Shown: positions 1 through 64,000, counted from the first letter of the stretch. The stretch: DNA of 64,000 nucleotides from Puniceicoccaceae bacterium (GCA_040830765.1 JBFOMH010000007.1:38356-102355), one strand, 5' to 3'. Numbers and translations: made by a program. Notes: a model not told the origin generated them from the sequence alone.

Positions 1-2
1 CT

Positions 3-3000
3 GGCCGCATCAAGAAGACATCCGGTACCGGACAATTCACCTTCTCCAGTATCACGCCTACCAACACCGAGGATGGTCGAATTGAGGTCCACAGCGGAAC
101 CCTGGTTTTTAATAATGGTGTCAACGGCAGCGGCGTCCTCAATGCATCGAGTGGAGCGGTCCTGCACTCCCCCAACTCCTGCAGCCTGACCAATGTGGAC
201 TTGTCCGGGTTCGGCATCAAGCGCTTCAGCGCAGGCAACCTCACCCTGGCCGGTGATTGCAGCGGTCACAATGTCGAGCTCGCCGGGGCCAAGCTTCTCG
301 GCAGCCATACACTCAGTGGCAGCTGGAATTGGATCAGCGGGTTGATTGATGGTACGCCCGAGGACACAACCACCATCGCCGACACCGCCACCTTGACTGT
401 CACCGGTGAAGGCGATCATGAAATTCGCAACCGCTCCCTGGTCATCAATGGCATCCTCAATCACGAGGGGCCAGGTCGCCTGCATCTCAACTACGGTCCG
501 ACGGTCCAAGTCAGCCTGGGCGGCGTAATCAATATCCAGGGCGATCTTGAATGGGCCCATTCATGGGGGGATGCCGGGACGATAGTCAATGACGGGACGA
601 TTTCCAAGAACGCCGGCGATGGCATCGCTGTCATCAGTAACAATATCATCACCAACCACAACCTGCTCGAACTGACCAGCGGATCCCTGACCCTCAACGG
701 GGTCACTTTCAACAACATAGGAACAACCCGGATCGACACCGGAACACTTTCCTTTAGTGGCAACGGGACCAGTCCCGGGGAATGGATCCTCGCAGAGGGA
801 GCACTGCTCACCTTCACCGGCGGCAGTCCGATCATCGGGGAAGTTGCCTCCTTCACTGGTCTCGGTAACGTGAAAATTGCCGGGGCCACCGTTGCCTTCA
901 ATGGCCCGGTCAGGGTGCCCCGCCTGGAGTTGTCCACCGGTACCATAGCCGGATCGGGCGTGCTGTCCGTGACCAAGGCCTTCGGGTGGACCCGTAACTC
1001 AATGGTCAATGGTGCCCTCTCCATTGTCATTGAGAATGGTGCCGTTGGAACCATCTCGGGCGACGGCGACCACGACTTCCGGACCGGCAACCTGATCGTC
1101 GAGGGAACGCTTGAGCACCACGGACCCGGCAATCTGGTTTTTAATTACGGGGCGACCGTGGATATCGCCATCGGTGGCGTGGTCGACATCATGGGCGACT
1201 ACGCCTGGGGCTATAACTGGGGAGACGCGCCCGTCATGACCAACGCTGGAACCTTCGTTAAAAGCGCTGGCTCAGGTGACACCACCATCCAGAACGTCAG
1301 ACCCACCAATACCCCCGATGGGACCTTTCAGGCTTTGTCCGGCACCCTTGTGCTTAAAAGCGGCCTCAATGGCGGCGGCACCTTGGATGCGTCCGTGGGC
1401 GCGCTCATCACTATCCCGGCGTCTTCCAGCCTGACCAGCCTTACCCTGTCGGGCGAAGGCATCAAGCGTTTCACCGGCGGTGACCTCATCCTCGCCGGCG
1501 ACTGCACGGGCAACAAAGTCGAACTGGCCGGGACCCGGCTGCTTGGCAGCCATACACTGAGGGGAAACTGGAAGTGGATCAGCGGCATGATTGAAGGTCA
1601 GGACGAAACCACCACCATCGCCAGTGGTGCTGTCTTTTCGGTTGCTGGAGAGGGCGACCACGACTTGCGTTACCGCACGGTCCTGATTGAGGGCTTTCTC
1701 AATCATGACGGTCCCGGACGACTCCACCTTAACTATGGTCCAACGGTCCAGACAACCCTCGATGGCGTCATTAATATCCTCGGCGATCTGGAATGGCCAC
1801 ATTCATGGGGCGATGCGGGAACCATCATCAATGGCGGGACAATCTCCAAGAGCCTTGGGGATGGCATTGCAGTCATCAGCAACAACATCCTGACCAACAA
1901 CAACCTGATTGAGCTGACCAGCGGCTCGCTGACCCTGAATGGTGTCACGTTCACGAACAACGGCCAGGCCCGGATTGACGCCGGCACCCTCTCCTTCAGC
2001 GGGAACGGCACCAGCACCGGTCAATGGACGACCGCTGAGGGGACCCGTGTCAATTTCACCGGCGGCAGTCCGGTCATCGGTTCAGGCTCCACCTTCACTG
2101 GCCTCGGGGAATGGAAAGTCGCCGGAGCAACTGTCTACTTTGATGGAACGGTCAGTGTACCCAGGCTGGAGTTGAACTCCGGCAAGATTGCCGGATCAGG
2201 GATGCTCAGCGTGACCAAGGCCTTCGGCTGGACAAATGACTCCTTTGTTGATGGCACCCTCTCCATCATCATTGAAGACGGGGCCATTGGTACGATTTCA
2301 GGGGAAGGCAACCACGACTTCCGGGTTGGCAATCTCACTGTCCGGGGAACACTGGAGCACCACGGACCGGGGCAGCTCCTGTTCAATTACGGGGCGACCG
2401 TGGACAACCACGGGGTTGTGGACATCAAAGGCGACTTTACCTGGGGCTATCACTGGGGCGATGCACCTACCGTGACCAACGCCGGTATCTTCGTTAAGAG
2501 TTCCGGTTCCGAAACGGCCACGGTTCATAATATCAAGCCCACTAACACGCCCGAAGGGACCTTTGAGGTCTTGTCTGGCACCCTTGCCCTCAACAGCGGC
2601 CTGAACGGTGGGGGTATCCTTCAGGCTGCCGAGGGTGGCTTGTTACACATCCCCACCACCTCCAACCTCACCAATGTCAACCTCCCCGGAAACGGCATCA
2701 AGCGCTTCTCTGGAGGCAACCTTACCCTCGCCGGCTATTGCAGCGGTAATAATGTGGAGCTCGCCGGAGCCAAGCTCTTCGGGAGCCACACCCTCAGGGG
2801 CCATTGGTACTGGATCAGTGGCATAATCGAGGGAACAACAGAGGATACCACCACGATTGCCCCCGGGGCCGTCCTATCGGCCACAGGGGACGGCGACCAC
2901 GACATCCGTAACCGGACCCTGAGTGTCGAAGGCACCCTCAACCACGACGGTCCCGGTCGACTCCATCTCAACTACGGCACAAATCTCCGGACCGTCCCGG

Positions 3001-4016
3001 GCGGGACCATCAACATCCAGGACGATCTCGTCTGGCAGTATTCATGGGGCAATGCCCCGGCCATCTCCAATGAAGGCACTATCGCCAAGACTGGCGGTGA
3101 GGGCGAAGTGGTCTTTAATAGTCCCCGGCCAGTTAATAAATCCACCGGCCGCATCGAGTCGCACAGTGGAACCATCCGCTTCCCGGGTGGAGTAACCGAA
3201 GGTGGCACCTTCCATGCCGCAGAGGGCGCGCAGATCCTTATCGAGAACAGCTCCAGCCTTACGGATGTCCGCTTCAGCGGTCCAGGTATCCAGTTGCTCA
3301 CGGGCGGTGATGTTACCCTTTCCGGCGACTGCCATTCGGAGAACCTGGAAATCCACGGGGCCGACATCCTCGGCACCCACACCCTCCATGGCACATGGCA
3401 CTGGCGGACAGGGGAGTTCAGGGGTCCCGGTACCACCACCCTCGCCCCCTATGCCTACCTGCGCCTTATTGGCGACACCGACCACATCCTCCGCGGTCGA
3501 GACTTAACCAATACAGGCTTCATCTGGCATGAGGGGATGGGCCGCCTTGTCCTCGCCGACAACGCCAGCCTGAGCAACGCCCCGACGGGTGCCTGTGTCC
3601 TTGCCAGTGATTCCTCATGGACAAACGCTGAGGGGCAGGAAGCCACCTTTATCAACAACGGGGTGATCTACAAAATCGGCCAGACAGGGGCCAGCTGGTT
3701 CGACCTCGATTTCCAGAACAACGGCGCTCTCGTTTCCTACATGGGCTGGTTTGTCGTCGAGGACTGGGTCTGGCACGCCGAGCAAGGCTGGATTTACTGC
3801 ATCATGGTCGACGACAGAAGTTTGTATTACTATGATGCCGGTGTCGATTGCTGGGCCTGGACCGGCCCGGAGTACTATGCGTGGATTTACTGGTTTTGGC
3901 CCATCGAGAGGTGGAGCTACTGCGTCTGGGCCGTCCCGGGGGAACGGTGGTTCTGGATCTATCCCGAGGATATCCACAAGCCGGAAGAGGAAATGATGCC
4001 CCAGCCGTCCCTATGA
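3..4016 (+). CDS. Large Gly/Thr/Asn-rich repetitive surface protein (beta-helix/adhesin-like), 5'-truncated by the window, with a Trp-rich C-terminal domain
   Basis: The frame is open from base 3 (GRIKKTSGTG...), upstream of the listed start at 195. The motif GIKRF..G.L.LAG.C.G..VELAG recurs at 213, 1458 and 2694. The tail is rich in W and Y. Confidence 0.8.
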   Translation, partial: GRIKKTSGTGQFTFSSITPTNTEDGRIEVHSGTLVFNNGVNGSGVLNASSGAVLHSPNSCSLTNVDLSGFGIKRFSAGNLTLAGDCSGHNVELAGAKLLGSHTLSGSWNWISGLIDGTPEDTTTIADTATLTVTGEGDHEIRNRSLVINGILNHEGPGRLHLNYGPTVQVSLGGVINIQGDLEWAHSWGDAGTIVNDGTISKNAGDGIAVISNNIITNHNLLELTSGSLTLNGVTFNNIGTTRIDTGTLSFSGNGTSPGEWILAEGALLTFTGGSPIIGEVASFTGLGNVKIAGATVAFNGPVRVPRLELSTGTIAGSGVLSVTKAFGWTRNSMVNGALSIVIENGAVGTISGDGDHDFRTGNLIVEGTLEHHGPGNLVFNYGATVDIAIGGVVDIMGDYAWGYNWGDAPVMTNAGTFVKSAGSGDTTIQNVRPTNTPDGTFQALSGTLVLKSGLNGGGTLDASVGALITIPASSSLTSLTLSGEGIKRFTGGDLILAGDCTGNKVELAGTRLLGSHTLRGNWKWISGMIEGQDETTTIASGAVFSVAGEGDHDLRYRTVLIEGFLNHDGPGRLHLNYGPTVQTTLDGVINILGDLEWPHSWGDAGTIINGGTISKSLGDGIAVISNNILTNNNLIELTSGSLTLNGVTFTNNGQARIDAGTLSFSGNGTSTGQWTTAEGTRVNFTGGSPVIGSGSTFTGLGEWKVAGATVYFDGTVSVPRLELNSGKIAGSGMLSVTKAFGWTNDSFVDGTLSIIIEDGAIGTISGEGNHDFRVGNLTVRGTLEHHGPGQLLFNYGATVDNHGVVDIKGDFTWGYHWGDAPTVTNAGIFVKSSGSETATVHNIKPTNTPEGTFEVLSGTLALNSGLNGGGILQAAEGGLLHIPTTSNLTNVNLPGNGIKRFSGGNLTLAGYCSGNNVELAGAKLFGSHTLRGHWYWISGIIEGTTEDTTTIAPGAVLSATGDGDHDIRNRTLSVEGTLNHDGPGRLHLNYGTNLRTVPGGTINIQDDLVWQYSWGNAPAISNEGTIAKTGGEGEVVFNSPRPVNKSTGRIESHSGTIRFPGGVTEGGTFHAAEGAQILIENSSSLTDVRFSGPGIQLLTGGDVTLSGDCHSENLEIHGADILGTHTLHGTWHWRTGEFRGPGTTTLAPYAYLRLIGDTDHILRGRDLTNTGFIWHEGMGRLVLADNASLSNAPTGACVLASDSSWTNAEGQEATFINNGVIYKIGQTGASWFDLDFQNNGALVSYMGWFVVEDWVWHAEQGWIYCIMVDDRSLYYYDAGVDCWAWTGPEYYAWIYWFWPIERWSYCVWAVPGERWFWIYPEDIHKPEEEMMPQPSL

Positions 4017-6185
4017 ATCCTCTTCAGCGGCCCGTTGCTCATCCTTTCCGGATTCCTCCTCCTTGAGCCGTTGAAGTTCCAGCGGGTGTTCGGATTGCAT
4101 TTCCTCCTCAGACATCATGCCAGTCAGCCAGGACAGGTTCATTGGGTAGACGTCGGGATTGAAGATGACAAAGTAGAAGTGCCACACGATAATCGCCAGG
4201 GTCGCCAAAACCGCCTCGTAGAAGTGGATCGTCCGGCTGATATCAAAGCCCAGCTTGGTCAGCAGCCCGATGGTCGTGTTCTCGTACCAGAGCAGGAAAC
4301 CGGTTACCGACATCAGGATGCTTCCCCAGATCAGCGCCCAGTACTCCGTCTTCTCAATATAGCTGAAGCGGGCAAAGCGGGGCCGCTCCTTCGAGAGACC
4401 GAGATTGTAGCGCAGGATCATCTTCATGTCGGTGAGATCCTTCCACCTTGGAAGAATGTCATGGAACACCTGTCGCCCGCGCTCGGTGAAGGCAATATAG
4501 CCTATGTGCCACACCCCACTGAGGCACATCACGACTCCGGCAATCCGGTGGACCAAGCCTCTTAACTCGAAGAGATGACCATTGAGCTCACGCAATGCCT
4601 CCACCCACCAGGCCTCCGGGTAGCGCAGCATGAAGCCGGTTATGCAGAGGATGATGAAACTCAGGGCAAGGGTGCCGTGTTGCAGCCGCTCATTGACAGT
4701 CAGGCGCAGATAGAGACGATGGGGTTGCCCGTCCGGGAGTTGTCGATGCGGCTTTCCCTGGTAAGTCGCCTTCAGGCGTACCTTTTGGAAGAAATCAAGA
4801 CCATTGTGAAGGGTCATCCCACCAATGATCAGGCAGATGCCCCAGATGTAGATGGTGGCGATCCAGTAGAGCACCGGCTCCTCCGAATGGGTATCCAAAC
4901 TGACGTGTACCTTCCCCCGGGCAAAGCGCTCATTGGCCCCCTCATGGCAATGGCCGCAGGTCTCGGCCAGGTTGTTGGGATGGACCCATGATTCCGGATC
5001 ATCACAGGCCCGGACATCATGATAGGCGTGGCAACTGGCACAATTGACCGCCTCCACTGCACCCCCGCGGGTGGCCAGGCCGTGGAAACTGTCCTCGAAG
5101 GTCTCCAAGCGGTCCGCCTCCAGTCCGTAACGCTCGGCAAGGCGCACCGATCCATGGCACTCCCCGCAGACCTGCTCCGCCATGTTGGCCGGGGCAATCG
5201 GCGCTTTGGGATCCGTGTGGTGCATGATGTTGTGCTCCCCATGGCAATCCGTACAGACCGGGGCATCGAGGTAGCCTTTGGCCAGGACCGTGGCATGGAT
5301 GGAGTGCAGATAGTCTTCCGCCGCCTTGGGGTGACATTGGGCACACTGGGATACCACCCGTCCCCGGCTCACAGCGGATTCCACATCGGAGGCCCGTCCA
5401 ACCGAATGACTGTCATGGCAATTGATGCAGGTTGGCGCGCTTTCATTTCCCTCAAACAGGGCCTTTCCGTGGACACTGCGTTCATAGGACGTGATGAACG
5501 GCGTCCCGTAGAGAGTCTGGCCGGAAACTTCCGGATTCTCGACATGACAGCTGACACAGAAATCCGCCAGCATTGCCTTGTGATGGGCAAGATCCAGTTT
5601 CTGGGCCTCCACCACCAGGTCGGATGTATGGCAGTCAAGGCAGGTCGGGGCAGTCTCTACTCCCTCTTCAAGCGCTCGGGCATGTGCGCAATGGAGGTAC
5701 TTAATCGATTGTTCCTCATGGCAAATCCCGCAGCGGCTGGTCTGCCGGGCATTGGCAAAGGGATAATCCGGATGGTCACTGCCAAGGATCTGATGAGAGC
5801 CATGGCAGCCGGTACATCTCAGGCGCTCCGTCAAAATGGTTTCCTCGTCCAGATCGTCGAAGCCCTCGTGAAACAAATGGTTCCCGGCGAGGTCATCGTG
5901 ACAGTCCAAGCAGCCGACAACCGCCGGGACGATTGGATCCGCGTGCGGCAGGTCGTCCTCGTCTAACCCGGCGTGGCAGTCGCCGCAGTCGAATCCCTCA
6001 TGGGGAGTTCCTTCGAAATGCGAATCCGTCACATACAAGGATACTTCCTGCCCTCCACGCTCCATGGTCATGGACCCATCGTCATGGCAGTCCAGGCAGC
6101 TCTCCGCACCGGCCGGGATTCCCATCATCACCGTCATCAGGAAAGCCGTGCAGCTTGCCCTCAATTCCAAGAAGCGCTTTCTCAT
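4011..6185 (-). CDS. Multiheme cytochrome c (13 CxxCH) fused to a C-terminal cytochrome b (FdnI/HydC-like) membrane domain; CbcL-like
   Basis: Signal peptide, 13 CxxCH counted, then TM helices with ERLQH, HRIAG, YIEKTEYWA and HFYEA..WHFY motifs. Confidence 0.85.
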   Translation of the reverse strand: MRKRFLELRASCTAFLMTVMMGIPAGAESCLDCHDDGSMTMERGGQEVSLYVTDSHFEGTPHEGFDCGDCHAGLDEDDLPHADPIVPAVVGCLDCHDDLAGNHLFHEGFDDLDEETILTERLRCTGCHGSHQILGSDHPDYPFANARQTSRCGICHEEQSIKYLHCAHARALEEGVETAPTCLDCHTSDLVVEAQKLDLAHHKAMLADFCVSCHVENPEVSGQTLYGTPFITSYERSVHGKALFEGNESAPTCINCHDSHSVGRASDVESAVSRGRVVSQCAQCHPKAAEDYLHSIHATVLAKGYLDAPVCTDCHGEHNIMHHTDPKAPIAPANMAEQVCGECHGSVRLAERYGLEADRLETFEDSFHGLATRGGAVEAVNCASCHAYHDVRACDDPESWVHPNNLAETCGHCHEGANERFARGKVHVSLDTHSEEPVLYWIATIYIWGICLIIGGMTLHNGLDFFQKVRLKATYQGKPHRQLPDGQPHRLYLRLTVNERLQHGTLALSFIILCITGFMLRYPEAWWVEALRELNGHLFELRGLVHRIAGVVMCLSGVWHIGYIAFTERGRQVFHDILPRWKDLTDMKMILRYNLGLSKERPRFARFSYIEKTEYWALIWGSILMSVTGFLLWYENTTIGLLTKLGFDISRTIHFYEAVLATLAIIVWHFYFVIFNPDVYPMNLSWLTGMMSEEEMQSEHPLELQRLKEEESGKDEQRAAEEDS

Positions 6186-6338
6186 TTCCCTCCTCTTTTC
6201 CTATAAGCAGCTCTAAATCTGTTTCAGCATAAAAAAAGCAAATGTTATAGACAATCATATAATTATACCCAATACTCGATTTCTCGAAGGCCGGAAAAAC
6301 CAGCTCAATTCAACCCGGTCGTTCAGCAACAAAACCCC

Positions 6339-8444
6339 ATGAAAACCGTAAGCCGCCTACTGACGTTGGCCCTGGTTCTTGCCCAGCCCAGCTTCGCTGA
6401 CGAATCGCTCTCCAATGAGAGCTGCCTCGATTGCCACAATGATCCCGGCTGGACCGAGATGCGCAAGGGCAAGGAGGTCTCCATGCATGTCGATCCGGAG
6501 GTCTTTGCCAACTCCCTGCACGGGGACTTTGACTGCATCGACTGCCACGTCGATATCGAGGAAGTTCCGCATGCGGACAAACTGGAATATGCTTCCTGTG
6601 CAGATTGTCATGATGATGTGCAGGATGAGTACGAGCACAGCATCCACGGGGCCATGAAGGTCATGGGCAACGGCGATGCTGCCAGCTGTGGGGACTGCCA
6701 CGGCTACCATGATATCCAGCCCGTCGATTCAATCGACTCCCCTGTCTTCAAGATGAACTTGGCCCGGATGTGTGCCAAGTGCCATGACAACCCGGGTATC
6801 ACCGAGGAATACCGCATGCGGGTACCGGAAGCTGGTAGTCACTATGCGGAAAGTATCCATGGCAAGGCCCTCATGCAGTACGGGCTCATCGTTGCTCCCT
6901 CCTGCAACGATTGCCATGGGGTCCACAACATCCGGAGGGCTGTGGATGAGAATTCCATGGTCCACCACACAAACATTGATGAAACCTGTGGGCAATGTCA
7001 CGTCGGCGTGGCTGAGGAATACGCCAAGAGCGTCCATGGCCAGCACCTCGATGATGAGGGGAAGATGGTTGCGGTCTGTAACGACTGCCACACGGCCCAC
7101 GATATTGAAATTCCCGGCTCGGCCCATTTCAAGGCCACCAGTGATGAAAAATGCGGAGCCTGCCATGCTGACCGGTTGCACAATTACCACGAGACCTACC
7201 ACGGCAAGGCCATGGTCCTCGGCGAGGCCAACAAGGCCCCGGAAGTCGCAGCCTGCTATGACTGCCACGGCCACCACAATATCCTTCCAGAAGAGAATCC
7301 AGAATCCTGGTTGTCGGAAGAGAACATCCTTGCGACCTGTGCCAAGTGCCATGAAGGGGCCAATGCCAACTTTTCCGGCTATGTCCCGCATGCCGACCAT
7401 ACCGACAAGGAAAACTATCCCTGGCTCTACTATTCTTTCGTCTTCATGACGACTCTCCTCATCAGCGTCTTCATCTTCTTCGGGATCCATACCTTCTTCT
7501 GGCTTTTTCGTTCGGCCTACCTCTTCTTCCATGATTCGAAAACCTTCCATGAGGCCCGCTTCAAGGTGAAAGATGACGGTGAATGGTACACCCGCTTTGT
7601 CCCCTTCGAGCGCTTCCTCCACTTCCTCGTCGTGACCAGCTTCCTGCTCCTGGTCGTTACTGGAATGCCGCTTAAGTTCTACTACACGGACTGGGCCCAG
7701 GCCCTGTTCACCATGATGGGTGGTGTTGATGTGGCCCGCTCTCTGCACCACTTCGGGGCTATCATCACATTCCTCTACTTCGGGCTGCACCTCGGGGACC
7801 GGTTGATTGCCATCATCCGCAACTGGAAGGTCATCCTGGATCCCGAATCCAAACGCCCCAGCTGGAAGCGCATGATGAACATCGCCTTTGGACCGGACTC
7901 GATGATGCCCAGCAAGCAGGACTGGCAGGACTTCATCGCCCACCAGAAGTGGTTCTTTGGCAAGGGCGAAAAGCCGCAGTTCGACCGCTGGACTTACTGG
8001 GAAAAGTTTGACTACCTGGCCGTCTTCTGGGGGGTCGCGATCATTGGCCTATCCGGCATGATCATGTGGTTCCCAATTTTCTTCTCCACTTTCCTCCCCG
8101 GCTGGGCCATTAATGTCGCCCTGATTGTCCACTCCGACGAGGCCCTCCTGGCAGCCGGCTTCATCTTTACCTTCCACTTCTTCAACACCCACTTCCGACT
8201 GGAAAAACTGCCCATGGACACGGTCATCTTCTCCGGGCGCATCTCCAAGGCGGAAATGCTCCACGAGCGCAAGCGCTGGTACGACCGATTGGTCGCCGAG
8301 GGTCGACTCGAGGAACACCGCGTCCGCGACGAATGGGAACGTTGGAAGCGCATCGCCAAGGCCTTCGGATACGGCTTCTTCGGACTCGGGATCATCCTCC
8401 TCCTGATGATTATTTACGCCATGGCCGTGCGGTTGCTGCATTAA
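6339..8444 (+). CDS. Multiheme cytochrome c (11 CxxCH) fused to a cytochrome b membrane domain; CbcL-like
   Basis: Signal peptide, 11 CxxCH counted, then ERFLH, SLHHFGA, FDRWTYWEKFDY and HSDEALLA..FHFFN motifs. Confidence 0.87.
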   Translation: MKTVSRLLTLALVLAQPSFADESLSNESCLDCHNDPGWTEMRKGKEVSMHVDPEVFANSLHGDFDCIDCHVDIEEVPHADKLEYASCADCHDDVQDEYEHSIHGAMKVMGNGDAASCGDCHGYHDIQPVDSIDSPVFKMNLARMCAKCHDNPGITEEYRMRVPEAGSHYAESIHGKALMQYGLIVAPSCNDCHGVHNIRRAVDENSMVHHTNIDETCGQCHVGVAEEYAKSVHGQHLDDEGKMVAVCNDCHTAHDIEIPGSAHFKATSDEKCGACHADRLHNYHETYHGKAMVLGEANKAPEVAACYDCHGHHNILPEENPESWLSEENILATCAKCHEGANANFSGYVPHADHTDKENYPWLYYSFVFMTTLLISVFIFFGIHTFFWLFRSAYLFFHDSKTFHEARFKVKDDGEWYTRFVPFERFLHFLVVTSFLLLVVTGMPLKFYYTDWAQALFTMMGGVDVARSLHHFGAIITFLYFGLHLGDRLIAIIRNWKVILDPESKRPSWKRMMNIAFGPDSMMPSKQDWQDFIAHQKWFFGKGEKPQFDRWTYWEKFDYLAVFWGVAIIGLSGMIMWFPIFFSTFLPGWAINVALIVHSDEALLAAGFIFTFHFFNTHFRLEKLPMDTVIFSGRISKAEMLHERKRWYDRLVAEGRLEEHRVRDEWERWKRIAKAFGYGFFGLGIILLLMIIYAMAVRLLH

Positions 8445-8778
8445 TTCCCCGCGTAAATCATTCGTTCCCCGCGTAAATCATTCGTTCCCCGCGTTGAAAC
8501 GCGGGTCTGATCTCCCGCCATCCCGACGGGATGGCATTACCAATAGGCCCTGGTTTTAACCAGGGCTAGGTGTGGCATTGAATCATTCGTTCCCCGCGTT
8601 GAAACGCGGGTCTGACCTCCGCCATCCCGACGGGATGGCAATATCAATAAGCCCTGGTTTTAACCGGGGCTGGGACGGGCCGCGATACACCATTCGTTCC
8701 CCGCGTTGAAACGCGGGTCTGATCTCCCGCCATCCCGACGGGATGGCATTACCAATAGGCCCTGGTTTTAACCAGGGC
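8445..8778. repeat. REP/REPIN-like cluster: a 20-bp tandem duplication plus three ~88-bp units, each with three palindromes
   Basis: Unit = CCCGCG-TTGAAA-CGCGGG / GCCATCCC-GAC-GGGATGGC / CCCTGG-TTTTAA-CCAGGG, at about 8485, 8590 and 8697. Confidence 0.9.
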
Positions 8779-8813
8779 TTGCCATCGAATCCTCCCGAGA
8801 CTAACTCGGATGC

Positions 8814-10733
8814 ATGAATCACTTATCCTTCATGTCTGCCAACTTTGTCGCCCGGGAGCTGGGGTACAACATGCCGGAGGGCTGGTTGCAAGGAGATGCC
8901 GCTACCCAGGCCCACTTCTCGCCCCTGAATACATTTGAGGAGCGCTTTGATGCCCTGCTGGGCGAGATTGTCGACCTTGGATTCGAGGCGATCGATCTCT
9001 GGACGGGCCACCTCAACTGGAAGTGGGCCACGCCAGCTCATTTGGATACCGCCAAAGGACTATTGGACAAGCATGGCCTGCGGGTGGTCAGCTACGCCGG
9101 TGGATTCGGTGAAACGCCTGCTGAGTTTGAGGCGGCCTGCCTTATTTGCCGCAAACTGGGAATCCCCATCCTGGGAGGGGGCACAAGCCTTCTGGAAAGT
9201 GACCGCGATGCGGCGGTGGCCATCCTCCGCAAACACGGGGTGATCTTTGCTCTAGAGAACCATCCGGAGGCCAATGCGGAGGAAGTGCTGGCCAAGCTGG
9301 GTGATGGCGACGAGGACGTCATCGGGGTCGCTGTCGACACGGGCTGGTTCGCCACCCAGGAAGCCGATGTATTCAAGGAGTTGCAGGCTTTGGGGAACCG
9401 TATCCGGCATGTCCACCTGAAGGACGTGCTCGCCAAGCGAACTGAGAAGACCGGTTATTTTTTCAAGGATATGGGACATGAGACCTGCGAGCTGGGCAAG
9501 GGTATTGTCCCCGTCAAGGAGTGTATCCAATATCTGGTGACACAAGGTTACCGGGGAGCTATTGCCATCGAGCACGAACCGGAAGATTTCGATCCCCGGG
9601 ATGACTGCCGGAAGTCACTGGAAAGCGTCAAGGGCTGGTTCGTGGAGGCCACCACCGCCATTACACCGAAGGATCCAGTGGGCGTGGCCATTGTCGGCTG
9701 TGGCAACATTGCCGACCGCTATGCGGCCCAGATCAACTCCTACCCGCACGTCAAGCTGCTGGGAACCCAGGACATCGATCGCTCCCGGGCGGAAAAGCTG
9801 GCTACCGATTTTAGTGGGAAGGTCTATGATTCGATTGAGGAGCTGCTCGCCGACGATGCAGTGGAGGTCGTCGTCAACCTGACCATCCACCATGTCCATG
9901 AAGCGATTATCCGCCAGTGCCTTGAGGCGGGAAAGCATGTCCACACGGAAAAGCCCCTCGCCCTTAACAGCGAGGCGGCATGGGGCCTGGTTGAGCTGGC
10001 GGACCAGCTCGGCCTGCGGCTTAGCAGTGCCCCTACCACCTGGCTTGGGGAGGCCCAGCAGGCGGTCTGGCGGAAGATAAAGGAAGGCGCAATCGGCCAG
10101 CCCCGTATTGCCTATGCAGAGGTCAACTGGGGTCGTATTGAGTCGTGGCATCCCAACCCAGGACCGTTCTATGCTGTCGGTCCGGTATTTGATGTCGCAG
10201 TGTATCCCCTTACCCTGCTGACGGCGTTTTTCGGCCCGGTCAAGCGGGTCATTGCCGGCGGGGGGGTCCTCTATCCGGACCGCCTTACCAAGGAGGGCAA
10301 GCCGTTTACCGTCGAGTCACCAGACTGGACAGCTGCTGTGGTCGAGTTTGCCTCTGGCATGACGGCCCGGGTCACTGCCAGCTTTTACGTCACCGGGACC
10401 ACAACCCAGTCCGGAATGGAGATTCACGGGGACAACGGGATGGTCCGCATGGACCGCTGGGATGTCTTTGAATCACCAGCTTACGTGGCCAGCAAGGAGA
10501 CCGGCGACCAGACCTGGAAACTTGTGCCCGACAGTTATCCCGCTCCGGGAATTGAGTTTGCCCGCGGGCTTTCCGATCTCGCCCACGCCATCCGGGAAAA
10601 TCGGCCCCACCTGACAACAGGGGCGCATGCCGCCCATGTTGTAGAAATTGCCGAGGCAATCCTCACCAGTATCCGGGAGTCACGCCCGGTCGAAGTCGAC
10701 GCTACTCGTTTTCGGCCAGCTGAACTTGCTTGA
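8814..10733 (+). CDS. Fusion of a xylose-isomerase-like TIM barrel (sugar phosphate isomerase/epimerase) and a Gfo/Idh/MocA oxidoreductase
   Basis: N-half has ALENH, DTGW, HVHLKD and IAIEHE metal-binding motifs. C-half has VGCGNIA, GKHVHTEKPLA and GPVFDVAVY. Confidence 0.85.
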   Translation: MNHLSFMSANFVARELGYNMPEGWLQGDAATQAHFSPLNTFEERFDALLGEIVDLGFEAIDLWTGHLNWKWATPAHLDTAKGLLDKHGLRVVSYAGGFGETPAEFEAACLICRKLGIPILGGGTSLLESDRDAAVAILRKHGVIFALENHPEANAEEVLAKLGDGDEDVIGVAVDTGWFATQEADVFKELQALGNRIRHVHLKDVLAKRTEKTGYFFKDMGHETCELGKGIVPVKECIQYLVTQGYRGAIAIEHEPEDFDPRDDCRKSLESVKGWFVEATTAITPKDPVGVAIVGCGNIADRYAAQINSYPHVKLLGTQDIDRSRAEKLATDFSGKVYDSIEELLADDAVEVVVNLTIHHVHEAIIRQCLEAGKHVHTEKPLALNSEAAWGLVELADQLGLRLSSAPTTWLGEAQQAVWRKIKEGAIGQPRIAYAEVNWGRIESWHPNPGPFYAVGPVFDVAVYPLTLLTAFFGPVKRVIAGGGVLYPDRLTKEGKPFTVESPDWTAAVVEFASGMTARVTASFYVTGTTTQSGMEIHGDNGMVRMDRWDVFESPAYVASKETGDQTWKLVPDSYPAPGIEFARGLSDLAHAIRENRPHLTTGAHAAHVVEIAEAILTSIRESRPVEVDATRFRPAELA

Positions 10734-11688
10734 ACGGTCGCGAGGTTGCCTTGTCCGCTGTCGGAAAATCGTCCGGAATGGGCTGGGTCACTTTGCCAGT
10801 GGCCACCCATTCCACCCCGCGCAGGAGGGTTGTCTGGAAGCCCACTCCCTCAAAGGAATAGTCCTCGTGGCCGAGGGTCGTATGGAAGATTCGGCCCTCG
10901 CCATACTCGAGGACCATCAGCATCGGCTCATGGCGGCCGGTTCCCTTCAGCTCAGGTGAAGAATAAGCGGAGGCAATGATGGTCATGTTCTCCGCCGGCC
11001 CACGCAGGCGGTCGTAGCACTCGTCCTGGGTATGCAGCCACTGCTTGGGCATGCCTTCCGTAATCGGATGCGGCTCCCGCAACATAATGAGGATTTCATG
11101 CTGTGGCCCGTGGCTGCCGCCACGGCCGGGAGAAACGTCCCGGACCAATTCCCCGGCCTCGTTGTAATAGACATAGGGTCCGTCCTCCTCGTTGCGCCCA
11201 CCCCAGCCACCAAGGCCGATCATGCGGTTGAATTCCTTCCAATCCGGCCAGGAGTTGTTGGCCGCATGGACGACAACAAATCCACCCCCGCCGGATACAA
11301 AAGCCTCCAATGCGGCCTGTGTTTCCTCCGGCCAGGGAGCAGCCTTCCAGCCAAAGTTGGAGATCACCACATCATAGTCATCGAAAGCCGGGAGATAGTG
11401 CGGATCCGTCTTGGGCTCGGGCATTGGGAAATACTCCAGGCCATCGCCCAGCGGGTACTGCTCCGACCACTTCTCACCCCGCCAGGTGAAACGGGTCCGC
11501 TGTATCTCCACAGTGAACTTCCCCGTCTCTTCCAAGTACTGCTTCATCATCATCGTCGACTTCGGCCACACCGTGTGGTTGTTCTGCCCGTCGACAATGA
11601 GGACGCGGATGGGACCTGTCTCTGCATCACAAGCACTGAGTAGCATCGTCAGGGGAAGGAAAATAAGAAACATGCTGAGTCGCGTCAT
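10702..11688 (-). CDS. ThuA domain-containing lipoprotein (trehalose utilisation-like)
   Basis: LLSAC lipobox; VLIVDGQNNH, GGGFVVVHAA, DECY and GRIFHTTLGH motifs. Confidence 0.8.
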   Translation of the reverse strand: MTRLSMFLIFLPLTMLLSACDAETGPIRVLIVDGQNNHTVWPKSTMMMKQYLEETGKFTVEIQRTRFTWRGEKWSEQYPLGDGLEYFPMPEPKTDPHYLPAFDDYDVVISNFGWKAAPWPEETQAALEAFVSGGGGFVVVHAANNSWPDWKEFNRMIGLGGWGGRNEEDGPYVYYNEAGELVRDVSPGRGGSHGPQHEILIMLREPHPITEGMPKQWLHTQDECYDRLRGPAENMTIIASAYSSPELKGTGRHEPMLMVLEYGEGRIFHTTLGHEDYSFEGVGFQTTLLRGVEWVATGKVTQPIPDDFPTADKATSRPFKQVQLAENE

Positions 11689-11797
11689 GAAGTCTGACTT
11701 TAGACACCCGTCAGAATGAATCAATATCGGACTTGGAATTGTAACGGGTCCATTTATTAACTTGCTCTTATACCGTTATGCTGTAATTTTATGCGTT

Positions 11798-12040
11798 ATG
11801 AAAAAGGTCTCGATAATGGAGGCTCAGCATAACCTCTCCAAGGTCCTGCAAAAGGTGGAGGAAGGTCAGGCCGTGTATGTCACCCGCCGCAAGAAAGTGG
11901 TGGCGAAAATTGTCCCCCCCACCAGCGAAGAGCCAGTGAAATTTCCGGACTTCGCAGGGCGCGCGCGTCGCACATGGGGTGGAAAGTGGTCCGGTACTGC
12001 CTCCTCCGATCTCCTTGATGAATCCCGGGGCAACCGATGA
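11798..12040 (+). CDS. Phd/YefM family antitoxin
   Basis: MKKVSIMEAQHNLSKVLQKVEEGQAVYVTRR is a Phd-like N-terminus; ATGA overlap with the PIN gene. Confidence 0.85.
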   Translation: MKKVSIMEAQHNLSKVLQKVEEGQAVYVTRRKKVVAKIVPPTSEEPVKFPDFAGRARRTWGGKWSGTASSDLLDESRGNR

Positions 12041-12477
12041 AGGCCTATTACGACACAGGTGTCATCCTGAAGCTATACACCACCGAGTCGGAATCCGCTG
12101 CCGTCAGGCGGTTCGTCAAGGCAAGGAAGGAGCCCCTTTACCTGAATTCCCTCCACCGGACAGAGTGCGTCTCAGCCTTTCGGCTCAAGGCCTTTCGCGG
12201 GGAATGCGGCGAGGAGGCTTCCACAAATGCGATTGCTGACCTGGAGGATGATATTGCCAGTGGCATGATCCAGCTTGTCGGTATAGACTGGGACGCTGCC
12301 TGGAGCCTCAGTCGCGCAATGGCGGATGCCCATGCTGCAACAACCGGATGCCGGACCCTCGATACCCTGCACGTGGCCTGTGCCCGCTCGCTTGGCATTC
12401 GCGAGCTGATAAGCTCCGACAAAAGACAGAGGAAGCTGGCAAGGGCCATTGGCATGCGGGTCACCGAACCGCGCTAG
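12037..12477 (+). CDS. vapC: VapC/PIN-domain toxin
   Basis: YYDTG, RTLDTLHVACA and ISSDKRQ PIN motifs. Confidence 0.85.
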   Translation: MKAYYDTGVILKLYTTESESAAVRRFVKARKEPLYLNSLHRTECVSAFRLKAFRGECGEEASTNAIADLEDDIASGMIQLVGIDWDAAWSLSRAMADAHAATTGCRTLDTLHVACARSLGIRELISSDKRQRKLARAIGMRVTEPR

Positions 12478-12551
12478 GAGAACTTTACCATCACAGCGCA
12501 GACCCGGGTTGAAATTTTCCGGGTAAAGGAGCGGTCCGCTCGGGAGGAAAA

Positions 12552-13961
12552 TCACCCGTAAACTATCGGATCGAACTGCTTCTCGATCTGGAGACGAAAG
12601 TTGTCCACGGAATCAATGACATCCATAGCCTTCAACTGGTAGGCGGCATTGCCAATGATGGCGGCCTCTGTCGGGATGGCGCAGACCTGGCGGCCACTGC
12701 GTTCAGAGATGGCGCGGCAGAGATTGGTATTCTTGGCCCCTCCCCCGATGATGACGATACGCTTGAAGGACTTGCCGAGGGAACTCTCGAAATTGTTCAT
12801 CGACTCGGCAATGCTCTGGGCAATCGATTCGGCGGCCAGCTTGAGGTAGCCAGGGAGCGTCTGCGGCTTGTCATACCCGAAGTCAGCCAGCTGCTTGTCG
12901 ACCGCGACCTGCATGTCCTTCGGGTTGAAGAGGGCCTCGTCGGTAGTGTCGAGAACATAGTCCGGTCGCGGAATTTTCGCTACCGCTTCATCCAGCTGCA
13001 TCCACTCCTCGGCGCTGGACGGCTTGGCCTGGAAGCTCTCGAGGAGCTTTTCCACCAGCCAGAGGCCGAGGAGGATTTTTGTTGGCCGGAAGGCACCGTT
13101 ACCGCAACGTTCGTGGGAGATGCCCTGGGAGAGCCCCTTGTCGACCGGGAAGGGCTTGTCGGAGAAGCAGCCTGCGAGGCACCATGTGCCGGTGCTGACA
13201 ATGAAGTCGTCGTCCGTTACCCCAGGCGCGCCTTCAAAGGCACAGGAAGTGTCGTGCCCGGGAACGAGGGAGACCGCGAGTCCGGAAAGGCCGCGTTCGC
13301 CGGTGATGTTACCCAATCGCTTGCCTGCCGTTGCGGGACCGTAAAACCATGATTCCGGGATGCCCAGTTCATCCATCAGGCCGTTGGCGAACGTGCACCC
13401 ATCAAGGGCCAGCAACTGGGAGGTACTGGCGATGGATACCTCGTTCAGCATGGAGCCGCTGAGCAGGTAGTTGACATAATCCGGCAGCCACAGACACCGT
13501 TTGACGGCCTCCCGCAAGGAGGGCATCGCCTGCAGGGTCTCCATTAACTGGAAGGTCGTGTTGTAGACAACCACGGGAATCCCGGTATGTTCATACATGT
13601 GCCGCGCCTGCTCGGAATTCGGTTCCGGCAGGATCGGCCGTGTCCGTTCATCGCGGTAAGAATAAATCGGATGAGCCAGCCGGCCGTCCTCGAGGACCAG
13701 GGCACAATCAACGCCCCAAAAATCGACTCCGCAGGAGGCAAGGCTCTTTACCTCGCGTCGTGCGGCCTGCAATCCCTGGACAATTTCCCGGAATAGACTG
13801 CCCGGTTGCCAGTAGTAGTGGTTGCCCAGCTTTTCAAAGCCGTGGGAAAATCGATGGGTCTCGGTGAGGTCGAGACGGGAACCGTCCCAGCGGACAAGAA
13901 ACACGCGCCCGCTGGTGGCGCCCATATCGACAGCGGCAACAGTGGTCGGTGTAGCTGTCAT
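12552..13961 (-). CDS. rhaB: Rhamnulokinase/fuculokinase (FGGY family)
   Basis: AAVDMGATSGR, YSYRDERT, GHDTSCA, STGTW and IIGGG motifs; last gene of the BMC operon. Confidence 0.8.
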   Translation of the reverse strand: MTATPTTVAAVDMGATSGRVFLVRWDGSRLDLTETHRFSHGFEKLGNHYYWQPGSLFREIVQGLQAARREVKSLASCGVDFWGVDCALVLEDGRLAHPIYSYRDERTRPILPEPNSEQARHMYEHTGIPVVVYNTTFQLMETLQAMPSLREAVKRCLWLPDYVNYLLSGSMLNEVSIASTSQLLALDGCTFANGLMDELGIPESWFYGPATAGKRLGNITGERGLSGLAVSLVPGHDTSCAFEGAPGVTDDDFIVSTGTWCLAGCFSDKPFPVDKGLSQGISHERCGNGAFRPTKILLGLWLVEKLLESFQAKPSSAEEWMQLDEAVAKIPRPDYVLDTTDEALFNPKDMQVAVDKQLADFGYDKPQTLPGYLKLAAESIAQSIAESMNNFESSLGKSFKRIVIIGGGAKNTNLCRAISERSGRQVCAIPTEAAIIGNAAYQLKAMDVIDSVDNFRLQIEKQFDPIVYG

Positions 13962-13967
13962 GGTGCC

Positions 13968-14963
13968 TTAGATTGAAAGGCCCAATTGACCAAACGCAAC
14001 GCTGCGTTCCTCAACCAGCTCGGCATTGGAAGCGGCAATCTTCTCCTTGGCGTAGTCCGTCAGCTTGACACCTTCGACAACCCGCCAGTTGCCGACGGCA
14101 TCCACTCGTATCGGCATGGAAGTAATGATGCCCTCGGGTGTTCCGTATTCACCTTTGGATATGACGCAGACGCTGTGGAAGCCACCCCGGGTGGGGTTGT
14201 TGAGATCGCGTACCGTGTCCACGACGGCATAGGCGGCGGAGGCGGCCGAGGAGGCCCCGCGGGCCTGGATAATCGCCGCGCCCCGCTTGCCGACAGTCGG
14301 GACAAAGGTTTCCTTGAGCCAGTCTTCGTCGGTGATGACCGCCGTGGCTGGCTGGCGGCCGATCTTGGCATTATAAAAATCCGGCCACATTGTCGGGCTG
14401 TGATTACCCCAGACGCAGAGCTCGGTCACTTCCTTGACGGGGACCCCGGCCTTCTGGGCCAGCTGTGTCTTGGCCCGGTTCTCGTCCAGTCGGGTCATGG
14501 CGAAGAATTGCTCATTAGGGATGTCCGGAGCGCTCTTCATGGCGATGAGGCAATTGGTGTTGCAGGGATTGCCAACCACCAGGACCCGGCAACTGCTCTT
14601 GGCGTTGTCATTGATAGCCTTCCCCTGGCCGACAAAAATCTTCCCGTTGATGCCGAGCAGGTCGGCGCGCTCCATGCCCGCCTTGCGCGGCACAGAACCC
14701 ACCAGCAGCGCCCAGTCGCAGTCCTTGAACCCGACATTGAGATCGGACGTCTGGACAATCTCCTCCAGCAGCGGAAAAGCACAATCGTCCAGTTCCATAG
14801 CCACACCCTTGAGGGCGTCGAGGGCCGGCTCGATCTCGATCAGGTTCAGGGCCACCGGTTGGTCCGGGCCGAACATTTGGCCGGAGGCAATCCGGAACAG
14901 GAGGGCATATCCAATGTTACCGGCAGCTCCGGTAACGGCGACGCGTATCGCTTCTTTTTTCAT
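13968..14963 (-). CDS. mdh: Malate dehydrogenase (type 2)
   Basis: [28 protein letters not shown] (Arg specificity residue), [12 protein letters not shown] and WGNHS motifs. Confidence 0.92.
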
Positions 14964-14982
14964 CTCAGTTGCTTAATAATGG

Positions 14983-16074
14983 TTAGCGCTTCAATTCGTT
15001 CATGATCATGTCGGTGATCTGCTGGACAACAGCCTCGTCAACATCACCTGCGGGAGCCGGTTCCGTGGAGCAGCTGCAGGTACCCGGCTGCGGGTTCGAG
15101 TGCACGGTATGCTCCCCGATGTCGCACAGCTCGCATTCCTTCAGCTCATCCAGGCGGTAGTCCGGCATGCCCAGCTTCTTGCGCAGCTCAATCAGCTCCT
15201 TCAGCTTGTCGGTGCCGTATTGCTTGGGTCCGCCAATTTGCATGGCCACGGTGACCGTCTGGCAGAAAGCGTCGGTATTTTCCATCTTCCAATAGGCATC
15301 CTCGACATCCTTGCCCCAGCAGATGACTCCGTGGTTCTGCATCAGGATGGACTGGTGCTTCTTGGCCAGCGCGCCGACTTCCCTCGCGTTCTCCGGCGTG
15401 CCGGGGGTCTGGTAGCTGGCGAGGCCGATTTCACCAAGGAAGACTTCCGGCTCTGGAATGAGGCAAGAGGGTGGCGTCACCCCGGCGACCGCGAAGGCTG
15501 TTGCATGGACCGGGTGGGCGTGGACACAGGACTTGGCCTTAGGCTCATTCTTCATGATGCCAAGGTGGGTGTTGACCTCGGAAGTCCGCGGCCGGGTTCC
15601 GGCAACCTGGTTGCCGTCGAGGTCCACCAGGCAAAGGTCGTCCGGGGTCATGAAACCCTTGGAAATCAGGGTCGGTGTGCAGAGAACGAGGTTGTCCCCT
15701 ACCCGCACGGTGATGTTACCGCCGTTACCGTCGACGTACCCCTTGTCCCAGATACGCTTGCCGATGTGGCAGATGCGTTCCTTGAGGGCCTGGATTTCCG
15801 GGGAATAAAAGAACTTCTCCAGCTCGGCTGCCGTCTTGGGATCCCCACCGGGCTTCCAGTTGTACTCCGCATCCGGCAGCACCGGCGTGTGGATCTTCAC
15901 CGAGGAACTGCTACCGCTCGACGCCTGCGGGGCTGCCGTTCCCGGCTTCACCTTGTGCTTGCGGAGGATATCCCGGGCCATCGGCGTGAACTTGGCATCC
16001 GCCGGAAGGGTCTTCAGGCAGGTGCCCTGGGCAATCATCTTTTCAAGATCTTTAGCTGTGTAGAATTTGCTCAT
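14983..16074 (-). CDS. Class II aldolase (fuculose/rhamnulose-1-phosphate aldolase, PVM type) with an N-terminal extension and a C-terminal encapsulation peptide
   Basis: GNGGNIT, TSEVNTH, HAHP and NHG motifs; tail VDEAVVQQITDMIMNEL. Confidence 0.88.
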   Translation of the reverse strand: MSKFYTAKDLEKMIAQGTCLKTLPADAKFTPMARDILRKHKVKPGTAAPQASSGSSSSVKIHTPVLPDAEYNWKPGGDPKTAAELEKFFYSPEIQALKERICHIGKRIWDKGYVDGNGGNITVRVGDNLVLCTPTLISKGFMTPDDLCLVDLDGNQVAGTRPRTSEVNTHLGIMKNEPKAKSCVHAHPVHATAFAVAGVTPPSCLIPEPEVFLGEIGLASYQTPGTPENAREVGALAKKHQSILMQNHGVICWGKDVEDAYWKMENTDAFCQTVTVAMQIGGPKQYGTDKLKELIELRKKLGMPDYRLDELKECELCDIGEHTVHSNPQPGTCSCSTEPAPAGDVDEAVVQQITDMIMNELKR

Positions 16075-16083
16075 GTTTCAAAA

Positions 16084-16377
16084 TTACGGGGTTTGAAATT
16101 TGTAGGTATCCACCAGGGCCACGTTGATGGCGTCCAGCGGGATCGGAAAATCAAAGGGTTGGGTCGCTTCCGTGCCCTCCACATAAAGGATGACGTCGCC
16201 ATCTCCAGCACCGAGGTTGTCATAGACAACGGGAGTCCAGCCATCGGCCACTCCGTCGGGATTCTTCCCGGACAACTCGTCCGGCCCCATCGGTGCCAGC
16301 ACCAACCAGCGCGCCCCCTTGAACTGGGGAGCCGCATGACTCAGCGTGACCTTGCCTATGACGCGTCCGGGTTTCAT
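16084..16377 (-). CDS. BMC vertex protein (EutN/CcmL, BMC-P)
   Basis: GRVIGKV, YDNLGAGDGD and PLDAINVALVD motifs. Confidence 0.85.
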   Translation of the reverse strand: MKPGRVIGKVTLSHAAPQFKGARWLVLAPMGPDELSGKNPDGVADGWTPVVYDNLGAGDGDVILYVEGTEATQPFDFPIPLDAINVALVDTYKFQTP

Positions 16378-16378
16378 C

Positions 16379-16633
16379 TCAGTCAACTAATCCGAGGACC
16401 TGGTTGCGGATCGGTGAGTGGTCGTCATGCACCGTCCCCTGCGACCATTGGCCATCCGTGGTGATAAAGACCCGCGTGTGTCGCCCGGCCCCAAAGGGAT
16501 CAATGGCTGCAACCGGGTGGCCGGTCGCTTCGCCATTCTCGTCCACGGGTGTGCAAAGGACAATCTTCTGTCCCTTCAGGCTCGGGTGAGCTACCGTGGC
16601 TGTGGCGTGGCCGTCTACGCGGGCGAGTATCAT
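16379..16633 (-). CDS. BMC vertex protein (EutN/CcmL, BMC-P)
   Basis: MILARVDG, AIDPFGAG and VLGLVD motifs. Confidence 0.88.
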   Translation of the reverse strand: MILARVDGHATATVAHPSLKGQKIVLCTPVDENGEATGHPVAAIDPFGAGRHTRVFITTDGQWSQGTVHDDHSPIRNQVLGLVD

Positions 16634-16642
16634 GCGGTTGGG

Positions 16643-18088
16643 TTAAATGATGTTCAGCTGGTCCACCAGGGTGCAGCGGCGGAAGCGGGTGAATGTCCGG
16701 GGCGTGGTAATGCCCTCGCCCGTGGTGGTGGCAATGGAAAAGCTGATATAGCCTTCGCCGCCAAGTCCCAGTCCTGCCACGCAGGGACCGTTCTTGACGA
16801 ACAAGGTGGTGTCCATCTCCCGGCCCATTGAGGTCATCCGGCTGACGTTCATGGTGTGAATCATCGCCGAGTGCTTGTATCCATGTTCCGATACCTTGGC
16901 CATCTGAACCGCAGCATCAAAGTTTGGCGCGCGGACAATCGGCAGGAGCGGCATCATCTGTTCCTCGACAACGAAGAGGTCGTTCTCGTCCGTCTCGGCG
17001 ATGAGCATTTCCGTCTTGGGATTGATATTCAATCCGGCAATGGCCGCCAGCTTGGAGGCATCCGCACCGACATAGGCCCGGTTCAGGACAGCGTGCGAGC
17101 AACCGCCCCCGCCATCCTTGATATCAAAGACTTCCTTCTTGATGGCTTCCAGTTGGGTCTTGTTGAGGAGGACCGCACCAGCCCGTTGCATGGAGTCGAT
17201 GAGTGCCTTGTAGCAATCACCGGAGGCAAAGACCTGCTTCTCCCCAATGCAGAGAAGGTTGTTGTCGTAGCCGCCACCGAGGATGATGTCGCGGGCCACC
17301 TTGTTCATGTCCAGCGCCTTGCAGTCATCCACCACAACGGGCGGATTGCCGGGGCCGGCGCAGATGGCGCGCTTGCCGGTTTTCATCGCCGCATCGACGA
17401 CCGCCGGACCGCCGGTGATGCAGAGCAGGGCCACTTCGGGAGCGGCACACAGCTCGTTGAAGGAATCCAGGGTTGGCTTCTCGACGGTGCAAATCAGGTT
17501 GCTGATTCCGAGTTCCGCCTTGATGGCCTCGTTGAACTCATGCACCGCCATCGCTGCGCAGGCCGCTCCGCCCGGGTGCGGGTTGATGACCACCGCGTTG
17601 CCGGCCGCCACCATGTTGACAACGTTACCGGCAATCGTCGGGACCGAATGGGTCACCGGGGTAATGGCGCCGATCACGCCCCAAGGGGCGGATTCGTCCA
17701 TCGTGATGCCGGCGTCGCCACTCATGCCATGCGGGGCAAGGTATTCCGTCCCGAGGACATTGCGGATGCCCTGCAGCTTCTCGATCTTGTGATCAAGGCG
17801 GCCAATCTTTGTCTCTTCAAACTCGACCGTGCCCCAGCGAACCGCGTTGTCGGCACACATCTGCTTGACGATCTCCACCACCTTGGCTCTGCCGGCCCAG
17901 CCTTTTTGCTTCAGCTGCTCAAAGCCACCATGGGCTGCCTTTGCGGCCGATGCGGCGTCATCAAAGACGCCATGACGGCCCGGCTTGGATTGTATCGATG
18001 GTGTCACCACAGTCGCGTTGGCGGACTGCAGCTTGCCCAGCACTTCTGTAACAACGCTGCGGATGTCTGCTTCACTCAGCTGACTCAT
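16643..18088 (-). CDS. CoA-acylating aldehyde dehydrogenase (EutE/PduP-like; lactaldehyde)
   Basis: PWGVIGAITPVTH, ITGGPAVV, AGPGNPP, DNNLLCIGEK and EQMMP motifs; N-terminal encapsulation helix. Confidence 0.92.
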   Translation of the reverse strand: MSQLSEADIRSVVTEVLGKLQSANATVVTPSIQSKPGRHGVFDDAASAAKAAHGGFEQLKQKGWAGRAKVVEIVKQMCADNAVRWGTVEFEETKIGRLDHKIEKLQGIRNVLGTEYLAPHGMSGDAGITMDESAPWGVIGAITPVTHSVPTIAGNVVNMVAAGNAVVINPHPGGAACAAMAVHEFNEAIKAELGISNLICTVEKPTLDSFNELCAAPEVALLCITGGPAVVDAAMKTGKRAICAGPGNPPVVVDDCKALDMNKVARDIILGGGYDNNLLCIGEKQVFASGDCYKALIDSMQRAGAVLLNKTQLEAIKKEVFDIKDGGGGCSHAVLNRAYVGADASKLAAIAGLNINPKTEMLIAETDENDLFVVEEQMMPLLPIVRAPNFDAAVQMAKVSEHGYKHSAMIHTMNVSRMTSMGREMDTTLFVKNGPCVAGLGLGGEGYISFSIATTTGEGITTPRTFTRFRRCTLVDQLNII

Positions 18089-18107
18089 TTTCGGCTACTC
18101 CTGTATC

Positions 18108-18422
18108 TTAACTGTTACTCGCCTCGTAGGTCTTCTTGCCCAGGATGCTCACGTTGTCGACAATGCCGACAATGGCCGCGTCCACCGGGACGGACTTGAG
18201 CCCGTCGGCTTGGCGGGCCGAGCTGCCCTGGGCGAACATGACCAGTTCCCCCTCGCCTGCACCCAGTGTGTCAATCGCCACGATGGTGTTGCTACCGGGT
18301 TTGAATTGGCTCGGGTTGTCCGGGTCCGCCAGCATTGGACGGACCATGAGGAGCTTGCGCCCCCGCATGCTGTCGTCCTTCTTCGTCGAGACGACGGAGC
18401 CTATGACTTTACCCAAGTACAT
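18108..18422 (-). CDS. BMC vertex protein (EutN/CcmL, BMC-P)
   Basis: MYLGKVIGSVVSTKK, DTLGAGEGE, GSSAR and PVDAAIVGIVD motifs. Confidence 0.92.
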   Translation of the reverse strand: MYLGKVIGSVVSTKKDDSMRGRKLLMVRPMLADPDNPSQFKPGSNTIVAIDTLGAGEGELVMFAQGSSARQADGLKSVPVDAAIVGIVDNVSILGKKTYEASNS

Positions 18423-18427
18423 CGGTC

Positions 18428-18724
18428 CTACTTTTTGGCGGTTTTCTTCTTGGCCGGTACGACGGCGGCGATGTCATCGTGCGGACGCGCGATAACGTGG
18501 GCGCTGATGACTTCACCGAGGTTGCCGGCTGCTTCAGCCCCCGCCTCGATGGCGGCCTTGACCGCGGCAACGTCGCCGGTGATGGTCGCGCTGACGAGCG
18601 CGCTGCCAATCCCCTTCATGGGACCGGCCAGCTGCACGTTGGCGGCCTTCAGCATCGCGTCGGTGCCCTGGACGAGGGCGGTGAGTCCTTTTGTTTCCAA
18701 TATTCCAATTGCTTGTTTAGCCAT
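18428..18724 (-). CDS. BMC shell hexamer (BMC-H)
   Basis: AIGILETKG, DAMLKAANV, GDVAAVKAA and HVIARPH motifs. Confidence 0.93.
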   Translation of the reverse strand: MAKQAIGILETKGLTALVQGTDAMLKAANVQLAGPMKGIGSALVSATITGDVAAVKAAIEAGAEAAGNLGEVISAHVIARPHDDIAAVVPAKKKTAKK

Positions 18725-18765
18725 GATTATATGTGTTTAAATTTTTGTAGTGATTCGTTATTACA

Positions 18766-19947
18766 TTAGTTCTGAATAAGGCGGCTGACCTCCCGGGCGA
18801 TGACGAGTTCTTCGTTCGCCGGAATGACGGCCACCTTGATGGTGGAGTCGGCTGTGTTGATGAAGCCCTCCTTGCCGCGGACGGTGGACCGGTTGGCCTC
18901 GTCGTCGATACGGACCCCGAGGTCCTCCAGTCCGGCACAGACGCTGGCCCGGAGTTCAGGATTGTTTTCCCCGATACCGGCGGTGAAGGCGATTACCTCC
19001 AGGCCGCCCATCTTGAGGAAGAAGGAACCCGTCCAGTGGCGTATGCTGTCGATGAGCACGTCAATGGCGAGGTTGGCATCCGGATTGTCGTCATTCGCTG
19101 CGGCGAGGATGTCCCGCAGGTCATTGCTGATCCCGGACAACCCCAGCAGGCCGCTTTCCTTGGTCAACTGGCGCTCGGCTTCCTCGATGGAAAGTCCCAG
19201 CAACTTGCTGACATAGGGAACCGCCATCGAGTCGAGGTCGCCCACCCGGTTGTTCTGGGGCAGGCCGCTCTGCGGACTGAATCCCATGCTGGTACCGATG
19301 GCGACGCCGTTCTTGATGCCGGTAACCGAACTGCTTCCTCCCAGATGGCAGGAAATGGCCCGCAAAGGCGCTCCCGTGAACGGACTCGGCCCGTCAAGAT
19401 AGAGCCGGCGAGTGCGTTCGGCAACGTCTTCGCGGTCCAGCAATTCGGCGGTCCGTTCAGCGATGAACTTGTGACTGGCCCCGTGGAATCCATAACGCTG
19501 GATGCCCAGTTCCCGCCATGCCTTCGGGATGGCGTAGGTCCGGGCCGCTTCCGGAATCCACTGGTAGAAGGCGGTCTCGAATAGAGCCACCCGTGGCACC
19601 TCGGGAAGCATCCGCTGGAAACAGCGAATTCCCTCGGCATAGGCCGGATTGTGGGCCGGAGCCACTTCGGCAAAGCCTTCCAGCGCCGCGAGAACGCGGT
19701 CATCCGCCGGAACGCAACCACTGAGGTCCTTGCCCAAAACCGTCTTGAAACCAACGGCGGCCAACTCCTTTCCAGAGCTGATGATGCCGTCGCCAACCAG
19801 GTTCTCCAGCATCTCCTCGATGCAGGGACTGTACTCGGTCACACGCTCATAGCCGCCCTCGGCGAGCAACTCCGCAGAGGAATCGCCCATCTCGAAGAGA
19901 CGGTACTTGAACGAGGTCGAGCCCAGGTTGGCGACGAGTATCTTCAT
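18766..19947 (-). CDS. ackA: Acetate/propionate family kinase
   Basis: KILVANLGSTSFKY, APAHN, RYGFHGASH, CHLGGSSS, FTAGIGEN and IPANEEL motifs; start moved to the ATG at 19947. Confidence 0.9.
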   Translation of the reverse strand: MKILVANLGSTSFKYRLFEMGDSSAELLAEGGYERVTEYSPCIEEMLENLVGDGIISSGKELAAVGFKTVLGKDLSGCVPADDRVLAALEGFAEVAPAHNPAYAEGIRCFQRMLPEVPRVALFETAFYQWIPEAARTYAIPKAWRELGIQRYGFHGASHKFIAERTAELLDREDVAERTRRLYLDGPSPFTGAPLRAISCHLGGSSSVTGIKNGVAIGTSMGFSPQSGLPQNNRVGDLDSMAVPYVSKLLGLSIEEAERQLTKESGLLGLSGISNDLRDILAAANDDNPDANLAIDVLIDSIRHWTGSFFLKMGGLEVIAFTAGIGENNPELRASVCAGLEDLGVRIDDEANRSTVRGKEGFINTADSTIKVAVIPANEELVIAREVSRLIQN

Positions 19948-19948
19948 C

Positions 19949-20227
19949 CTAGCCAATCCATTTACCGAGGACACCAAGGTCGTCGTGCGGACGCGGGATG
20001 ACCTGCACCGCAATGACTTCGCCGATCTGCCCGGCTGCTTCCGCACCGGCTTCGACGCCCGCCTTGACGGCCGCAACATCACCGGTGAAAAAGCCGGTCA
20101 CGAGGCCGCTGCCGACCTTTTCCCAGCCGGTCATGGTGACATCAGCCGCCTTCAGGGCAGCGTCACTGGCCTCCATGAGGGTCACCAGTCCTTTACATTC
20201 AATAAGTCCTATAGCTTGTTTTGCCAT
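19949..20227 (-). CDS. BMC shell hexamer (BMC-H)
   Basis: AIGLIECKG, DAALKAADV, GDVAAVKA and VIPRPH motifs. Confidence 0.93.
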   Translation of the reverse strand: MAKQAIGLIECKGLVTLMEASDAALKAADVTMTGWEKVGSGLVTGFFTGDVAAVKAGVEAGAEAAGQIGEVIAVQVIPRPHDDLGVLGKWIG

Positions 20228-20251
20228 GATTGTAATCTCCCTTTCCTGGGT

Positions 20252-20515
20252 TTAGAAGAACTTCAGCAGGTCCTCATGCGGACGTGCCATGACGTGGGCG
20301 GCCACCAGCTCGCCAACACGGTTGGCTGCTTCGGCCCCAGCCTCGACGGCCGCCTTGACACTACCGACATCGCCTTTGACGAAGACGGTCAGCATTCCGG
20401 CACCGATCGGGACTTGCTTCACAAGGCTGACATTCGCCGCCTTGACCATGGCGTCACTGGCCTCAATGGATCCAGTGAGCCCCTTTGTTTCGATCAATCC
20501 AATGGATTCGCTCAT
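20252..20515 (-). CDS. BMC shell hexamer (BMC-H)
   Basis: [27 protein letters not shown] and HVMARPH motifs. Confidence 0.93.
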
Positions 20516-20556
20516 TTTATTATTTGGGTTGTTGTTATCGTGTTAATTTGTGGAAA

Positions 20557-21237
20557 CTACTTGACCAGTTCGCAGGGCACATCCGGGCCGAAGCCACAGC
20601 AATTCCCCTCGTCTGTGTCGATGTGTACCTCCAGCTTGAAGGATGGATCCACGCGGACAAAAATGCGGTCGAAGGTGACACCCAGGTCACCCCCGACCTT
20701 CAGCTTCATGAAACTCTTGTTCTCCACCCCGTAGTGGGCAGCGTCTTCCGGCGCCATGTGGACGTGCGGTGCCGCCCGGATGACCCCGTCTTCCATCTTC
20801 AGGAATCCGGCCGGCCCCATCAGCATGCAGCCCGGCGTCCCCTTGATGTCGCCGGAGTTGCGGATGGGAATGTTGAATCCGAGGGAAATGGCATCGGTGT
20901 AGGCCAGCTCAACCTGGTTGATATCCCGGCACGGTCCGAGGATGCGCAAATTGGAAATGACCCGGCTACGCGGGCCGATCAGAGTCACGGCCTCCTCCGC
21001 GGCATACTGTCCCTCCTGGTAAAGCCACTTTTTGGGAGTCAATTGATGCCCCTTGCCAAACAACGTCTCCACCGCTTCCTGGGTCAGGTGACAATGGCGC
21101 GCACTGATATTGACCACCAGGGGATTCGGGCCCGCTGCCTGTTTGGCCGGTTGTGGGCCCGCTTGCCGACGCAGGCTTTGACGCACAAGTTGCTCAATAT
21201 GAGCACGATCCAGAGGCAGTGTATTTGGGGAAGACAT
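20557..21237 (-). CDS. pduL: Phosphate propanoyltransferase (PduL)
   Basis: ISARHCHL, LYQEGQYA, RILGP, PHVHM and EVHIDTDEGN motifs. Confidence 0.92.
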   Translation of the reverse strand: MSSPNTLPLDRAHIEQLVRQSLRRQAGPQPAKQAAGPNPLVVNISARHCHLTQEAVETLFGKGHQLTPKKWLYQEGQYAAEEAVTLIGPRSRVISNLRILGPCRDINQVELAYTDAISLGFNIPIRNSGDIKGTPGCMLMGPAGFLKMEDGVIRAAPHVHMAPEDAAHYGVENKSFMKLKVGGDLGVTFDRIFVRVDPSFKLEVHIDTDEGNCCGFGPDVPCELVK

Positions 21238-21334
21238 TTGGAAAATCTTTATTTGACCCCTATTTCCGCGTTTAATTCCAAATTAGTCAACATTTTCTTG
21301 CCATAATTCACAGAATTTCCCAAATTTTCCAACA
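21238..21334. promoter_or_regulatory. AT-rich divergent promoter region with candidate DeoR operator direct repeats
   Basis: TTCCAAATTAGTCAACA (21276-21292) and TCCCAAATTTTCCAACA (21318-21334) lie between the divergent pduL and deoR genes. Confidence 0.45.
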
Positions 21335-22114
21335 ATGCTAGCCCAAGAGCGCCAACAACGCATCCTTACCCTCCTCGAGGAGCGCGGCACCGTCCGCACG
21401 ATTGACCTCGCGGAGGAGTTTGCGGTTACCGATGAGACAATCCGGCGCGACCTGCAATCCCTTGAGGAGAACCGCCAGTTGACCCGTATTCATGGCGGGG
21501 CCAGCACCGTCAGCGGCCGGCCCAAGCTTCAGTCCTTCACCGAGCGGCGCACCCTCGAGATCGGAAAGAAGCAGCTCATCGCCAAGGCGGCTATCGACTT
21601 AATTGAACCGGGCCAGACCTACGCTTTTGACAGCAGCACAACGGCCTTTGAGCTGGTTTCCATCCTGCCCGACCTCCCCTTCCGGGTCGTCACCAATGCC
21701 TATGCTGTCCTCGATCACCTGATCCGGATGGAGAATGTCGACCTTGTCTCGACCGGCGGGCGCTACGATCCCAAGACCCAGACCTTCATCGGTGGGGACA
21801 GCCACACCGCCCTGCGGCGTTACCAGGTACACACCGCCTTCATCTCCTGTATCGGACTGGATGTTGGACGCGGCGCCAGTGAGGGATTTGAACAGCAGGC
21901 GATATTCAAGGAAATCCTCGTCCAGATCGCCCAGCAGGTGGTCCTCCTCGTCGACTCATCCAAACTGGGCCATCACTCCGAATACTACTTTGCGGGATTG
22001 CACAACCTTTCCATGGTTATTACGGATAATGAAGCGGACCCTGCCATTGTTGACCAATTGCGCAACCTCGGCTGCATTGTCCGGATAGCTGAGCCACTTG
22101 AAGAAAACAAATGA
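21335..22114 (+). CDS. DeoR/GlpR family transcriptional regulator of the BMC locus
   Basis: ERQQRIL..VTDETIRRDL..RIHGGA HTH; FDSSTT, VVTNA and DSSK motifs. Confidence 0.92.
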   Translation: MLAQERQQRILTLLEERGTVRTIDLAEEFAVTDETIRRDLQSLEENRQLTRIHGGASTVSGRPKLQSFTERRTLEIGKKQLIAKAAIDLIEPGQTYAFDSSTTAFELVSILPDLPFRVVTNAYAVLDHLIRMENVDLVSTGGRYDPKTQTFIGGDSHTALRRYQVHTAFISCIGLDVGRGASEGFEQQAIFKEILVQIAQQVVLLVDSSKLGHHSEYYFAGLHNLSMVITDNEADPAIVDQLRNLGCIVRIAEPLEENK

Positions 22115-22884
22115 GCCTTCTCCATACGCCTCCAAACCGGGTCGCCGGCAAATCGGTCCAGATGATGACCACCTGCCTCTGCGATGCCTTTTACGCTGAC
22201 GTGGCCCGTGCCACCGTCGAGGTCCTCGATTACCTCGGCTGCGATATCGAGCTCCCCGACGGCCAGACCTGTTGCGGCCAACCCGCTTTCAACGCCGGTG
22301 ACTGGGATGCCTCCCGCAAGGTCGTGCGGCACACCGTCAAGACCTTCCCTGGCGACAAGCCGGTCATTGTCCCCTCCGGCTCCTGTGCCGCGATGATCTT
22401 CCACGGTGCCCTCCTGGCATTTGAAAAGGAAGAAGACTTGCCGGAAGTAAAAATCCTCAGCGAACGGACCTGGGAACTGGTCGATTACATTGTCAATGGA
22501 CTCGGAATCAATGAGTGGCCGGGCAAGTTCGAGGCCAAGGTCACTGTTCACCGCAGCTGCCACTTGCGCGGCTCCAATAGCGGGGACGCCATCATGGAAC
22601 TCTTGGGATCCATCGAGGGGCTGACGCTCCTGCCGATTGACGAGGTCGAGCAATGCTGCGGCTTCGGAGGGACCTTTGCAGTGTCCTTCCCCAACGTCTC
22701 CCGCGAGATGGGGCAACTCAAGGTTGAGAACCTCACAGAACCGGGTCCGGACGTGGTGGCTGCCGCCGACATGGGCTGCATGATGCACTTCGGAGGCATG
22801 ATGGAAAAGCAAGGCATCCAGACCACGCGCCTTCATGTTGCCCAAATTCTCCGCGACTCACTCAAAAACGCCGGATTGCTATGA
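22111..22884 (+). CDS. lutA: L-lactate utilisation protein A (CCG-domain Fe-S; LutA/LldE)
   Basis: TCLCD, QTCCGQP, SGSC, HRSCH, CCGFGGTF and DMGCMMH motifs. Confidence 0.88.
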   Translation: MSLLHTPPNRVAGKSVQMMTTCLCDAFYADVARATVEVLDYLGCDIELPDGQTCCGQPAFNAGDWDASRKVVRHTVKTFPGDKPVIVPSGSCAAMIFHGALLAFEKEEDLPEVKILSERTWELVDYIVNGLGINEWPGKFEAKVTVHRSCHLRGSNSGDAIMELLGSIEGLTLLPIDEVEQCCGFGGTFAVSFPNVSREMGQLKVENLTEPGPDVVAAADMGCMMHFGGMMEKQGIQTTRLHVAQILRDSLKNAGLL

Positions 22885-24284
22885 AGTCCCTGCAAGAAAT
22901 TGATGTAACCGCGCGCGACCTCAATGACGAGGTCCAGAAGTCCACTTATCTCGCCTCCAAGGCCAAGACCGAGAAACGCCTCGCCATCCTCGAGAACGAT
23001 TACCCGGATCCCGACAAGCTGAGGGAGACCGCAGGACTCATCAAGCAGCACACCTTGGAGCACCTCGACAAGTACCTTGCCCAGGCTGAAGCCAGCCTGA
23101 CTGATGCTGGCGCCCAGGTTCACTTTGCCGTCGATGCGGACGGCGCGAACGCCCGAGTCCTGCAAATCATGCAGGAGAACGGGGCCAAACGGATGGTCAA
23201 GAGCAAGAGCATGGTCACCGAGGAAACCCACCTCCTGCCCTACCTCGAGCAGAACGGCATGGAGGTCGTCGAGACCGACCTAGGTGAATTCATTGTCCAG
23301 ATCGACGGCGACCATCCCTCCCATATCGTCACCCCGATCATCCACAAGAACCGGCGCGACATCGCCAAGAGCTTTGAGCGCGAGGGACTTGGTGACTACA
23401 ATGACGATCCGGAGACCATTACCCGCCGCGCCCGGGCCCACTTGCGCCAGAAGTACCTTGATGCGGACGTCGGGCTGACCGGGGGCAACTTTGTCTCCGC
23501 CGAGTCCGGTCGCGTGGTCATTGTCACCAACGAGGGTAATGCCCGTTTTTCTGTAGCGGCGAATCGAATACACATCGCCATGATTGGGATTGAGAAGATC
23601 GTCCCCAGCGACCGCGACCTTTCCCTTTACCTGAATCTCCTCGCCCGTTCCTCCACCGGACAGCAATTCACGGTCTACAACCAGTTCATCAACGGGCCCC
23701 GCAGCGAGAACCAGCCGCACGGCCCGGAGCAATTTCACGTCATCTTTATCGACAACCGGCGCACGGAGGTCCTGGCCAGCGAGTGCCGGGAGATTCTCCG
23801 CTGCATCCGCTGTGGTGCCTGTCTCAATGTCTGTCCGGTCTTCCGGCAGGCCGGTGGACATGCTTACCGCAGCGTCTATCCGGGACCGGTCGGAGCGGTC
23901 CTCAGTCCCCTCCTCGCAGGGAACCGCTACCCGGAGCTGGCTGACCTGCCCAAGGCCTCCAGCCTGTGTGGGGCCTGCAACGAGGTTTGTCCGGTCAATA
24001 TTCCCATCCCCGATCTGCTTCTCCGCCTTCGCGACAAGGCCAAGAAGGAAAAGGCCTCCAAGGCAATGAAGGGTACCCCGGCCCTAGGGCTCTGGGCCAC
24101 CCTTTGTTCGCAGCCGGCGATGTGGAAGACGGCCCTGACGATGGGACACACCATGAACTACATTCCCACGGAGATGATCCCCCACCCGTCGGCCCGGGCA
24201 TGGCAGCATGCCCGCAAGCTGCCCAAGTTCCAGGGCGGCGAGTTCCGCAAGTGGTTCAAGCACCGTGAACTGACCAGCAAGTAA
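22881..24284 (+). CDS. lutB: L-lactate utilisation protein B (LutB/LldF)
   Basis: VKSKSMVTEE, ETDLGEFI, PSHIV, TNEGN, CIRCGACLNVCP and SSLCGACNEVCP motifs. Confidence 0.92.
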   Translation: MKSLQEIDVTARDLNDEVQKSTYLASKAKTEKRLAILENDYPDPDKLRETAGLIKQHTLEHLDKYLAQAEASLTDAGAQVHFAVDADGANARVLQIMQENGAKRMVKSKSMVTEETHLLPYLEQNGMEVVETDLGEFIVQIDGDHPSHIVTPIIHKNRRDIAKSFEREGLGDYNDDPETITRRARAHLRQKYLDADVGLTGGNFVSAESGRVVIVTNEGNARFSVAANRIHIAMIGIEKIVPSDRDLSLYLNLLARSSTGQQFTVYNQFINGPRSENQPHGPEQFHVIFIDNRRTEVLASECREILRCIRCGACLNVCPVFRQAGGHAYRSVYPGPVGAVLSPLLAGNRYPELADLPKASSLCGACNEVCPVNIPIPDLLLRLRDKAKKEKASKAMKGTPALGLWATLCSQPAMWKTALTMGHTMNYIPTEMIPHPSARAWQHARKLPKFQGGEFRKWFKHRELTSK

Positions 24285-24294
24285 GGATTTAATC

Positions 24295-24900
24295 ATGAGC
24301 AACGACAGGGAAACCATTTTCTCCTCCATCCAAAAAGCGCTTGAGCCCCTGCCGGAACGGACCGCGTATCCCGATTGGGATGATGACATGGTCATTCCCA
24401 GGTCCCTCCCGGAGACCAACACCGCCAAGGAGCTCTTTGCCCAAATACTGGTCGCCGCCAGCGGAAAGTATTTCGACGCTGTCACCGAGCTGATCGAGTT
24501 CATGATCCAGGAAGGCCATACCTTCGGGTACTGCGACCCAAGCCTCGCTCACCACCTTGAGAAACAGGAAGGTATCAGCTTCGATACCGAATACGACATG
24601 GCCAAGGTCGACGATTACCAGTTTGGCATCACCCGCGCCAGCGCCGCCATTGCCGAGACCGGCACCCTTATGCTCAGCGACAGCGACACTTCCGCCCGCC
24701 TCGGTGCCCTTGCCCCGTGGCTGCACATCGCTGTTGTCCTGGAAGAGGATATCGTCCCCACCGTCCTCGATGCCATTCACCGCTTCGGCGATGATCCCAA
24801 CATCATCTTTGCCACCGGTCCCTCCAAGACCGCTGACGTAGAGGGCATCCTTATTGAAGGCGTCCACGGTCCGGGAATCCAGGTGGCCTTGGTCATCTAA
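24295..24900 (+). CDS. lutC: L-lactate utilisation protein C (LutC/LldG, LUD domain)
   Basis: AIAETGTL and TGPSKTADVEGILIEGVHGP motifs. Confidence 0.88.
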   Translation: MSNDRETIFSSIQKALEPLPERTAYPDWDDDMVIPRSLPETNTAKELFAQILVAASGKYFDAVTELIEFMIQEGHTFGYCDPSLAHHLEKQEGISFDTEYDMAKVDDYQFGITRASAAIAETGTLMLSDSDTSARLGALAPWLHIAVVLEEDIVPTVLDAIHRFGDDPNIIFATGPSKTADVEGILIEGVHGPGIQVALVI

Positions 24901-24988
24901 CTGGTGCACCTACAATCGCCACTCCAGGCTTGAATCCTGCAGAAAGCGTTGTTCCTTTCCCGTTTGATCCAAACCAAGAACATTCATA

Positions 24989-25510
24989 ATGAGCAATCAA
25001 GGTCTCACTGATTATAACATCCTGGCAAGGGAGGACGGTTCCACATCCTATGTGGTTGTTGGCATGCAACGGGTTTTCCAGCACATCATGAAGTCGGAGG
25101 AGTTCGAGCAACGGTTCGAATCACTTGACCATGTGGTCAATGCCATCATGGAAACTGTCGATGATACCCGGAACCCAAGAGTGCACAGCACCTTACTGGC
25201 CTACACCAGGAATGAAGATAGCTCGGCAAAAACAGAAAGTCGGCATCTTGAAAAGAAAGTGTCCCGCAAGGAGGTTTTCGAGCATTTGCCAGAAGTCCTT
25301 AGAAGTTATATCCACGAGAGACTGCCCGGTTCCAATGTGACCACGATTTTGGAAAACGGTAACCTGGTCGGATACCGGACAATCAATCAGGAACTACCTT
25401 ACCTTGTTTCGGTTCTGCAGATTGCCGTCTCGGCAAGGAAACGGGGCAAGACATTTGATGCTGTCCTCCATCGGACCATGAGGGATGCCGAGCCCCCCAT
25501 TTCCTATTGA
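24989..25510 (+). CDS. Hypothetical protein
   Basis: A 173-aa ATG-started ORF that fills the gap; no motif recognised. Confidence 0.55.
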   Translation: MSNQGLTDYNILAREDGSTSYVVVGMQRVFQHIMKSEEFEQRFESLDHVVNAIMETVDDTRNPRVHSTLLAYTRNEDSSAKTESRHLEKKVSRKEVFEHLPEVLRSYIHERLPGSNVTTILENGNLVGYRTINQELPYLVSVLQIAVSARKRGKTFDAVLHRTMRDAEPPISY

Positions 25511-25521
25511 CCCCGCTTAGG

Positions 25522-25670
25522 TTCCCCGCGTTGAAACGCGGGCCTCACCTCTCCCGTCCCGTCGGGACGGGAATATCCATAAACCCGGGTTTTAACCCGG
25601 GGCCACCAATGCCGGTTACATCCCGTCCCATCGGGACGGGTTGATGTATAAACCCGGGTTTTAACCCGGG
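25522..25670. repeat. REP/REPIN-like palindrome units (A-B-C, then B-C)
   Basis: CCCGCGTTGAAACGCGGG, CCCGTCCCGTCGGGACGGG and CCCGGGTTTTAACCCGGG. Confidence 0.88.
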
Positions 25671-25775
25671 ACTGCCAACAATCCAAAATGACTAACACGT
25701 TGGCTTGAACAGTCCATGTAAGAAAAAGGGAATATTGATAAGTTGTTACCATCGAATGATCCGCAGAACTTAGTC

Positions 25776-26012
25776 ATGAGCCCGATTGCCACTGCCCTTT
25801 GCTTCCTGTCCTCCGCCGTAATTGTCCTGTCCTTCTTTTTTGCCGTGCGCTGCCTCTTTGTCCATGAAAGGCGCCTGGAGGCCTGGCGTTCAACGGTCAA
25901 GCACGTCATCTATGTCACGCGGAAGACTTTCAAGCGTATCGTTCTCGCACTTGGATGCCTCTCCCTGATGGTCTTTCTCGTGGCAACCTACTTCCAAATA
26001 GCCCCGCGTTAA
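25776..26012 (+). CDS. Small two-TM membrane protein between REP units
   Basis: Two hydrophobic segments flank a basic loop; the stop codon lies in a partial A palindrome. Confidence 0.5.
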   Translation: MSPIATALCFLSSAVIVLSFFFAVRCLFVHERRLEAWRSTVKHVIYVTRKTFKRIVLALGCLSLMVFLVATYFQIAPR

Positions 26013-26170
26013 AACAATTCCCGTCCCGATGGGACGGGTTTATTCAATAGGCCCGGGTTTTAACACGGGGTCACCAATACCGATTACATCCCCGCGTTGA
26101 AACGCGGGGCTCATCTCATCCCGTCCCGTCGGGACGGGAATATCCATAAACCAGGGTTTCAACCCGGGCC
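26002..26170. repeat. REP/REPIN-like palindrome units (partial A-B-C, then A-B-C) downstream of tnpA
   Basis: The same three palindromes as at 25522. Confidence 0.88.
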
Positions 26171-26185
26171 TATTTACCTGGGCCG

Positions 26186-26632
26186 CTAATCCCAAAGATA
26201 TCGCTCGTTGTATTCAACACCCGCCTTGTCCAAGAGATATGTATACTCACCCTTGAATGATTGGCGCCTGTGATGTTCCTCCTGATTCTGGATATACCGC
26301 TTGACCGAATTCAATGCTGAGGTGCTGACACTAAATGCGGCATATTCCTTCTGCCAGGCAAACCGCAATTCCAACAGGTGCGACTCGTTCAACCACCGCG
26401 ATGATCCTCCCTTGATGAGCTGCATAGCCCTGCTCAAAGGCATCGTTGCGGGAATCGAGAGGAGAATATGGACATGATCCTCAACACCACCAACTTCAAT
26501 TGCTTCCATGCCAACAGCTCTTGCGATCCCTCCCATGTAAGGCCACAAGTGTGAGCGGATCATTGGAGTCAGTAGCGGTTCACGGCGCTTTGTGCTGAAG
26601 ACACAATGGAAATGCGCACTGATGTAGGACAT
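26186..26632 (-). mobile_element. tnpA: IS200/IS605-family Y1 (HUH) transposase, REP-associated (RAYT-like)
   Basis: HFHCVFSTKRR, EDHVHIL (HUH), IKGGSS, WQKEY and YIQNQEEHH (catalytic Tyr); palindromic repeats on both sides; no tnpB. Confidence 0.9.
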
Positions 26633-26737
26633 TCCGGTATTCCCACAATACCGGTCTACCGGGACAATCCATTGGATTACCTGAAATTAACCAGCCCCGG
26701 ACGCAAACGCTACCATCCCGGATTCGAACGCAACCAT

Positions 26738-27017
26738 CCCCGCGTTGAAACGCGGGGCTAATCTCCCCCGTCCCATCGGGACGGGATTATACATAAACCC
26801 GGGTCATCAATGCCGATCCAACCACCCCCGCGTTGAAACGCGGGGCTAATCTCCCCCCGTCCCATCGGGACGGGATTATACATAAACCCGGGTTTCAACC
26901 CGGGTCATCGATGCCGATCAAACCTTCCCCGCGTTAAAACGCGGGGCTAACACATCCCGTCCCATCGGGACGGGTTGACGCAGAAACCCGGGTTTCAACC
27001 CGGGTCATCGGGACGGG
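26738..27017. repeat. Three tandem REP/REPIN-like units upstream of tnpA
   Basis: A-B-C units at about 26738, 26826 and 26927; C is half-deleted in the first unit. Confidence 0.9.
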
Positions 27018-27038
27018 ATGGCGTGTAGGCGCCCGGGT

Positions 27039-28277
27039 CTACCGCACCGCCAGCACGTCTTTTTCGTAGGTCTTGACGGCGTCAAGCAGGGCCGCCTCGC
27101 CTGGGACATCATTCCGCGAGCAGAATTCCTCCCAGACCACACTCCACGGGAGAGCCTTGTTCATCTCGAGAAGGGAAAGGCGGGTGGTGAAATCGCCGGC
27201 CAGTTCGGCCTCAAGAAGTTTTTCACGTGGCTCAAGCAACGCCATCAGGAGGCACTTCTGGGCGGAACGGGTCCCGATGGCCCAGGCGGCGATGCGGTTG
27301 ATGGAGGCATCGAAGAAGTCGAGCCCGATATGTGTCCGCGGGAGCGCGTCGCAGCGGACCAGCTCCTGCATGATGGCCTGGGTCTGGTCGTCGAGCAGGA
27401 CGACATGGTCGCTGTCCCAGCGGACCCCGCGGGAAACATGCAGCAGCAACTCCGGCACATACATGAGGACGGAAGAAATCTTGTCCGCGATGCTTTCAGT
27501 TGGGTGGAAGTGTCCGGCATCGAGACAGAGGGCCGTCTGGTTTTTGGCAGCATAGCCAAGATAGAACTCATGCGAGCCGACGACGTAGCTCTCCGAGCCA
27601 ATGCCGAACAGCTTGCACTCGACGGCATCGATGTTGTGGGCGGGATTTAATTTTTCCTCAAAAACGGCATCCAGGCTGGCTTCCAGTCGCTGGCGGTAGC
27701 CCAGCCGGTCGACCGGCTGGTCCTTCATTCCGTCCGGTATCCACACATTGGTAACGCAGGCGCTGCCGAGCTGCTCCCCGATGGCCGCCCCGATGGTGCG
27801 GCTGCGACGGCAGTGCTCGATCCAGAAATCGCGGATGCCGGCATCCGGGCTACTCAGGGTGAGGCCGTCATCCGCCTTGGAATGAGAGAAGCAGGACGGA
27901 TTGAAGTCCATCCCGAGCCCATTGGCCTTGCACCAGTCGATCCAGCCCTGGAAATGCTCCACCTCGATGGCATCGCGGTCGACCGTCTTGCCCCCGAAAT
28001 CGCCGTACATGGCATGGAGGTTCAGACGGTGATTACCCGGAAGGAGCGCGATTACCTGCTCAAGATCCTGACGTAGTTCAGCGATAGTCCGTGCCTTGCC
28101 AGGATAATTGCCGGTCACGGCGAGACCACTGCCGAGTTCTCCGTCACCGCCTTCAAAGCCACCCACATCGTCACCCTGCCAGCAATGCAGGGAAATAGGG
28201 GTAGCGGATAAAACTTCAAGGGCCTGTTCGGTGTCGACGCCGAGTTCGGCATAGAGGGATTTTACCTGTTCGTACAT
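27039..28277 (-). CDS. rhaA: L-rhamnose isomerase
   Basis: [60 protein letters not shown] and [11 protein letters not shown] motifs; start moved to MYEQ. Confidence 0.95.
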
Positions 28278-28370
28278 GCTGGAGATTATAGACTTCGCCC
28301 CAGAAACCGTGAATGGACAGCCTGACAAAATATTTGCACTTTTTGACATCCACATGAAGATGAGCCGAAC

Positions 28371-29255
28371 ATGACAGGGGAACTCGAGAGCTTCAGCCGT
28401 TACCTCCCACCGGACAAGCAGTCCCGGCACTGGGGTTGGCGGCTGCTCGATGCTGGGCGGCAATCCATTCCTCCGCAGGCCCCTTATCCGGTACCGGGAC
28501 ATCCATTGGGATACCTCTTTGGCAAGGCCGGGAAGCGGACACTGGACGAGTTCCAAATCATCTTCATCACTGCCGGAAACGGGACCTTTGAATCCAAGTC
28601 AGCCCCGTTGACAACCGTGGGCTCCGGAGATGCCCTGCTGCTTTTTCCCCATGAATGGCATCGTTACCGCCCCGATCCGGAAACCGGCTGGAATGAATAC
28701 TGGCTCGGTTTCCGGGGACAAGACGCGGAACGCGTAATGGGCACCTTTTTCGATCCTGCCTCACCGATCCGCCATCCCGCGCAAACGGATGAAATTATCC
28801 GGCTCTTCGAGCAAATGCTACACTGGCTGAAGAATCCGGTTGCGGGAATCGAGCAGGTCCTGGCCAGCCATGTCCCCCTCATCCTCGCCTTCCTTCAATC
28901 CGGCAGCCTGCACCAGGGAACATCCGGGATGGATGACTCCCAGTTGGTCCAGGTGGCAAAGTCACGAATCCTCCAGAACATCTCCTCGCGTACCGATCTG
29001 GCTGATCTGGCCCGTTCACTGGGGATCAGCTATTCCAAGTTTCGTGCGCTTTTCAAGGAACAGACGGGTTATTCTCCCCGTGAGTTTGAAAACCTGATCA
29101 AGCTCAACCGGGCCCGTGACCTGCTCCAATCAGGCAACTACAGTGTTTCCTCCACCGCGGACGCCCTTGGCTATACCTCCGTCTATTACTTCTCGCGCGC
29201 CTTCAAGCGGCAGTTTGGTCAGTCGCCGCGCAACTGGCTGAATCAGTCGATGTGA
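28371..29255 (+). CDS. AraC family regulator, divergent from rhaA
   Basis: Cupin motif WHRYRPD..GWNEYW plus a C-terminal double HTH ([13 protein letters not shown]). Confidence 0.9.
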
Positions 29256-29557
29256 AAGACTTCCCTGAGATCGGAAGCGACGGGGCTGTTGTCAGGATTT
29301 GAGGGCATGACATCTCCCATGTGTTTCCACCAGCGCTGGCAAACCTCCGTTGAAGCAATGGCCTGCCAGCGTTCCTCATCCTCAATCTCCGCATAGGCGA
29401 AAAGTTGGCGCGTCTCCGGGTGCAGGAAAATGGAGTAATTGTGCACCCCGTGCTCCTTCAAGACCGCTTCCAGTTCCTCCCAAATCGGGCTGTGGCGCCG
29501 CTCGTATTCCTCCTCAGCGCCAGCGTTGACGCTCATCACAAACCCCTTCCGAATCAT
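29243..29557 (-). CDS. rhaM: L-rhamnose mutarotase
   Basis: [30 protein letters not shown] and LREVFH motifs. Confidence 0.92.
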
Positions 29558-29558
29558 C

Positions 29559-29747
29559 CTACTCTCCAGTCGTGGCTTCCTTGTTCAACTTCTGCACCAT
29601 CGGCGCGGCTACCAGCCAGAGGACGGTGCCGATGAGCATGACAATCTTCACCGTGGCCAGTTGCAGGGTACCGGTCAGGAAAAGGATGGAAGGGAGAATG
29701 GTCAGGGCGAGCCCGACGCGTCCGAGAATTTTCAATACAGGTTCCAT
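29559..29747 (-). CDS. Small two-TM membrane protein
   Basis: A 62-aa hydrophobic ORF packed tightly between the transporter and rhaM. Confidence 0.7.
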
Positions 29748-29757
29748 ATCAAAGGCT

Positions 29758-31140
29758 TTAGGCGTTGGCAGAGGATTTGCGGGTAAAGACAAGGAACAGT
29801 AGTCCACAGGCAATCCAGCAGGGCAGCGGGAAATACCAGGCGGAAATGCCCTGCACTTGAATAAAATACATCGCTACGCCGACGGGAATGACCCAGGCGA
29901 GGAGTACAGGTATGCTGAAGGAGCTGGCCGGCTTGGCATTGTGCAGGTTTGCCGCGTCCCCCTTGCGGTGGAAATGCCAGTCAAAGAAGATGATGGCCCC
30001 GATTGGCGCAAGGATGGTTCCGTAGAGGCCGACGAATCCGAGCAACTTCCATGCAAAGGCGGGGAAGACACCGGCAACCGTGGCGATAAATCCGGTCACC
30101 AGTGTGACCTTGAAACGGGATACTTTGGGCATGATCGCCTGGAAGGCCAGGCCGGCGCGGTAAATGGTCGGGTTGGCGGTTGTCCACCCGGCAAGGATGA
30201 CGCAGATGATGCCAGCGAGACCGACGACGTTGTTGGCCATCGGGCCCGGGACCGGATTGGCGTCCTGGGTCAGCTTGATCTGGGCGGCCAGCATGAAGGC
30301 CGCGGCAATCCACGCCATGTAGTGGCCGACATACATGCCGGCAGCCGTCGCCCATCCGTAACTCTCCTTCTTGGCAAAGCGGAAAACGGACAGATCCGAC
30401 ATTCCGACATGCATCGCCGCATTACAGAACCAGCCGAAAAAGACTACACTCCAGAACCCCATCGTCGTATCCGAAGTTCCCGCCTGGGCGAAGGCGATCG
30501 ACTCTGTCCACAGGGCCTGCAGGGCACCCCAGTCGGAAACTTCCAGTTGCTTGAACGCGATGATGCCACAGGCGGCGAAAACCAGAATCATCCAAGGTGA
30601 GGCAATATTGGCGAAGTTGGCCACGGTTTCGTATCCCTTGGCGGCGACTATTGCGATCACGGACCCCACCGCGAGGACAATGAGGACGAAGGGAATGTTG
30701 TTGGGGTAAATGCTGTCCACCGTGGGCATCGGGATGTTGAACGGAATACCGACCGCTGTCGCCGAGACGGTGATCATCGCCCCGGCAAGGAAGCAGAAGA
30801 GAACGCCGTTGGCCAGGTTGTAGAGGATGACCAGCTTGTCGCCGGCAATCTTCTCCAGATGGTAGTAAAGGGTTAACCGTGCCTTGGTGGCAATCGGTGC
30901 ACACAGGAAGCGCCAACTCAGGACCGCCAGCAGGTTTCCCAGCAGCAGGCCGACAAAGATGTTCTGCAGGCTGACCCCGGCGAGCAGGAACAACGGGCCG
31001 ATCATGAATTCGGTCCCGGCGCAGTGTTCGCCGGCGTACATGCCCCAGAACTTGTTGGCGCCCTTGAGTTGGGAATCCGGTACGGGTTCCCTCTCGAATT
31101 CACTTCCGGAGGTTTGGGGAGGAGTGGAGTCGTCTGACAT
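29758..31140 (-). CDS. NCS1/cytosine-permease-like 12-TM transporter (candidate sugar transporter)
   Basis: About 12 hydrophobic helices, EFEREPVP start and AGWTTANPTIYRAG motif; in an operon with rhaM. Confidence 0.7.
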   Translation of the reverse strand: MSDDSTPPQTSGSEFEREPVPDSQLKGANKFWGMYAGEHCAGTEFMIGPLFLLAGVSLQNIFVGLLLGNLLAVLSWRFLCAPIATKARLTLYYHLEKIAGDKLVILYNLANGVLFCFLAGAMITVSATAVGIPFNIPMPTVDSIYPNNIPFVLIVLAVGSVIAIVAAKGYETVANFANIASPWMILVFAACGIIAFKQLEVSDWGALQALWTESIAFAQAGTSDTTMGFWSVVFFGWFCNAAMHVGMSDLSVFRFAKKESYGWATAAGMYVGHYMAWIAAAFMLAAQIKLTQDANPVPGPMANNVVGLAGIICVILAGWTTANPTIYRAGLAFQAIMPKVSRFKVTLVTGFIATVAGVFPAFAWKLLGFVGLYGTILAPIGAIIFFDWHFHRKGDAANLHNAKPASSFSIPVLLAWVIPVGVAMYFIQVQGISAWYFPLPCWIACGLLFLVFTRKSSANA

Positions 31141-31286
31141 GATGTAGTTAACGGGGATTTACGGGAGAATTACTTAGGATCGCGGGACCGACAGGGATTA
31201 GCGGTTCCCATTATAGGGAGTCTGATCCGTCTGAACATGGATTTTCTGATTTGAAATTTATCCTTTTTGACAGGCTGGTCGGCTCC

Positions 31287-32150
31287 TCATCCCGGAATCA
31301 CATTCCGCACCTCGCTGGGGCTGATACCCTTGAAACGCTTGAAGACCCGGGAAAAGTGAAAGGGGTCCTCAAATCCTGTCATCGCCGCAGCTTGCTGGAC
31401 GGTGATGTTCCGCTGTCGCAGGAGATCCAGAGCATGCTCCATTTTCTTTTGGACGAGAAAGCTGTAGGGAGTCAAGTGGTGGTAACGCCGGAACAGCCGG
31501 GATATGTAGGCGGAGCTGAGGCCGGCCTTCGTGGAGATGTCCTCCATCCGGGCCAGCTCAAGGTAATTATCCTCGATGAGCTCCTTGATTTGCCGGAAGA
31601 CATACCATGCCTTTTCGCTGGCATGACGCTCCAGCACTTCGCTGCGGACACATTTGGTGAGGATGATGTCGAGGTAGGAACAACAAATCCGCCAGGAGCT
31701 GCTGTGCCCTGAGCAGGCCTCCTCGAAAAGCATTCGCACCAGGTTGCCAACCAGATCCCCTCCCCGGCTGGATCCAATGAATTGTCTCTGCAACCCATAG
31801 AGTTCGGAAGGCGAGCCGGCCGGGCAGACAAAGGCAAAGAAGATTTTCACCAGTGGCCGCTCCGGATCGGTCACTAAATGACATGGAATGTCCGGGCCGT
31901 ACCAGTACAGGCAGCCGCGCTTGAGGGTGTGTTGGATCCCGTTGAGGGTTAGGTCACCCAGGCCATCGAGTATGTACTCCATCAGGAAGACAGGAAAGCC
32001 GGACCGGTCAATGCGGTAGTCCTTCTTACAATGCTCGCGGCCGCCAAAGAAGATGTTGACCGGAACATGGGAGGGGCCGTCCGGCTGGCCGAATGAGAAA
32101 TAACGGGTATCAAATACCTGTTCCGACAACTCGATGAAAGGTTCCGTCAT
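31287..32150 (-). CDS. AraC family regulator, divergent from fucI
   Basis: C-terminal GFEDPFHFSRVFKRFKGISPS HTH; start uncertain (32150 or 32201). Confidence 0.88.
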   Translation of the reverse strand: MTEPFIELSEQVFDTRYFSFGQPDGPSHVPVNIFFGGREHCKKDYRIDRSGFPVFLMEYILDGLGDLTLNGIQHTLKRGCLYWYGPDIPCHLVTDPERPLVKIFFAFVCPAGSPSELYGLQRQFIGSSRGGDLVGNLVRMLFEEACSGHSSSWRICCSYLDIILTKCVRSEVLERHASEKAWYVFRQIKELIEDNYLELARMEDISTKAGLSSAYISRLFRRYHHLTPYSFLVQKKMEHALDLLRQRNITVQQAAAMTGFEDPFHFSRVFKRFKGISPSEVRNVIPG

Positions 32151-32238
32151 GGGGATCACATTGGGGTTCAGGAATATCCATGCGGCAATATCATATTTCA
32201 TTCAACATCTTTCCGGAAATCGTTAAGATTACCCTATC

Positions 32239-34020
32239 ATGAAAAACCCCGTACTGGAAAATCTCCCCAAAGTGGGCATTCGCCCGACCATTGACGGCCG
32301 CCTTGGTGGTGTCCGTGAATCCCTTGACAAGCTGACCATGGCCCAGGCCAAGCGGGTCGCCACCCTGATCAGCCGCAGCCTCAAGTACCCGAACGGTAAA
32401 CGGGTTCAATGTGTGGTTGCCGACACGTGCATCGGCGGTGTTGCGGAAGCAAATGTCTGCGCTGAGAAGTTTAGCCAGGAGAACGTCGGGGTCTCCCTTA
32501 CAGTGACACCCTGCTGGTGCTATGGCTCGGAGACGATGGACATGGACCCGCACCTGCCCAAGGCGGTCTGGGGCTTCAACGGGACGGAGCGCCCGGGTGC
32601 GGTCTATCTCGCCGCGGTCCTCGCCGGTCATACCCAGAAGGGCCTGCCAGCCTTCGGCATCTACGGGAAGGATGTCCAGGAAGCCGGGGAAAAGGAAATT
32701 CCCGAGGATGTTGTGGCCAAGATTCTCAACTTCGTCCGCTGCGGCCTGGCGGTCGCCATCATGCGAGGCAAGGCCTACCTCTCCATGGGAGGGACCTCCA
32801 TGGGGATCGCCGGATCGATGGTGAATTACGATTTCTGGGAAAAGTGGCTCGGGATGCGGGTCGAGGACATCGACATGAGCGAATTCATCGGTCGCATGGA
32901 GAAGGGGCTCTATGACGAGAGGGAATTCAAAAAGGCCCTGAAATGGGTCAAGGCGAACTGTCCGGAAGGCAAGGACTATAACGACGAGGCCCACACCCGC
33001 TCCCGCGAGTCGCTCGATGCCGAATGGGAGACCAGCATCAAGATGGCCATCATCGCCCGGGACTTAATGACCGGCAATCCCAAGCTGGCTGACAAGGGCT
33101 TCGGCGAACAGGCCTTCGGCCACCAGGCAATTGCGGCTGGCTTCCAGGGACAGCGCCAGTGGACCGACTACTTCCCGAATGGGGATTTCCTCGAAGCCAT
33201 CCTCAACACCTCCTTCGACTGGAACGGCAAGCGCGCGCCCTACATTGTCGCCACCGAGAATGACGCCTTGAATGGGGCTACCATGCTCTTTGGCCATCTA
33301 TTGACCAACACGGCCCAGATTTTTGCCGACCTCCGGACTTACTGGAGCCCGACTGCCGTCGAGAAGGCCAGTGGACACAAGCTCCGAGGTGCCGCCAAGG
33401 ACGGTCTCCTGCATCTCATCAATTCCGGACCGGCCGCCCTTGATGGAACCGGCGAACAATCCATCGACGGTCAACCGGCGATGAAGCCGTTCTGGGAAAT
33501 CACCAAGGAAGAAGTCGATGCCTGCCTCAAGGCGACGACATGGCATCCGTCTGTGACAGAATATTTCCCCGGTGGCGGATGGAGCACCCGCTTCAAGACC
33601 AAGGGCGGCATGCCCGCCACGATGACCCGGATCAACCTGGTCGATGGCCTTGGTCCAGCGCTCCAAGTCGCCGAGGGCTACACAGTGGAACTGCCGCAGA
33701 AAGTCCATGATGCCCTCGATCAGCGGACCAATCCCACTTGGCCGACCACATGGTTTGCCCCCATCCTGACCGGTGAAGGCGCTTTCCGTTCCGCCTACGA
33801 GGTCATGAACAACTGGGGCGCCAACCACTGCGTCATGACCTATGGACATGTCGGTGACCGCTTTATCACCTTGGCCTCCATGCTGCGTATCCCGGTCTAC
33901 ATGCACAACGTCAGCGAAGACCGCATATTCCGGCCCAGCGCCTGGCGCGCTTTTGGTACTGCCGGGCTGGAAGGAGCTGATTTCCGTGCCTGCGAGAATT
34001 ACGGTCCGCTCTACGGATAA
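32239..34020 (+). CDS. fucI: L-fucose isomerase
   Basis: [45 protein letters not shown] and NWGANH motifs. Confidence 0.97.
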
Positions 34021-34061
34021 GCGGATTGAGATTTGTCCGACAAGGGTCCATTCTGATCGGC

Positions 34062-35657
34062 ATGCAAAGGAGTATCCCATTTCTGTTCATGGCGATGCTG
34101 GTTGCCGGCACGGCCATGGCCCGCCCTGTCCACCTGTTCCTGGCCGGGGATTCCACAATGGCCCTGAAGGGCCCTGCGCCGGGGAATCCGGAGCGGGGAT
34201 GGGGAGAAGCTCTGCCCTACTTTTTCGATGGCAGCATTGTCGTGGACAACCGTGCCCTCAACGGCCGCTCCTCCCTCAGCTTCCGCACGGAAGGCCACTG
34301 GGACAAGTTGTTGCAGGACCTGCAACCGGAAGACTTCGTCCTTATCCAATTCGGGCATAATGACCAGAAGTCTTACGACCCAACCCGCTATGCCATGGCC
34401 CGGACTGATTACCGGACGAACCTGGAGCAGTTTGTTTCAGATGTCCGTGAAAATGACGCGTATCCAATTCTCGCTACATCGATCGTCCGCCGGAAATTCA
34501 ATGCAGAGGGGGATCTCCGGGACACCCATGGCGAATATCCGGAAGTTGTCCGAGAGCTGGCAACAGAACTGGATATTCCCCTGCTTGACCTGGAGTCAAG
34601 GACGCGGAAGCTGGTTCAGGAACTTGGCGAGCACAAATCCCGCCGGCTCTACCTCTGGCCCTCCGCTGGTAAATATGCCCGCTTCCCGGATGGCAACCGG
34701 GACGATACACATTTATCCTTGCTGGGAGCGTCCCTCGTTGCCGGTATGGCAATAGAGGAACTCAGGAATATGAAAACCCCACTGGCAGACCATTTGAACG
34801 ATAATGAGGACGACTTCCTATCGGTCCACTGGATTGAACTGGCACCAAAGGACATGAACGACACGGAGGTCGAGCTTTACGAGGATGAGCGGGTCTCCAA
34901 TGTCCGCAATCCAAGCTTGGGCGTCTTTCGAAGCACATTGGGGAAAGCTCCCCGTCCAGCCGTCGTGGTCTGCCCGGGCGGAGGCTACGCACGGCTTTCC
35001 ATTGTCAAGGAGGGCCGTGAGGTCGCTGAATGGTTCAATTCCCTCGGGATTGATGCCTATGTCTTGAAGTACCGCCTGAAGGAGTTTGGCTACCCGGCCC
35101 CATTGCTTGATACGACGCGGGCCATCCGCTACCTGCGGGCCAATGCGGATGCGTTGGGGATTGATCCGGAACGTATCGGTATTCTCGGCTTTTCCGCCGG
35201 TGGCCACGCCGCTGGCATGGCAACCACCCTCTACGATTCGCCGGATGCCAAAGCTGGTGATCCCTTGGACAATATCAGCGCGCGCCCGGACTTTGCTGTC
35301 CTTGCCTACCCGGTAGCAACGATGCTGGACCCATTCGTCCACGAGGGCTCCCGACGGAACCTGCTGGGGGAAAATCCCACTCCTGCAATGATGGAAAAAG
35401 CCTCCCTTGAGCGGCAGGTGGATGAAAACACGCCACCGGTCTTCCTCTTCCACACAGCCGATGATGCTGCGGTCCCGGTGGAAAACAGTCTCCAGATAGC
35501 CACCGCCATGTCGGCCCATGAACGGAGCGTGGCTGTCCATGTCACGGCCTCGGCCCCGCACGGCATCGGCATGCGGCCGGGCTTCGGAGCCTCCTCCAAG
35601 TGGCCAATCGTCCTTGCGGGCTGGCTGGTTGACCAGGAAATTATCGAGAAGGACTAG
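34062..35657 (+). CDS. Secreted dual esterase: SGNH rhamnogalacturonan acetylesterase (CE12-like) plus an alpha/beta-hydrolase esterase
   Basis: AGDST, NGRSS, QFGHND and DDTH (SGNH); PGGGY, GFSAGGH, D.AVP and PHG (alpha/beta). Confidence 0.85.
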   Translation: MQRSIPFLFMAMLVAGTAMARPVHLFLAGDSTMALKGPAPGNPERGWGEALPYFFDGSIVVDNRALNGRSSLSFRTEGHWDKLLQDLQPEDFVLIQFGHNDQKSYDPTRYAMARTDYRTNLEQFVSDVRENDAYPILATSIVRRKFNAEGDLRDTHGEYPEVVRELATELDIPLLDLESRTRKLVQELGEHKSRRLYLWPSAGKYARFPDGNRDDTHLSLLGASLVAGMAIEELRNMKTPLADHLNDNEDDFLSVHWIELAPKDMNDTEVELYEDERVSNVRNPSLGVFRSTLGKAPRPAVVVCPGGGYARLSIVKEGREVAEWFNSLGIDAYVLKYRLKEFGYPAPLLDTTRAIRYLRANADALGIDPERIGILGFSAGGHAAGMATTLYDSPDAKAGDPLDNISARPDFAVLAYPVATMLDPFVHEGSRRNLLGENPTPAMMEKASLERQVDENTPPVFLFHTADDAAVPVENSLQIATAMSAHERSVAVHVTASAPHGIGMRPGFGASSKWPIVLAGWLVDQEIIEKD

Positions 35658-36037
35658 GCCTTCACCCCAAAGCCAATCCAGATCCAGCCAGCCAGCAGGC
35701 CCAGCCCGCCAAGCGGGGTGATGGCACCCAGCCAGCCGATGTTGCTCAGGCTGAGCAGGTAAAGACTGCCGGAAAAGATCAGCACCCCCGCAGCCAATGC
35801 CAGCCAAGGGCCCGCAAGCCACCGCTCACGGGTCGCCAGCACCAGCAAGACGACCGCATGGACAAGATGATAGAAGGCAGCTGTTTCCCAGGTGTCGACG
35901 CGCCCGTTCTCAATCAGGAGCTCTTCCAGACCGTGTGCCCCGAACGCCCCCAAGGCCACCCCGAGGGCACCGATCAGGGCGGACGCCTTCAATGCAGTTG
36001 ATTGCGACAAACCACTCATGCGTTTCCCTTCCGCCAA
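35654..36037 (-). CDS. DUF423/TMEM256 membrane protein
   Basis: LGAFGAH, YHLVH, IFSGSLY and GAITPLGG motifs. Confidence 0.88.
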   Translation of the reverse strand: MAEGKRMSGLSQSTALKASALIGALGVALGAFGAHGLEELLIENGRVDTWETAAFYHLVHAVVLLVLATRERWLAGPWLALAAGVLIFSGSLYLLSLSNIGWLGAITPLGGLGLLAGWIWIGFGVKA

Positions 36038-36040
36038 TCC

Positions 36041-36457
36041 TTATTGGTGGAAGCCCCAGGTCCCGTCCTCCACTTCAAAGAGTTTGAATGGCAAGTCCTT
36101 GTCGCCCAGCTTGACATTCGCAACGGCGACTCGTCCCGTTTCCCCTTGCTGCTTGATTTCCGAGGTCGTCAATTGAAACTCCGCATCCTTCAATTGCTGA
36201 TAAACGGAGATCAGCATGTCGTACTGCCTCTCCCAGCGCTTGGAAAACTTCTCCACCGCAGCCGCCGGGTCAACGCCAGCAGCCTCCACCTTGTACCACT
36301 CGGTGTAGCGGGTGGTAAAAATCGCCTCATAATCCTTCTCCTCCAGCAGGGAGAGAATGGCCGCAGCGGCTTCATTGGGAGTCTCTGCCTCCGCCATCAG
36401 GGTGGATGAGAAGAGCAAGGCGAGTGGAAGAAGGAATTTGATCAGTTTGTTTTTCAT
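36041..36457 (-). CDS. Hypothetical secreted protein
   Basis: Signal peptide; co-oriented with its neighbours. Confidence 0.65.
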   Translation of the reverse strand: MKNKLIKFLLPLALLFSSTLMAEAETPNEAAAAILSLLEEKDYEAIFTTRYTEWYKVEAAGVDPAAAVEKFSKRWERQYDMLISVYQQLKDAEFQLTTSEIKQQGETGRVAVANVKLGDKDLPFKLFEVEDGTWGFHQ

Positions 36458-36526
36458 AAGTGGATATTATTTGTCGTTATTTTTTAGGTACATGTTTAAA
36501 TAAGCGAAAGCCAGCAACGGACAACC

Positions 36527-36979
36527 CTACTCCAGTAATTCGGCGATTCCGTCCAATGGGCCACCTCCCTGAGACTTTCCAAAGCGGCTAATGAAGCCAA
36601 CCACTATCTTGGCCCACCGGGGCAAGGTCGAATTGCTCAAGTCGAGGGTATGGACCAAGCGACTGCGCCGCTCCCCGCTGGGAATGATGGTGAATATCTC
36701 ATCGACGGTCCCGATTGCGGATCCATCCTCATAGGTATACCGGAAATGTACCATGCGGTCGGTCTCATATGCCACCAACTCGCCAACAGCATCCGTCATC
36801 TTGCCGTTCATCTCATAGCTTACGGCAAATTTCTGCCCGCTTTCGAACCGGGCCAATGACTCGCTGCTGATGCACTTGGTATTGTAGGCCGGCATCGTTC
36901 CCGGGTCGTGGATGATCTGCCACAGTTCCGCCGCGGACGCGTTGTACTGCTTCTCGGTCTTGAGTTTTACCGAGGGCAT
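36527..36979 (-). CDS. SRPBCC/polyketide cyclase family protein
   Basis: YNASAAELWQIIHD..MPAYN N-terminus and a C-terminal helix. Confidence 0.7.
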   Translation of the reverse strand: MPSVKLKTEKQYNASAAELWQIIHDPGTMPAYNTKCISSESLARFESGQKFAVSYEMNGKMTDAVGELVAYETDRMVHFRYTYEDGSAIGTVDEIFTIIPSGERRSRLVHTLDLSNSTLPRWAKIVVGFISRFGKSQGGGPLDGIAELLE

Positions 36980-37263
36980 TATTCGGCCAATAGATAAACC
37001 AGCAGAATGGCGATAACGAGAAAGCTGATGACAATCGCCAACCCGAAGCCGGCGATGAGAGAATCCTTGCGCTTGTTTTCCACAACCGCGGGATCGCCCC
37101 CCGCTGCAAGGGTCTGACGTCGCTCGTCAGCTTTTTTCCCGTGAAAGTACTGGAATACAAGGATCCCTCCCAGCACCAGGCCAAGGGCAAGGATGATCAG
37201 GGTCCTGGGACCACCGATGCTCTTGATGAAACCGAAGAAAAGGAGCGCGCTTTCCAATGCCAT
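36979..37263 (-). CDS. Small membrane protein
   Basis: Two hydrophobic segments; the stop overlaps the next start. Confidence 0.6.
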   Translation of the reverse strand: MALESALLFFGFIKSIGGPRTLIILALGLVLGGILVFQYFHGKKADERRQTLAAGGDPAVVENKRKDSLIAGFGLAIVISFLVIAILLVYLLAE

Positions 37264-37276
37264 CCCTCCGGGTTAC

Positions 37277-37693
37277 TCAGGCCCAGCCGAGCTGCTGCAG
37301 GCTGTGGCCGTCGTTCCAGATCTTCGTCATGTGACGGATGAGGCCATTCTCGAATTGCATCACGTAGACATAATCCGCGGCGACGGATTTTCCGGTCGGT
37401 GGGACGGGACCGCCCTCGCCGGTATGGGTTCCATGGAAGGTCGCGAAGCCCGCGACGGAACTCCGCTCGACATCCTCGGCAAAGAATTTCAAATCATACC
37501 GCCCGTCGGGAACCGGCGTGCCCAGGCCTTTCATCCACTCGGTATAGGCTTCAAGAGTCTCGATTCCGGCCAGAGCCCCGGCTTGAGCCGAAAACGAGGC
37601 ATCCGGGTGGCAGTACCCGCTGCAACCTTCCCAGCCCTTTCCCGTTTCACAGGCATCAAAAAACAACTTTGCTTTTTCTAATACATCACTCAC
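37277..37693 (-). CDS. SnoaL-like ester cyclase/NTF2-fold protein
   Basis: FHGTHTGEGGPVPPTGK and KIWND motifs. Confidence 0.8.
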   Translation of the reverse strand: MSDVLEKAKLFFDACETGKGWEGCSGYCHPDASFSAQAGALAGIETLEAYTEWMKGLGTPVPDGRYDLKFFAEDVERSSVAGFATFHGTHTGEGGPVPPTGKSVAADYVYVMQFENGLIRHMTKIWNDGHSLQQLGWA

Positions 37694-37817
37694 GTGCTTT
37701 CCTTTTGTTGGGGGTTGATTGCAGCTTGATCAATGTACGGGATCTCCGCCGCTTTGAAAATACAATTTTTCCGGCAAGCTTTGCCTGACGCAGCGGGAAA
37801 GCGAGATCCGGAGCAAT

Positions 37818-38216
37818 TCAAACACAGGAATTGAGCACCGCTTCAATGCGGTAGCCGTCCGGGTCGAGGACAAAGGCAGCAAAGTACCCTTCCCCATGTT
37901 CCGGATGCAATCCGGCCCCGCCGTTGTCTGTTCCCCCAAGCGACAGGGCCGCCTTGTGGAATTTCAGGACCGCTTCCTCGGATTGACCGGCAAATGCGAT
38001 ATGGAAGCCCTCTCCGGGCACGATGAGACCGGACGTCCGTTCCCGGATCGCGAATACGTCTGCCTCGCTGTCTCCATACCCTGCCGCAGCTTCCTTGAAG
38101 CCGTCTTCTCGACGATTCGTCCACAGCCGCCGGTAGCCCAGCGGCTCAAGGACCCCGTCATAAAAGGCAATCGAGCGATCCAGATCGGAAACCGCGAAGG
38201 AAAGGTGATGAATCAT
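37818..38216 (-). CDS. VOC/glyoxalase family protein
   Basis: IHHLSFAVSDL, HIAF and YFAAFVLDPDGYRIE motifs. Confidence 0.88.
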   Translation of the reverse strand: MIHHLSFAVSDLDRSIAFYDGVLEPLGYRRLWTNRREDGFKEAAAGYGDSEADVFAIRERTSGLIVPGEGFHIAFAGQSEEAVLKFHKAALSLGGTDNGGAGLHPEHGEGYFAAFVLDPDGYRIEAVLNSCV

Positions 38217-38255
38217 CAGGACGACCCGGGATGATGATCGGTTCTTCCCCGAATA

Positions 38256-38651
38256 CTACTGGTTCTCCGGATGGTTTTCCTTGCGTTGATGCAAGGCGAT
38301 GGTGTTCCCATCGGGATCCGCAATCAGGGCCAGGCGGCAAAACGGATAGTCCTGGATATCAAACTGGATTTTGACCTCGTGTTCCTTGAGGTGGGCAACG
38401 GCGGCATCAAGGTCCTCCACCTCCAGGCAGGCACCCCCGCCATGGGAATTCGGTTGCCAGTCGTCGGAGGCCATTGCCAGTCCGAGTGTTTGTCCGGCGA
38501 GATCAAATTCCATCCAACCGATCTCCCCCTCATGCTCCATGACCATGGTTTCCTTCAATCCGAGGATTTTCCCGTAGAAGTTGCGCGCCTGGTCGAAATC
38601 CGTCACCGGATACCCGATAAAGGCCAATTCCTTAAGTCCAATTCCATTCAT
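38256..38651 (-). CDS. VOC/glyoxalase family protein
   Basis: PVTDFDQARNFY, LEVEDLD and DPDGNTI motifs. Confidence 0.85.
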   Translation of the reverse strand: MNGIGLKELAFIGYPVTDFDQARNFYGKILGLKETMVMEHEGEIGWMEFDLAGQTLGLAMASDDWQPNSHGGGACLEVEDLDAAVAHLKEHEVKIQFDIQDYPFCRLALIADPDGNTIALHQRKENHPENQ

Positions 38652-38728
38652 AAGCTTGTTCGATTCAGATAGAATCCAGCAGAAATTCAACGGCGTGGCA
38701 ATCCCGGGGTGCTGACTGGACCTTCGGC

Positions 38729-39352
38729 CTAGCGGATTTCAACCTCACCGCCAGCCGTCTTGATAGTGGCGATTAATTGAAAGGTCTCGGCCTCCTCAAC
38801 CTCCACTTCGGTACCAAGGGCCGTAAGTGCCTTGCGCACCTGCTCCGGTTGAGGATGCTGGATTCGCATACCGGAAAATTGACCGATGCCGGGAGCCTGT
38901 GGCGCCGGATGAGGCGTGTTTCCCCAGTTAATGAGGAAGGGAACAGCCCCGTTAAGCGGCATCGCATAGGGATCGGTCAGCGTCCAGGATACGACGGTTC
39001 CGTCCGGCTTGACCCGCTTCCCCGGTTGGATGGCCCCAAGCCTCACTCCGACCAGGGTCGCCGACTCTACCGTCGATTCGATCGACTCACAGCGCAGGAC
39101 CCAGGTCACGAGTCTCGGCTGTTCAAAGCCATTGGGACCGAACAGCATCTCGCGCCCGCTGATGTCGATTCCCGGTAGCGGGGCAATGATCTCCAGATAC
39201 ATCTGAGGTCCAAGGGACAACTGGGCATTGTGCGTCCCGTAGTCGGGGTGTTCCCCGCCAAGGATGGCGCGCACCCCGAACCGTTCTTCAAAAATGTCCC
39301 GCCCCATCTCGAGGTCAGGCACGGCAAAAATCAAATGATCAATCTTATTCAT
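38729..39352 (-). CDS. Glyoxalase-like (Glyoxalase_3) protein
   Basis: IDHLIFAVPDL, GGEHPDYGTHN, YLEIIA and PFLINW motifs. Confidence 0.85.
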   Translation of the reverse strand: MNKIDHLIFAVPDLEMGRDIFEERFGVRAILGGEHPDYGTHNAQLSLGPQMYLEIIAPLPGIDISGREMLFGPNGFEQPRLVTWVLRCESIESTVESATLVGVRLGAIQPGKRVKPDGTVVSWTLTDPYAMPLNGAVPFLINWGNTPHPAPQAPGIGQFSGMRIQHPQPEQVRKALTALGTEVEVEEAETFQLIATIKTAGGEVEIR

Positions 39353-39359
39353 GTGCGCC

Positions 39360-39884
39360 TTACGCCGTTATCCAATAGGTTCGCTTCTGTTTTACGAGCT
39401 CCGGGTAGTCGGTCTTGCCCGCAAACTCCCCGCCACACTTTTCAATGACTCGCCGTGATGGCAGGTTATCCACGTCACAGGTGATGAAGATTCGCTCGAT
39501 TCCCATTGAGCGGCAGATCGTCAGCGACTGCTCCAGCATCTCCGTTGCGTATCCCTTCATGCGGAACCGTGGCACGACGGCATACCCGATGTGGCCACCG
39601 ATCCGGGCCAGGAAGTCATTCAGTTCCGTCCGTAGCGAAAGTCTCCCGACAACTTCCCCATCAACAACGCCCACATAATAATGGCAGGGAACCCATCCTT
39701 CGGGAAGCCGCTTCCCAAGGGACCAGTCTTCCAGCAGTTGGAGATACTCTCCGAAGTCGCTCTCCTCTGTCCATTGAAAGGCAAACTCCAGCGACGCGTC
39801 GCCCTCTTCCAGTTCCCGCGCCGCCCGCCTGAAGGACGATTCGTCCTCCGCTTGCAGCTTCCTTAATTCCAGTCCGGGGGCCAT
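39360..39884 (-). CDS. GNAT N-acetyltransferase
   Basis: GGHIGYAVVPRFRMKGYA and NLPSRRVIEKCGG motifs. Confidence 0.88.
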   Translation of the reverse strand: MAPGLELRKLQAEDESSFRRAARELEEGDASLEFAFQWTEESDFGEYLQLLEDWSLGKRLPEGWVPCHYYVGVVDGEVVGRLSLRTELNDFLARIGGHIGYAVVPRFRMKGYATEMLEQSLTICRSMGIERIFITCDVDNLPSRRVIEKCGGEFAGKTDYPELVKQKRTYWITA

Positions 39885-39935
39885 AATTAGCTCAGATGTC
39901 CAAATCGATACCAGGAAGAATCTTTGTTACCCGGG

Positions 39936-40346
39936 TCAGGACTCGATGGATTCGTCATAGCAGACAAACTCAATCCGGTTTCCTTCCGGATCGCTGAAGA
40001 AGAGGCTTCGCCACTTCACCCAGAGATGCACCGCTGTATCGACGGCTATCCCCAGGCTCTCAAGCCGTGCCTGCTCCTGCTCCAGGTCCTCGAGCTGAAT
40101 CGTGAAGGCAAAGTGATCGATCGTCGTCTTGGCGCTGTCGATACCGATGTAGTCATCTGCGGATGACCGGTCAAAAAAGGCCAGTATCTGGGTGTGCCCG
40201 GCATAGCCTTCGGCAATCCGAAAAAAGGTCATGTTCTCTTCACGGCGCATCACTTCCAGCCCGACAACATCCTCATAAAAGGCGGTCATTCCCGGGATGT
40301 CATTCACCCGTAATGCTATCTCACCGAGTGCCTTGATATTCTTCAT
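39936..40346 (-). CDS. VOC/glyoxalase family protein
   Basis: LGEIALRVND, DHFAF and SLFFSDPEGNRIE motifs; start moved to MKNIK. Confidence 0.85.
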   Translation of the reverse strand: MKNIKALGEIALRVNDIPGMTAFYEDVVGLEVMRREENMTFFRIAEGYAGHTQILAFFDRSSADDYIGIDSAKTTIDHFAFTIQLEDLEQEQARLESLGIAVDTAVHLWVKWRSLFFSDPEGNRIEFVCYDESIES

Positions 40347-40365
40347 AATATTCAGTCTTCGTTCA

Positions 40366-40932
40366 TCATTGGTTCCCCAGCAAGTATTCCTTTGCTTGCT
40401 CGAGGGTCGTGCAGAAATCCTCTGTGGTATCAAAATAAGGCAGGTCGTGTTCCGCGCAACCCTCCCGTATCAAACGGCTGTGCACGACCATGTTCTGGAT
40501 GTGATCACGGATGTAGGCATCCGACTCCTGGGTCAGCCAATCAACCTTGTCCACACTGTGCTTTTTTATTTCCCGCAACTTCTCCTCAACATCAACCGTT
40601 GTGTAGCCAAGGAAAACGATCCGGACCTTATCGGGATGGCTTTCAATCAACTCCCGGATCCGCGCGGGAAGGATCGCTTCGCCCTCAACCACGTAATCGA
40701 TACCGGACCAGATCATGCTCTCGCACATCGCCTTCAGATAGTCCCAGATCCCATCCGCGATCTCGTCCGGCATCAGCTTGTCATGAATCCCCAGCTGCGG
40801 CAGCCCGTTGGTGAAGCCCATCACCAGCCAGTCCAGCGACAGGTAGGGAATGCCGTGTTCTTCCAGTATCCGTTCCGCGATAATGGTTTTTCCCGATCTG
40901 GAGGCTCCGCTGACTAGGTACAACATGGACAC
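40366..40932 (-). CDS. P-loop kinase-like protein
   Basis: Walker A GASRSGKT; VVEGE. Confidence 0.7.
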   Translation of the reverse strand: MSMLYLVSGASRSGKTIIAERILEEHGIPYLSLDWLVMGFTNGLPQLGIHDKLMPDEIADGIWDYLKAMCESMIWSGIDYVVEGEAILPARIRELIESHPDKVRIVFLGYTTVDVEEKLREIKKHSVDKVDWLTQESDAYIRDHIQNMVVHSRLIREGCAEHDLPYFDTTEDFCTTLEQAKEYLLGNQ

Positions 40933-41085
40933 GTTCCTTATCGTGTCATGTCAGACCAAGGTGTCCCGTTTGTCCACAGATAGTTTTCATCACCTCCACT
41001 CGTTGCGCACTCCCGGTGTATGGCCTTTACAGCCCACTCGAATTCCCCTAATGATCGGGCCCGCCTCTCATTCTCTCTCATCATC

Positions 41086-42918
41086 ATGAAAACCAAATTC
41101 CTGTATCTGGCCCTCTTGGCTTGTCCCTTTTCTGCGCTCTCAACCAATGCCGCCCTGCAAGTGTCGATCACGGGTAAAATCAATTTTGACCCGACCAATC
41201 AAAGCCGGGTCGGAGTAACGATTGACCTGGCCTTAATCCTCAATCCCGACCCGCAGGCCGGACTGGAAACGATCTTTTTCTCTGACTCCATATCGGAGTG
41301 GCAGATCACCTCCACGGCAGGGACCAGTATCTTCACCGGCCTGACCAGCCCTGATCTGACGGGCACCCTAAGCCTGCGGGACGATCCCAATGAACCGATC
41401 GAGAAGGTGCGCACCCGGCCGGGCGGGGAATTTGACATTATCGTGACATCGAAGCACGAGAGCCAGACCGGCCTGAGCTATGGCATCTACCCGGTTATCG
41501 GAATCGATGTCGTCTTGAAATCCGATATTGCCTTTGCCATGCCGGGAAGCGCAACCGCCCTGGAGCCGTACCTGATGACCTATGCGGGAACCTACCCCGC
41601 GAATGCGGGCAGTTTCATCTCCATCCAGACAACCGGCGGAACTGTCACCCTTGATGCCACAAGCTTCTCTATCGGCGAACCGCCCCCGCCACCGGAGGCA
41701 ACTTTCGAGTACACCATCGCTGATGGCGAAGTCACCATCACCAAGTACAATTGCGATGCGCCTTTTGGAGCCGAAATCACCATCCCCTCGACCATCGAGG
41801 GACTTCCCGTGACCCGGATTGGGTACCGGGCCTTTTACGATTGCCGGGAGGACTTTTCCGTCATTGTCCCGGACAGCGTAACAGTCATCGAGACGGAGGC
41901 CTTCGGGGCCTCCGGGCTGACCAGCATTTCCATCCCCGACAGCGTGACGGAGCTCGGAGATGCCTGCTTTAATCTGTGCAAGGTGCTGACCACGGTCGTC
42001 TTCGGGAATGGCATCACCGTCATTCCAGAGAATACTTTTCAAGCGAGCTTCGAGCTTGTTGACGTTACGTTCGGTAATCAGGTAACAACGATTGGACCAG
42101 GAGCGTTTCAGAGCACTGGGTTAACCAATCTGACCCTTCCCGATACGATAACCTCAATAGCTGACGCGGCTTTCCGAGGAACTAAGCTGATTCAGATCAC
42201 GATTCCCGATTCCGTGACTTCGTTCGGTGCGGGAGTATTCTTCCAATGCGCTACGCTGGAGACAGTCGTCATTGGGGATGGTGTACCCGCCATCCCCGAC
42301 TCCACCTTCCAGTTCTGTTCCTCCTTGTCCGAGGTCACTATCGGTAAGAGTGTCACTTCCATCGGTCTCCAGGCCTTCGCAAGTTGCATTTCCTTGAAGG
42401 AATTAATCCTGCCCGAACAGGTCACCAGCCTCGCAGATGGCGCGTTTTCCAGCAGTTTATCATTCGAGGCTCTTTACTGCCTCGGCGCTCCTCCTGCAGC
42501 AGGCAGCTTTCTCTTTCTGGGCGGTTCTCCAAGTATCAAGGTCTATTACATCGAGGGCTATCCTGACTGGCCCGCCAGCTATGACAATGCACCCACCGAG
42601 GCTTTCGATCCAGACTGGCTCTGGGGCCGCTATGAGTATGTTGACGTCGGGCCAACCCGTTACGTTGACACCGGCAGCTGGCTGGGCTGGATGGATGTGA
42701 CCCTGGCCCCATGGGTCTGGCACCTCGGGACGAACAGCTGGCTCTACATGACCGAGCCCATGGCGGCCGCCAACAGCGGTTGGTTCTATATCCCGAACCT
42801 TGTCCTGAGCACACCCGACCTCTGGATTGTCCGGGAAGGTGAGTCCGACTTTGCTTTCAGCTATGGGCTTGGCAAGTGGCTCTATGTCACCGAGTCCGGC
42901 TGGGTCTACATGTTGTAG
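41086..42918 (+). CDS. Secreted BspA-type leucine-rich-repeat surface protein with a Trp-rich C-terminal domain
   Basis: Signal peptide; repeated IPDSVT.IG..AF..C..L units; tail DTGSWLGW..PWVWH..WLY..GWFY. Confidence 0.85.
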   Translation: MKTKFLYLALLACPFSALSTNAALQVSITGKINFDPTNQSRVGVTIDLALILNPDPQAGLETIFFSDSISEWQITSTAGTSIFTGLTSPDLTGTLSLRDDPNEPIEKVRTRPGGEFDIIVTSKHESQTGLSYGIYPVIGIDVVLKSDIAFAMPGSATALEPYLMTYAGTYPANAGSFISIQTTGGTVTLDATSFSIGEPPPPPEATFEYTIADGEVTITKYNCDAPFGAEITIPSTIEGLPVTRIGYRAFYDCREDFSVIVPDSVTVIETEAFGASGLTSISIPDSVTELGDACFNLCKVLTTVVFGNGITVIPENTFQASFELVDVTFGNQVTTIGPGAFQSTGLTNLTLPDTITSIADAAFRGTKLIQITIPDSVTSFGAGVFFQCATLETVVIGDGVPAIPDSTFQFCSSLSEVTIGKSVTSIGLQAFASCISLKELILPEQVTSLADGAFSSSLSFEALYCLGAPPAAGSFLFLGGSPSIKVYYIEGYPDWPASYDNAPTEAFDPDWLWGRYEYVDVGPTRYVDTGSWLGWMDVTLAPWVWHLGTNSWLYMTEPMAAANSGWFYIPNLVLSTPDLWIVREGESDFAFSYGLGKWLYVTESGWVYML

Positions 42919-42984
42919 GGGGAAAGCTAACCTGAGCTCTTATTGCTTCAGCGGGCCAGCATAGCCTGTTTCCATGCCGCCCTT

Positions 42985-43377
42985 CTATTCAATCGGGGGG
43001 CCCAGTAATTTGAGCCCATGTTCTTCAAAGAACGCCGGCAGGTCGCTGAAATCGCCTGAGACCAGCTTGGCAAAGAATGCCTCTGAGTCCCCGGCCGGGA
43101 ACAATTCGAAATGGATCACCGACTCCCCCTCACTCTTGTTGATGAATGCGTGTTTCGCTTTCGGAGGAATCAAGGCTATCCCGCCGGCGTGGACATCCAG
43201 TCTTTCTCCATCCACTTCAAATTGTATGTGGCCGGAGATGACATGAAAAACTTCATATTGGGTTTCATGGGTATGCAGCGGCGGTCCGCCGCCCGGCTGC
43301 ACAATCTCCTCGAAGCCGGCAACCGTCCCTTCGGTATCGTTGCCGGAAACAATACATTTGATATCCAGATTCTGCAT
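42985..43377 (-). CDS. Cupin domain protein
   Basis: GPPLHTHETQYE and IPPKAKHAF motifs. Confidence 0.82.
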   Translation of the reverse strand: MQNLDIKCIVSGNDTEGTVAGFEEIVQPGGGPPLHTHETQYEVFHVISGHIQFEVDGERLDVHAGGIALIPPKAKHAFINKSEGESVIHFELFPAGDSEAFFAKLVSGDFSDLPAFFEEHGLKLLGPPIE

Positions 43378-43421
43378 AGTTCTTCCAATCCTTGATTGTT
43401 AACGGGGTGGTTTGTCTTCAC

Positions 43422-43745
43422 TCAAGATAGACAACTTTTCGGGATCCATCCAATCCCAATCTTACTCTCAACCCGCAGCCAGCCACCACACTCGGTCAGG
43501 ACTTCTATGGCCTCTCCTGCCGGCAGCTCCAGTTCCCGGGCGTCGTAATCCTCAAGCGCTGTCACATAACCATCCTCAACGAAACTGAACGCGCCTACCG
43601 GAAAGTAGCCCTCGACACCTTTTCCATCCTCGCCCAAAAACCACCCGGGATTCTTTTCATCAAGCCGGAGGAAGGTGACCCGTTCCCCTTTCCCGACCTT
43701 CGGGAAGGTATCAAAGGATGGACTGTGGGCTCTCTTAGTCCGCAT
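43422..43745 (-). CDS. Tandem SH3-domain protein
   Basis: GW..EGYFP, then ALEDYDAREL..GW..GWIP. Confidence 0.7.
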   Translation of the reverse strand: MRTKRAHSPSFDTFPKVGKGERVTFLRLDEKNPGWFLGEDGKGVEGYFPVGAFSFVEDGYVTALEDYDARELELPAGEAIEVLTECGGWLRVESKIGIGWIPKSCLS

Positions 43746-43836
43746 TCACTTAGTCAACCGACAAACACCGGGACTGCAAGAATGCGATTGACTGAATGCC
43801 AAACCTTACTGGGCGGCCATCTGGGTTTGGTCGAGG

Positions 43837-44184
43837 TCAGCCATCTTTCGGGTGCAATATGGCATGTCGCACAACATCCCTGATGTCGTCCAGGGGAAGC
43901 ATGTCCTTCTCCTTGAAATTGATGCACCCCTTGCCCGTTTTGACGTTGGGATGCTTTTCCTTGAAGCCCTTGATGTGATGATAACCACAGGTGTACAAGG
44001 AGATATAGTTCTTCTGGTTGGCAATCGCCACCCAGCCATCCTCGTGACGGTAGGTCGGCATCCTGTACGACAAATCCACAATGGCGTCTGGGAATTCTTC
44101 CAGAATGGTTTCATGCAGGGAAAGAATTGCCGATTTCCGTGCATCCGGGACAGCGTCGAAATATTCCTTAACAGTCTTGTTCAT
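43837..44184 (-). CDS. DUF1801 (YdhG-like) protein
   Basis: SYRMPTY, QKNYISLY and TGKGCINF motifs. Confidence 0.82.
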   Translation of the reverse strand: MNKTVKEYFDAVPDARKSAILSLHETILEEFPDAIVDLSYRMPTYRHEDGWVAIANQKNYISLYTCGYHHIKGFKEKHPNVKTGKGCINFKEKDMLPLDDIRDVVRHAILHPKDG

Positions 44185-44208
44185 GGGCTGGCCTGATCTG
44201 ACAGTGTA

Positions 44209-44835
44209 TCAGCGATCGCTGTCACTATCACCTTTCACCTCGGGGATGGCGACGATCGATCCCTCAAAGGATATCCTCGGGTCGCTGACGTCCACAAGCT
44301 CATTCAATTCGTAGACATTCCTGTAACCATATCCAAACAAATTGATGTAGGTCGGAACATTCAGGGCCATCATCAGGGGCTTTTCCTGGGCCGCAAACTG
44401 TTCGGCTGGCTGTATCCGGACAGACCTCGGGGGGAGAACAGCCTTTGTCGCAAAGTCCACCTGATTCCCTTCAAAGTTGTTATTGCAGTAGATCAGGACA
44501 GTTGTCTCAAAGGTGGGGATAATCCGGGCCAGGTTATCTTGAGTAAAATCTGAAAAATTCAGGTGCCGGGCACCCTTGACATGAATACGTTCATAACGAA
44601 ATGCAGAACGGGTATCCAAGATCACAACGTCCTTTTTCTCAGCGAGTTCAAGGAATTCATCCAGACTGATCAGTCTCGCCTTGCGGTGTTCCTCAACGTC
44701 AATGACCAAGGTCTTGAAATCGTGAAAGTCCACCTTGGCTTTCGGATATTCTGTTGTTCCGGTTGCCAGCGGGGCACTCATTAGGATGAATACGGCCAGG
44801 AGGCCACCGGCTGCTTTCGATAATTGTGGCTTCAT
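44209..44835 (-). CDS. Secreted rhodanese-like domain protein
   Basis: ILDTRS, HVKGARHL and LIYCNNN motifs. Confidence 0.78.
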   Translation of the reverse strand: MKPQLSKAAGGLLAVFILMSAPLATGTTEYPKAKVDFHDFKTLVIDVEEHRKARLISLDEFLELAEKKDVVILDTRSAFRYERIHVKGARHLNFSDFTQDNLARIIPTFETTVLIYCNNNFEGNQVDFATKAVLPPRSVRIQPAEQFAAQEKPLMMALNVPTYINLFGYGYRNVYELNELVDVSDPRISFEGSIVAIPEVKGDSDSDR

Positions 44836-44981
44836 TGTCTTTTCTCCTTCCCCGGCTGGCGTAGAGCCAGCCGTCCTTGGCAATAAGTGGTCGGGGCTTT
44901 CATCGTTCGAGAGGAACTGCCCGGCGACAGGGCGAGTATCGCCAGAAAATTTCCGAATGGGTCAACCCACTCCAGAGGCGG

Positions 44982-45368
44982 TCACGCTGTATCGTTTGCC
45001 TGCAGCATGATGAAATTGCCGCAGGTGTCTTCAAAGATATTTTCCAGCCCCCACTCCTTGTTCGCCAGGTCTTCCCTGAAAATTACCCCCTTCTCCTTTA
45101 GTCGCAAAACTTCTTCCGCAGGATTGTCGACGCCGAATATGATGACCGGAAGCCCTGCCTGATAAACCTTCTCCTGGAACTCCTTCACAAAGGAATCACC
45201 TCTTGGCTCCAGTAGCAGGGCACTGCCATTGGGGTCCTCCGGCGATACCACAATGGCTAGCTGCATTTCCGCATCAAACTGCTTGGATTGCATACCAAGC
45301 ACTTTGGTATAAAAATCATGTGCCTTGAGCGGATCGTCCACCGGGATACTTGTTAAGGCAATTTTCAT
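44982..45368 (-). CDS. VOC/glyoxalase family protein
   Basis: TSIPVDDPLKAHDFY and FEDTCGNFI motifs. Confidence 0.85.
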   Translation of the reverse strand: MKIALTSIPVDDPLKAHDFYTKVLGMQSKQFDAEMQLAIVVSPEDPNGSALLLEPRGDSFVKEFQEKVYQAGLPVIIFGVDNPAEEVLRLKEKGVIFREDLANKEWGLENIFEDTCGNFIMLQANDTA

Positions 45369-45435
45369 ACGGATTGTGATTGTTTGTTTGCCCGGACGCT
45401 CAACTCAGGCCCTGGACGCCTGTGGCAGAACCCCT

Positions 45436-45630
45436 TCATTCTTTGGATAAGAGGGCTGCAACGACTAATCCGGTTCCACTACCTATGATAATGCACCCCA
45501 GGAAAGCGAATACAGAAGTGAATCCAAATACGCCTTCCGGAAAAAAGAAAAATCCAGCTCCTAATCCGAGCATGGAAAATCCCCCTATCGCGAATCCTAT
45601 TTTACTGTCCCTGTTGTTATCCTCATTCAT
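45436..45630 (-). CDS. Small two-TM membrane protein
   Basis: GGAG upstream of the ATG; two Gly-rich hydrophobic helices. Confidence 0.6.
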   Translation of the reverse strand: MNEDNNRDSKIGFAIGGFSMLGLGAGFFFFPEGVFGFTSVFAFLGCIIIGSGTGLVVAALLSKE

Positions 45631-45757
45631 ATCACGACTCCTACAAAATCCATTGAGGCCCGGCCATCCTAAAATTCAGAATGAGCATGGTTCGATAATA
45701 GGCCACGAAAGTTGACCTCCGAAGCTCTAAAGGGAAAACATGGGCACCAGGGAGGGC

Positions 45758-46186
45758 TCAGCCCTCTGGCACTTTTTCATAAACAAAAATCATCCCCTCG
45801 TTGTTCATCGAGAAGGTCTGGCCGTCGATTGTTCCAACGGTTACCCCGGCGCCAATCCAATTCATCGTCAGGGTCTCCCCGTCCTGCGTGAAGGTTGCCT
45901 TTACTTCCCGGATTATTTCCTCCCCGGAGAGAGGCTTGAAAACAGTGAGACTGTCACAGTTTCCTCCTTCAGAAAATACAAGCTTTCCTTCAAGAACAAC
46001 CATGGAGACTCCCCCGTGAGCCAGTTCGGCGGGCATGGTTTTACCGTCTACTTCAACCAACCGGAAGGTTCCGGTAATTTCCAATCCTGAAGGCACTTCT
46101 TCAGGACTACAGCCAAATCCAAAGATGCCTACTGCCAACACCATGAGGAGGATGGTTGGGTTCGTGTGTCTATGGTTAGTTTTCAT
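45758..46186 (-). CDS. Lipoprotein, lipocalin-like
   Basis: GFGC lipobox; ITGTFRLVEVDG; AGGAG RBS. Confidence 0.65.
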   Translation of the reverse strand: MKTNHRHTNPTILLMVLAVGIFGFGCSPEEVPSGLEITGTFRLVEVDGKTMPAELAHGGVSMVVLEGKLVFSEGGNCDSLTVFKPLSGEEIIREVKATFTQDGETLTMNWIGAGVTVGTIDGQTFSMNNEGMIFVYEKVPEG

Positions 46187-46298
46187 TTTTCTCCTTCTTT
46201 TGGAATCGTCAATTTGACGAGGTTTGTCGAAACCTATGGTACCCGAGACCGCCCTTTATGGCTAGATATTAATGGGAACTCGACGCCTGCAGTCGGCA

Positions 46299-46796
46299 TT
46301 AATGAATCCTCTCATCTCCAGCGTGTGGTCCTCTCTCTTCAAAAATCAGTTCCATGTCGTAGTTCCGGAGCGCGACGCCCCTAAGGATGACCTCTTTCTC
46401 CTGGACTACGGTAAATCCTAGCTTTTCAAACAGTGGTTTCGCACTGATTGAAGCCTCTACATACACTTTCTCCAAGTCCATCCGGGAACAGACTTTTACA
46501 GCGTGCCTGACCAATGCGCTCATGATTCCCTGTTTCTGGTAGTCGGGATTGATGTACGCGCAGTCGATGTGCCCGTCCGGGTCCAATTCCAGGAATCCGG
46601 CTAGATTCCCATCCTTCTCGCAAACAAATGGGCGCTTTAATTCGCAGCGCTTCGCCCAGCGCTCGTAGTTTGGCTCCTTCGATGACCAGGCCAGACATTG
46701 TTCCTCTGTATACACCTCAATGGCTATCTCGTGGATTGCCCTGCAGAAGATATCCGCAATCGCCCTTTCGTCCCCGTACTGGAATACCCTGATCAT
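46299..46796 (-). CDS. GNAT N-acetyltransferase (YafP-like)
   Basis: GHIDCAYINPDYQKQGI and EASISAKPLFEKLGF motifs. Confidence 0.85.
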   Translation of the reverse strand: MIRVFQYGDERAIADIFCRAIHEIAIEVYTEEQCLAWSSKEPNYERWAKRCELKRPFVCEKDGNLAGFLELDPDGHIDCAYINPDYQKQGIMSALVRHAVKVCSRMDLEKVYVEASISAKPLFEKLGFTVVQEKEVILRGVALRNYDMELIFEERGPHAGDERIH

Positions 46797-47356
46797 GTCT
46801 GAGCTACCCACTTCCTTGCCATCCGGAGCATCGACTCTTCCTTGGTAAATTCAGGTACTTCCGAAATGGCAATCCAGCTCAAGTCGTGGGATTCCTCACT
46901 CACTGTGTAATCCTCGCTACCCATATTCATGACGGCGAACCGTATGTCATAGTGATAATGATCCGGCTCGGAGCCCCTCGCGGGTATCAGGTGTATATCG
47001 ATGTCGAAAATTTCAGTGCCCAAGGGAGCCACTTCCTCCAACCCGGACTCCTCTTCCACCTCGCGCAAGGCAACGGCAAGAATGTCCGGATCCCCGTCTG
47101 CGTGGCCTCCCATCTGCAACCACCGGTTCAGTTTCCGGTGGTGGGTCAGCAGGACTTTCTGGCCGGTTGCATCCACTACCCAGGCAGAACCGGTGACATG
47201 GCCTTCAGCCAGCGATCTCTGGAAGCAGTCCTCATTGTCTGATACGAATTGTGAGAATCTTTCAACGGTCGCCGATTCTTCAGGATAGGTTTCTCCATAC
47301 CTGGCAAGCATACGCAATATCGATTCCCTGGTCATTGGAATATCAAAGTTATCCAT
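46793..47356 (-). CDS. NUDIX hydrolase
   Basis: GGHAD....VALREVEEESGL Nudix box. Confidence 0.9.
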   Translation of the reverse strand: MDNFDIPMTRESILRMLARYGETYPEESATVERFSQFVSDNEDCFQRSLAEGHVTGSAWVVDATGQKVLLTHHRKLNRWLQMGGHADGDPDILAVALREVEEESGLEEVAPLGTEIFDIDIHLIPARGSEPDHYHYDIRFAVMNMGSEDYTVSEESHDLSWIAISEVPEFTKEESMLRMARKWVAQT

Positions 47357-48560
47357 GAAGCCGTCGAACCGGAATCTTGGATGGCTTCATCCCGAAGAGG
47401 AACCTGGTCACTGTGTTCCTCTTTATCAGCTGGTAGAGCAGAATGGATGAGGGAATGGCCGTCATTGCAATTAAAGCAAATTTAAGAAACAGGCTCATGG
47501 AGAAGGATACGATATAAAATCCAATTATTACGATCATCGTCTGGTGCAACAGGTAAATCGGGAGGATGCTGGCGTTGGCCGGCATGAGTATCTTGTGGGT
47601 GAAGTTCATTGTCTCGGCAAAGTATCCCAAAAAGAACAATGTCCAGCTGATGGCGATAAACGAGGCAATTACCGTATTCGCAAGATGAAGCCAGTTGAAC
47701 TCCGGGGAAATGTAGCTCTGTACCATCTCAGCATTTGTGGATCCCAAATAAAGGAAGATGCCTGAACTAAGAATTCCGGTGAACAATAAGAGATGTCTTT
47801 TGCTTTTAACAAAAGCTATCATTTCGCGTTCTGCCACAAACATGAATCCGTAGACAAAGGGCCACAGGTAAAATAGAAAATCCGACCAGTCGGTATAGTC
47901 TGGATAGAGAGGTTTAAGGAGAAATCTGCAGGTCACCATTGGTACAACCAAAACATAGACTCCAAATCGGGTTGAGAGAATATCCTTCAACCAAGCTAAG
48001 GAAATCTTCCCTTCCCTGATTCTTTTAAACAAGGGCATGCAAACCATTGTCATTACGAACAGGTATGGCAGATACCACAAGTGTGTCCCTAGATGTCCAA
48101 ACCATAGCAATACACTTGATCCCATTTTAGCGCCTAGTTGGTCCACCGGATAGACCATCAGGAATTTCCAAATCCCTTCCTCAAAGTCCCTGAACATTGT
48201 CCATTCGAAGTATCTCTGCGGGGGGATTAAAATGAGTATCCCAAAGATAAAGGGGACAATGAGTCGCTTTATTCGATCAAGGAGGAATGTTTCCCTGCGT
48301 GCGCGCATGGCGAACCATGTACCCGCTCCCGAAACCAGGAAAATCAAATGCATCCTCCACCCATGGGTGAACATGGTAAGGACATCAAAGATGACATGCT
48401 TTTCCTCATTCTTGATGTGCCACTCAAAATGATCAAATGGTCTCCAGGAATGGAAAATAAAGAGCAGCCCGAATGCCAGTAACCGAAGCCAGTCCAAATA
48501 ATAGAGTCGCTCGGTCTGCTGGGGGATTGGTTCATGATTAACTGAATCAGGTGAATTCAT
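47349..48560 (-). CDS. Acyltransferase family 3 (OpgC/MdoC-like)
   Basis: RLYYLDWLR, WRMHLIFLVSG, HLWYL and PIYLLHQ motifs; multiple TM helices. Confidence 0.85.
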   Translation of the reverse strand: MNSPDSVNHEPIPQQTERLYYLDWLRLLAFGLLFIFHSWRPFDHFEWHIKNEEKHVIFDVLTMFTHGWRMHLIFLVSGAGTWFAMRARRETFLLDRIKRLIVPFIFGILILIPPQRYFEWTMFRDFEEGIWKFLMVYPVDQLGAKMGSSVLLWFGHLGTHLWYLPYLFVMTMVCMPLFKRIREGKISLAWLKDILSTRFGVYVLVVPMVTCRFLLKPLYPDYTDWSDFLFYLWPFVYGFMFVAEREMIAFVKSKRHLLLFTGILSSGIFLYLGSTNAEMVQSYISPEFNWLHLANTVIASFIAISWTLFFLGYFAETMNFTHKILMPANASILPIYLLHQTMIVIIGFYIVSFSMSLFLKFALIAMTAIPSSILLYQLIKRNTVTRFLFGMKPSKIPVRRLHG

Positions 48561-48749
48561 TAAGCTATGATTGGTCCTCTCTCAGTTAACAGCATAGTCC
48601 GGTCCTGTGACTCCCATTGCTCCTGAGAAAATATCGTTGGATGACATTCTACATCGCATTATCAGGCACCCCGCAAATACTCAACACTATCCCGAACAAG
48701 GCGTGACCCGATTAACGCTCCATTCTTCCAATTAATAGCTTCCTTTCAA

Positions 48750-49253
48750 TCATGCCCCTCTGCTATCCGGCGTCTGGCTTCCAAATCCAAAGTCCGAGAT
48801 GACGCCACTGCGATATCGCTCCAGCTCCTTGTATAGATCAGCGAATAATGCGTTCTGAGCACAAAAGGGCTTACAACCTGGTTGGTCCATAAACTGTGCA
48901 GCTTCCCTGGCGAAGACACTCCATTCCTTAACCGGCAAGCTGCCTCGTTCGTACAGCTTGAATAGTTTCCACCATTGGTTCGCGTAACATCGGAGTATGA
49001 AATTGAACTGGACAATCTCCTCAGAGCTCAGGCTTTCGGGGTTTTGACACCCTCGATCAAGCAGGGAAGCAAGCGGTGGAGTACTGGCGACAACGACGTT
49101 TATGTCATTGAACCCAGTCATGGTGCTTTCGTAGGTAGCCGTCGCGACAGCGGCCGTGTTCTGCCTCACCTGAACGGCGAGGTAAATGAGGGTGAACAAC
49201 ACAGCCAAGGCGCCAACTAGTTGACCGACTGCGGCTATTGCTTCCCAATTCAT
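48750..49253 (-). CDS. Hypothetical protein with an N-terminal TM helix
   Basis: MNWEAIAAVGQLVGALAV..YLAVQVRQNT; AGGA RBS; follows a decayed attC in reading direction. Confidence 0.7.
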   Translation of the reverse strand: MNWEAIAAVGQLVGALAVLFTLIYLAVQVRQNTAAVATATYESTMTGFNDINVVVASTPPLASLLDRGCQNPESLSSEEIVQFNFILRCYANQWWKLFKLYERGSLPVKEWSVFAREAAQFMDQPGCKPFCAQNALFADLYKELERYRSGVISDFGFGSQTPDSRGA

Positions 49254-49275
49254 GATAGTTCGTTCCTTTCCTGAT

Positions 49276-49369
49276 AATGTTGAAGCTTGAGTGCGAAACA
49301 GGCACCTGCCAGACGTAGTGGCAAGAACGCAGGAGGCTCGGCGGTTGGCGTCCACCCCTGCGACTTGTT
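49276..49369 (-). repeat. Decayed long attC
   Basis: AATGTTGAAGCTTGAGTGCG...GGCGTCCACCCCTGCGACTTGTT; 94 bp, like the long variants. Confidence 0.6.
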
Positions 49370-49380
49370 GGACCCGTAAT

Positions 49381-49887
49381 CTACCATGGATTGGATGGTA
49401 TAAAAATACTTTCTTTTTCCCCTATCGGTCTGTCACTCATCCATTCAAACCTGGATTTTTGATAACTTTCCTTCTGGAGGTAAAAAACGTCATTCCTGAT
49501 CTCTGTAAATCCATGGTTCATATAGTAGTCCAACAGATATCTTGGGCAACATAGCACCATTGGCAAATTAGCATCTTTTTGCTCTCTCCATGCTCTTAGC
49601 TTTTCAAACATCCGCATAGGTAGCCTTTGCCCCTGGTACTCCGGAACGACAACAACTGCACCAACCCCGATGCACTGCGTTCTTTCTCCATCGATTATCA
49701 GGGTGTAGACATCAAATCCGATGTGCCCTATGGCTTCCCCATCCGATGAGGCACGAATGTGCAAATTTCCACCTGCCCAATCCGTTCCTATTCCTTCGGG
49801 CGAAAAGACATGCTCGCGCCAAGTAGTCAGTACACGCCAATCCTCTTCGGATAGACTGTCTGTGATCTCTACTTTAATTTCGGACAT
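49381..49887 (-). CDS. GNAT N-acetyltransferase (cassette)
   Basis: GVGAVVVVPEYQGQRL and YYMNHGF motifs; the ATG lies inside GTTATG. Confidence 0.8.
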   Translation of the reverse strand: MSEIKVEITDSLSEEDWRVLTTWREHVFSPEGIGTDWAGGNLHIRASSDGEAIGHIGFDVYTLIIDGERTQCIGVGAVVVVPEYQGQRLPMRMFEKLRAWREQKDANLPMVLCCPRYLLDYYMNHGFTEIRNDVFYLQKESYQKSRFEWMSDRPIGEKESIFIPSNPW

Positions 49888-49938
49888 AACCTTGAAGCTG
49901 AGGTGCGACACGACAGCGTCCCACCGCCAATAGGGGTT
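49888..49938 (-). repeat. Decayed attC
   Basis: AACCTTGAAGCTGAGGTGCGACACGACAGCGTCCCACC... Confidence 0.65.
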
Positions 49939-49951
49939 GACCCCGGTTACA

Positions 49952-50488
49952 CTACCCTAACTTTTTGTAGTGCAAGAGAATAGTACTTTGATTAAGCAGA
50001 CGGTGCTCTATAAGCTCCAGCTTTTGCTCTCCAATATGCGGCATAAACAACTTACCCCCGCCAAGTACCAGAGGCTCAACTACACAAATCCACTCGTCGA
50101 CCAACCCGGAACGCGCGTACATTGAATATATCTCTCCCCCGCCTGCTACCAGAATTTTGGAAAGTCCCCTTGTCCCGAGTTCATTGACTAATTCCTGTGG
50201 TGGAAGGGCTGAAAATTCAATACCGTGATCCCCGTACTCGGCACTGTATTTTTCTGGATTGCGCGTTATGATCATGCTCAGGGGACCACCTTCCTGGTGC
50301 GCCTTCCCCCTAAGCATCATCTCCTTTACAATATCAAATGTGACCCTGCCTGTGATGACTGCGTCGTAGTCTCTGAGCAGCTTGAAAAAGTTTTCTCTGG
50401 TTTCAGGCGAGGAGAACGGTGTCCCCTCCGCATTGGGCGGTGAAATTCGCCCATCAATAGATATGGTGGTTACTGCAACGATTTTCAT
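49952..50488 (-). CDS. Dihydrofolate reductase/RibD C-terminal family protein
   Basis: ISIDGRI, ITGRVTF, VAGGGEI, GLVDE and EPLVLGGGK motifs. Confidence 0.85.
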   Translation of the reverse strand: MKIVAVTTISIDGRISPPNAEGTPFSSPETRENFFKLLRDYDAVITGRVTFDIVKEMMLRGKAHQEGGPLSMIITRNPEKYSAEYGDHGIEFSALPPQELVNELGTRGLSKILVAGGGEIYSMYARSGLVDEWICVVEPLVLGGGKLFMPHIGEQKLELIEHRLLNQSTILLHYKKLG

Positions 50489-50512
50489 GATTATTAAACT
50501 GACTTGCCAAAG

Positions 50513-51034
50513 TTAAGGCTGTGGCACAACCGGCAGGATCCGGCTTTCAAGGGTGAATGCCTGGCCGGGAAATTCAAAGGGAAACCTTCCATTGAATTGG
50601 ACCGGTACTCCCTTGTACTTCATTGGTTCAAATCGAAAGCTTTTGAGGGCATCTAGTGCGATTTCGTTCAGACTACTATCCGTACTCTCCGTCACAACAG
50701 CCTCTATAACAGTACCATCACTGCCAATAACGGCCTCTACGATGACCTTGTTGTCCTCCCAGAGGAACGGCACTTCCTTGGGTTTTGTCCATTCAATTAC
50801 TTTTGGATTCTCATAATCTGAGTCTATTCCAGAGCCGGGTCTTACGTTATACTTTCCGGCAAACTTCTTTTTAAGAGATTCCTCGGTTACCTTTACTTCC
50901 CCACCTTTAGTATAAATCGCATCACTACGGACCGCTTCAGCAGGGAAACGGCTGTTGGTGCATCCGGAGAAAAGTACCAGAAACACAATTGTGCAGTATA
51001 GCCTGATTCTAAAGTTGTAATCGACTCTATCCAT
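50513..51034 (-). CDS. Lipoprotein with a TonB C-terminal domain
   Basis: FSGC lipobox; VIVEAVIGSDGTV..LNEIALDALKSFRFEP. Confidence 0.78.
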   Translation of the reverse strand: MDRVDYNFRIRLYCTIVFLVLFSGCTNSRFPAEAVRSDAIYTKGGEVKVTEESLKKKFAGKYNVRPGSGIDSDYENPKVIEWTKPKEVPFLWEDNKVIVEAVIGSDGTVIEAVVTESTDSSLNEIALDALKSFRFEPMKYKGVPVQFNGRFPFEFPGQAFTLESRILPVVPQP

Positions 51035-51041
51035 ATCGGCG

Positions 51042-51090
51042 AACGTTAAAGCTAATCAGCGCCTGGGGGCGTCACCTCCAGCGGCTGGTT
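51042..51090 (-). repeat. Decayed (internally deleted) attC
   Basis: AACGTTAAAGCT...GGCGTCACCTCCAGCGGCTGGTT, 49 bp. Confidence 0.75.
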
Positions 51091-51544
51091 GTGCTAGGAG
51101 ATTCTTCTCCATCAAAATTTCGGTTAATCCTTCTTCTGAAACAACTTCCTTTATTGTGGAGTAGCCCAGTCTTTCGTAAAAACCGACAGCAGTCACGCTA
51201 CTGGGAACCCTTAGGATCTTGATTCCCCTGCACCTTGCCAGTTGCTCCAGATAATCTATCATTATTCGACCAAGGCCTTTGAAGTGCCGTCCGGGATCCA
51301 CAAAGAAGTCGTGAATCCATTCATTTTCCATGAGTGCAGCTGTAGCTACAATCTTTTCTTCAATCACCCCAACGAAAACTTCTTTTTCTTTTGATGCTAA
51401 AATTATTTCTTTGGGTGTATAATATTCCGCCAAGGTCGCCATCAAGGTAGGGTCATAATCCTTCGTATTAACCTCCAGTAGGTTCCGAAGAACAATTTCA
51501 GAAACTTCTTTTGCATCCTGGGGGGAGAACTTTCTTATCTCCAT
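51056..51544 (-). CDS. GNAT N-acetyltransferase (cassette)
   Basis: FFVDPGRHFKGLG and SSVTAVGFYERLGY motifs. Confidence 0.85.
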   Translation of the reverse strand: MEIRKFSPQDAKEVSEIVLRNLLEVNTKDYDPTLMATLAEYYTPKEIILASKEKEVFVGVIEEKIVATAALMENEWIHDFFVDPGRHFKGLGRIMIDYLEQLARCRGIKILRVPSSVTAVGFYERLGYSTIKEVVSEEGLTEILMEKNLLAQPAAGGDAPRR

Positions 51545-51553
51545 TGTTGCGAA

Positions 51554-51605
51554 ACCGTTAAAGCTGTAATGCGTCGTGAGCGCGAAGCAGGGTCAGCGGG
51601 TGGTT
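51554..51605 (-). repeat. Decayed attC
   Basis: ACCGTTAAAGCTGTAATGCG...CAGCGGGTGGTT. Confidence 0.65.
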
Positions 51606-51612
51606 AGGTCAC

Positions 51613-51933
51613 TTAATAATCGATTGTATCGATTAATTCGTAGTGAATAGCTTTTTGATCCCACCTCTTGAGAACTTGTTGTGCAACATCAGGGACATAG
51701 CACTTCTTATAATCTTTTCCTTGCAGGCCAATGACATCCTCCAGGGAATCATAGGTCATCATTGTAACAAACTCTACCTCGTCTTTCTTTGCTATTCTCA
51801 ATACTTCAAATTTCCGCAACCCGGAGATTTTCTTAGCTTCGATTCCCGGGATAACTTTATTCAAAAGGATGTCTTGGTACGCATCAGCGTCCTCAAGCGT
51901 AGTCCATCCATGCCAAACTCTTTTTATACTCAT
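51613..51933 (-). CDS. Antibiotic-biosynthesis-monooxygenase-like (dimeric alpha-beta barrel) protein
   Basis: IKRVWHGWT..DAY, EFVT and HYE motifs. Confidence 0.7.
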   Translation of the reverse strand: MSIKRVWHGWTTLEDADAYQDILLNKVIPGIEAKKISGLRKFEVLRIAKKDEVEFVTMMTYDSLEDVIGLQGKDYKKCYVPDVAQQVLKRWDQKAIHYELIDTIDY

Positions 51934-51949
51934 AGTAACCTTTTCGATT

Positions 51950-52858
51950 CTATTTTAGAAATTTCTTCAGGAAAGCGATTTGCGCTTCACTTGACTTATT
52001 GAAGAGATCGCTTGGGTGATACAATAAACCAAAATGTCCCCCATCAATTTCTACCCATTCTTTTGGTTTTTGAATCGTCTCAAATACTTCTCTTGCAACC
52101 ATTGGATTTGCTCCCTTCATCTCATCATTTGTTGCAACCACCATTAAAATTGGCGCCTTTAAATGTCGTGCACATTGTCCGATATGGAAACGATCCGGGG
52201 TCTCCGTGATGGAAAAGGAGACTACATTTTCCCAGTTTGTACCAAAACGACCCCCATGCTCGATAAACCATCGATAGGCGGTTAACTCAGTTAATGCTGA
52301 GGGGGTGCCCAATTGGTCTGCCGATACTATGGGCATTCGCTCAGTAACGGTGTGTGGCAGATCTGCAATTCTCTCAGTCAGAAGTGTCTTCTTGGCAAAG
52401 GAATAAAGCTCTCCACTCTCATCCTCCTCGGGAAATTCATCTCCGAAGGCTGGAATCATTGATATTACTGATTGAATTCTTTCATCAACAGTTCCAACAA
52501 GAAATGCCTCTCGAGCGCTCATGCTAGCTCCCCAAACGGCAATCCGTTGTGTGTCAACTTCGGACCGGGTATAAAGAAAATCAATTGCATCAATATAGCC
52601 CCGTGCTTGCATCCAAAAATTGATTTCCTGCCGGGGTTCACCACCGCTTCTCCCCAGATTTCGGTGATCATATAATAAAACCGAAAATCCGGCTTGTTGG
52701 AATGCTTCAGCGTACCTGTCAGCCGTCATCTCATTTATGGTCGTTGTAAATCCATGAGCCATAACAAGAACCGGGCTTGGCCTGGCACCTGTCTCCGATA
52801 TATACAATTTCCCTCTCAGGACAGCCTCTTGCGAGTTAAACTCAATATTATGAATCAT
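51950..52858 (-). CDS. Alpha/beta hydrolase
   Basis: MAHGF, YDHRNLGRSGGEPR, WGASMS and GGHF motifs. Confidence 0.85.
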   Translation of the reverse strand: MIHNIEFNSQEAVLRGKLYISETGARPSPVLVMAHGFTTTINEMTADRYAEAFQQAGFSVLLYDHRNLGRSGGEPRQEINFWMQARGYIDAIDFLYTRSEVDTQRIAVWGASMSAREAFLVGTVDERIQSVISMIPAFGDEFPEEDESGELYSFAKKTLLTERIADLPHTVTERMPIVSADQLGTPSALTELTAYRWFIEHGGRFGTNWENVVSFSITETPDRFHIGQCARHLKAPILMVVATNDEMKGANPMVAREVFETIQKPKEWVEIDGGHFGLLYHPSDLFNKSSEAQIAFLKKFLK

Positions 52859-52915
52859 TTATGTCTTCCTTGAATCATCTATGTATTACATCGAAGACTT
52901 GTCCCAGATAAATCT

Positions 52916-52967
52916 AAGGCTGAAGCGGAGCTACGCCTGCGAGGGACGTCACCACCAGCGGGTGGTC
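52916..52967 (-). repeat. Decayed attC
   Basis: AAGGCTGAAGCGGAGCTACGCC...CGTCACCACCAGCGGGTGGTC. Confidence 0.65.
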
Positions 52968-52983
52968 GGCGTCATATCAATTT

Positions 52984-53385
52984 TTAGCTTACACTGTTCA
53001 TTTGTCGCTCGTATTCGGCTTCATCGTAATTTCCAAGCGACTCTAGAATAAGTTTGTCCTCTCCAATCTTCCAACTTTCAAATCCGCTTATATTCACAGA
53101 CTTACCATTACCTCCGGGGCCCGTATTTGTCCCAGTCCAAGTCCATCGAAAAATTATCCTCTCCCCTTCTCGAGAGATTGAATCCATCTCTACTACCATA
53201 TCGGGGAATGCTTCCATAAATGATTTGGCAGTTCTGGAAATTTCATTCCGACCGACTGAGGGATCCCCCGAATTTATTTTGAGAACACCGTTTTCAGAGT
53301 AGAAACCAGCAAGTGATTCGGGATCCTGACTACTCCACGCCTGAGCATAGCTATTCGCAAGTTTGGCTAATTCTGAATCATTCAC
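52984..53385 (-). CDS. SnoaL-like/NTF2 protein (cassette)
   Basis: YAQAWSSQD, AFPDM and WTWTGTNTGPGGNGK motifs; AGGAG plus GTG start. Confidence 0.82.
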   Translation of the reverse strand: MNDSELAKLANSYAQAWSSQDPESLAGFYSENGVLKINSGDPSVGRNEISRTAKSFMEAFPDMVVEMDSISREGERIIFRWTWTGTNTGPGGNGKSVNISGFESWKIGEDKLILESLGNYDEAEYERQMNSVS

Positions 53386-53415
53386 TGTAGTTTCTCCTTA
53401 TTAATGTTTTTGCCT

Positions 53416-53466
53416 AATGTTAATGCTGAGGTATGCGGGCGAGCGGTGTCACCACCAGCGGGTGGT
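53416..53466 (-). repeat. Decayed attC
   Basis: AATGTTAATGCTGAGGT...GTCACCACCAGCGGGTGGT. Confidence 0.68.
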
Positions 53467-53494
53467 GGAAACATGACATATCGATTCCATATCA

Positions 53495-54274
53495 CTACGG
53501 ATAATTATCATTGAAAACAAAAGCTATCCCTTCAGCATAAGAAATTGGATAGGTGTTTTCGTAGTCACTGTTTGTATACTCTTCTGATTCAAACACTAAC
53601 CAAGGCAACTCTGCTTTATGAATGAGATCGATTACCTTATTGCATTTTTCTCTATCATTGCTTGTAGAAAACGAAAAATGTAATCTTTTCGTAGATTTTT
53701 GTTTTGGAATCTCCTTACTTTCCAATAGCTCTACTAGTGCGGATGCATATAGTCCTGATGGATCTGTAGCGATAAAATTTTCGAAAACAGATGACTCAAT
53801 TTCTTCTTGAAAGAGTGCCATAAGTACTACCCCAGATTCACTGCCTTTCCCAATGAAAGTTCTAGAGGGATTCATCGTGTATCTGTTACTGACAAATTCA
53901 GCCATATCCCTGAAGACAATATAATCATCCTGAAATTTATCCGGTTCTGCATCGATATCGGGAATTCCGTCTAATGCAACCACCAGAGCTTCGACGCCGT
54001 TTAGTTTTTGCAGACCAGCGATTACCTGTTCAAATTCGTCGGTAGCAATTTTAAAATGCTGCTCAGTATAATCTATTAAGTAAATAGCAGGTAGATAATT
54101 GTTCTCCTCGTAGGCCTTCGGAATAAAAATTTTTCCAGTTTTAGAATTTTCATTGGAGGTGAACTCAAAAATTTCTATTCTCTCAGAAGATTCTGCCACT
54201 GTTGATCCAGGCATTGTATTAACGCTAATCAACATAGGGCTCAAGCTGAGAGTTAATACTAAATATCTAATCAT
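53495..54274 (-). CDS. Secreted esterase-like alpha/beta-fold hypothetical protein (cassette)
   Basis: Signal peptide; IFIPKAY..LPAIYLID; RTFIGKGSESG (atypical nucleophile elbow); start moved to MIRYL. Confidence 0.6.
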   Translation of the reverse strand: MIRYLVLTLSLSPMLISVNTMPGSTVAESSERIEIFEFTSNENSKTGKIFIPKAYEENNYLPAIYLIDYTEQHFKIATDEFEQVIAGLQKLNGVEALVVALDGIPDIDAEPDKFQDDYIVFRDMAEFVSNRYTMNPSRTFIGKGSESGVVLMALFQEEIESSVFENFIATDPSGLYASALVELLESKEIPKQKSTKRLHFSFSTSNDREKCNKVIDLIHKAELPWLVFESEEYTNSDYENTYPISYAEGIAFVFNDNYP

Positions 54275-54302
54275 TAATTTTCTTCTCTCCCACGGTACTT
54301 CC

Positions 54303-54397
54303 ACCGTTAATGCTTTGGTGCGACACGAGCTGCGCCCCGCGAAGCCCGCAGGGCGAAGCGGGGCGTCAGCGAGTGGCGCCACCACCAGCGACTTGTT
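54303..54397 (-). repeat. attC, long variant with a 34-bp hairpin insert
   Basis: Family arms plus the insert at 54331-54364. Confidence 0.85.
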
Positions 54398-54944
54398 GAG
54401 CCCAGATTTTATATCCCCAGGCACAAAATGCATATAGCAGCAAGATATAGAATAATACTGTCATTAGGCTTTTCAGAATAGTAAAAATACTGGATATCAG
54501 AACGATCGAAGGAGATAAGTCAGGATAAGATACTAGCATGCTGATAATCCCTAAATTTTCCAAGTAATCGAAAACTCCAGCAGCAACTGGGATAATCGAG
54601 AACAAGAAAATTTTTGACGATTTGCTGAATGATTTTCCAAATACCCAAATTAACATTAGGGAGTAAGTAACAGCAAATAATCCAGGATAGATGAAATCTA
54701 CTGGCAATTGATGTGTTGCGTAAGTGCTTCTCCCCTCAACTCCTATTCCATGCAAAAGGTTTACAGCAAATTCCATGGAATAACCAAGTGGAGACATATC
54801 AAAAAGGACCATATCCGGCGCCTCCGACAAAACTGCAGGAATACTGACTAAGAGAATCCAAACATACACGCTCATGGTCACTAGAAACAAAACGAGAACG
54901 TTTCTTCCTGAGGCGTAGTTAAATAACTTTCCAATGGCTGTCAT
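54366..54944 (-). CDS. Four-TM membrane protein (cassette)
   Basis: DFIYP and AGVFDYLEN motifs; reads into the attC. Confidence 0.75.
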   Translation of the reverse strand: MTAIGKLFNYASGRNVLVLFLVTMSVYVWILLVSIPAVLSEAPDMVLFDMSPLGYSMEFAVNLLHGIGVEGRSTYATHQLPVDFIYPGLFAVTYSLMLIWVFGKSFSKSSKIFLFSIIPVAAGVFDYLENLGIISMLVSYPDLSPSIVLISSIFTILKSLMTVLFYILLLYAFCAWGYKIWAQQVAGGGATR

Positions 54945-54978
54945 AGTCCAGATTCTCTGCGACTATTAGAATCCGCTC

Positions 54979-55043
54979 AACGTCGCGGATCAGGCGCCAC
55001 TGAACGGCGTAGCCGTGAAGTGGTCGGCCTGCATGCGCTTGTT
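54979..55043 (-). repeat. attC of a different sequence family
   Basis: AAC...CAGGCGCCACT....AGTGGTCGGCCTG...GTT; R'' GCCTAAC matches the cassette start GTTAGGC. Confidence 0.8.
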
Positions 55044-55125
55044 AGGCGATATTTTGCTTTATTCACCAGATTAATTTCAATTCAGTAAGAAACGGATATT
55101 TTGAAGCGTACATGTTGAATATGAT

Positions 55126-55728
55126 TTGCTCATGGTTGAGCTAACTACTGCACTCGTATTTTTTCTATTTCCTCTGGCTTATAGCCCGGGGCCTGGTAAT
55201 TTATTCTTTGCTGCAAATGGTGCCAGATTCGGCCTCCGGTCGACCATTCCTGCAACGACCGGGTATCACATTGCCACATGGATAGTCACGGTAGCAATAG
55301 GTTTTGGGTTTACCGCAGTGCTCCACGAGTTTCCCAGTTTATTCATAATTATAAAGGTTCTAGGATCGTTATATGTTCTTTGGCTTGCATGGAAATTGTT
55401 GCGTTCTGGAATTATAGATTCTAGCCAAGAGCCAACTGTCGCCAGTTTCAAGGATGGTGTGGTGCTTCTAGTACTAAATCCCAAGGCGTATTTCATTATT
55501 GCTGCGATGTTTGCACAATTTATAAGCAACGACTTAGGTAACAAACTTGTCCTGGTTTTGTGGATCTCAACGATCTTCACGTTCAACAATCTCCTGGCAT
55601 TTACACTATGGACAATTGTTGGAGATCGACTCGCAATCTTGTTCCGAAATGAATCTAATGCGAGATTAATGAATATAGGATTTGGGAGCCTGTTGGCCGC
55701 AGTAGCTACTTGGATGTTCTTTTCGTAG
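55126..55728 (+). CDS. LysE/RhtB family exporter (inverted within its cassette)
   Basis: SPGPGN, YVLWLAWK and LNPKAY motifs. Confidence 0.88.
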   Translation: MLMVELTTALVFFLFPLAYSPGPGNLFFAANGARFGLRSTIPATTGYHIATWIVTVAIGFGFTAVLHEFPSLFIIIKVLGSLYVLWLAWKLLRSGIIDSSQEPTVASFKDGVVLLVLNPKAYFIIAAMFAQFISNDLGNKLVLVLWISTIFTFNNLLAFTLWTIVGDRLAILFRNESNARLMNIGFGSLLAAVATWMFFS

Positions 55729-55747
55729 TTGAATCTCGCTATCGCCT

Positions 55748-55808
55748 AACGTTAAAGCTGTGGTGCGGCACGAGCGTCAGCGAGTGGCTTCACCACCAGC
55801 GATTGGTT
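55748..55808 (-). repeat. attC (main family)
   Basis: AACGTTAAAGCTGTGGTGCG..CACCACCAGCGATTGGTT, 61 bp. Confidence 0.9.
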
Positions 55809-55813
55809 CGATT

Positions 55814-56548
55814 CTACATCTTTAGCCAATTCGCAACCTCTATTAAAGGGCGACTCCACAAAACATCAGAAGATTTACCAATCCAATCAAGTAGGGCATC
55901 ATGCTCGGAGCTATCAATATAACCAGCATGGGTGCCTTTGCCGACTCCATGGAACATAAATATAATCCATCCTCCTACGGCAATCGCCTCTTCGATCTTA
56001 TCTTTAATCTCCTGAAAAGTTTTACCGTCGCCATTGAAATGTCCCAGTTCATAGATGTCGTAACCCTCGGCAGGAATGATAATCTTATTATTCAATGCTC
56101 CCCGAGCTGCTCCAAACAATTTGCTCAATACCGGCTTCATACTGATTTCGTAATCACCTGATCCTATTGTAGTATTACAACAATTGTTCCCATAGCTACG
56201 AACACTCCTTCCGTCTGTCAGACGCAGAATGAAATTTGCCACCTCCAACTCCTTGTGGAAACGCGTTTCACTATATTTTTTAAGGTCATAGCAATCCTCT
56301 AGCCAGCTCATCGCGTCTGATTTCCTGCATGGGTGGAATAAACTATGATTCCCTAGCTCATGCCCTCTTGCTGCTACTTGCCTCCAGGCATCATGATTTT
56401 GAGTGAAAGTATCGCAGATAGTCGTATTGAAAGTGGCTCTGCTATTATTCTCTTCGTGCTTACCAGCCACGTGCTCAAAGTGCACTGGCAGTGCATCGTC
56501 GTAGGTCAGTGATACCGCTGCTATTGTGTTATTAGGGAAAGAAGCCAT
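55814..56548 (-). CDS. Polysaccharide deacetylase family protein (cassette)
   Basis: SLTYDDA, GHELGNHSLFH and IFMFH motifs. Confidence 0.85.
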   Translation of the reverse strand: MASFPNNTIAAVSLTYDDALPVHFEHVAGKHEENNSRATFNTTICDTFTQNHDAWRQVAARGHELGNHSLFHPCRKSDAMSWLEDCYDLKKYSETRFHKELEVANFILRLTDGRSVRSYGNNCCNTTIGSGDYEISMKPVLSKLFGAARGALNNKIIIPAEGYDIYELGHFNGDGKTFQEIKDKIEEAIAVGGWIIFMFHGVGKGTHAGYIDSSEHDALLDWIGKSSDVLWSRPLIEVANWLKM

Positions 56549-56566
56549 GCTTTTTTGTCTTATTCG

Positions 56567-56660
56567 AACGTTAAAGCTGTGGTGCGGAGCGAGCGTGAGT
56601 CCCGCGAAGCTCGCAGAGCGTAGCGGGATCAGCGAGCGCCGTCACCACCAGCGGCTTGTT
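56567..56660 (-). repeat. attC, long variant with a 33-bp hairpin insert
   Basis: Family arms plus CCCGCGAAGCTCGCAGAGCGTAGCGGG. Confidence 0.88.
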
Positions 56661-57210
56661 CGCTCCTTATTTTAGTCCATGCATCTTTTGTAAGTTCCCA
56701 TATCTCGCTCTCTGAATAATCTGGATCTACAAATTTTGCTTTTTCGATTCGAATGCGAATTGCACCGGCCTTCTCTTTAATTCTACGAGATCTTTCATTA
56801 CCTAATGCGTTAGTCAGAATCAGTTTTTCCCAGTTTAGGGTATTGAAGGCAAAATCCGTGACGGCGTCAGCCGCCTCACTCATGTAACCTTTCCCCCAAT
56901 GTTTCTCAGCTAACCAAAATCCTCGATTGTCAGGATTTGATGGTTTCCATATCTCAATTAATCCAATCAGTTCTTCTGGATTTGTTTTCTCGATAATTCC
57001 CCATGACCACCTTGTTTTGCATTGGTTCGGCAGCAATATCTTGTAGTAAAACTCTTCGATCCCATCTTTTGGATAAGGCCAAGGAACAACATTCGATAGG
57101 TGTCGAATAATAGAGTAATTAACGAAATTTTTTCTATAGGATGAGAGATCTTTTGGGCGCACATCTCGCAGCAAAAGTCGCTTTGTAGGAATTTCTGGAA
57201 CGATACTCAT
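56629..57210 (-). CDS. RimJ/RimL-type GNAT acetyltransferase (cassette)
   Basis: TKRLLLR, RGFWLAEKHWGKGYMSEA and NERSRRIKEKAG motifs. Confidence 0.88.
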   Translation of the reverse strand: MSIVPEIPTKRLLLRDVRPKDLSSYRKNFVNYSIIRHLSNVVPWPYPKDGIEEFYYKILLPNQCKTRWSWGIIEKTNPEELIGLIEIWKPSNPDNRGFWLAEKHWGKGYMSEAADAVTDFAFNTLNWEKLILTNALGNERSRRIKEKAGAIRIRIEKAKFVDPDYSESEIWELTKDAWTKIRSEQAAGGDGAR

Positions 57211-57222
57211 TATAAATAAGCG

Positions 57223-57284
57223 AACGTTGAAGCTGAGCTACGCGTGCGAGCGACAGCGAGCCGCGTTAGCTCTAGCGAGTGGTT
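57223..57284 (-). repeat. attC (subtype B) of a gene-less cassette
   Basis: AACGTTGAAGCTGAGCTACGCG..CGCGTTAGCTCTAGCGAGTGGTT. Confidence 0.88.
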
Positions 57285-57384
57285 GTATCCTTGCCACCCA
57301 GTTTCCTAACCCTAAATCCGGCCGCTCCGACCCAGGGTAACAAGTTACTTTTTCTTTTAATTCCATAAATACCTTAGGGGATAC

Positions 57385-57479
57385 AACGTTAAAGCTGTGG
57401 TGCGCCAGGAGCTGTGCCCTGCGAAGCCCGCAGGGCGAAGCGGGGCGTCAGCGAGTGGCGTCACCACCAGCGAATGGTT
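57385..57479 (-). repeat. attC, long variant with a 34-bp hairpin insert
   Basis: Family arms plus the insert at 57413-57446. Confidence 0.88.
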
Positions 57480-57820
57480 AGTGTTTCTGCTATTGAGTCC
57501 AAACGCTTATCCAAAGTCCAAAGGGGTATCTCATAGATTATTGCTGAACACAAAATAGCCGCATCAAAATATCCGATCCCCTTCCCATACAATTTTCTCT
57601 CTTCGATGAAATAGAGCACTTCAGAGTGTGAACATTCAGAAATTGCAGGCAAATCTCCCAATAACCCTAAGAACTGTTTTCGCTTCGTAATATTTCCGAT
57701 GTGCAACTCCCCAATTACCAAGGGATGCGTTGCGACTTCTCCGTCTTGAAGAAGATTCTTTAATTTCTCATTTCCCTGTCTCAGGAAATCTATCCATACC
57801 GATGTGTCTACCAGGACCAT
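57461..57820 (-). CDS. vapC: VapC/PIN toxin (TA cassette)
   Basis: VLVDTSVWIDFL, HPLVIGEL, GIGYFDAAI and LWTLDKRL motifs. Confidence 0.9.
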   Translation of the reverse strand: MVLVDTSVWIDFLRQGNEKLKNLLQDGEVATHPLVIGELHIGNITKRKQFLGLLGDLPAISECSHSEVLYFIEERKLYGKGIGYFDAAILCSAIIYEIPLWTLDKRLDSIAETLTIRWW

Positions 57821-58002
57821 TACCTTCTCCTGATCGGTTCAACCTTTGGGGAACTACCCCCCAGTTTTGCCAGCCTTCGGGAACTCTCTTTTTCTATCAA
57901 GGTCCTTAAGCCTTCGTGCAACAACTGGGTTTTCTCCCTTATCCCCGTCAGCTTGGAGGCCTTTTCGTAAATACTATCGTCAATGTTTAGGGTTGTTCTC
58001 AT
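57820..58002 (-). CDS. vapB: VapB antitoxin (RHH; TA cassette)
   Basis: MRTTLNIDD..GIREKTQLLHEGL..RRLAKLGGS; the stop overlaps the vapC start. Confidence 0.88.
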   Translation of the reverse strand: MRTTLNIDDSIYEKASKLTGIREKTQLLHEGLRTLIEKESSRRLAKLGGSSPKVEPIRRR

Positions 58003-58037
58003 GCATATACGTATGCATCTTTCGTCTGCATTGTCAA
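58001..58037 (-). promoter_or_regulatory. Cassette-internal promoter/operator of vapBC
   Basis: TTGACA on the minus strand (58032-58037); palindrome ATGCATA-N4-TATGCAT (58001-58018) over the start codon. Confidence 0.6.
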
Positions 58038-58048
58038 TACTTTCCACT

Positions 58049-58110
58049 AACGTTGAAGCTGAGCTACGCGTGCGAGCGACAGCGAGCCGCGTTAGCTCCA
58101 GCGATTGGTT
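58049..58110 (-). repeat. attC (subtype B) of a gene-less cassette
   Basis: Near-identical to 57223-57284. Confidence 0.88.
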
Positions 58111-58223
58111 CTGTCCTTAAAATAAACATCCTTCCCCACTCCACTAAACTATTACTTTTACCATCAAGGGGGTAACTCGAACTCTTTCTATTTCCTGGGA
58201 CTTGGTTCACTTTTACTCTACAG

Positions 58224-58284
58224 AACGTTAAAGCTGTGGTGCGACACGAGCGTCAGCGAGTGGCGTTACCACCAGCGATTGGTT
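58224..58284 (-). repeat. attC (main family)
   Basis: 61-bp family repeat; R'' GCACAAC. Confidence 0.9.
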
Positions 58285-58288
58285 GTGC

Positions 58289-58789
58289 TCATCCATATAA
58301 TTCTGGAAAAACTTTGGGGTAGTAAAATACACTTCTATACCATCCTGATATGAAGTAGTGAACAATTATTGATATGATATTGGCCGCGAACGAGAGGATT
58401 AAGCAGTACGGTATCCAGATTCTTTCTTTTCTATCTTCATTCCTCGTCAAGAAATACAAGAGGATTCCTTCAACAGCGATTACGCAAGACTCTCCAAAAC
58501 CAACCAATAACCATAAATTTTCCATTCCTTTTTCATTCCAGGCTATATGATCCAGGTAACTGGAGAGAATCATATAGGTCCCAAGGGTGCAAACGAACCA
58601 TTTCAGAATGAACTTAACTTTCTCTTTTTCTCTTAAAACCAGCGACAGAAAGATTCCCTCTGCAAGGAGGGCGATCGGAGCTGCGAGGAGAAATGCTCCA
58701 ATAGGTTGGGTAAACCATACAACTACTGGGTTTCCATAGCATCCCAGAGGGAGCAGAAGTATCGTACCGGCGAGCAGGTTTCTTTTCAT
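58289..58789 (-). CDS. Hypothetical membrane protein (cassette)
   Basis: Multiple TM segments; bounded by attC sites. Confidence 0.72.
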   Translation of the reverse strand: MKRNLLAGTILLLPLGCYGNPVVVWFTQPIGAFLLAAPIALLAEGIFLSLVLREKEKVKFILKWFVCTLGTYMILSSYLDHIAWNEKGMENLWLLVGFGESCVIAVEGILLYFLTRNEDRKERIWIPYCLILSFAANIISIIVHYFISGWYRSVFYYPKVFPELYG

Positions 58790-58798
58790 TTAATGCAC

Positions 58799-58859
58799 AA
58801 CGTTAAAGCTGTGGTGCGCCCGAAGCGTCAGCGAGTGGCGTCACCACCAGCGATTGGTT
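58799..58859 (-). repeat. attC (main family) of a gene-less cassette
   Basis: 61-bp family repeat; R'' CCCGAAC. Confidence 0.9.
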
Positions 58860-59063
58860 CGGGCATGATAAGTTGGAATTCATTTATATTCTCTCCCCTA
58901 AAATTCCTTAAAACTATTTTAATTTCTCATCCCCCTTTTTTGTGCCTAAAAAGCTAATCTCTAGAACGTTACTTTTTATTCCTCCACCCTTTCCGATACT
59001 GATTCTCTTCCTGCTCCTCATTTTAATTACCATTCCTGGTCTTCTCTAAATTATATTCCCCCG

Positions 59064-59127
59064 AACGTTAAAGCTGTGCTACGGCCTGTGAGCGACAGCG
59101 AACGGCCGTTAGCACCAGCGGGTGGTT
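59064..59127 (-). repeat. attC (variant)
   Basis: GCTGTGCTACGGCC..GGCCGTTAGCACCAGC arms, 64 bp. Confidence 0.88.
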
Positions 59128-59137
59128 GAAATAATTT

Positions 59138-59632
59138 TCAGTCAAACTCATTAGAAAGGCATACCCTCTTCTCCTTTACGAGTTTTCGTAAATCGCCATA
59201 TCTCTGGCTCTCCAAAACTGGAACTAAGTTTATCACCAGAGGAGGCCTATTCTTAACTGTAAATACAATTAATTTCTCTTTCTCTTTATAACCGCTAACT
59301 TCACGCCAGTTTAGGACTCTGGCCCCTAATTTATCCTCTAAAATTATTCCCTTTTCGGAAATCAAAAACACTTTCTCTCTATGGGGACTAATGAATGCCT
59401 TCCAATATATTGACCGAAAGAACAAACTAAATAGAAAAAGTACGGGAAGCACTAAATACGCAGAGATTAAGACGAGCGTGAGTGTTGATGGATAGTGCTG
59501 GTATCCCATATACATAACCCCACAAAACACTGGAAGACTAATTAGGATCAAAATCTCTATGCCGAAGTTTGGGGAAGATCCTTGCAAGTACTTCGGCAGA
59601 GAAATCCTGTAAGGTACTTCTATTTCTTTCAT
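59138..59632 (-). CDS. Two-TM membrane protein with a YcxB-like C-terminus (cassette)
   Basis: Two TM helices, then ISEKGI..LNWREVSGYKE. Confidence 0.65.
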   Translation of the reverse strand: MKEIEVPYRISLPKYLQGSSPNFGIEILILISLPVFCGVMYMGYQHYPSTLTLVLISAYLVLPVLFLFSLFFRSIYWKAFISPHREKVFLISEKGIILEDKLGARVLNWREVSGYKEKEKLIVFTVKNRPPLVINLVPVLESQRYGDLRKLVKEKRVCLSNEFD

Positions 59633-59635
59633 TTC

Positions 59636-59696
59636 AACGTTAAAGCTGTGGTGCGCCCGAAGCGTCAGCGAGGAGCGTCACCACCAGCGATTGGTT
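59636..59696 (-). repeat. attC (main family)
   Basis: 61-bp family repeat. Confidence 0.9.
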
Positions 59697-60105
59697 GGGT
59701 CTCTTCCTTGAATTTATTGCTATGGACTAAAAGCAGTAAAAACGCACTAACTACAATCCAAAGAGAAAACATATATCCCACTTGAAAGACAGTTGGATTC
59801 AATACTTCCACATCCTGCACCGTTAGAGCGTTCTCTTTACCTGCTATTTGTGCCCCCACCATTAGACCAAACACTAAAACTATCATTACCCATACCAATC
59901 CGATTAACCATTTCCTCGCTATCGATTTATAGTTCCACAACCCAAGTGCCAAAGGTAGGGAAGGTATAAACGATAAATCCCAGCGCTGACCTCCAAATAC
60001 CATTAGATTCAAATTTGAAAGGATACTCTCAGCAGTTACGATAAACATAACCAATGCCAAGGACCTTGAGACATCAACATTTTGTTTTGTGAGGAACTGG
60101 TTCAT
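59665..60105 (-). CDS. Hypothetical membrane protein (cassette)
   Basis: Four hydrophobic segments; reads into the attC. Confidence 0.72.
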   Translation of the reverse strand: MNQFLTKQNVDVSRSLALVMFIVTAESILSNLNLMVFGGQRWDLSFIPSLPLALGLWNYKSIARKWLIGLVWVMIVLVFGLMVGAQIAGKENALTVQDVEVLNPTVFQVGYMFSLWIVVSAFLLLLVHSNKFKEETQPIAGGDAPR

Positions 60106-60114
60106 TTTATACCC

Positions 60115-60175
60115 AACGTTAAAGCTGTGGTGCGCCCGAAGCGTCAGCGAGTGGCGTCACCACCAGCGATTGGTT
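60115..60175 (-). repeat. attC (main family)
   Basis: 61-bp family repeat. Confidence 0.9.
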
Positions 60176-60245
60176 AGATATTGTTTTGTATTCCACCAGC
60201 CACATTCGCTTCGAATCATAAACACCTACTTTTCAATTACTATAC

Positions 60246-60578
60246 TCAAACAAAAAACAATATACCGACGACTAAGACCACTATAATGAATAAGGTTAAG
60301 AATACCTTGGCACTAATATCCATTCGCTTCTCTGTTGCCAGGATACTCGGTGTCCTTCTTTCCAAATAATAGGGGTCATCTAATTTTTTGTGCCATGAGT
60401 TAGAAGAAAATCCATCGAATACGGTTGGATAATCGAGATATTGATAAACCTCAGGTCTTTCCTTTTTCAAGGTGCTCAAGAATAGTTTAGCGTTGAAGAC
60501 GTAAACACTAAAAACAGTGACCAAAATGAGGAAGGAACTCACCCCAAAAATCTCAACGCCATCCAAACTACTATTCAT
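60246..60578 (-). CDS. Hypothetical two-TM protein (cassette)
   Basis: N- and C-terminal TM helices; bounded by attC sites. Confidence 0.7.
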   Translation of the reverse strand: MNSSLDGVEIFGVSSFLILVTVFSVYVFNAKLFLSTLKKERPEVYQYLDYPTVFDGFSSNSWHKKLDDPYYLERRTPSILATEKRMDISAKVFLTLFIIVVLVVGILFFV

Positions 60579-60582
60579 ATCT

Positions 60583-60643
60583 AACGTTAAAGCTGTGGTG
60601 CGACACGAGCGTCAGTGAGTGGCGTCACCACCAGCGAATGGTT
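60583..60643 (-). repeat. attC (main family)
   Basis: 61-bp family repeat. Confidence 0.9.
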
Positions 60644-60650
60644 CGAAAAT

Positions 60651-61151
60651 TTACTTGATTGGTCTATATGCATTTTCTGGTTCTATTTTCTTAACCACCG
60701 TCCCCAATCTCATATCAAGCAGAGACTTACCGTATCTATTGAAGAAAATCGTGAGATAATTGCATAGCACGAGAAGCAATAGACCGAATACCAACAATCC
60801 GATTACCATAGATACGGGATTACCATCTTCTCTTAAATTTTTCCCTCTTAACAATGTTCCAGGAATTACAATAAGGGCAAAATATAGGATAATGGGTATA
60901 TTTCTTATTAACCTATTTCTAAATGCCACCATACTATTATCGTCATTGAGGACCCTGAGCTTCATTAACCATTTCCCAGGGCTTTGGTATGTGTAAGTAG
61001 AAACAATAACCGCTGCTACTGTGACTATAGCGATTGAGTATTGGTCTGTAATCGAGAACCAAATGAGTAATTGGATTATAGCCGTAAGCGAAAAGTAGTT
61101 GATGATAAGAGCTGCTGCTCTTCGTCCAACATGTGCTTCAATATATTCCAT
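60651..61151 (-). CDS. RDD family membrane protein (cassette)
   Basis: RRAAALIINY, QSPGKWLMKLRV, LIRN and SLLDMRLGTVV motifs. Confidence 0.8.
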   Translation of the reverse strand: MEYIEAHVGRRAAALIINYFSLTAIIQLLIWFSITDQYSIAIVTVAAVIVSTYTYQSPGKWLMKLRVLNDDNSMVAFRNRLIRNIPIILYFALIVIPGTLLRGKNLREDGNPVSMVIGLLVFGLLLLVLCNYLTIFFNRYGKSLLDMRLGTVVKKIEPENAYRPIK

Positions 61152-61156
61152 ATTCG

Positions 61157-61217
61157 AACGTTAAAGCTGTGGTGCGACACGAGCGTCAGCGAGTGGCGTC
61201 ACCACCAGCGACTGGTT
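61157..61217 (-). repeat. attC (main family)
   Basis: 61-bp family repeat; the gene's TAA stop lies in R''. Confidence 0.9.
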
Positions 61218-61638
61218 ATGCCATTTTATTAATCTCTCCGATAGCGTCGAAATAAATCCAACCATGGTTTCCCTCAAAAAAGTCCTCTGGTAAATCGACA
61301 TAGAAAAAAGTCCCGACACTTCCTTCTTCCTCGAATTCGCTTTTTAATTTTTCCGACATACTGCGATACAAAAATATTATATCAATTTCCACCTCTTCAT
61401 TGTTTTTTGGATTTATTACTTTGAAGCGGGCTCTCGGGCAGACGGAATCTGCCGTTAATGTCCCTTCTTCTCTACCCTCTTCATCAACAATAACTATTTC
61501 ATGAGCATGCCAATGTGCTTTCTCGTAGCCAACCAGGGTTCCGGTCAGTTTAATATACTCTTCTGCAAAAACATTAGATTGCACCACCAACAACAAGAAA
61601 ACTAGAAGGGGATTTCTCACAGTGATACTATTTCGCAT
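61216..61638 (-). CDS. Hypothetical secreted acidic protein (cassette)
   Basis: Signal peptide; the ORF fills the cassette from GTTATG to GCATAAC. Confidence 0.72.
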   Translation of the reverse strand: MRNSITVRNPLLVFLLLVVQSNVFAEEYIKLTGTLVGYEKAHWHAHEIVIVDEEGREEGTLTADSVCPRARFKVINPKNNEEVEIDIIFLYRSMSEKLKSEFEEEGSVGTFFYVDLPEDFFEGNHGWIYFDAIGEINKMA

Positions 61639-61699
61639 AACGTTAAAGCTGTGGTGCGCCCGAAGCGTCAGCGAGTGGCGTCACCACCAGCAATTGGTT
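61639..61699 (-). repeat. attC (main family)
   Basis: 61-bp family repeat. Confidence 0.9.
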
Positions 61700-61703
61700 A
61701 AAT

Positions 61704-62507
61704 CTAAGGTTTCAGAGAAATGCTAGCAGTTGTGGAGTATCCAGATACCCAATCGTCATCATCAGCTCGCAACCGCAACAAAAGATCATTGATTTCTTTC
61801 TCAGAGCCAAAAAAGTCCTTCTTACTCCTGAGCATTTCTATTGCTTCTATCCTGGGCGGTGAATACATTGGATGGCGGATTGGGATTACAGGCGCATATG
61901 TAGCTCCTGTTGCAATCGCTATCAGTTCTCTGTAACTCAATTCACCCATTGCTTCCCAGTCGTACTGTGCAGCAGTGACTTCACTGTCACTAACCAGTCC
62001 TTCACCAATGTTTGAGGCGATAAAGCTTTTCTTAACATACTTATACTTCTCTTTACCTTCAATTTCACCTTCACCCAACTTCCAATAGTAATCCACTGAT
62101 AGAACGTATCTTACCTCCTTTAACTCACCCGCTTTGGCTTTGTAGCCCCAAACTTTTAGGAAATTTCCCGGTGGAAGAGTTACAGATGATCTATATCCTG
62201 TAGCACAACCACTAGCAGGTCGATGAACCCACTGGGCACGGCGCCAGCTCTCGTGCGTATCATTGAAGTGGAGATGTACAATTTGGTGGTTTCCATAAGT
62301 AAGGAGGGTTATTTCCTTCTCTGTGGTGTTGAGCAAGTAGACATCGGCATATCCCATGGAGTCACTTTGATAGTCGGCAAACAATGAAACCTCGTTATCG
62401 GCAACATGAACATGCTTCGGCAATTCCTCAATCGGGAGGACATCAAAGCCAGACACATGAGACGCGATTGCTAAATTAACTATAAAACCAATTAGGTAAC
62501 GGGTCAT
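61704..62507 (-). CDS. Hypothetical secreted protein (cassette)
   Basis: Signal-peptide-like N-terminus; bounded by attC sites. Confidence 0.72.
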   Translation of the reverse strand: MTRYLIGFIVNLAIASHVSGFDVLPIEELPKHVHVADNEVSLFADYQSDSMGYADVYLLNTTEKEITLLTYGNHQIVHLHFNDTHESWRRAQWVHRPASGCATGYRSSVTLPPGNFLKVWGYKAKAGELKEVRYVLSVDYYWKLGEGEIEGKEKYKYVKKSFIASNIGEGLVSDSEVTAAQYDWEAMGELSYRELIAIATGATYAPVIPIRHPMYSPPRIEAIEMLRSKKDFFGSEKEINDLLLRLRADDDDWVSGYSTTASISLKP

Positions 62508-62520
62508 TTCTATATCATTT

Positions 62521-62581
62521 AACGTTAAAGCTGTGGTGCGACACGAGCGTCAGCGAGTGGCGTCACCACCAGCGACTGGTT
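62521..62581 (-). repeat. attC (main family)
   Basis: 61-bp family repeat. Confidence 0.9.
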
Positions 62582-62602
62582 CTACCAAACATTTCTGTCG
62601 CA

Positions 62603-62800
62603 CTATATTCTCCAAATTAACGCCCTCCCCTGCTTTCTATCCCGTTTCAGGTCTATTTCCTTTTCCAATTCCGCCACCCAGGTCGGACAAGGACGCTCAT
62701 AAGGTAATTCCAACGTTTTCTTTATCTCTTTCCAGGTCCTACCTTCAGGGTAATTCGATAACTCTTTTCTTATACTATCCCTGAACTCCCGATACCTCAT
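62603..62800 (-). CDS. Small basic winged-helix-like protein (cassette)
   Basis: 65 aa; PEGRTWKEIKKTL..WVAELEKE..IWRI pattern. Confidence 0.65.
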   Translation of the reverse strand: MRYREFRDSIRKELSNYPEGRTWKEIKKTLELPYERPCPTWVAELEKEIDLKRDRKQGRALIWRI

Positions 62801-62810
62801 TACTCTGTAG

Positions 62811-62871
62811 AACGTTAAAGCTGTGGTGCGGCGCGAGCGTCAGCGAGTGGCGTCACCACCAGCGGGTGGTT
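62811..62871 (-). repeat. attC (main family)
   Basis: 61-bp family repeat. Confidence 0.9.
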
Positions 62872-63433
62872 GGGCCAAGTTCAATTTAATTATCCTGTAG
62901 GATTCATTGACTGATTTCTCAGGAATTACTCCAGATATATATACCGGTGGCGGAAGCATAAGATATACTTTGGAAATTTGCTTCTTAGGTTTTAACACAC
63001 AATTCGTGATTGCATGAATATTTTCCTGAGTGGAAACAAATGGTTCATCTGTATGGATAATTAAAGAAATTTCCTGATATGGCCCGCCTAAGTACTTCTT
63101 ATTATCTTTTCCGGTGGCTATTTCTTCTATCAACTCCACCAACTCATCACTCTCATATTCCTTATAATCTCTAGATCTATCTTGTTCCCATTTTACTACT
63201 GTATCGAAATCAACTAATTCAGTTACTTCAAAACCTACTAAGGTTCCGTCTTCTAATTCTGCTACACAGTCTGGAGGATCTTTTTCAGCAAGTCGAAGAC
63301 GGGAAAACGGAACTTTACCGTCACCAAAGTATGATAAGGAAAAATCATGTACGATACTTACTTCTTTAATTTCCTTGTCTGGCCAATCAAAGAAGGAGGC
63401 ATACTTCCTGAATCGTATTTCAGTTAATTTCAT
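62840..63433 (-). CDS. Hypothetical protein with a PD-(D/E)xK-like nuclease motif (cassette)
   Basis: DPPDCVAELEDGTLVGFEVTELVD; reads into the attC. Confidence 0.6.
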   Translation of the reverse strand: MKLTEIRFRKYASFFDWPDKEIKEVSIVHDFSLSYFGDGKVPFSRLRLAEKDPPDCVAELEDGTLVGFEVTELVDFDTVVKWEQDRSRDYKEYESDELVELIEEIATGKDNKKYLGGPYQEISLIIHTDEPFVSTQENIHAITNCVLKPKKQISKVYLMLPPPVYISGVIPEKSVNESYRIIKLNLAQPPAGGDATR

Positions 63434-63443
63434 AAGACTGCCC

Positions 63444-63504
63444 AACGTTAAAGCTGTGGTGCGCTACGAGCGACAGCGAGTAGCGTCACCACCAGCGACT
63501 GGTT
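63444..63504 (-). repeat. attC (main family)
   Basis: 61-bp family repeat. Confidence 0.9.
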
Positions 63505-63988
63505 GGGCCTCTAAAACTTTGTTCCAAGAATAATAGACTAGCACCAACGACATGCAACCCCCCATAAAAGTTAACCATATCAGCAAGTAGTCCAGTGCTA
63601 CAGTAATCTGCCCCGAAAGACTATTCTGCAACTCTAATGATATGTGGCTAACTAATAATCCGAGGGGTACACCGAGTATCTCACATATCAATACTGATAC
63701 TATTCTGCGCCTAAAGGCTAAAAGCAAAGAATAAGTATACACCAATATTAACCCTGCAATTGACCCAAATAATCCAGAAATCAGTGCTAAAATCAGGATG
63801 ACATATTTGATCCCTGCCGAGGACACAAAAATTGATACCTCTTCCGGATATCGTTCGAGCCAGAAAATAAAAATAATTATTGGGACCAGCGATATCAGTA
63901 ATACTGAAAGACTACCCATTAAACCGAAGGTTTTTCTAAACTTAGGATTGAATAGTGGATAGGCTTTGAAAAAGAAATATATATCCAT
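63464..63988 (-). CDS. Hypothetical four-TM membrane protein (cassette)
   Basis: Hydrophobic ORF; the window ends at GCCCAAC, the edge of the next attC. Confidence 0.72.
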   Translation of the reverse strand: MDIYFFFKAYPLFNPKFRKTFGLMGSLSVLLISLVPIIIFIFWLERYPEEVSIFVSSAGIKYVILILALISGLFGSIAGLILVYTYSLLLAFRRRIVSVLICEILGVPLGLLVSHISLELQNSLSGQITVALDYLLIWLTFMGGCMSLVLVYYSWNKVLEAQPVAGGDATRCRS

Positions 63989-64000
63989 TATCTGCCCAAC

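Follow-up and report, generated by a model that had tools for sequence, protein, structure and literature searches.

Organization of the cassette array

The window, a stretch of 64,000 nucleotides whose end coincides with that of contig C7, carries 24 attC sites between 49272 and 63508, with a single polarity throughout. Eighteen of them are in good condition (54299-63508) and six are decayed (49272-53471). In these sites the bottom (recombined) strand corresponds to the plus strand of the window, and 15 of the 16 ORFs in the intact cassettes lie on the minus strand. Because box complementarity is symmetric, the orientation of the array is not given by the boxes alone, and it is read here from the bulge positions, the strand of the ORFs and the position of the integrase gene. 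GC content within the array is 39-46%, compared with about 56% for the genome. The intact sites are listed below from attI outward, with lengths from AAC to GTT and scores under model R1.

attC 1: 63440-63508, plus, 61 nt, nearest attI, 92.1 bits (training sequence), boxes GCCCAAC/GTTGGGC
attC 2: 62807-62875, plus, 61 nt, 88.9 bits
attC 3: 62517-62585, plus, 61 nt, 92.0 bits
attC 4: 61635-61703, plus, 61 nt, 88.3 bits
attC 5: 61153-61221, plus, 61 nt, 92.4 bits
attC 6: 60579-60647, plus, 61 nt, 90.5 bits
attC 7: 60111-60179, plus, 61 nt, 92.1 bits
attC 8: 59632-59700, plus, 61 nt, 86.3 bits
attC 9: 59060-59131, plus, 64 nt, compensated variant stem with the same two bulges, 71.7 bits; fold -15.5 kcal/mol, z -2.46
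attC 10: 58795-58863, plus, 61 nt, 89.2 bits
attC 11: 58220-58288, plus, 61 nt, 88.9 bits
attC 12: 58045-58114, plus, 62 nt, variant stem, 76.5 bits; 94% identity to the site at 57223
attC 13: 57381-57483, plus, 95 nt, long terminal hairpin, 81.1 bits; fold -27.9 kcal/mol, z -3.94
attC 14: 57219-57288, plus, 62 nt, variant stem, 72.8 bits
attC 15: 56563-56664, plus, 94 nt, 69.0 bits
attC 16: 55744-55812, plus, 61 nt, 87.9 bits
attC 17: 54975-55047, plus, 65 nt, unrelated sequence with shared polarity, both flanking box pairs 7/7, missed by R1; fold -19.2 kcal/mol, z -2.53, bulges on the 3′ arm
attC 18: 54299-54401, plus, 95 nt, left triplet ACC, 64.8 bits

A sequence-only reading had described an attC family here, and one family indeed takes in 16 of the 18 proximal sites, the consensus fitting the 11 sites of 61 nt. 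Two sites of 62 nt and one of 64 nt have a variant stem in which the changes are compensated, three of 94-95 nt have a longer terminal hairpin, and the one of 65 nt (54975-55047) is unrelated in sequence. ACC replaces AAC as the left triplet in one of the 18 (54299). Across the 3.99-Mb genome, a strict attC pattern gives 20 matches, 17 of which fall in the array while the other three lack a stem. At E<=0.001, R1 finds 18 matches in the genome (150 scored of 1489 first-look candidates), all in the array; its 17 strong matches in the window are its own training sequences, and the six decayed sites were left out when it was built.

Structure and register of the attC sites

The first bases of each cassette pair with that cassette's own far box, as the sequence-only reading had proposed from six box pairs, all six of which are present: the complement is perfect (7/7) in 17 of the 18 proximal pairs and 6/7 in the remaining one. 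Within one linear site, in contrast, the two boxes match at no more than 5/7 positions in 17 of 18 cases. The two unpaired bases, T and C, belong to the 3′ arm of the plus strand and face 5′-AAC. These bulged bases, C and T, are 5 bp apart, which is a lineage trait, and the first bulge is a C at position 17 rather than the usual G16 (our own numbering). The EHBs opposite AAC, the spacer of 5-6 nt and the distal T at position 23 (same numbering) agree with attC rules set out in passages of PMC5027507, which also state that IntI1 requires 6 bp between the bulges. Apart from the base of the first bulge and the bulge spacing, the array sites have the features expected of attC.

Covariation bears out the proposed stem. 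Within the array, double changes occur in five stem pairs, and none of 500 shuffles reaches the observed score. Covariation is seen at 10 of 13 stem pairs among 36 sites of relatives (15 loci in other genomes), with 93% of cells paired, compared with 22-53% when the partner is slid, in an alignment that leans towards structure because it was fitted to the model. In linear context, the minimum-energy fold of the 61-nt consensus on the plus strand lacked the expected hairpin.

Cassette contents and the decayed distal part

The cassettes bounded by intact sites are as follows.

63464-63988, minus: cassette 1 ORF, 174 aa, five hydrophobic segments, no family; start 12 nt from the attI junction
62840-63433, minus: cassette 2 ORF, 197 aa from the first ATG outside attC, no family
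62603-62800, minus: cassette 3 ORF, 65 aa, no family
61704-62507, minus: cassette 4 ORF, 267 aa, no family
61216-61638, minus: cassette 5 ORF, 140 aa, one N-terminal hydrophobic segment, no family
60651-61151, minus: cassette 6 ORF, 166 aa, RDD-family membrane protein (PF06271, 42.7 bits)
60246-60578, minus: cassette 7 ORF, 110 aa, no family
59665-60105, minus: cassette 8 ORF, 146 aa, membrane-like, 3′ end inside its own attC
59138-59632, minus: cassette 9 ORF, 164 aa, no family
58864-59059: cassette right of attC 10, no ORF of at least 60 aa found
58289-58789, minus: cassette 11 ORF, 166 aa, four hydrophobic segments, no family
58115-58219: cassette 12, short, ORF-less, owns attC 12
57461-58047, minus: cassette 13 toxin-antitoxin pair, with VapB antitoxin (57820-58047, minus, PF09957, 51.3 bits) and PIN toxin (57461-57820, minus, PF01850, 39.1 bits)
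57289-57380 plus attC 14: cassette 14, short, ORF-less
56629-57210, minus: cassette 15 ORF, GNAT acetyltransferase, 193 aa (PF13302, 95.3 bits)
55814-56548, minus: cassette 16 ORF, polysaccharide deacetylase-like, 244 aa (PF01522, 32.1 bits)
55126-55728, plus: cassette 17 ORF, LysE-type exporter (PF01810, 70.4 bits)
54366-54944, minus: cassette 18 ORF, 192 aa, membrane-like, no family

The gene of cassette 17 is the sole cassette gene on the opposite strand, and a 99% identical copy (8 differences in 796) occurs on contigs of sequencing runs X2 and X3. The expectation that most of the cargo would be of unknown function holds for the proximal part, where 10 of 16 ORFs have no family match; over all ORFs the share is half (12 of 24).

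Further from attI, the sites have degenerated, with R1 scores of 12.7-29.3 bits.

53495-54274, minus: ORF, 259 aa, no family above cut-off
53412-53471, plus: decayed attC, triplets AAT and GTG, 26.6 bits (non-training)
52984-53385, minus: SnoaL-like ORF, 133 aa (PF07366, 64.8 bits)
52912-52971, plus: decayed attC, triplets AAG and GTC, 12.7 bits, E 0.2, weak alone
51950-52858, minus: alpha/beta hydrolase, 302 aa, between decayed sites
51613-51933, minus: ORF between decayed sites, 106 aa, no family
51550-51609, plus: decayed attC, right stem arm partly deleted, 24.2 bits
51056-51544, minus: GNAT acetyltransferase, 162 aa (PF13673, 64 bits)
51038-51094, plus: decayed attC, 49 nt, left stem arm lost, 29.3 bits
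50513-51034, minus: TonB_C-domain protein
49952-50488, minus: RibD_C-like reductase
49884-49942, plus: decayed attC, 15.6 bits, E 0.03
49381-49887, minus: GNAT-like ORF, 168 aa (PF00583, 21.3 bits, cut-off 20.7)
49272-49373, plus: outermost decayed attC, triplet AAT, 16.6 bits, E 0.015

Between the RibD_C-like reductase and TonB_C-domain genes there is a half-site remnant only. The outermost decayed site is the left limit of the recognizable array, and from there to 38000 no better R1 site was found. The 17 cassettes closest to attI appear able to move; at the far end, the six most distant sites are decayed and their genes therefore fixed.

The integrase gene and attI

The sequence-only reading had placed intI and attI beyond base 64000 and had made its case depend on an integron integrase being present in the genome. 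One is present, on contig C18 (locus L001), past a 141-nt overlap with the end of the window.

63994-64000, plus: box GCCCAAC at the contig end, on the cassette side of the attI junction
C18/L001 142 to about 425, outside the window: putative attI, from a three-genome alignment (A2)
C18/L001 426-1751, plus, outside the window: intI (TIGR02249), divergent from the cassettes

C7 ends with exactly the 141 nt with which C18 begins; this overlap is unique in the genome, and the flanking 60-mers are unique as well. The intI gene begins 285 nt beyond the overlap with an open frame, and it encodes the genome's only integron integrase (TIGR02249, 379.6/378.8 bits, cut-off 265, residues 132-441). Aligned with VchIntIA (2a3v residues 20-320), the protein shows no gaps (E 4.5e-74); residues 305-346 are covered in this alignment and skipped in that with XerA, and constitute the IntI-specific insertion. 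R257, K285, H388, R391, H414 and Y423 show no variation among 20 relatives. At its N-terminus the protein has an additional domain of about 95 aa, which resembles a core-binding domain and is a lineage trait; against NF011946, the IntI1-type equivalog, the protein scores 291.6 bits, below the cut-off of 435.

Upstream of intI, this genome and relatives with 92% and 60% IntI identity are alignable exactly from AAC|AGTTCAAATGT (L001 141/142), and to the left of that boundary the three genomes carry unrelated cassettes. The onset of homology exactly at the AAC|AGTT junction in three genomes marks attI, which would adjoin intI, with the first cassette apparently joined at G|TT. The GCCCAAC at the contig end is a 7/7 complement of the own box of cassette 1 at 63502-63508. 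On joining the contigs through the overlap, 777 nt would separate the end of the nearest attC from the intI start. The physical connection of array and intI, which rests on an assembly-graph overlap in a metagenome-assembled genome, is probable.

Host and genomic setting

To judge from its genes, the genome belongs to a marine-type member of the Puniceicoccaceae, Verrucomicrobiota. The core gene LutB points this way (of 80 kept loci, all but one unlabelled locus are Verrucomicrobiota, the best being Puniceicoccaceae/Puniceicoccales at 86-99%), as do the relatives of IntI, so that the phylum suggested by the sequence-only reading is borne out. Chromosomal genes extend over the 49 kb contiguous with the array, among them those for rhamnose and fucose catabolism and LutB, and beyond intI lie a tRNA-Gly and more chromosomal-looking genes. 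No transposase was noticed among the genes in view. The attC family recurs in seven of 36 other genomes of the host family (five of 12 others in the same genus, plus two other genera), and 15 of the 36 have an intI above cut-off. In relatives, 29 of 29 model matches lie on the intI strand, upstream of intI. The chromosomal flanks, the homogeneous attC family common to congeners and the lack of transposition genes in view suggest a sedentary integron, in keeping with the earlier designation.

Completeness and activity of the integron

The integron is genuine, the repeats being its recombination sites and its gene cassettes numbering about 24, and the array is very probably part of a complete, chromosomally fixed (sedentary) integron of this Puniceicoccaceae bacterium. 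We propose that IntI, encoded just past the window, would cut at the A|C step of the AAC triplet and exchange the cut attC bottom strand with attI (...AAC|AGTT...); new circular cassettes would enter beside attI, and transcription of the cassettes would proceed leftwards (minus strand), starting from a promoter located in the attI-intI spacer. Both attI x attC and attC x attC recombination by this IntI are predicted from indirect signs.

It is conceivable, if rather unlikely, that the integron is real and frozen, its integrase or expression lost and its static gene bank only decaying. The six decayed distal sites and the single proximal ACC are consistent with such a history, as is a scan that gave no convincing promoter or clear regulatory site: one weak match (9/12, sigma-70-like, minus strand, L001 155-128) spans the junction, with 0.4 expected by chance, and the promoter type of the phylum may differ. 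In addition, the bottom strand of the array lies on the C-rich strand by GC skew, the would-be leading-strand template, an orientation that passages of PMC5371416 describe as limiting excision. Against this, intI has an open frame, its catalytic residues are all invariant and 17 of 18 junctions are still perfect. Moreover, relatives carry different first cassettes at this attI point, and a short cassette that occupies position 14 here is at position 1 in the related genome L009 (homology in alignment A5). Finally, three attC sites have other flanks on contigs of X1, the likely source run. Present-day activity seems the better reading.

A still less probable reading is that the array is a CALIN, the overlap with the intI contig being a graph artefact or derived from a different strain present in the sample. 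The genome is a metagenome bin, and C7 stops exactly at the junction base, which suggests a branch in the graph, i.e., other arrangements in the sample. However, the overlap is exact and unique, the contig-end box is complementary to that of cassette 1, the same junction point occurs in two other genomes, the genome has one intI and one array, and an independent Logan contig of run X1 continues 1774 nt beyond the end of the window. With intI on the overlapping contig and the attI boundary conserved, the array very probably belongs to a complete integron and not to the CALIN class.

Non-integron palindromic repeats (a REP/MITE-like element, terminators or a CRISPR-like array) would also account for G+C-rich intergenic hairpins, and Rfam, with no matches, offers no family for comparison, but confinement to one locus and one strand, AAC/GTT boxes that match in their variable parts from one side of each gene to the other and not inside the repeat, two conserved bulges, covarying stems and an adjoining integron integrase do not fit REPs, MITEs or CRISPR and leave this reading a negligible probability.

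Comparison with known systems

Passages of Cury et al. (2016; PMC4889954) already list Verrucomicrobia among integron-bearing phyla, and the element is therefore a further case of a known kind, in the same phylum; in those passages, neither this Opitutae IntI clade nor its attC family or attI is described. Considered within the window only, the array resembles a CALIN in having no integrase, and it differs in that intI lies 285 nt past the junction on the overlapping contig.

Like class 1 integrons (IntI1, attI1, attC sites such as attCaadA7), the present sites combine an R box, an unpaired spacer of 5-6 nt and an L box/stem with two extrahelical bases, a short tip, a total of about 60 nt and insertion at G|TT. 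Unlike class 1 integrons, the array has no transposon or plasmid context and no identified resistance cassettes, and its attC sites are near-identical to each other rather than diverse as in mobile integrons.

The Vibrio cholerae superintegron (VchIntIA, VCR; PDB 2a3v) shares with the integron described here an IntI that bears the integron-specific insertion, a single attC family that is homogeneous and lineage-specific, an array divergent from intI, a toxin-antitoxin cassette, a majority of small genes of unknown function and, probably, a bottom strand located on the template of the leading strand. In contrast to that system, which has well over a hundred cassettes, the present array has about 24. 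Its attC sites measure 61 nt and have a short tip, whereas VCRs are roughly 130 nt long (VCR2 is given as 133 bp in a passage of PMC5027507), and the bulged bases here are C and T, separated by 5 bp, rather than G, T and T. The present IntI has an extra N-terminal domain of about 95 aa, and the host belongs to the Verrucomicrobiota and not to the Gammaproteobacteria. Overall, the integron described here is an ordinary, well-preserved example of a known system.

Delimitation of the integron

Between the small genes of 49272-64000 runs a series of imperfect, G+C-rich palindromes, all on one strand, and the integron to which it belongs is delimited by an integrase gene (intI), an attI junction, and 18 good and 6 decayed attC sites. 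The 18 sites counted in the sequence-only reading are all present, at 54299-63508, with lengths counted from AAC to GTT. The consensus quoted in that reading describes 11 of them; it does not extend to the other seven, which differ in length, stem or sequence. In one of the 18 (54299), ACC replaces AAC.

attC sites of the array, in window coordinates
61 nt, 11 sites: match the quoted consensus
62 nt, 2 sites, and 64 nt, 1 site: stem sequence differs, pairing retained
94-95 nt, 3 sites: longer terminal hairpin
65 nt, 1 site, at 54975-55047: sequence unrelated to the others
Decayed, 6 sites, at 49272, 49884, 51038, 51550, 52912 and 53412: triplets mutated or a stem arm lost

A covariance model, R1, was built from 17 good sites, and its 17 strong matches in the window are this training set rather than independent support; the 6 decayed sites, which were outside the training set, score 12.7-29.3 bits. 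For the 3.99-Mb genome, a loose two-motif search was too permissive and a strict pattern was used instead, giving 20 matches, of which 17 are in the array and 3 elsewhere lack a stem. R1 gives 18 genome matches at E≤0.001, all in the array (150 of 1489 first-look candidates were scored). Both searches point to a single array. Rfam returns no match at E≤0.1 over 47000-64000 and appears to lack a family suiting these sites. Left of 49272, R1 gives only two marginal matches (38387, E 0.32; 42729, E 1.2) and AAC..GTT hairpins are absent from the intergenic stretches between 38.2 and 48.7 kb, so that an extension of the array beyond 49272 is not supported.

Structure and orientation of the attC sites

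On the plus strand of the window, the attC stem reads GCTG-TGGTG-CG ... CG-T-CACCA-C-CAGC, with unpaired spacers of 6 and 5 nt. The bulged C and T had been assigned to the bottom strand, and this is where they lie: the extra T and C are in the plus-strand 3′ arm, opposite 5′-AAC, and the position of these two unpaired bases settles the orientation of the array. The bottom strand is defined by the bulges in the same way by Nivina et al. (2016; PMC5027507).

Within the array, compensating double changes are found in 5 stem pairs, and none of 500 shuffles reaches the observed score. Across relatives, a set of 36 sites drawn from 15 loci in other genomes shows covariation at 10 of 13 stem pairs and pairing in 93% of cells, in an alignment that was fitted to R1 and hence leans towards the modelled structure; when the pairing partner is slid along the same alignment, pairing is 22-53%. 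The bulged T and C occupy the same positions in nearly all of the alignment rows shown. Folded as plus strand in linear context, the 61-nt consensus site has a minimum-energy fold other than the expected hairpin; the variant and long sites, folded likewise, give the expected hairpin. Of the 16 ORFs in intact cassettes, 15 are on the minus strand, each beginning a few bases past the preceding site, and these strands and start positions place the expected integrase to the right.

Register of the cassettes

Comparison of 7-nt boxes, the one following each GTT against the one preceding the next AAC rightwards, bears out the statement that cassette ends complement each other across the cassette, with 17 of 18 pairs perfect and one at 6/7. 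The two boxes of one same site pair poorly (at most 5/7 in 17 of 18 cases), as had also been stated, and all six box pairs quoted earlier were recovered. Judged from the sequence, this register is the footprint of units that were formerly circles closed at G|TT. The complementarity is mirror-symmetric, and the direction of the array cannot be read from the boxes alone.

One distal cassette (53464-53470 / 54299-54305) carries GGT in place of GTT and ACC in place of AAC; its 7-nt boxes are still perfect complements (GGTGGAA / TTCCACC), and the two triplet changes compensate each other within one cassette.

Integrase gene and attI junction

The window comprises C7:38356-102355, and its right end is the contig end. 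The sole integron integrase gene of the genome, anticipated beyond base 64000, resides on a second contig, C18 (426-1751, plus strand). It matches TIGR02249 at 379.6 bits (378.8 on the translated protein; cut-off 265), and the other six tyrosine-recombinase matches in the genome reach at most 81.7 bits. IntI aligns with VchIntIA (2a3v) without gaps from residue 20 to 320 (E 4.5e-74), and its alignment with XerA falls into two pieces that skip residues 305-346, a segment assigned to the integron-specific insertion.

C7 ends in the same 141 nt with which C18 begins; the flanking 60-mers are unique, and the assembly has six end overlaps of this kind in all. We infer that the two contigs are physically joined. 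A Logan contig of sequencing run X1, which is probably the source sample, extends 1774 nt beyond the window end. Across the join, cassette 1 ends in ...GCCCAAC and is followed directly by AGTTCAAATGTCCCGAC, with intI beginning 285 nt on. An attI had likewise been expected beyond 64000, and the attI-intI spacers of this genome and of two related loci, L009 (Puniceicoccaceae MAG, 92% IntI identity) and L008 (Oceanipulchritudo MAG, 60%), can indeed be aligned exactly from AAC|AGTT and are unrelated to its left; by sequence, this boundary looks like an attI with differing first cassettes. In relatives' loci, all 29 R1 matches are on the intI strand, upstream of intI. For Pc, only a weak promoter match was found as a candidate.

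C7 stops exactly one base past the predicted attI crossover point, and in relatives a contig end is often found 400-1100 nt away from intI. Assembly breaks seem to fall at the attI-cassette junction, which is the pattern that variation of first cassettes within populations would be expected to produce. Just two copies of the 13-mer CAGATGTCCAAAT exist in the genome: one lies in the conserved portion of the attI-intI spacer (317-329 of L001, the C18 locus), the other between two small genes 24 kb left of the array (window 39893-39905). A related 9-mer, CAAATGTCC, lies within the attI core. Downstream of intI, on the opposite strand, is a tRNA-Gly(GCC) gene (L001 1853-1928; L009 3137-3212), which is about 1.3 kb farther from intI in L009, the 92% relative.

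An additional N-terminal domain of IntI

IntI is 441 aa long and includes about 130 residues before the usual start (L001/C18 426-815). The long frame is kept in 20 of 25 loci (415-485 aa from the first ATG), and 15 of 19 intI matches in family genomes have open frames of at least 430 aa, the present locus being included in both counts. Residues 13-93 are confidently predicted as a helical bundle (block pLDDT 72-92), connected through a disordered linker (residues 97-124) to the normal core-binding domain. By hhalign, the N-terminal part resembles IntI's own SAM-like domain (probability 73.6%, E 2.9e-5), and in the protein atlas it adjoins SAM-like domain clusters (0.95-0.96); the atlas also has a comparably long architecture in a cluster made up mostly of Thermodesulfobacteriota. 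Foldseek gives no match to the domain at E≤0.001; Cre N-terminal domains rank highest, with E 0.24-0.9. The N-terminal part is probably a second core-binding-like domain. A literature search for Opitutae or Puniceicoccaceae integron integrases with an N-terminal extension found no paper.

Conceivably, though we regard it as rather unlikely, the integrons of Opitutae form a distinct class, characterized by a second core-binding-like (SAM-like) domain, flexibly linked at the N-terminus of IntI, and by attC C/T bulges only 5 bp apart. The extra domain could contact accessory attI sequences or a fifth DNA element in the synapse. If true, sites would be recognized in a manner without precedent in IntI1 or VchIntIA, and this could explain why the attC geometry of the clade departs from the IntI1 spacing rule. 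The locus supplies an IntI that carries an extra N-terminal domain, the role of which is testable by deletion.

Cassette cargo

A Pfam family match is found in 12 of the 24 array ORFs.

Array ORFs with a Pfam match
GNAT acetyltransferase: three ORFs
VapB/PIN: a toxin-antitoxin pair
LysE exporter, RDD, polysaccharide deacetylase, SnoaL, alpha/beta hydrolase, RibD_C, TonB_C: one ORF each

The description of most cargo as being of unknown function applies to the intact part (10 of 16 ORFs) and does not carry over to the whole array, in which exactly half (12 of 24) are without a Pfam match above cut-off. None of 13 family-less ORFs, these 12 among them, matches NCBIfam, and none of 25 cassette and flanking ORFs, including all 24 of the array, matches a PADLOC defence model. 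By a simple hydropathy scan, 6 of the 10 unknown ORFs of the intact part have at least two hydrophobic segments. The array is a catalogue of small, mostly membrane-like cassette proteins without assigned function, from a host-associated or marine Verrucomicrobiota lineage. Three short cassettes have no ORF, and the LysE gene, the sole cassette gene on the opposite strand, is accompanied by the unrelated attC.

Contigs from two further runs of this study carry the LysE cassette (54972-55767) at 99% identity (8 differences in 796); the neighbouring cassette (54365-54983) reaches only about 91% on them. ORFs ending at 63464, 62840, 59665 and 54366 run into their own attC and share a C-terminal tail, ..AGG(D/G)A(T/P)R, encoded by the conserved stem. 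One of the short cassettes without an ORF (window 57289-57380) measures about 105 nt in addition to its variant 62-nt attC. It is homologous to L009 25-130 and contains a small palindrome, GTAACAAGTTAC; it could be a promoter or small RNA cassette.

Region to the left of the array

Genes for ordinary chromosomal functions, among them rhamnose and fucose catabolism, LutB and acetate kinase, occupy the left 38 kb of the window. Between this stretch and the last recognizable attC are small minus-strand genes of cassette-typical families.

Features left of the array
38700-49270, minus strand: glyoxalase-type (three), GNAT (two), and cupin, SH3, rhodanese, NUDIX and acyltransferase_3 (one each)
41020-42918, plus strand, amid these genes: a 632-aa protein with BspA-type leucine-rich repeats (PF13306, 178 bits)

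From 44 kb on, the GC content is lower, at about 48% instead of about 56%, and no attC remnants were found between the genes of 38700-49270. Either this segment is an old part of the array that has fully decayed, or it is an unrelated island.

Host and distribution

A Verrucomicrobiota host, previously called probable, is borne out by LutB, whose 80 kept loci are all Verrucomicrobiota except one labelled "bacterium"; Puniceicoccaceae/Puniceicoccales records match best, at 86-99%. Apart from one record labelled Lentisphaerota and one Pirellulaceae, the relatives of IntI are Opitutae-type records throughout. The array has 39-46% GC and the genome about 56%. An intI above cut-off occurs in 15 of 36 other genomes of the family, and R1 also finds the same attC family in related genomes: 7 of these 36, counts that may be low as incomplete genomes may hide more. 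Five of the seven are among 12 other genomes of the same genus, two of them reaching 88.7-91 bits.

Proposed mechanism and indirect signs of past movement

IntI would bind the folded plus strand of attC and cut between the A and C of AAC; the cut strand would be exchanged with attI, and replication would then resolve the product. New cassettes would enter beside attI and be transcribed leftwards. The toxin-antitoxin cassette would penalize large deletions, and decay of distal sites would fix their genes. The parts of the integron and the register of its cassettes were observed; a promoter and present-day activity, by contrast, we infer. Indirect signs of past movement are the differing first cassettes at one attI point in three genomes, the presence of the short ORF-less cassette at position 14 here (counted from attI) and position 1 in L009, and other flanks at three attC sites in X1 contigs. 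"Joints" in runs X2-X4, with sides of 24-34 nt at attC sites and less than 95% likeness, were treated as repeat artefacts and rejected as excision events.

Comparison with known integrons

Verrucomicrobia are already among the phyla with integrons in Cury et al. (2016; PMC4889954), a paper that also links long arrays with homogeneous attC sites. The integron is therefore a further example of a known element and leaves the definition of integrons unchanged. Nothing beyond phylum-level mentions was found in the literature on Verrucomicrobiota integrons, and the locus is a fully delimited integron in a phylum where integrons are listed but apparently have not been dissected.

In C7 from 30 kb onwards, and in the whole of C18, the plus strand is C-rich, and the attC bottom strands would lie on the leading-strand template if the usual skew rule holds. 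Under that proviso, the placement is the same as in 25 of 30 sedentary integrons in Loot et al. (2017; PMC5371416). With respect to the bulges, the rules given by Nivina et al. are usually a G at position 16 and a conserved T at 23 or 24, with a 6-bp stem between bulges being needed by IntI1. The sites of this array differ in having, in our own numbering, C17 and T23, separated by 5 bp. As its bulged bases differ in identity and spacing, the array offers a natural test for attC rules that come from IntI1 and VchIntIA.
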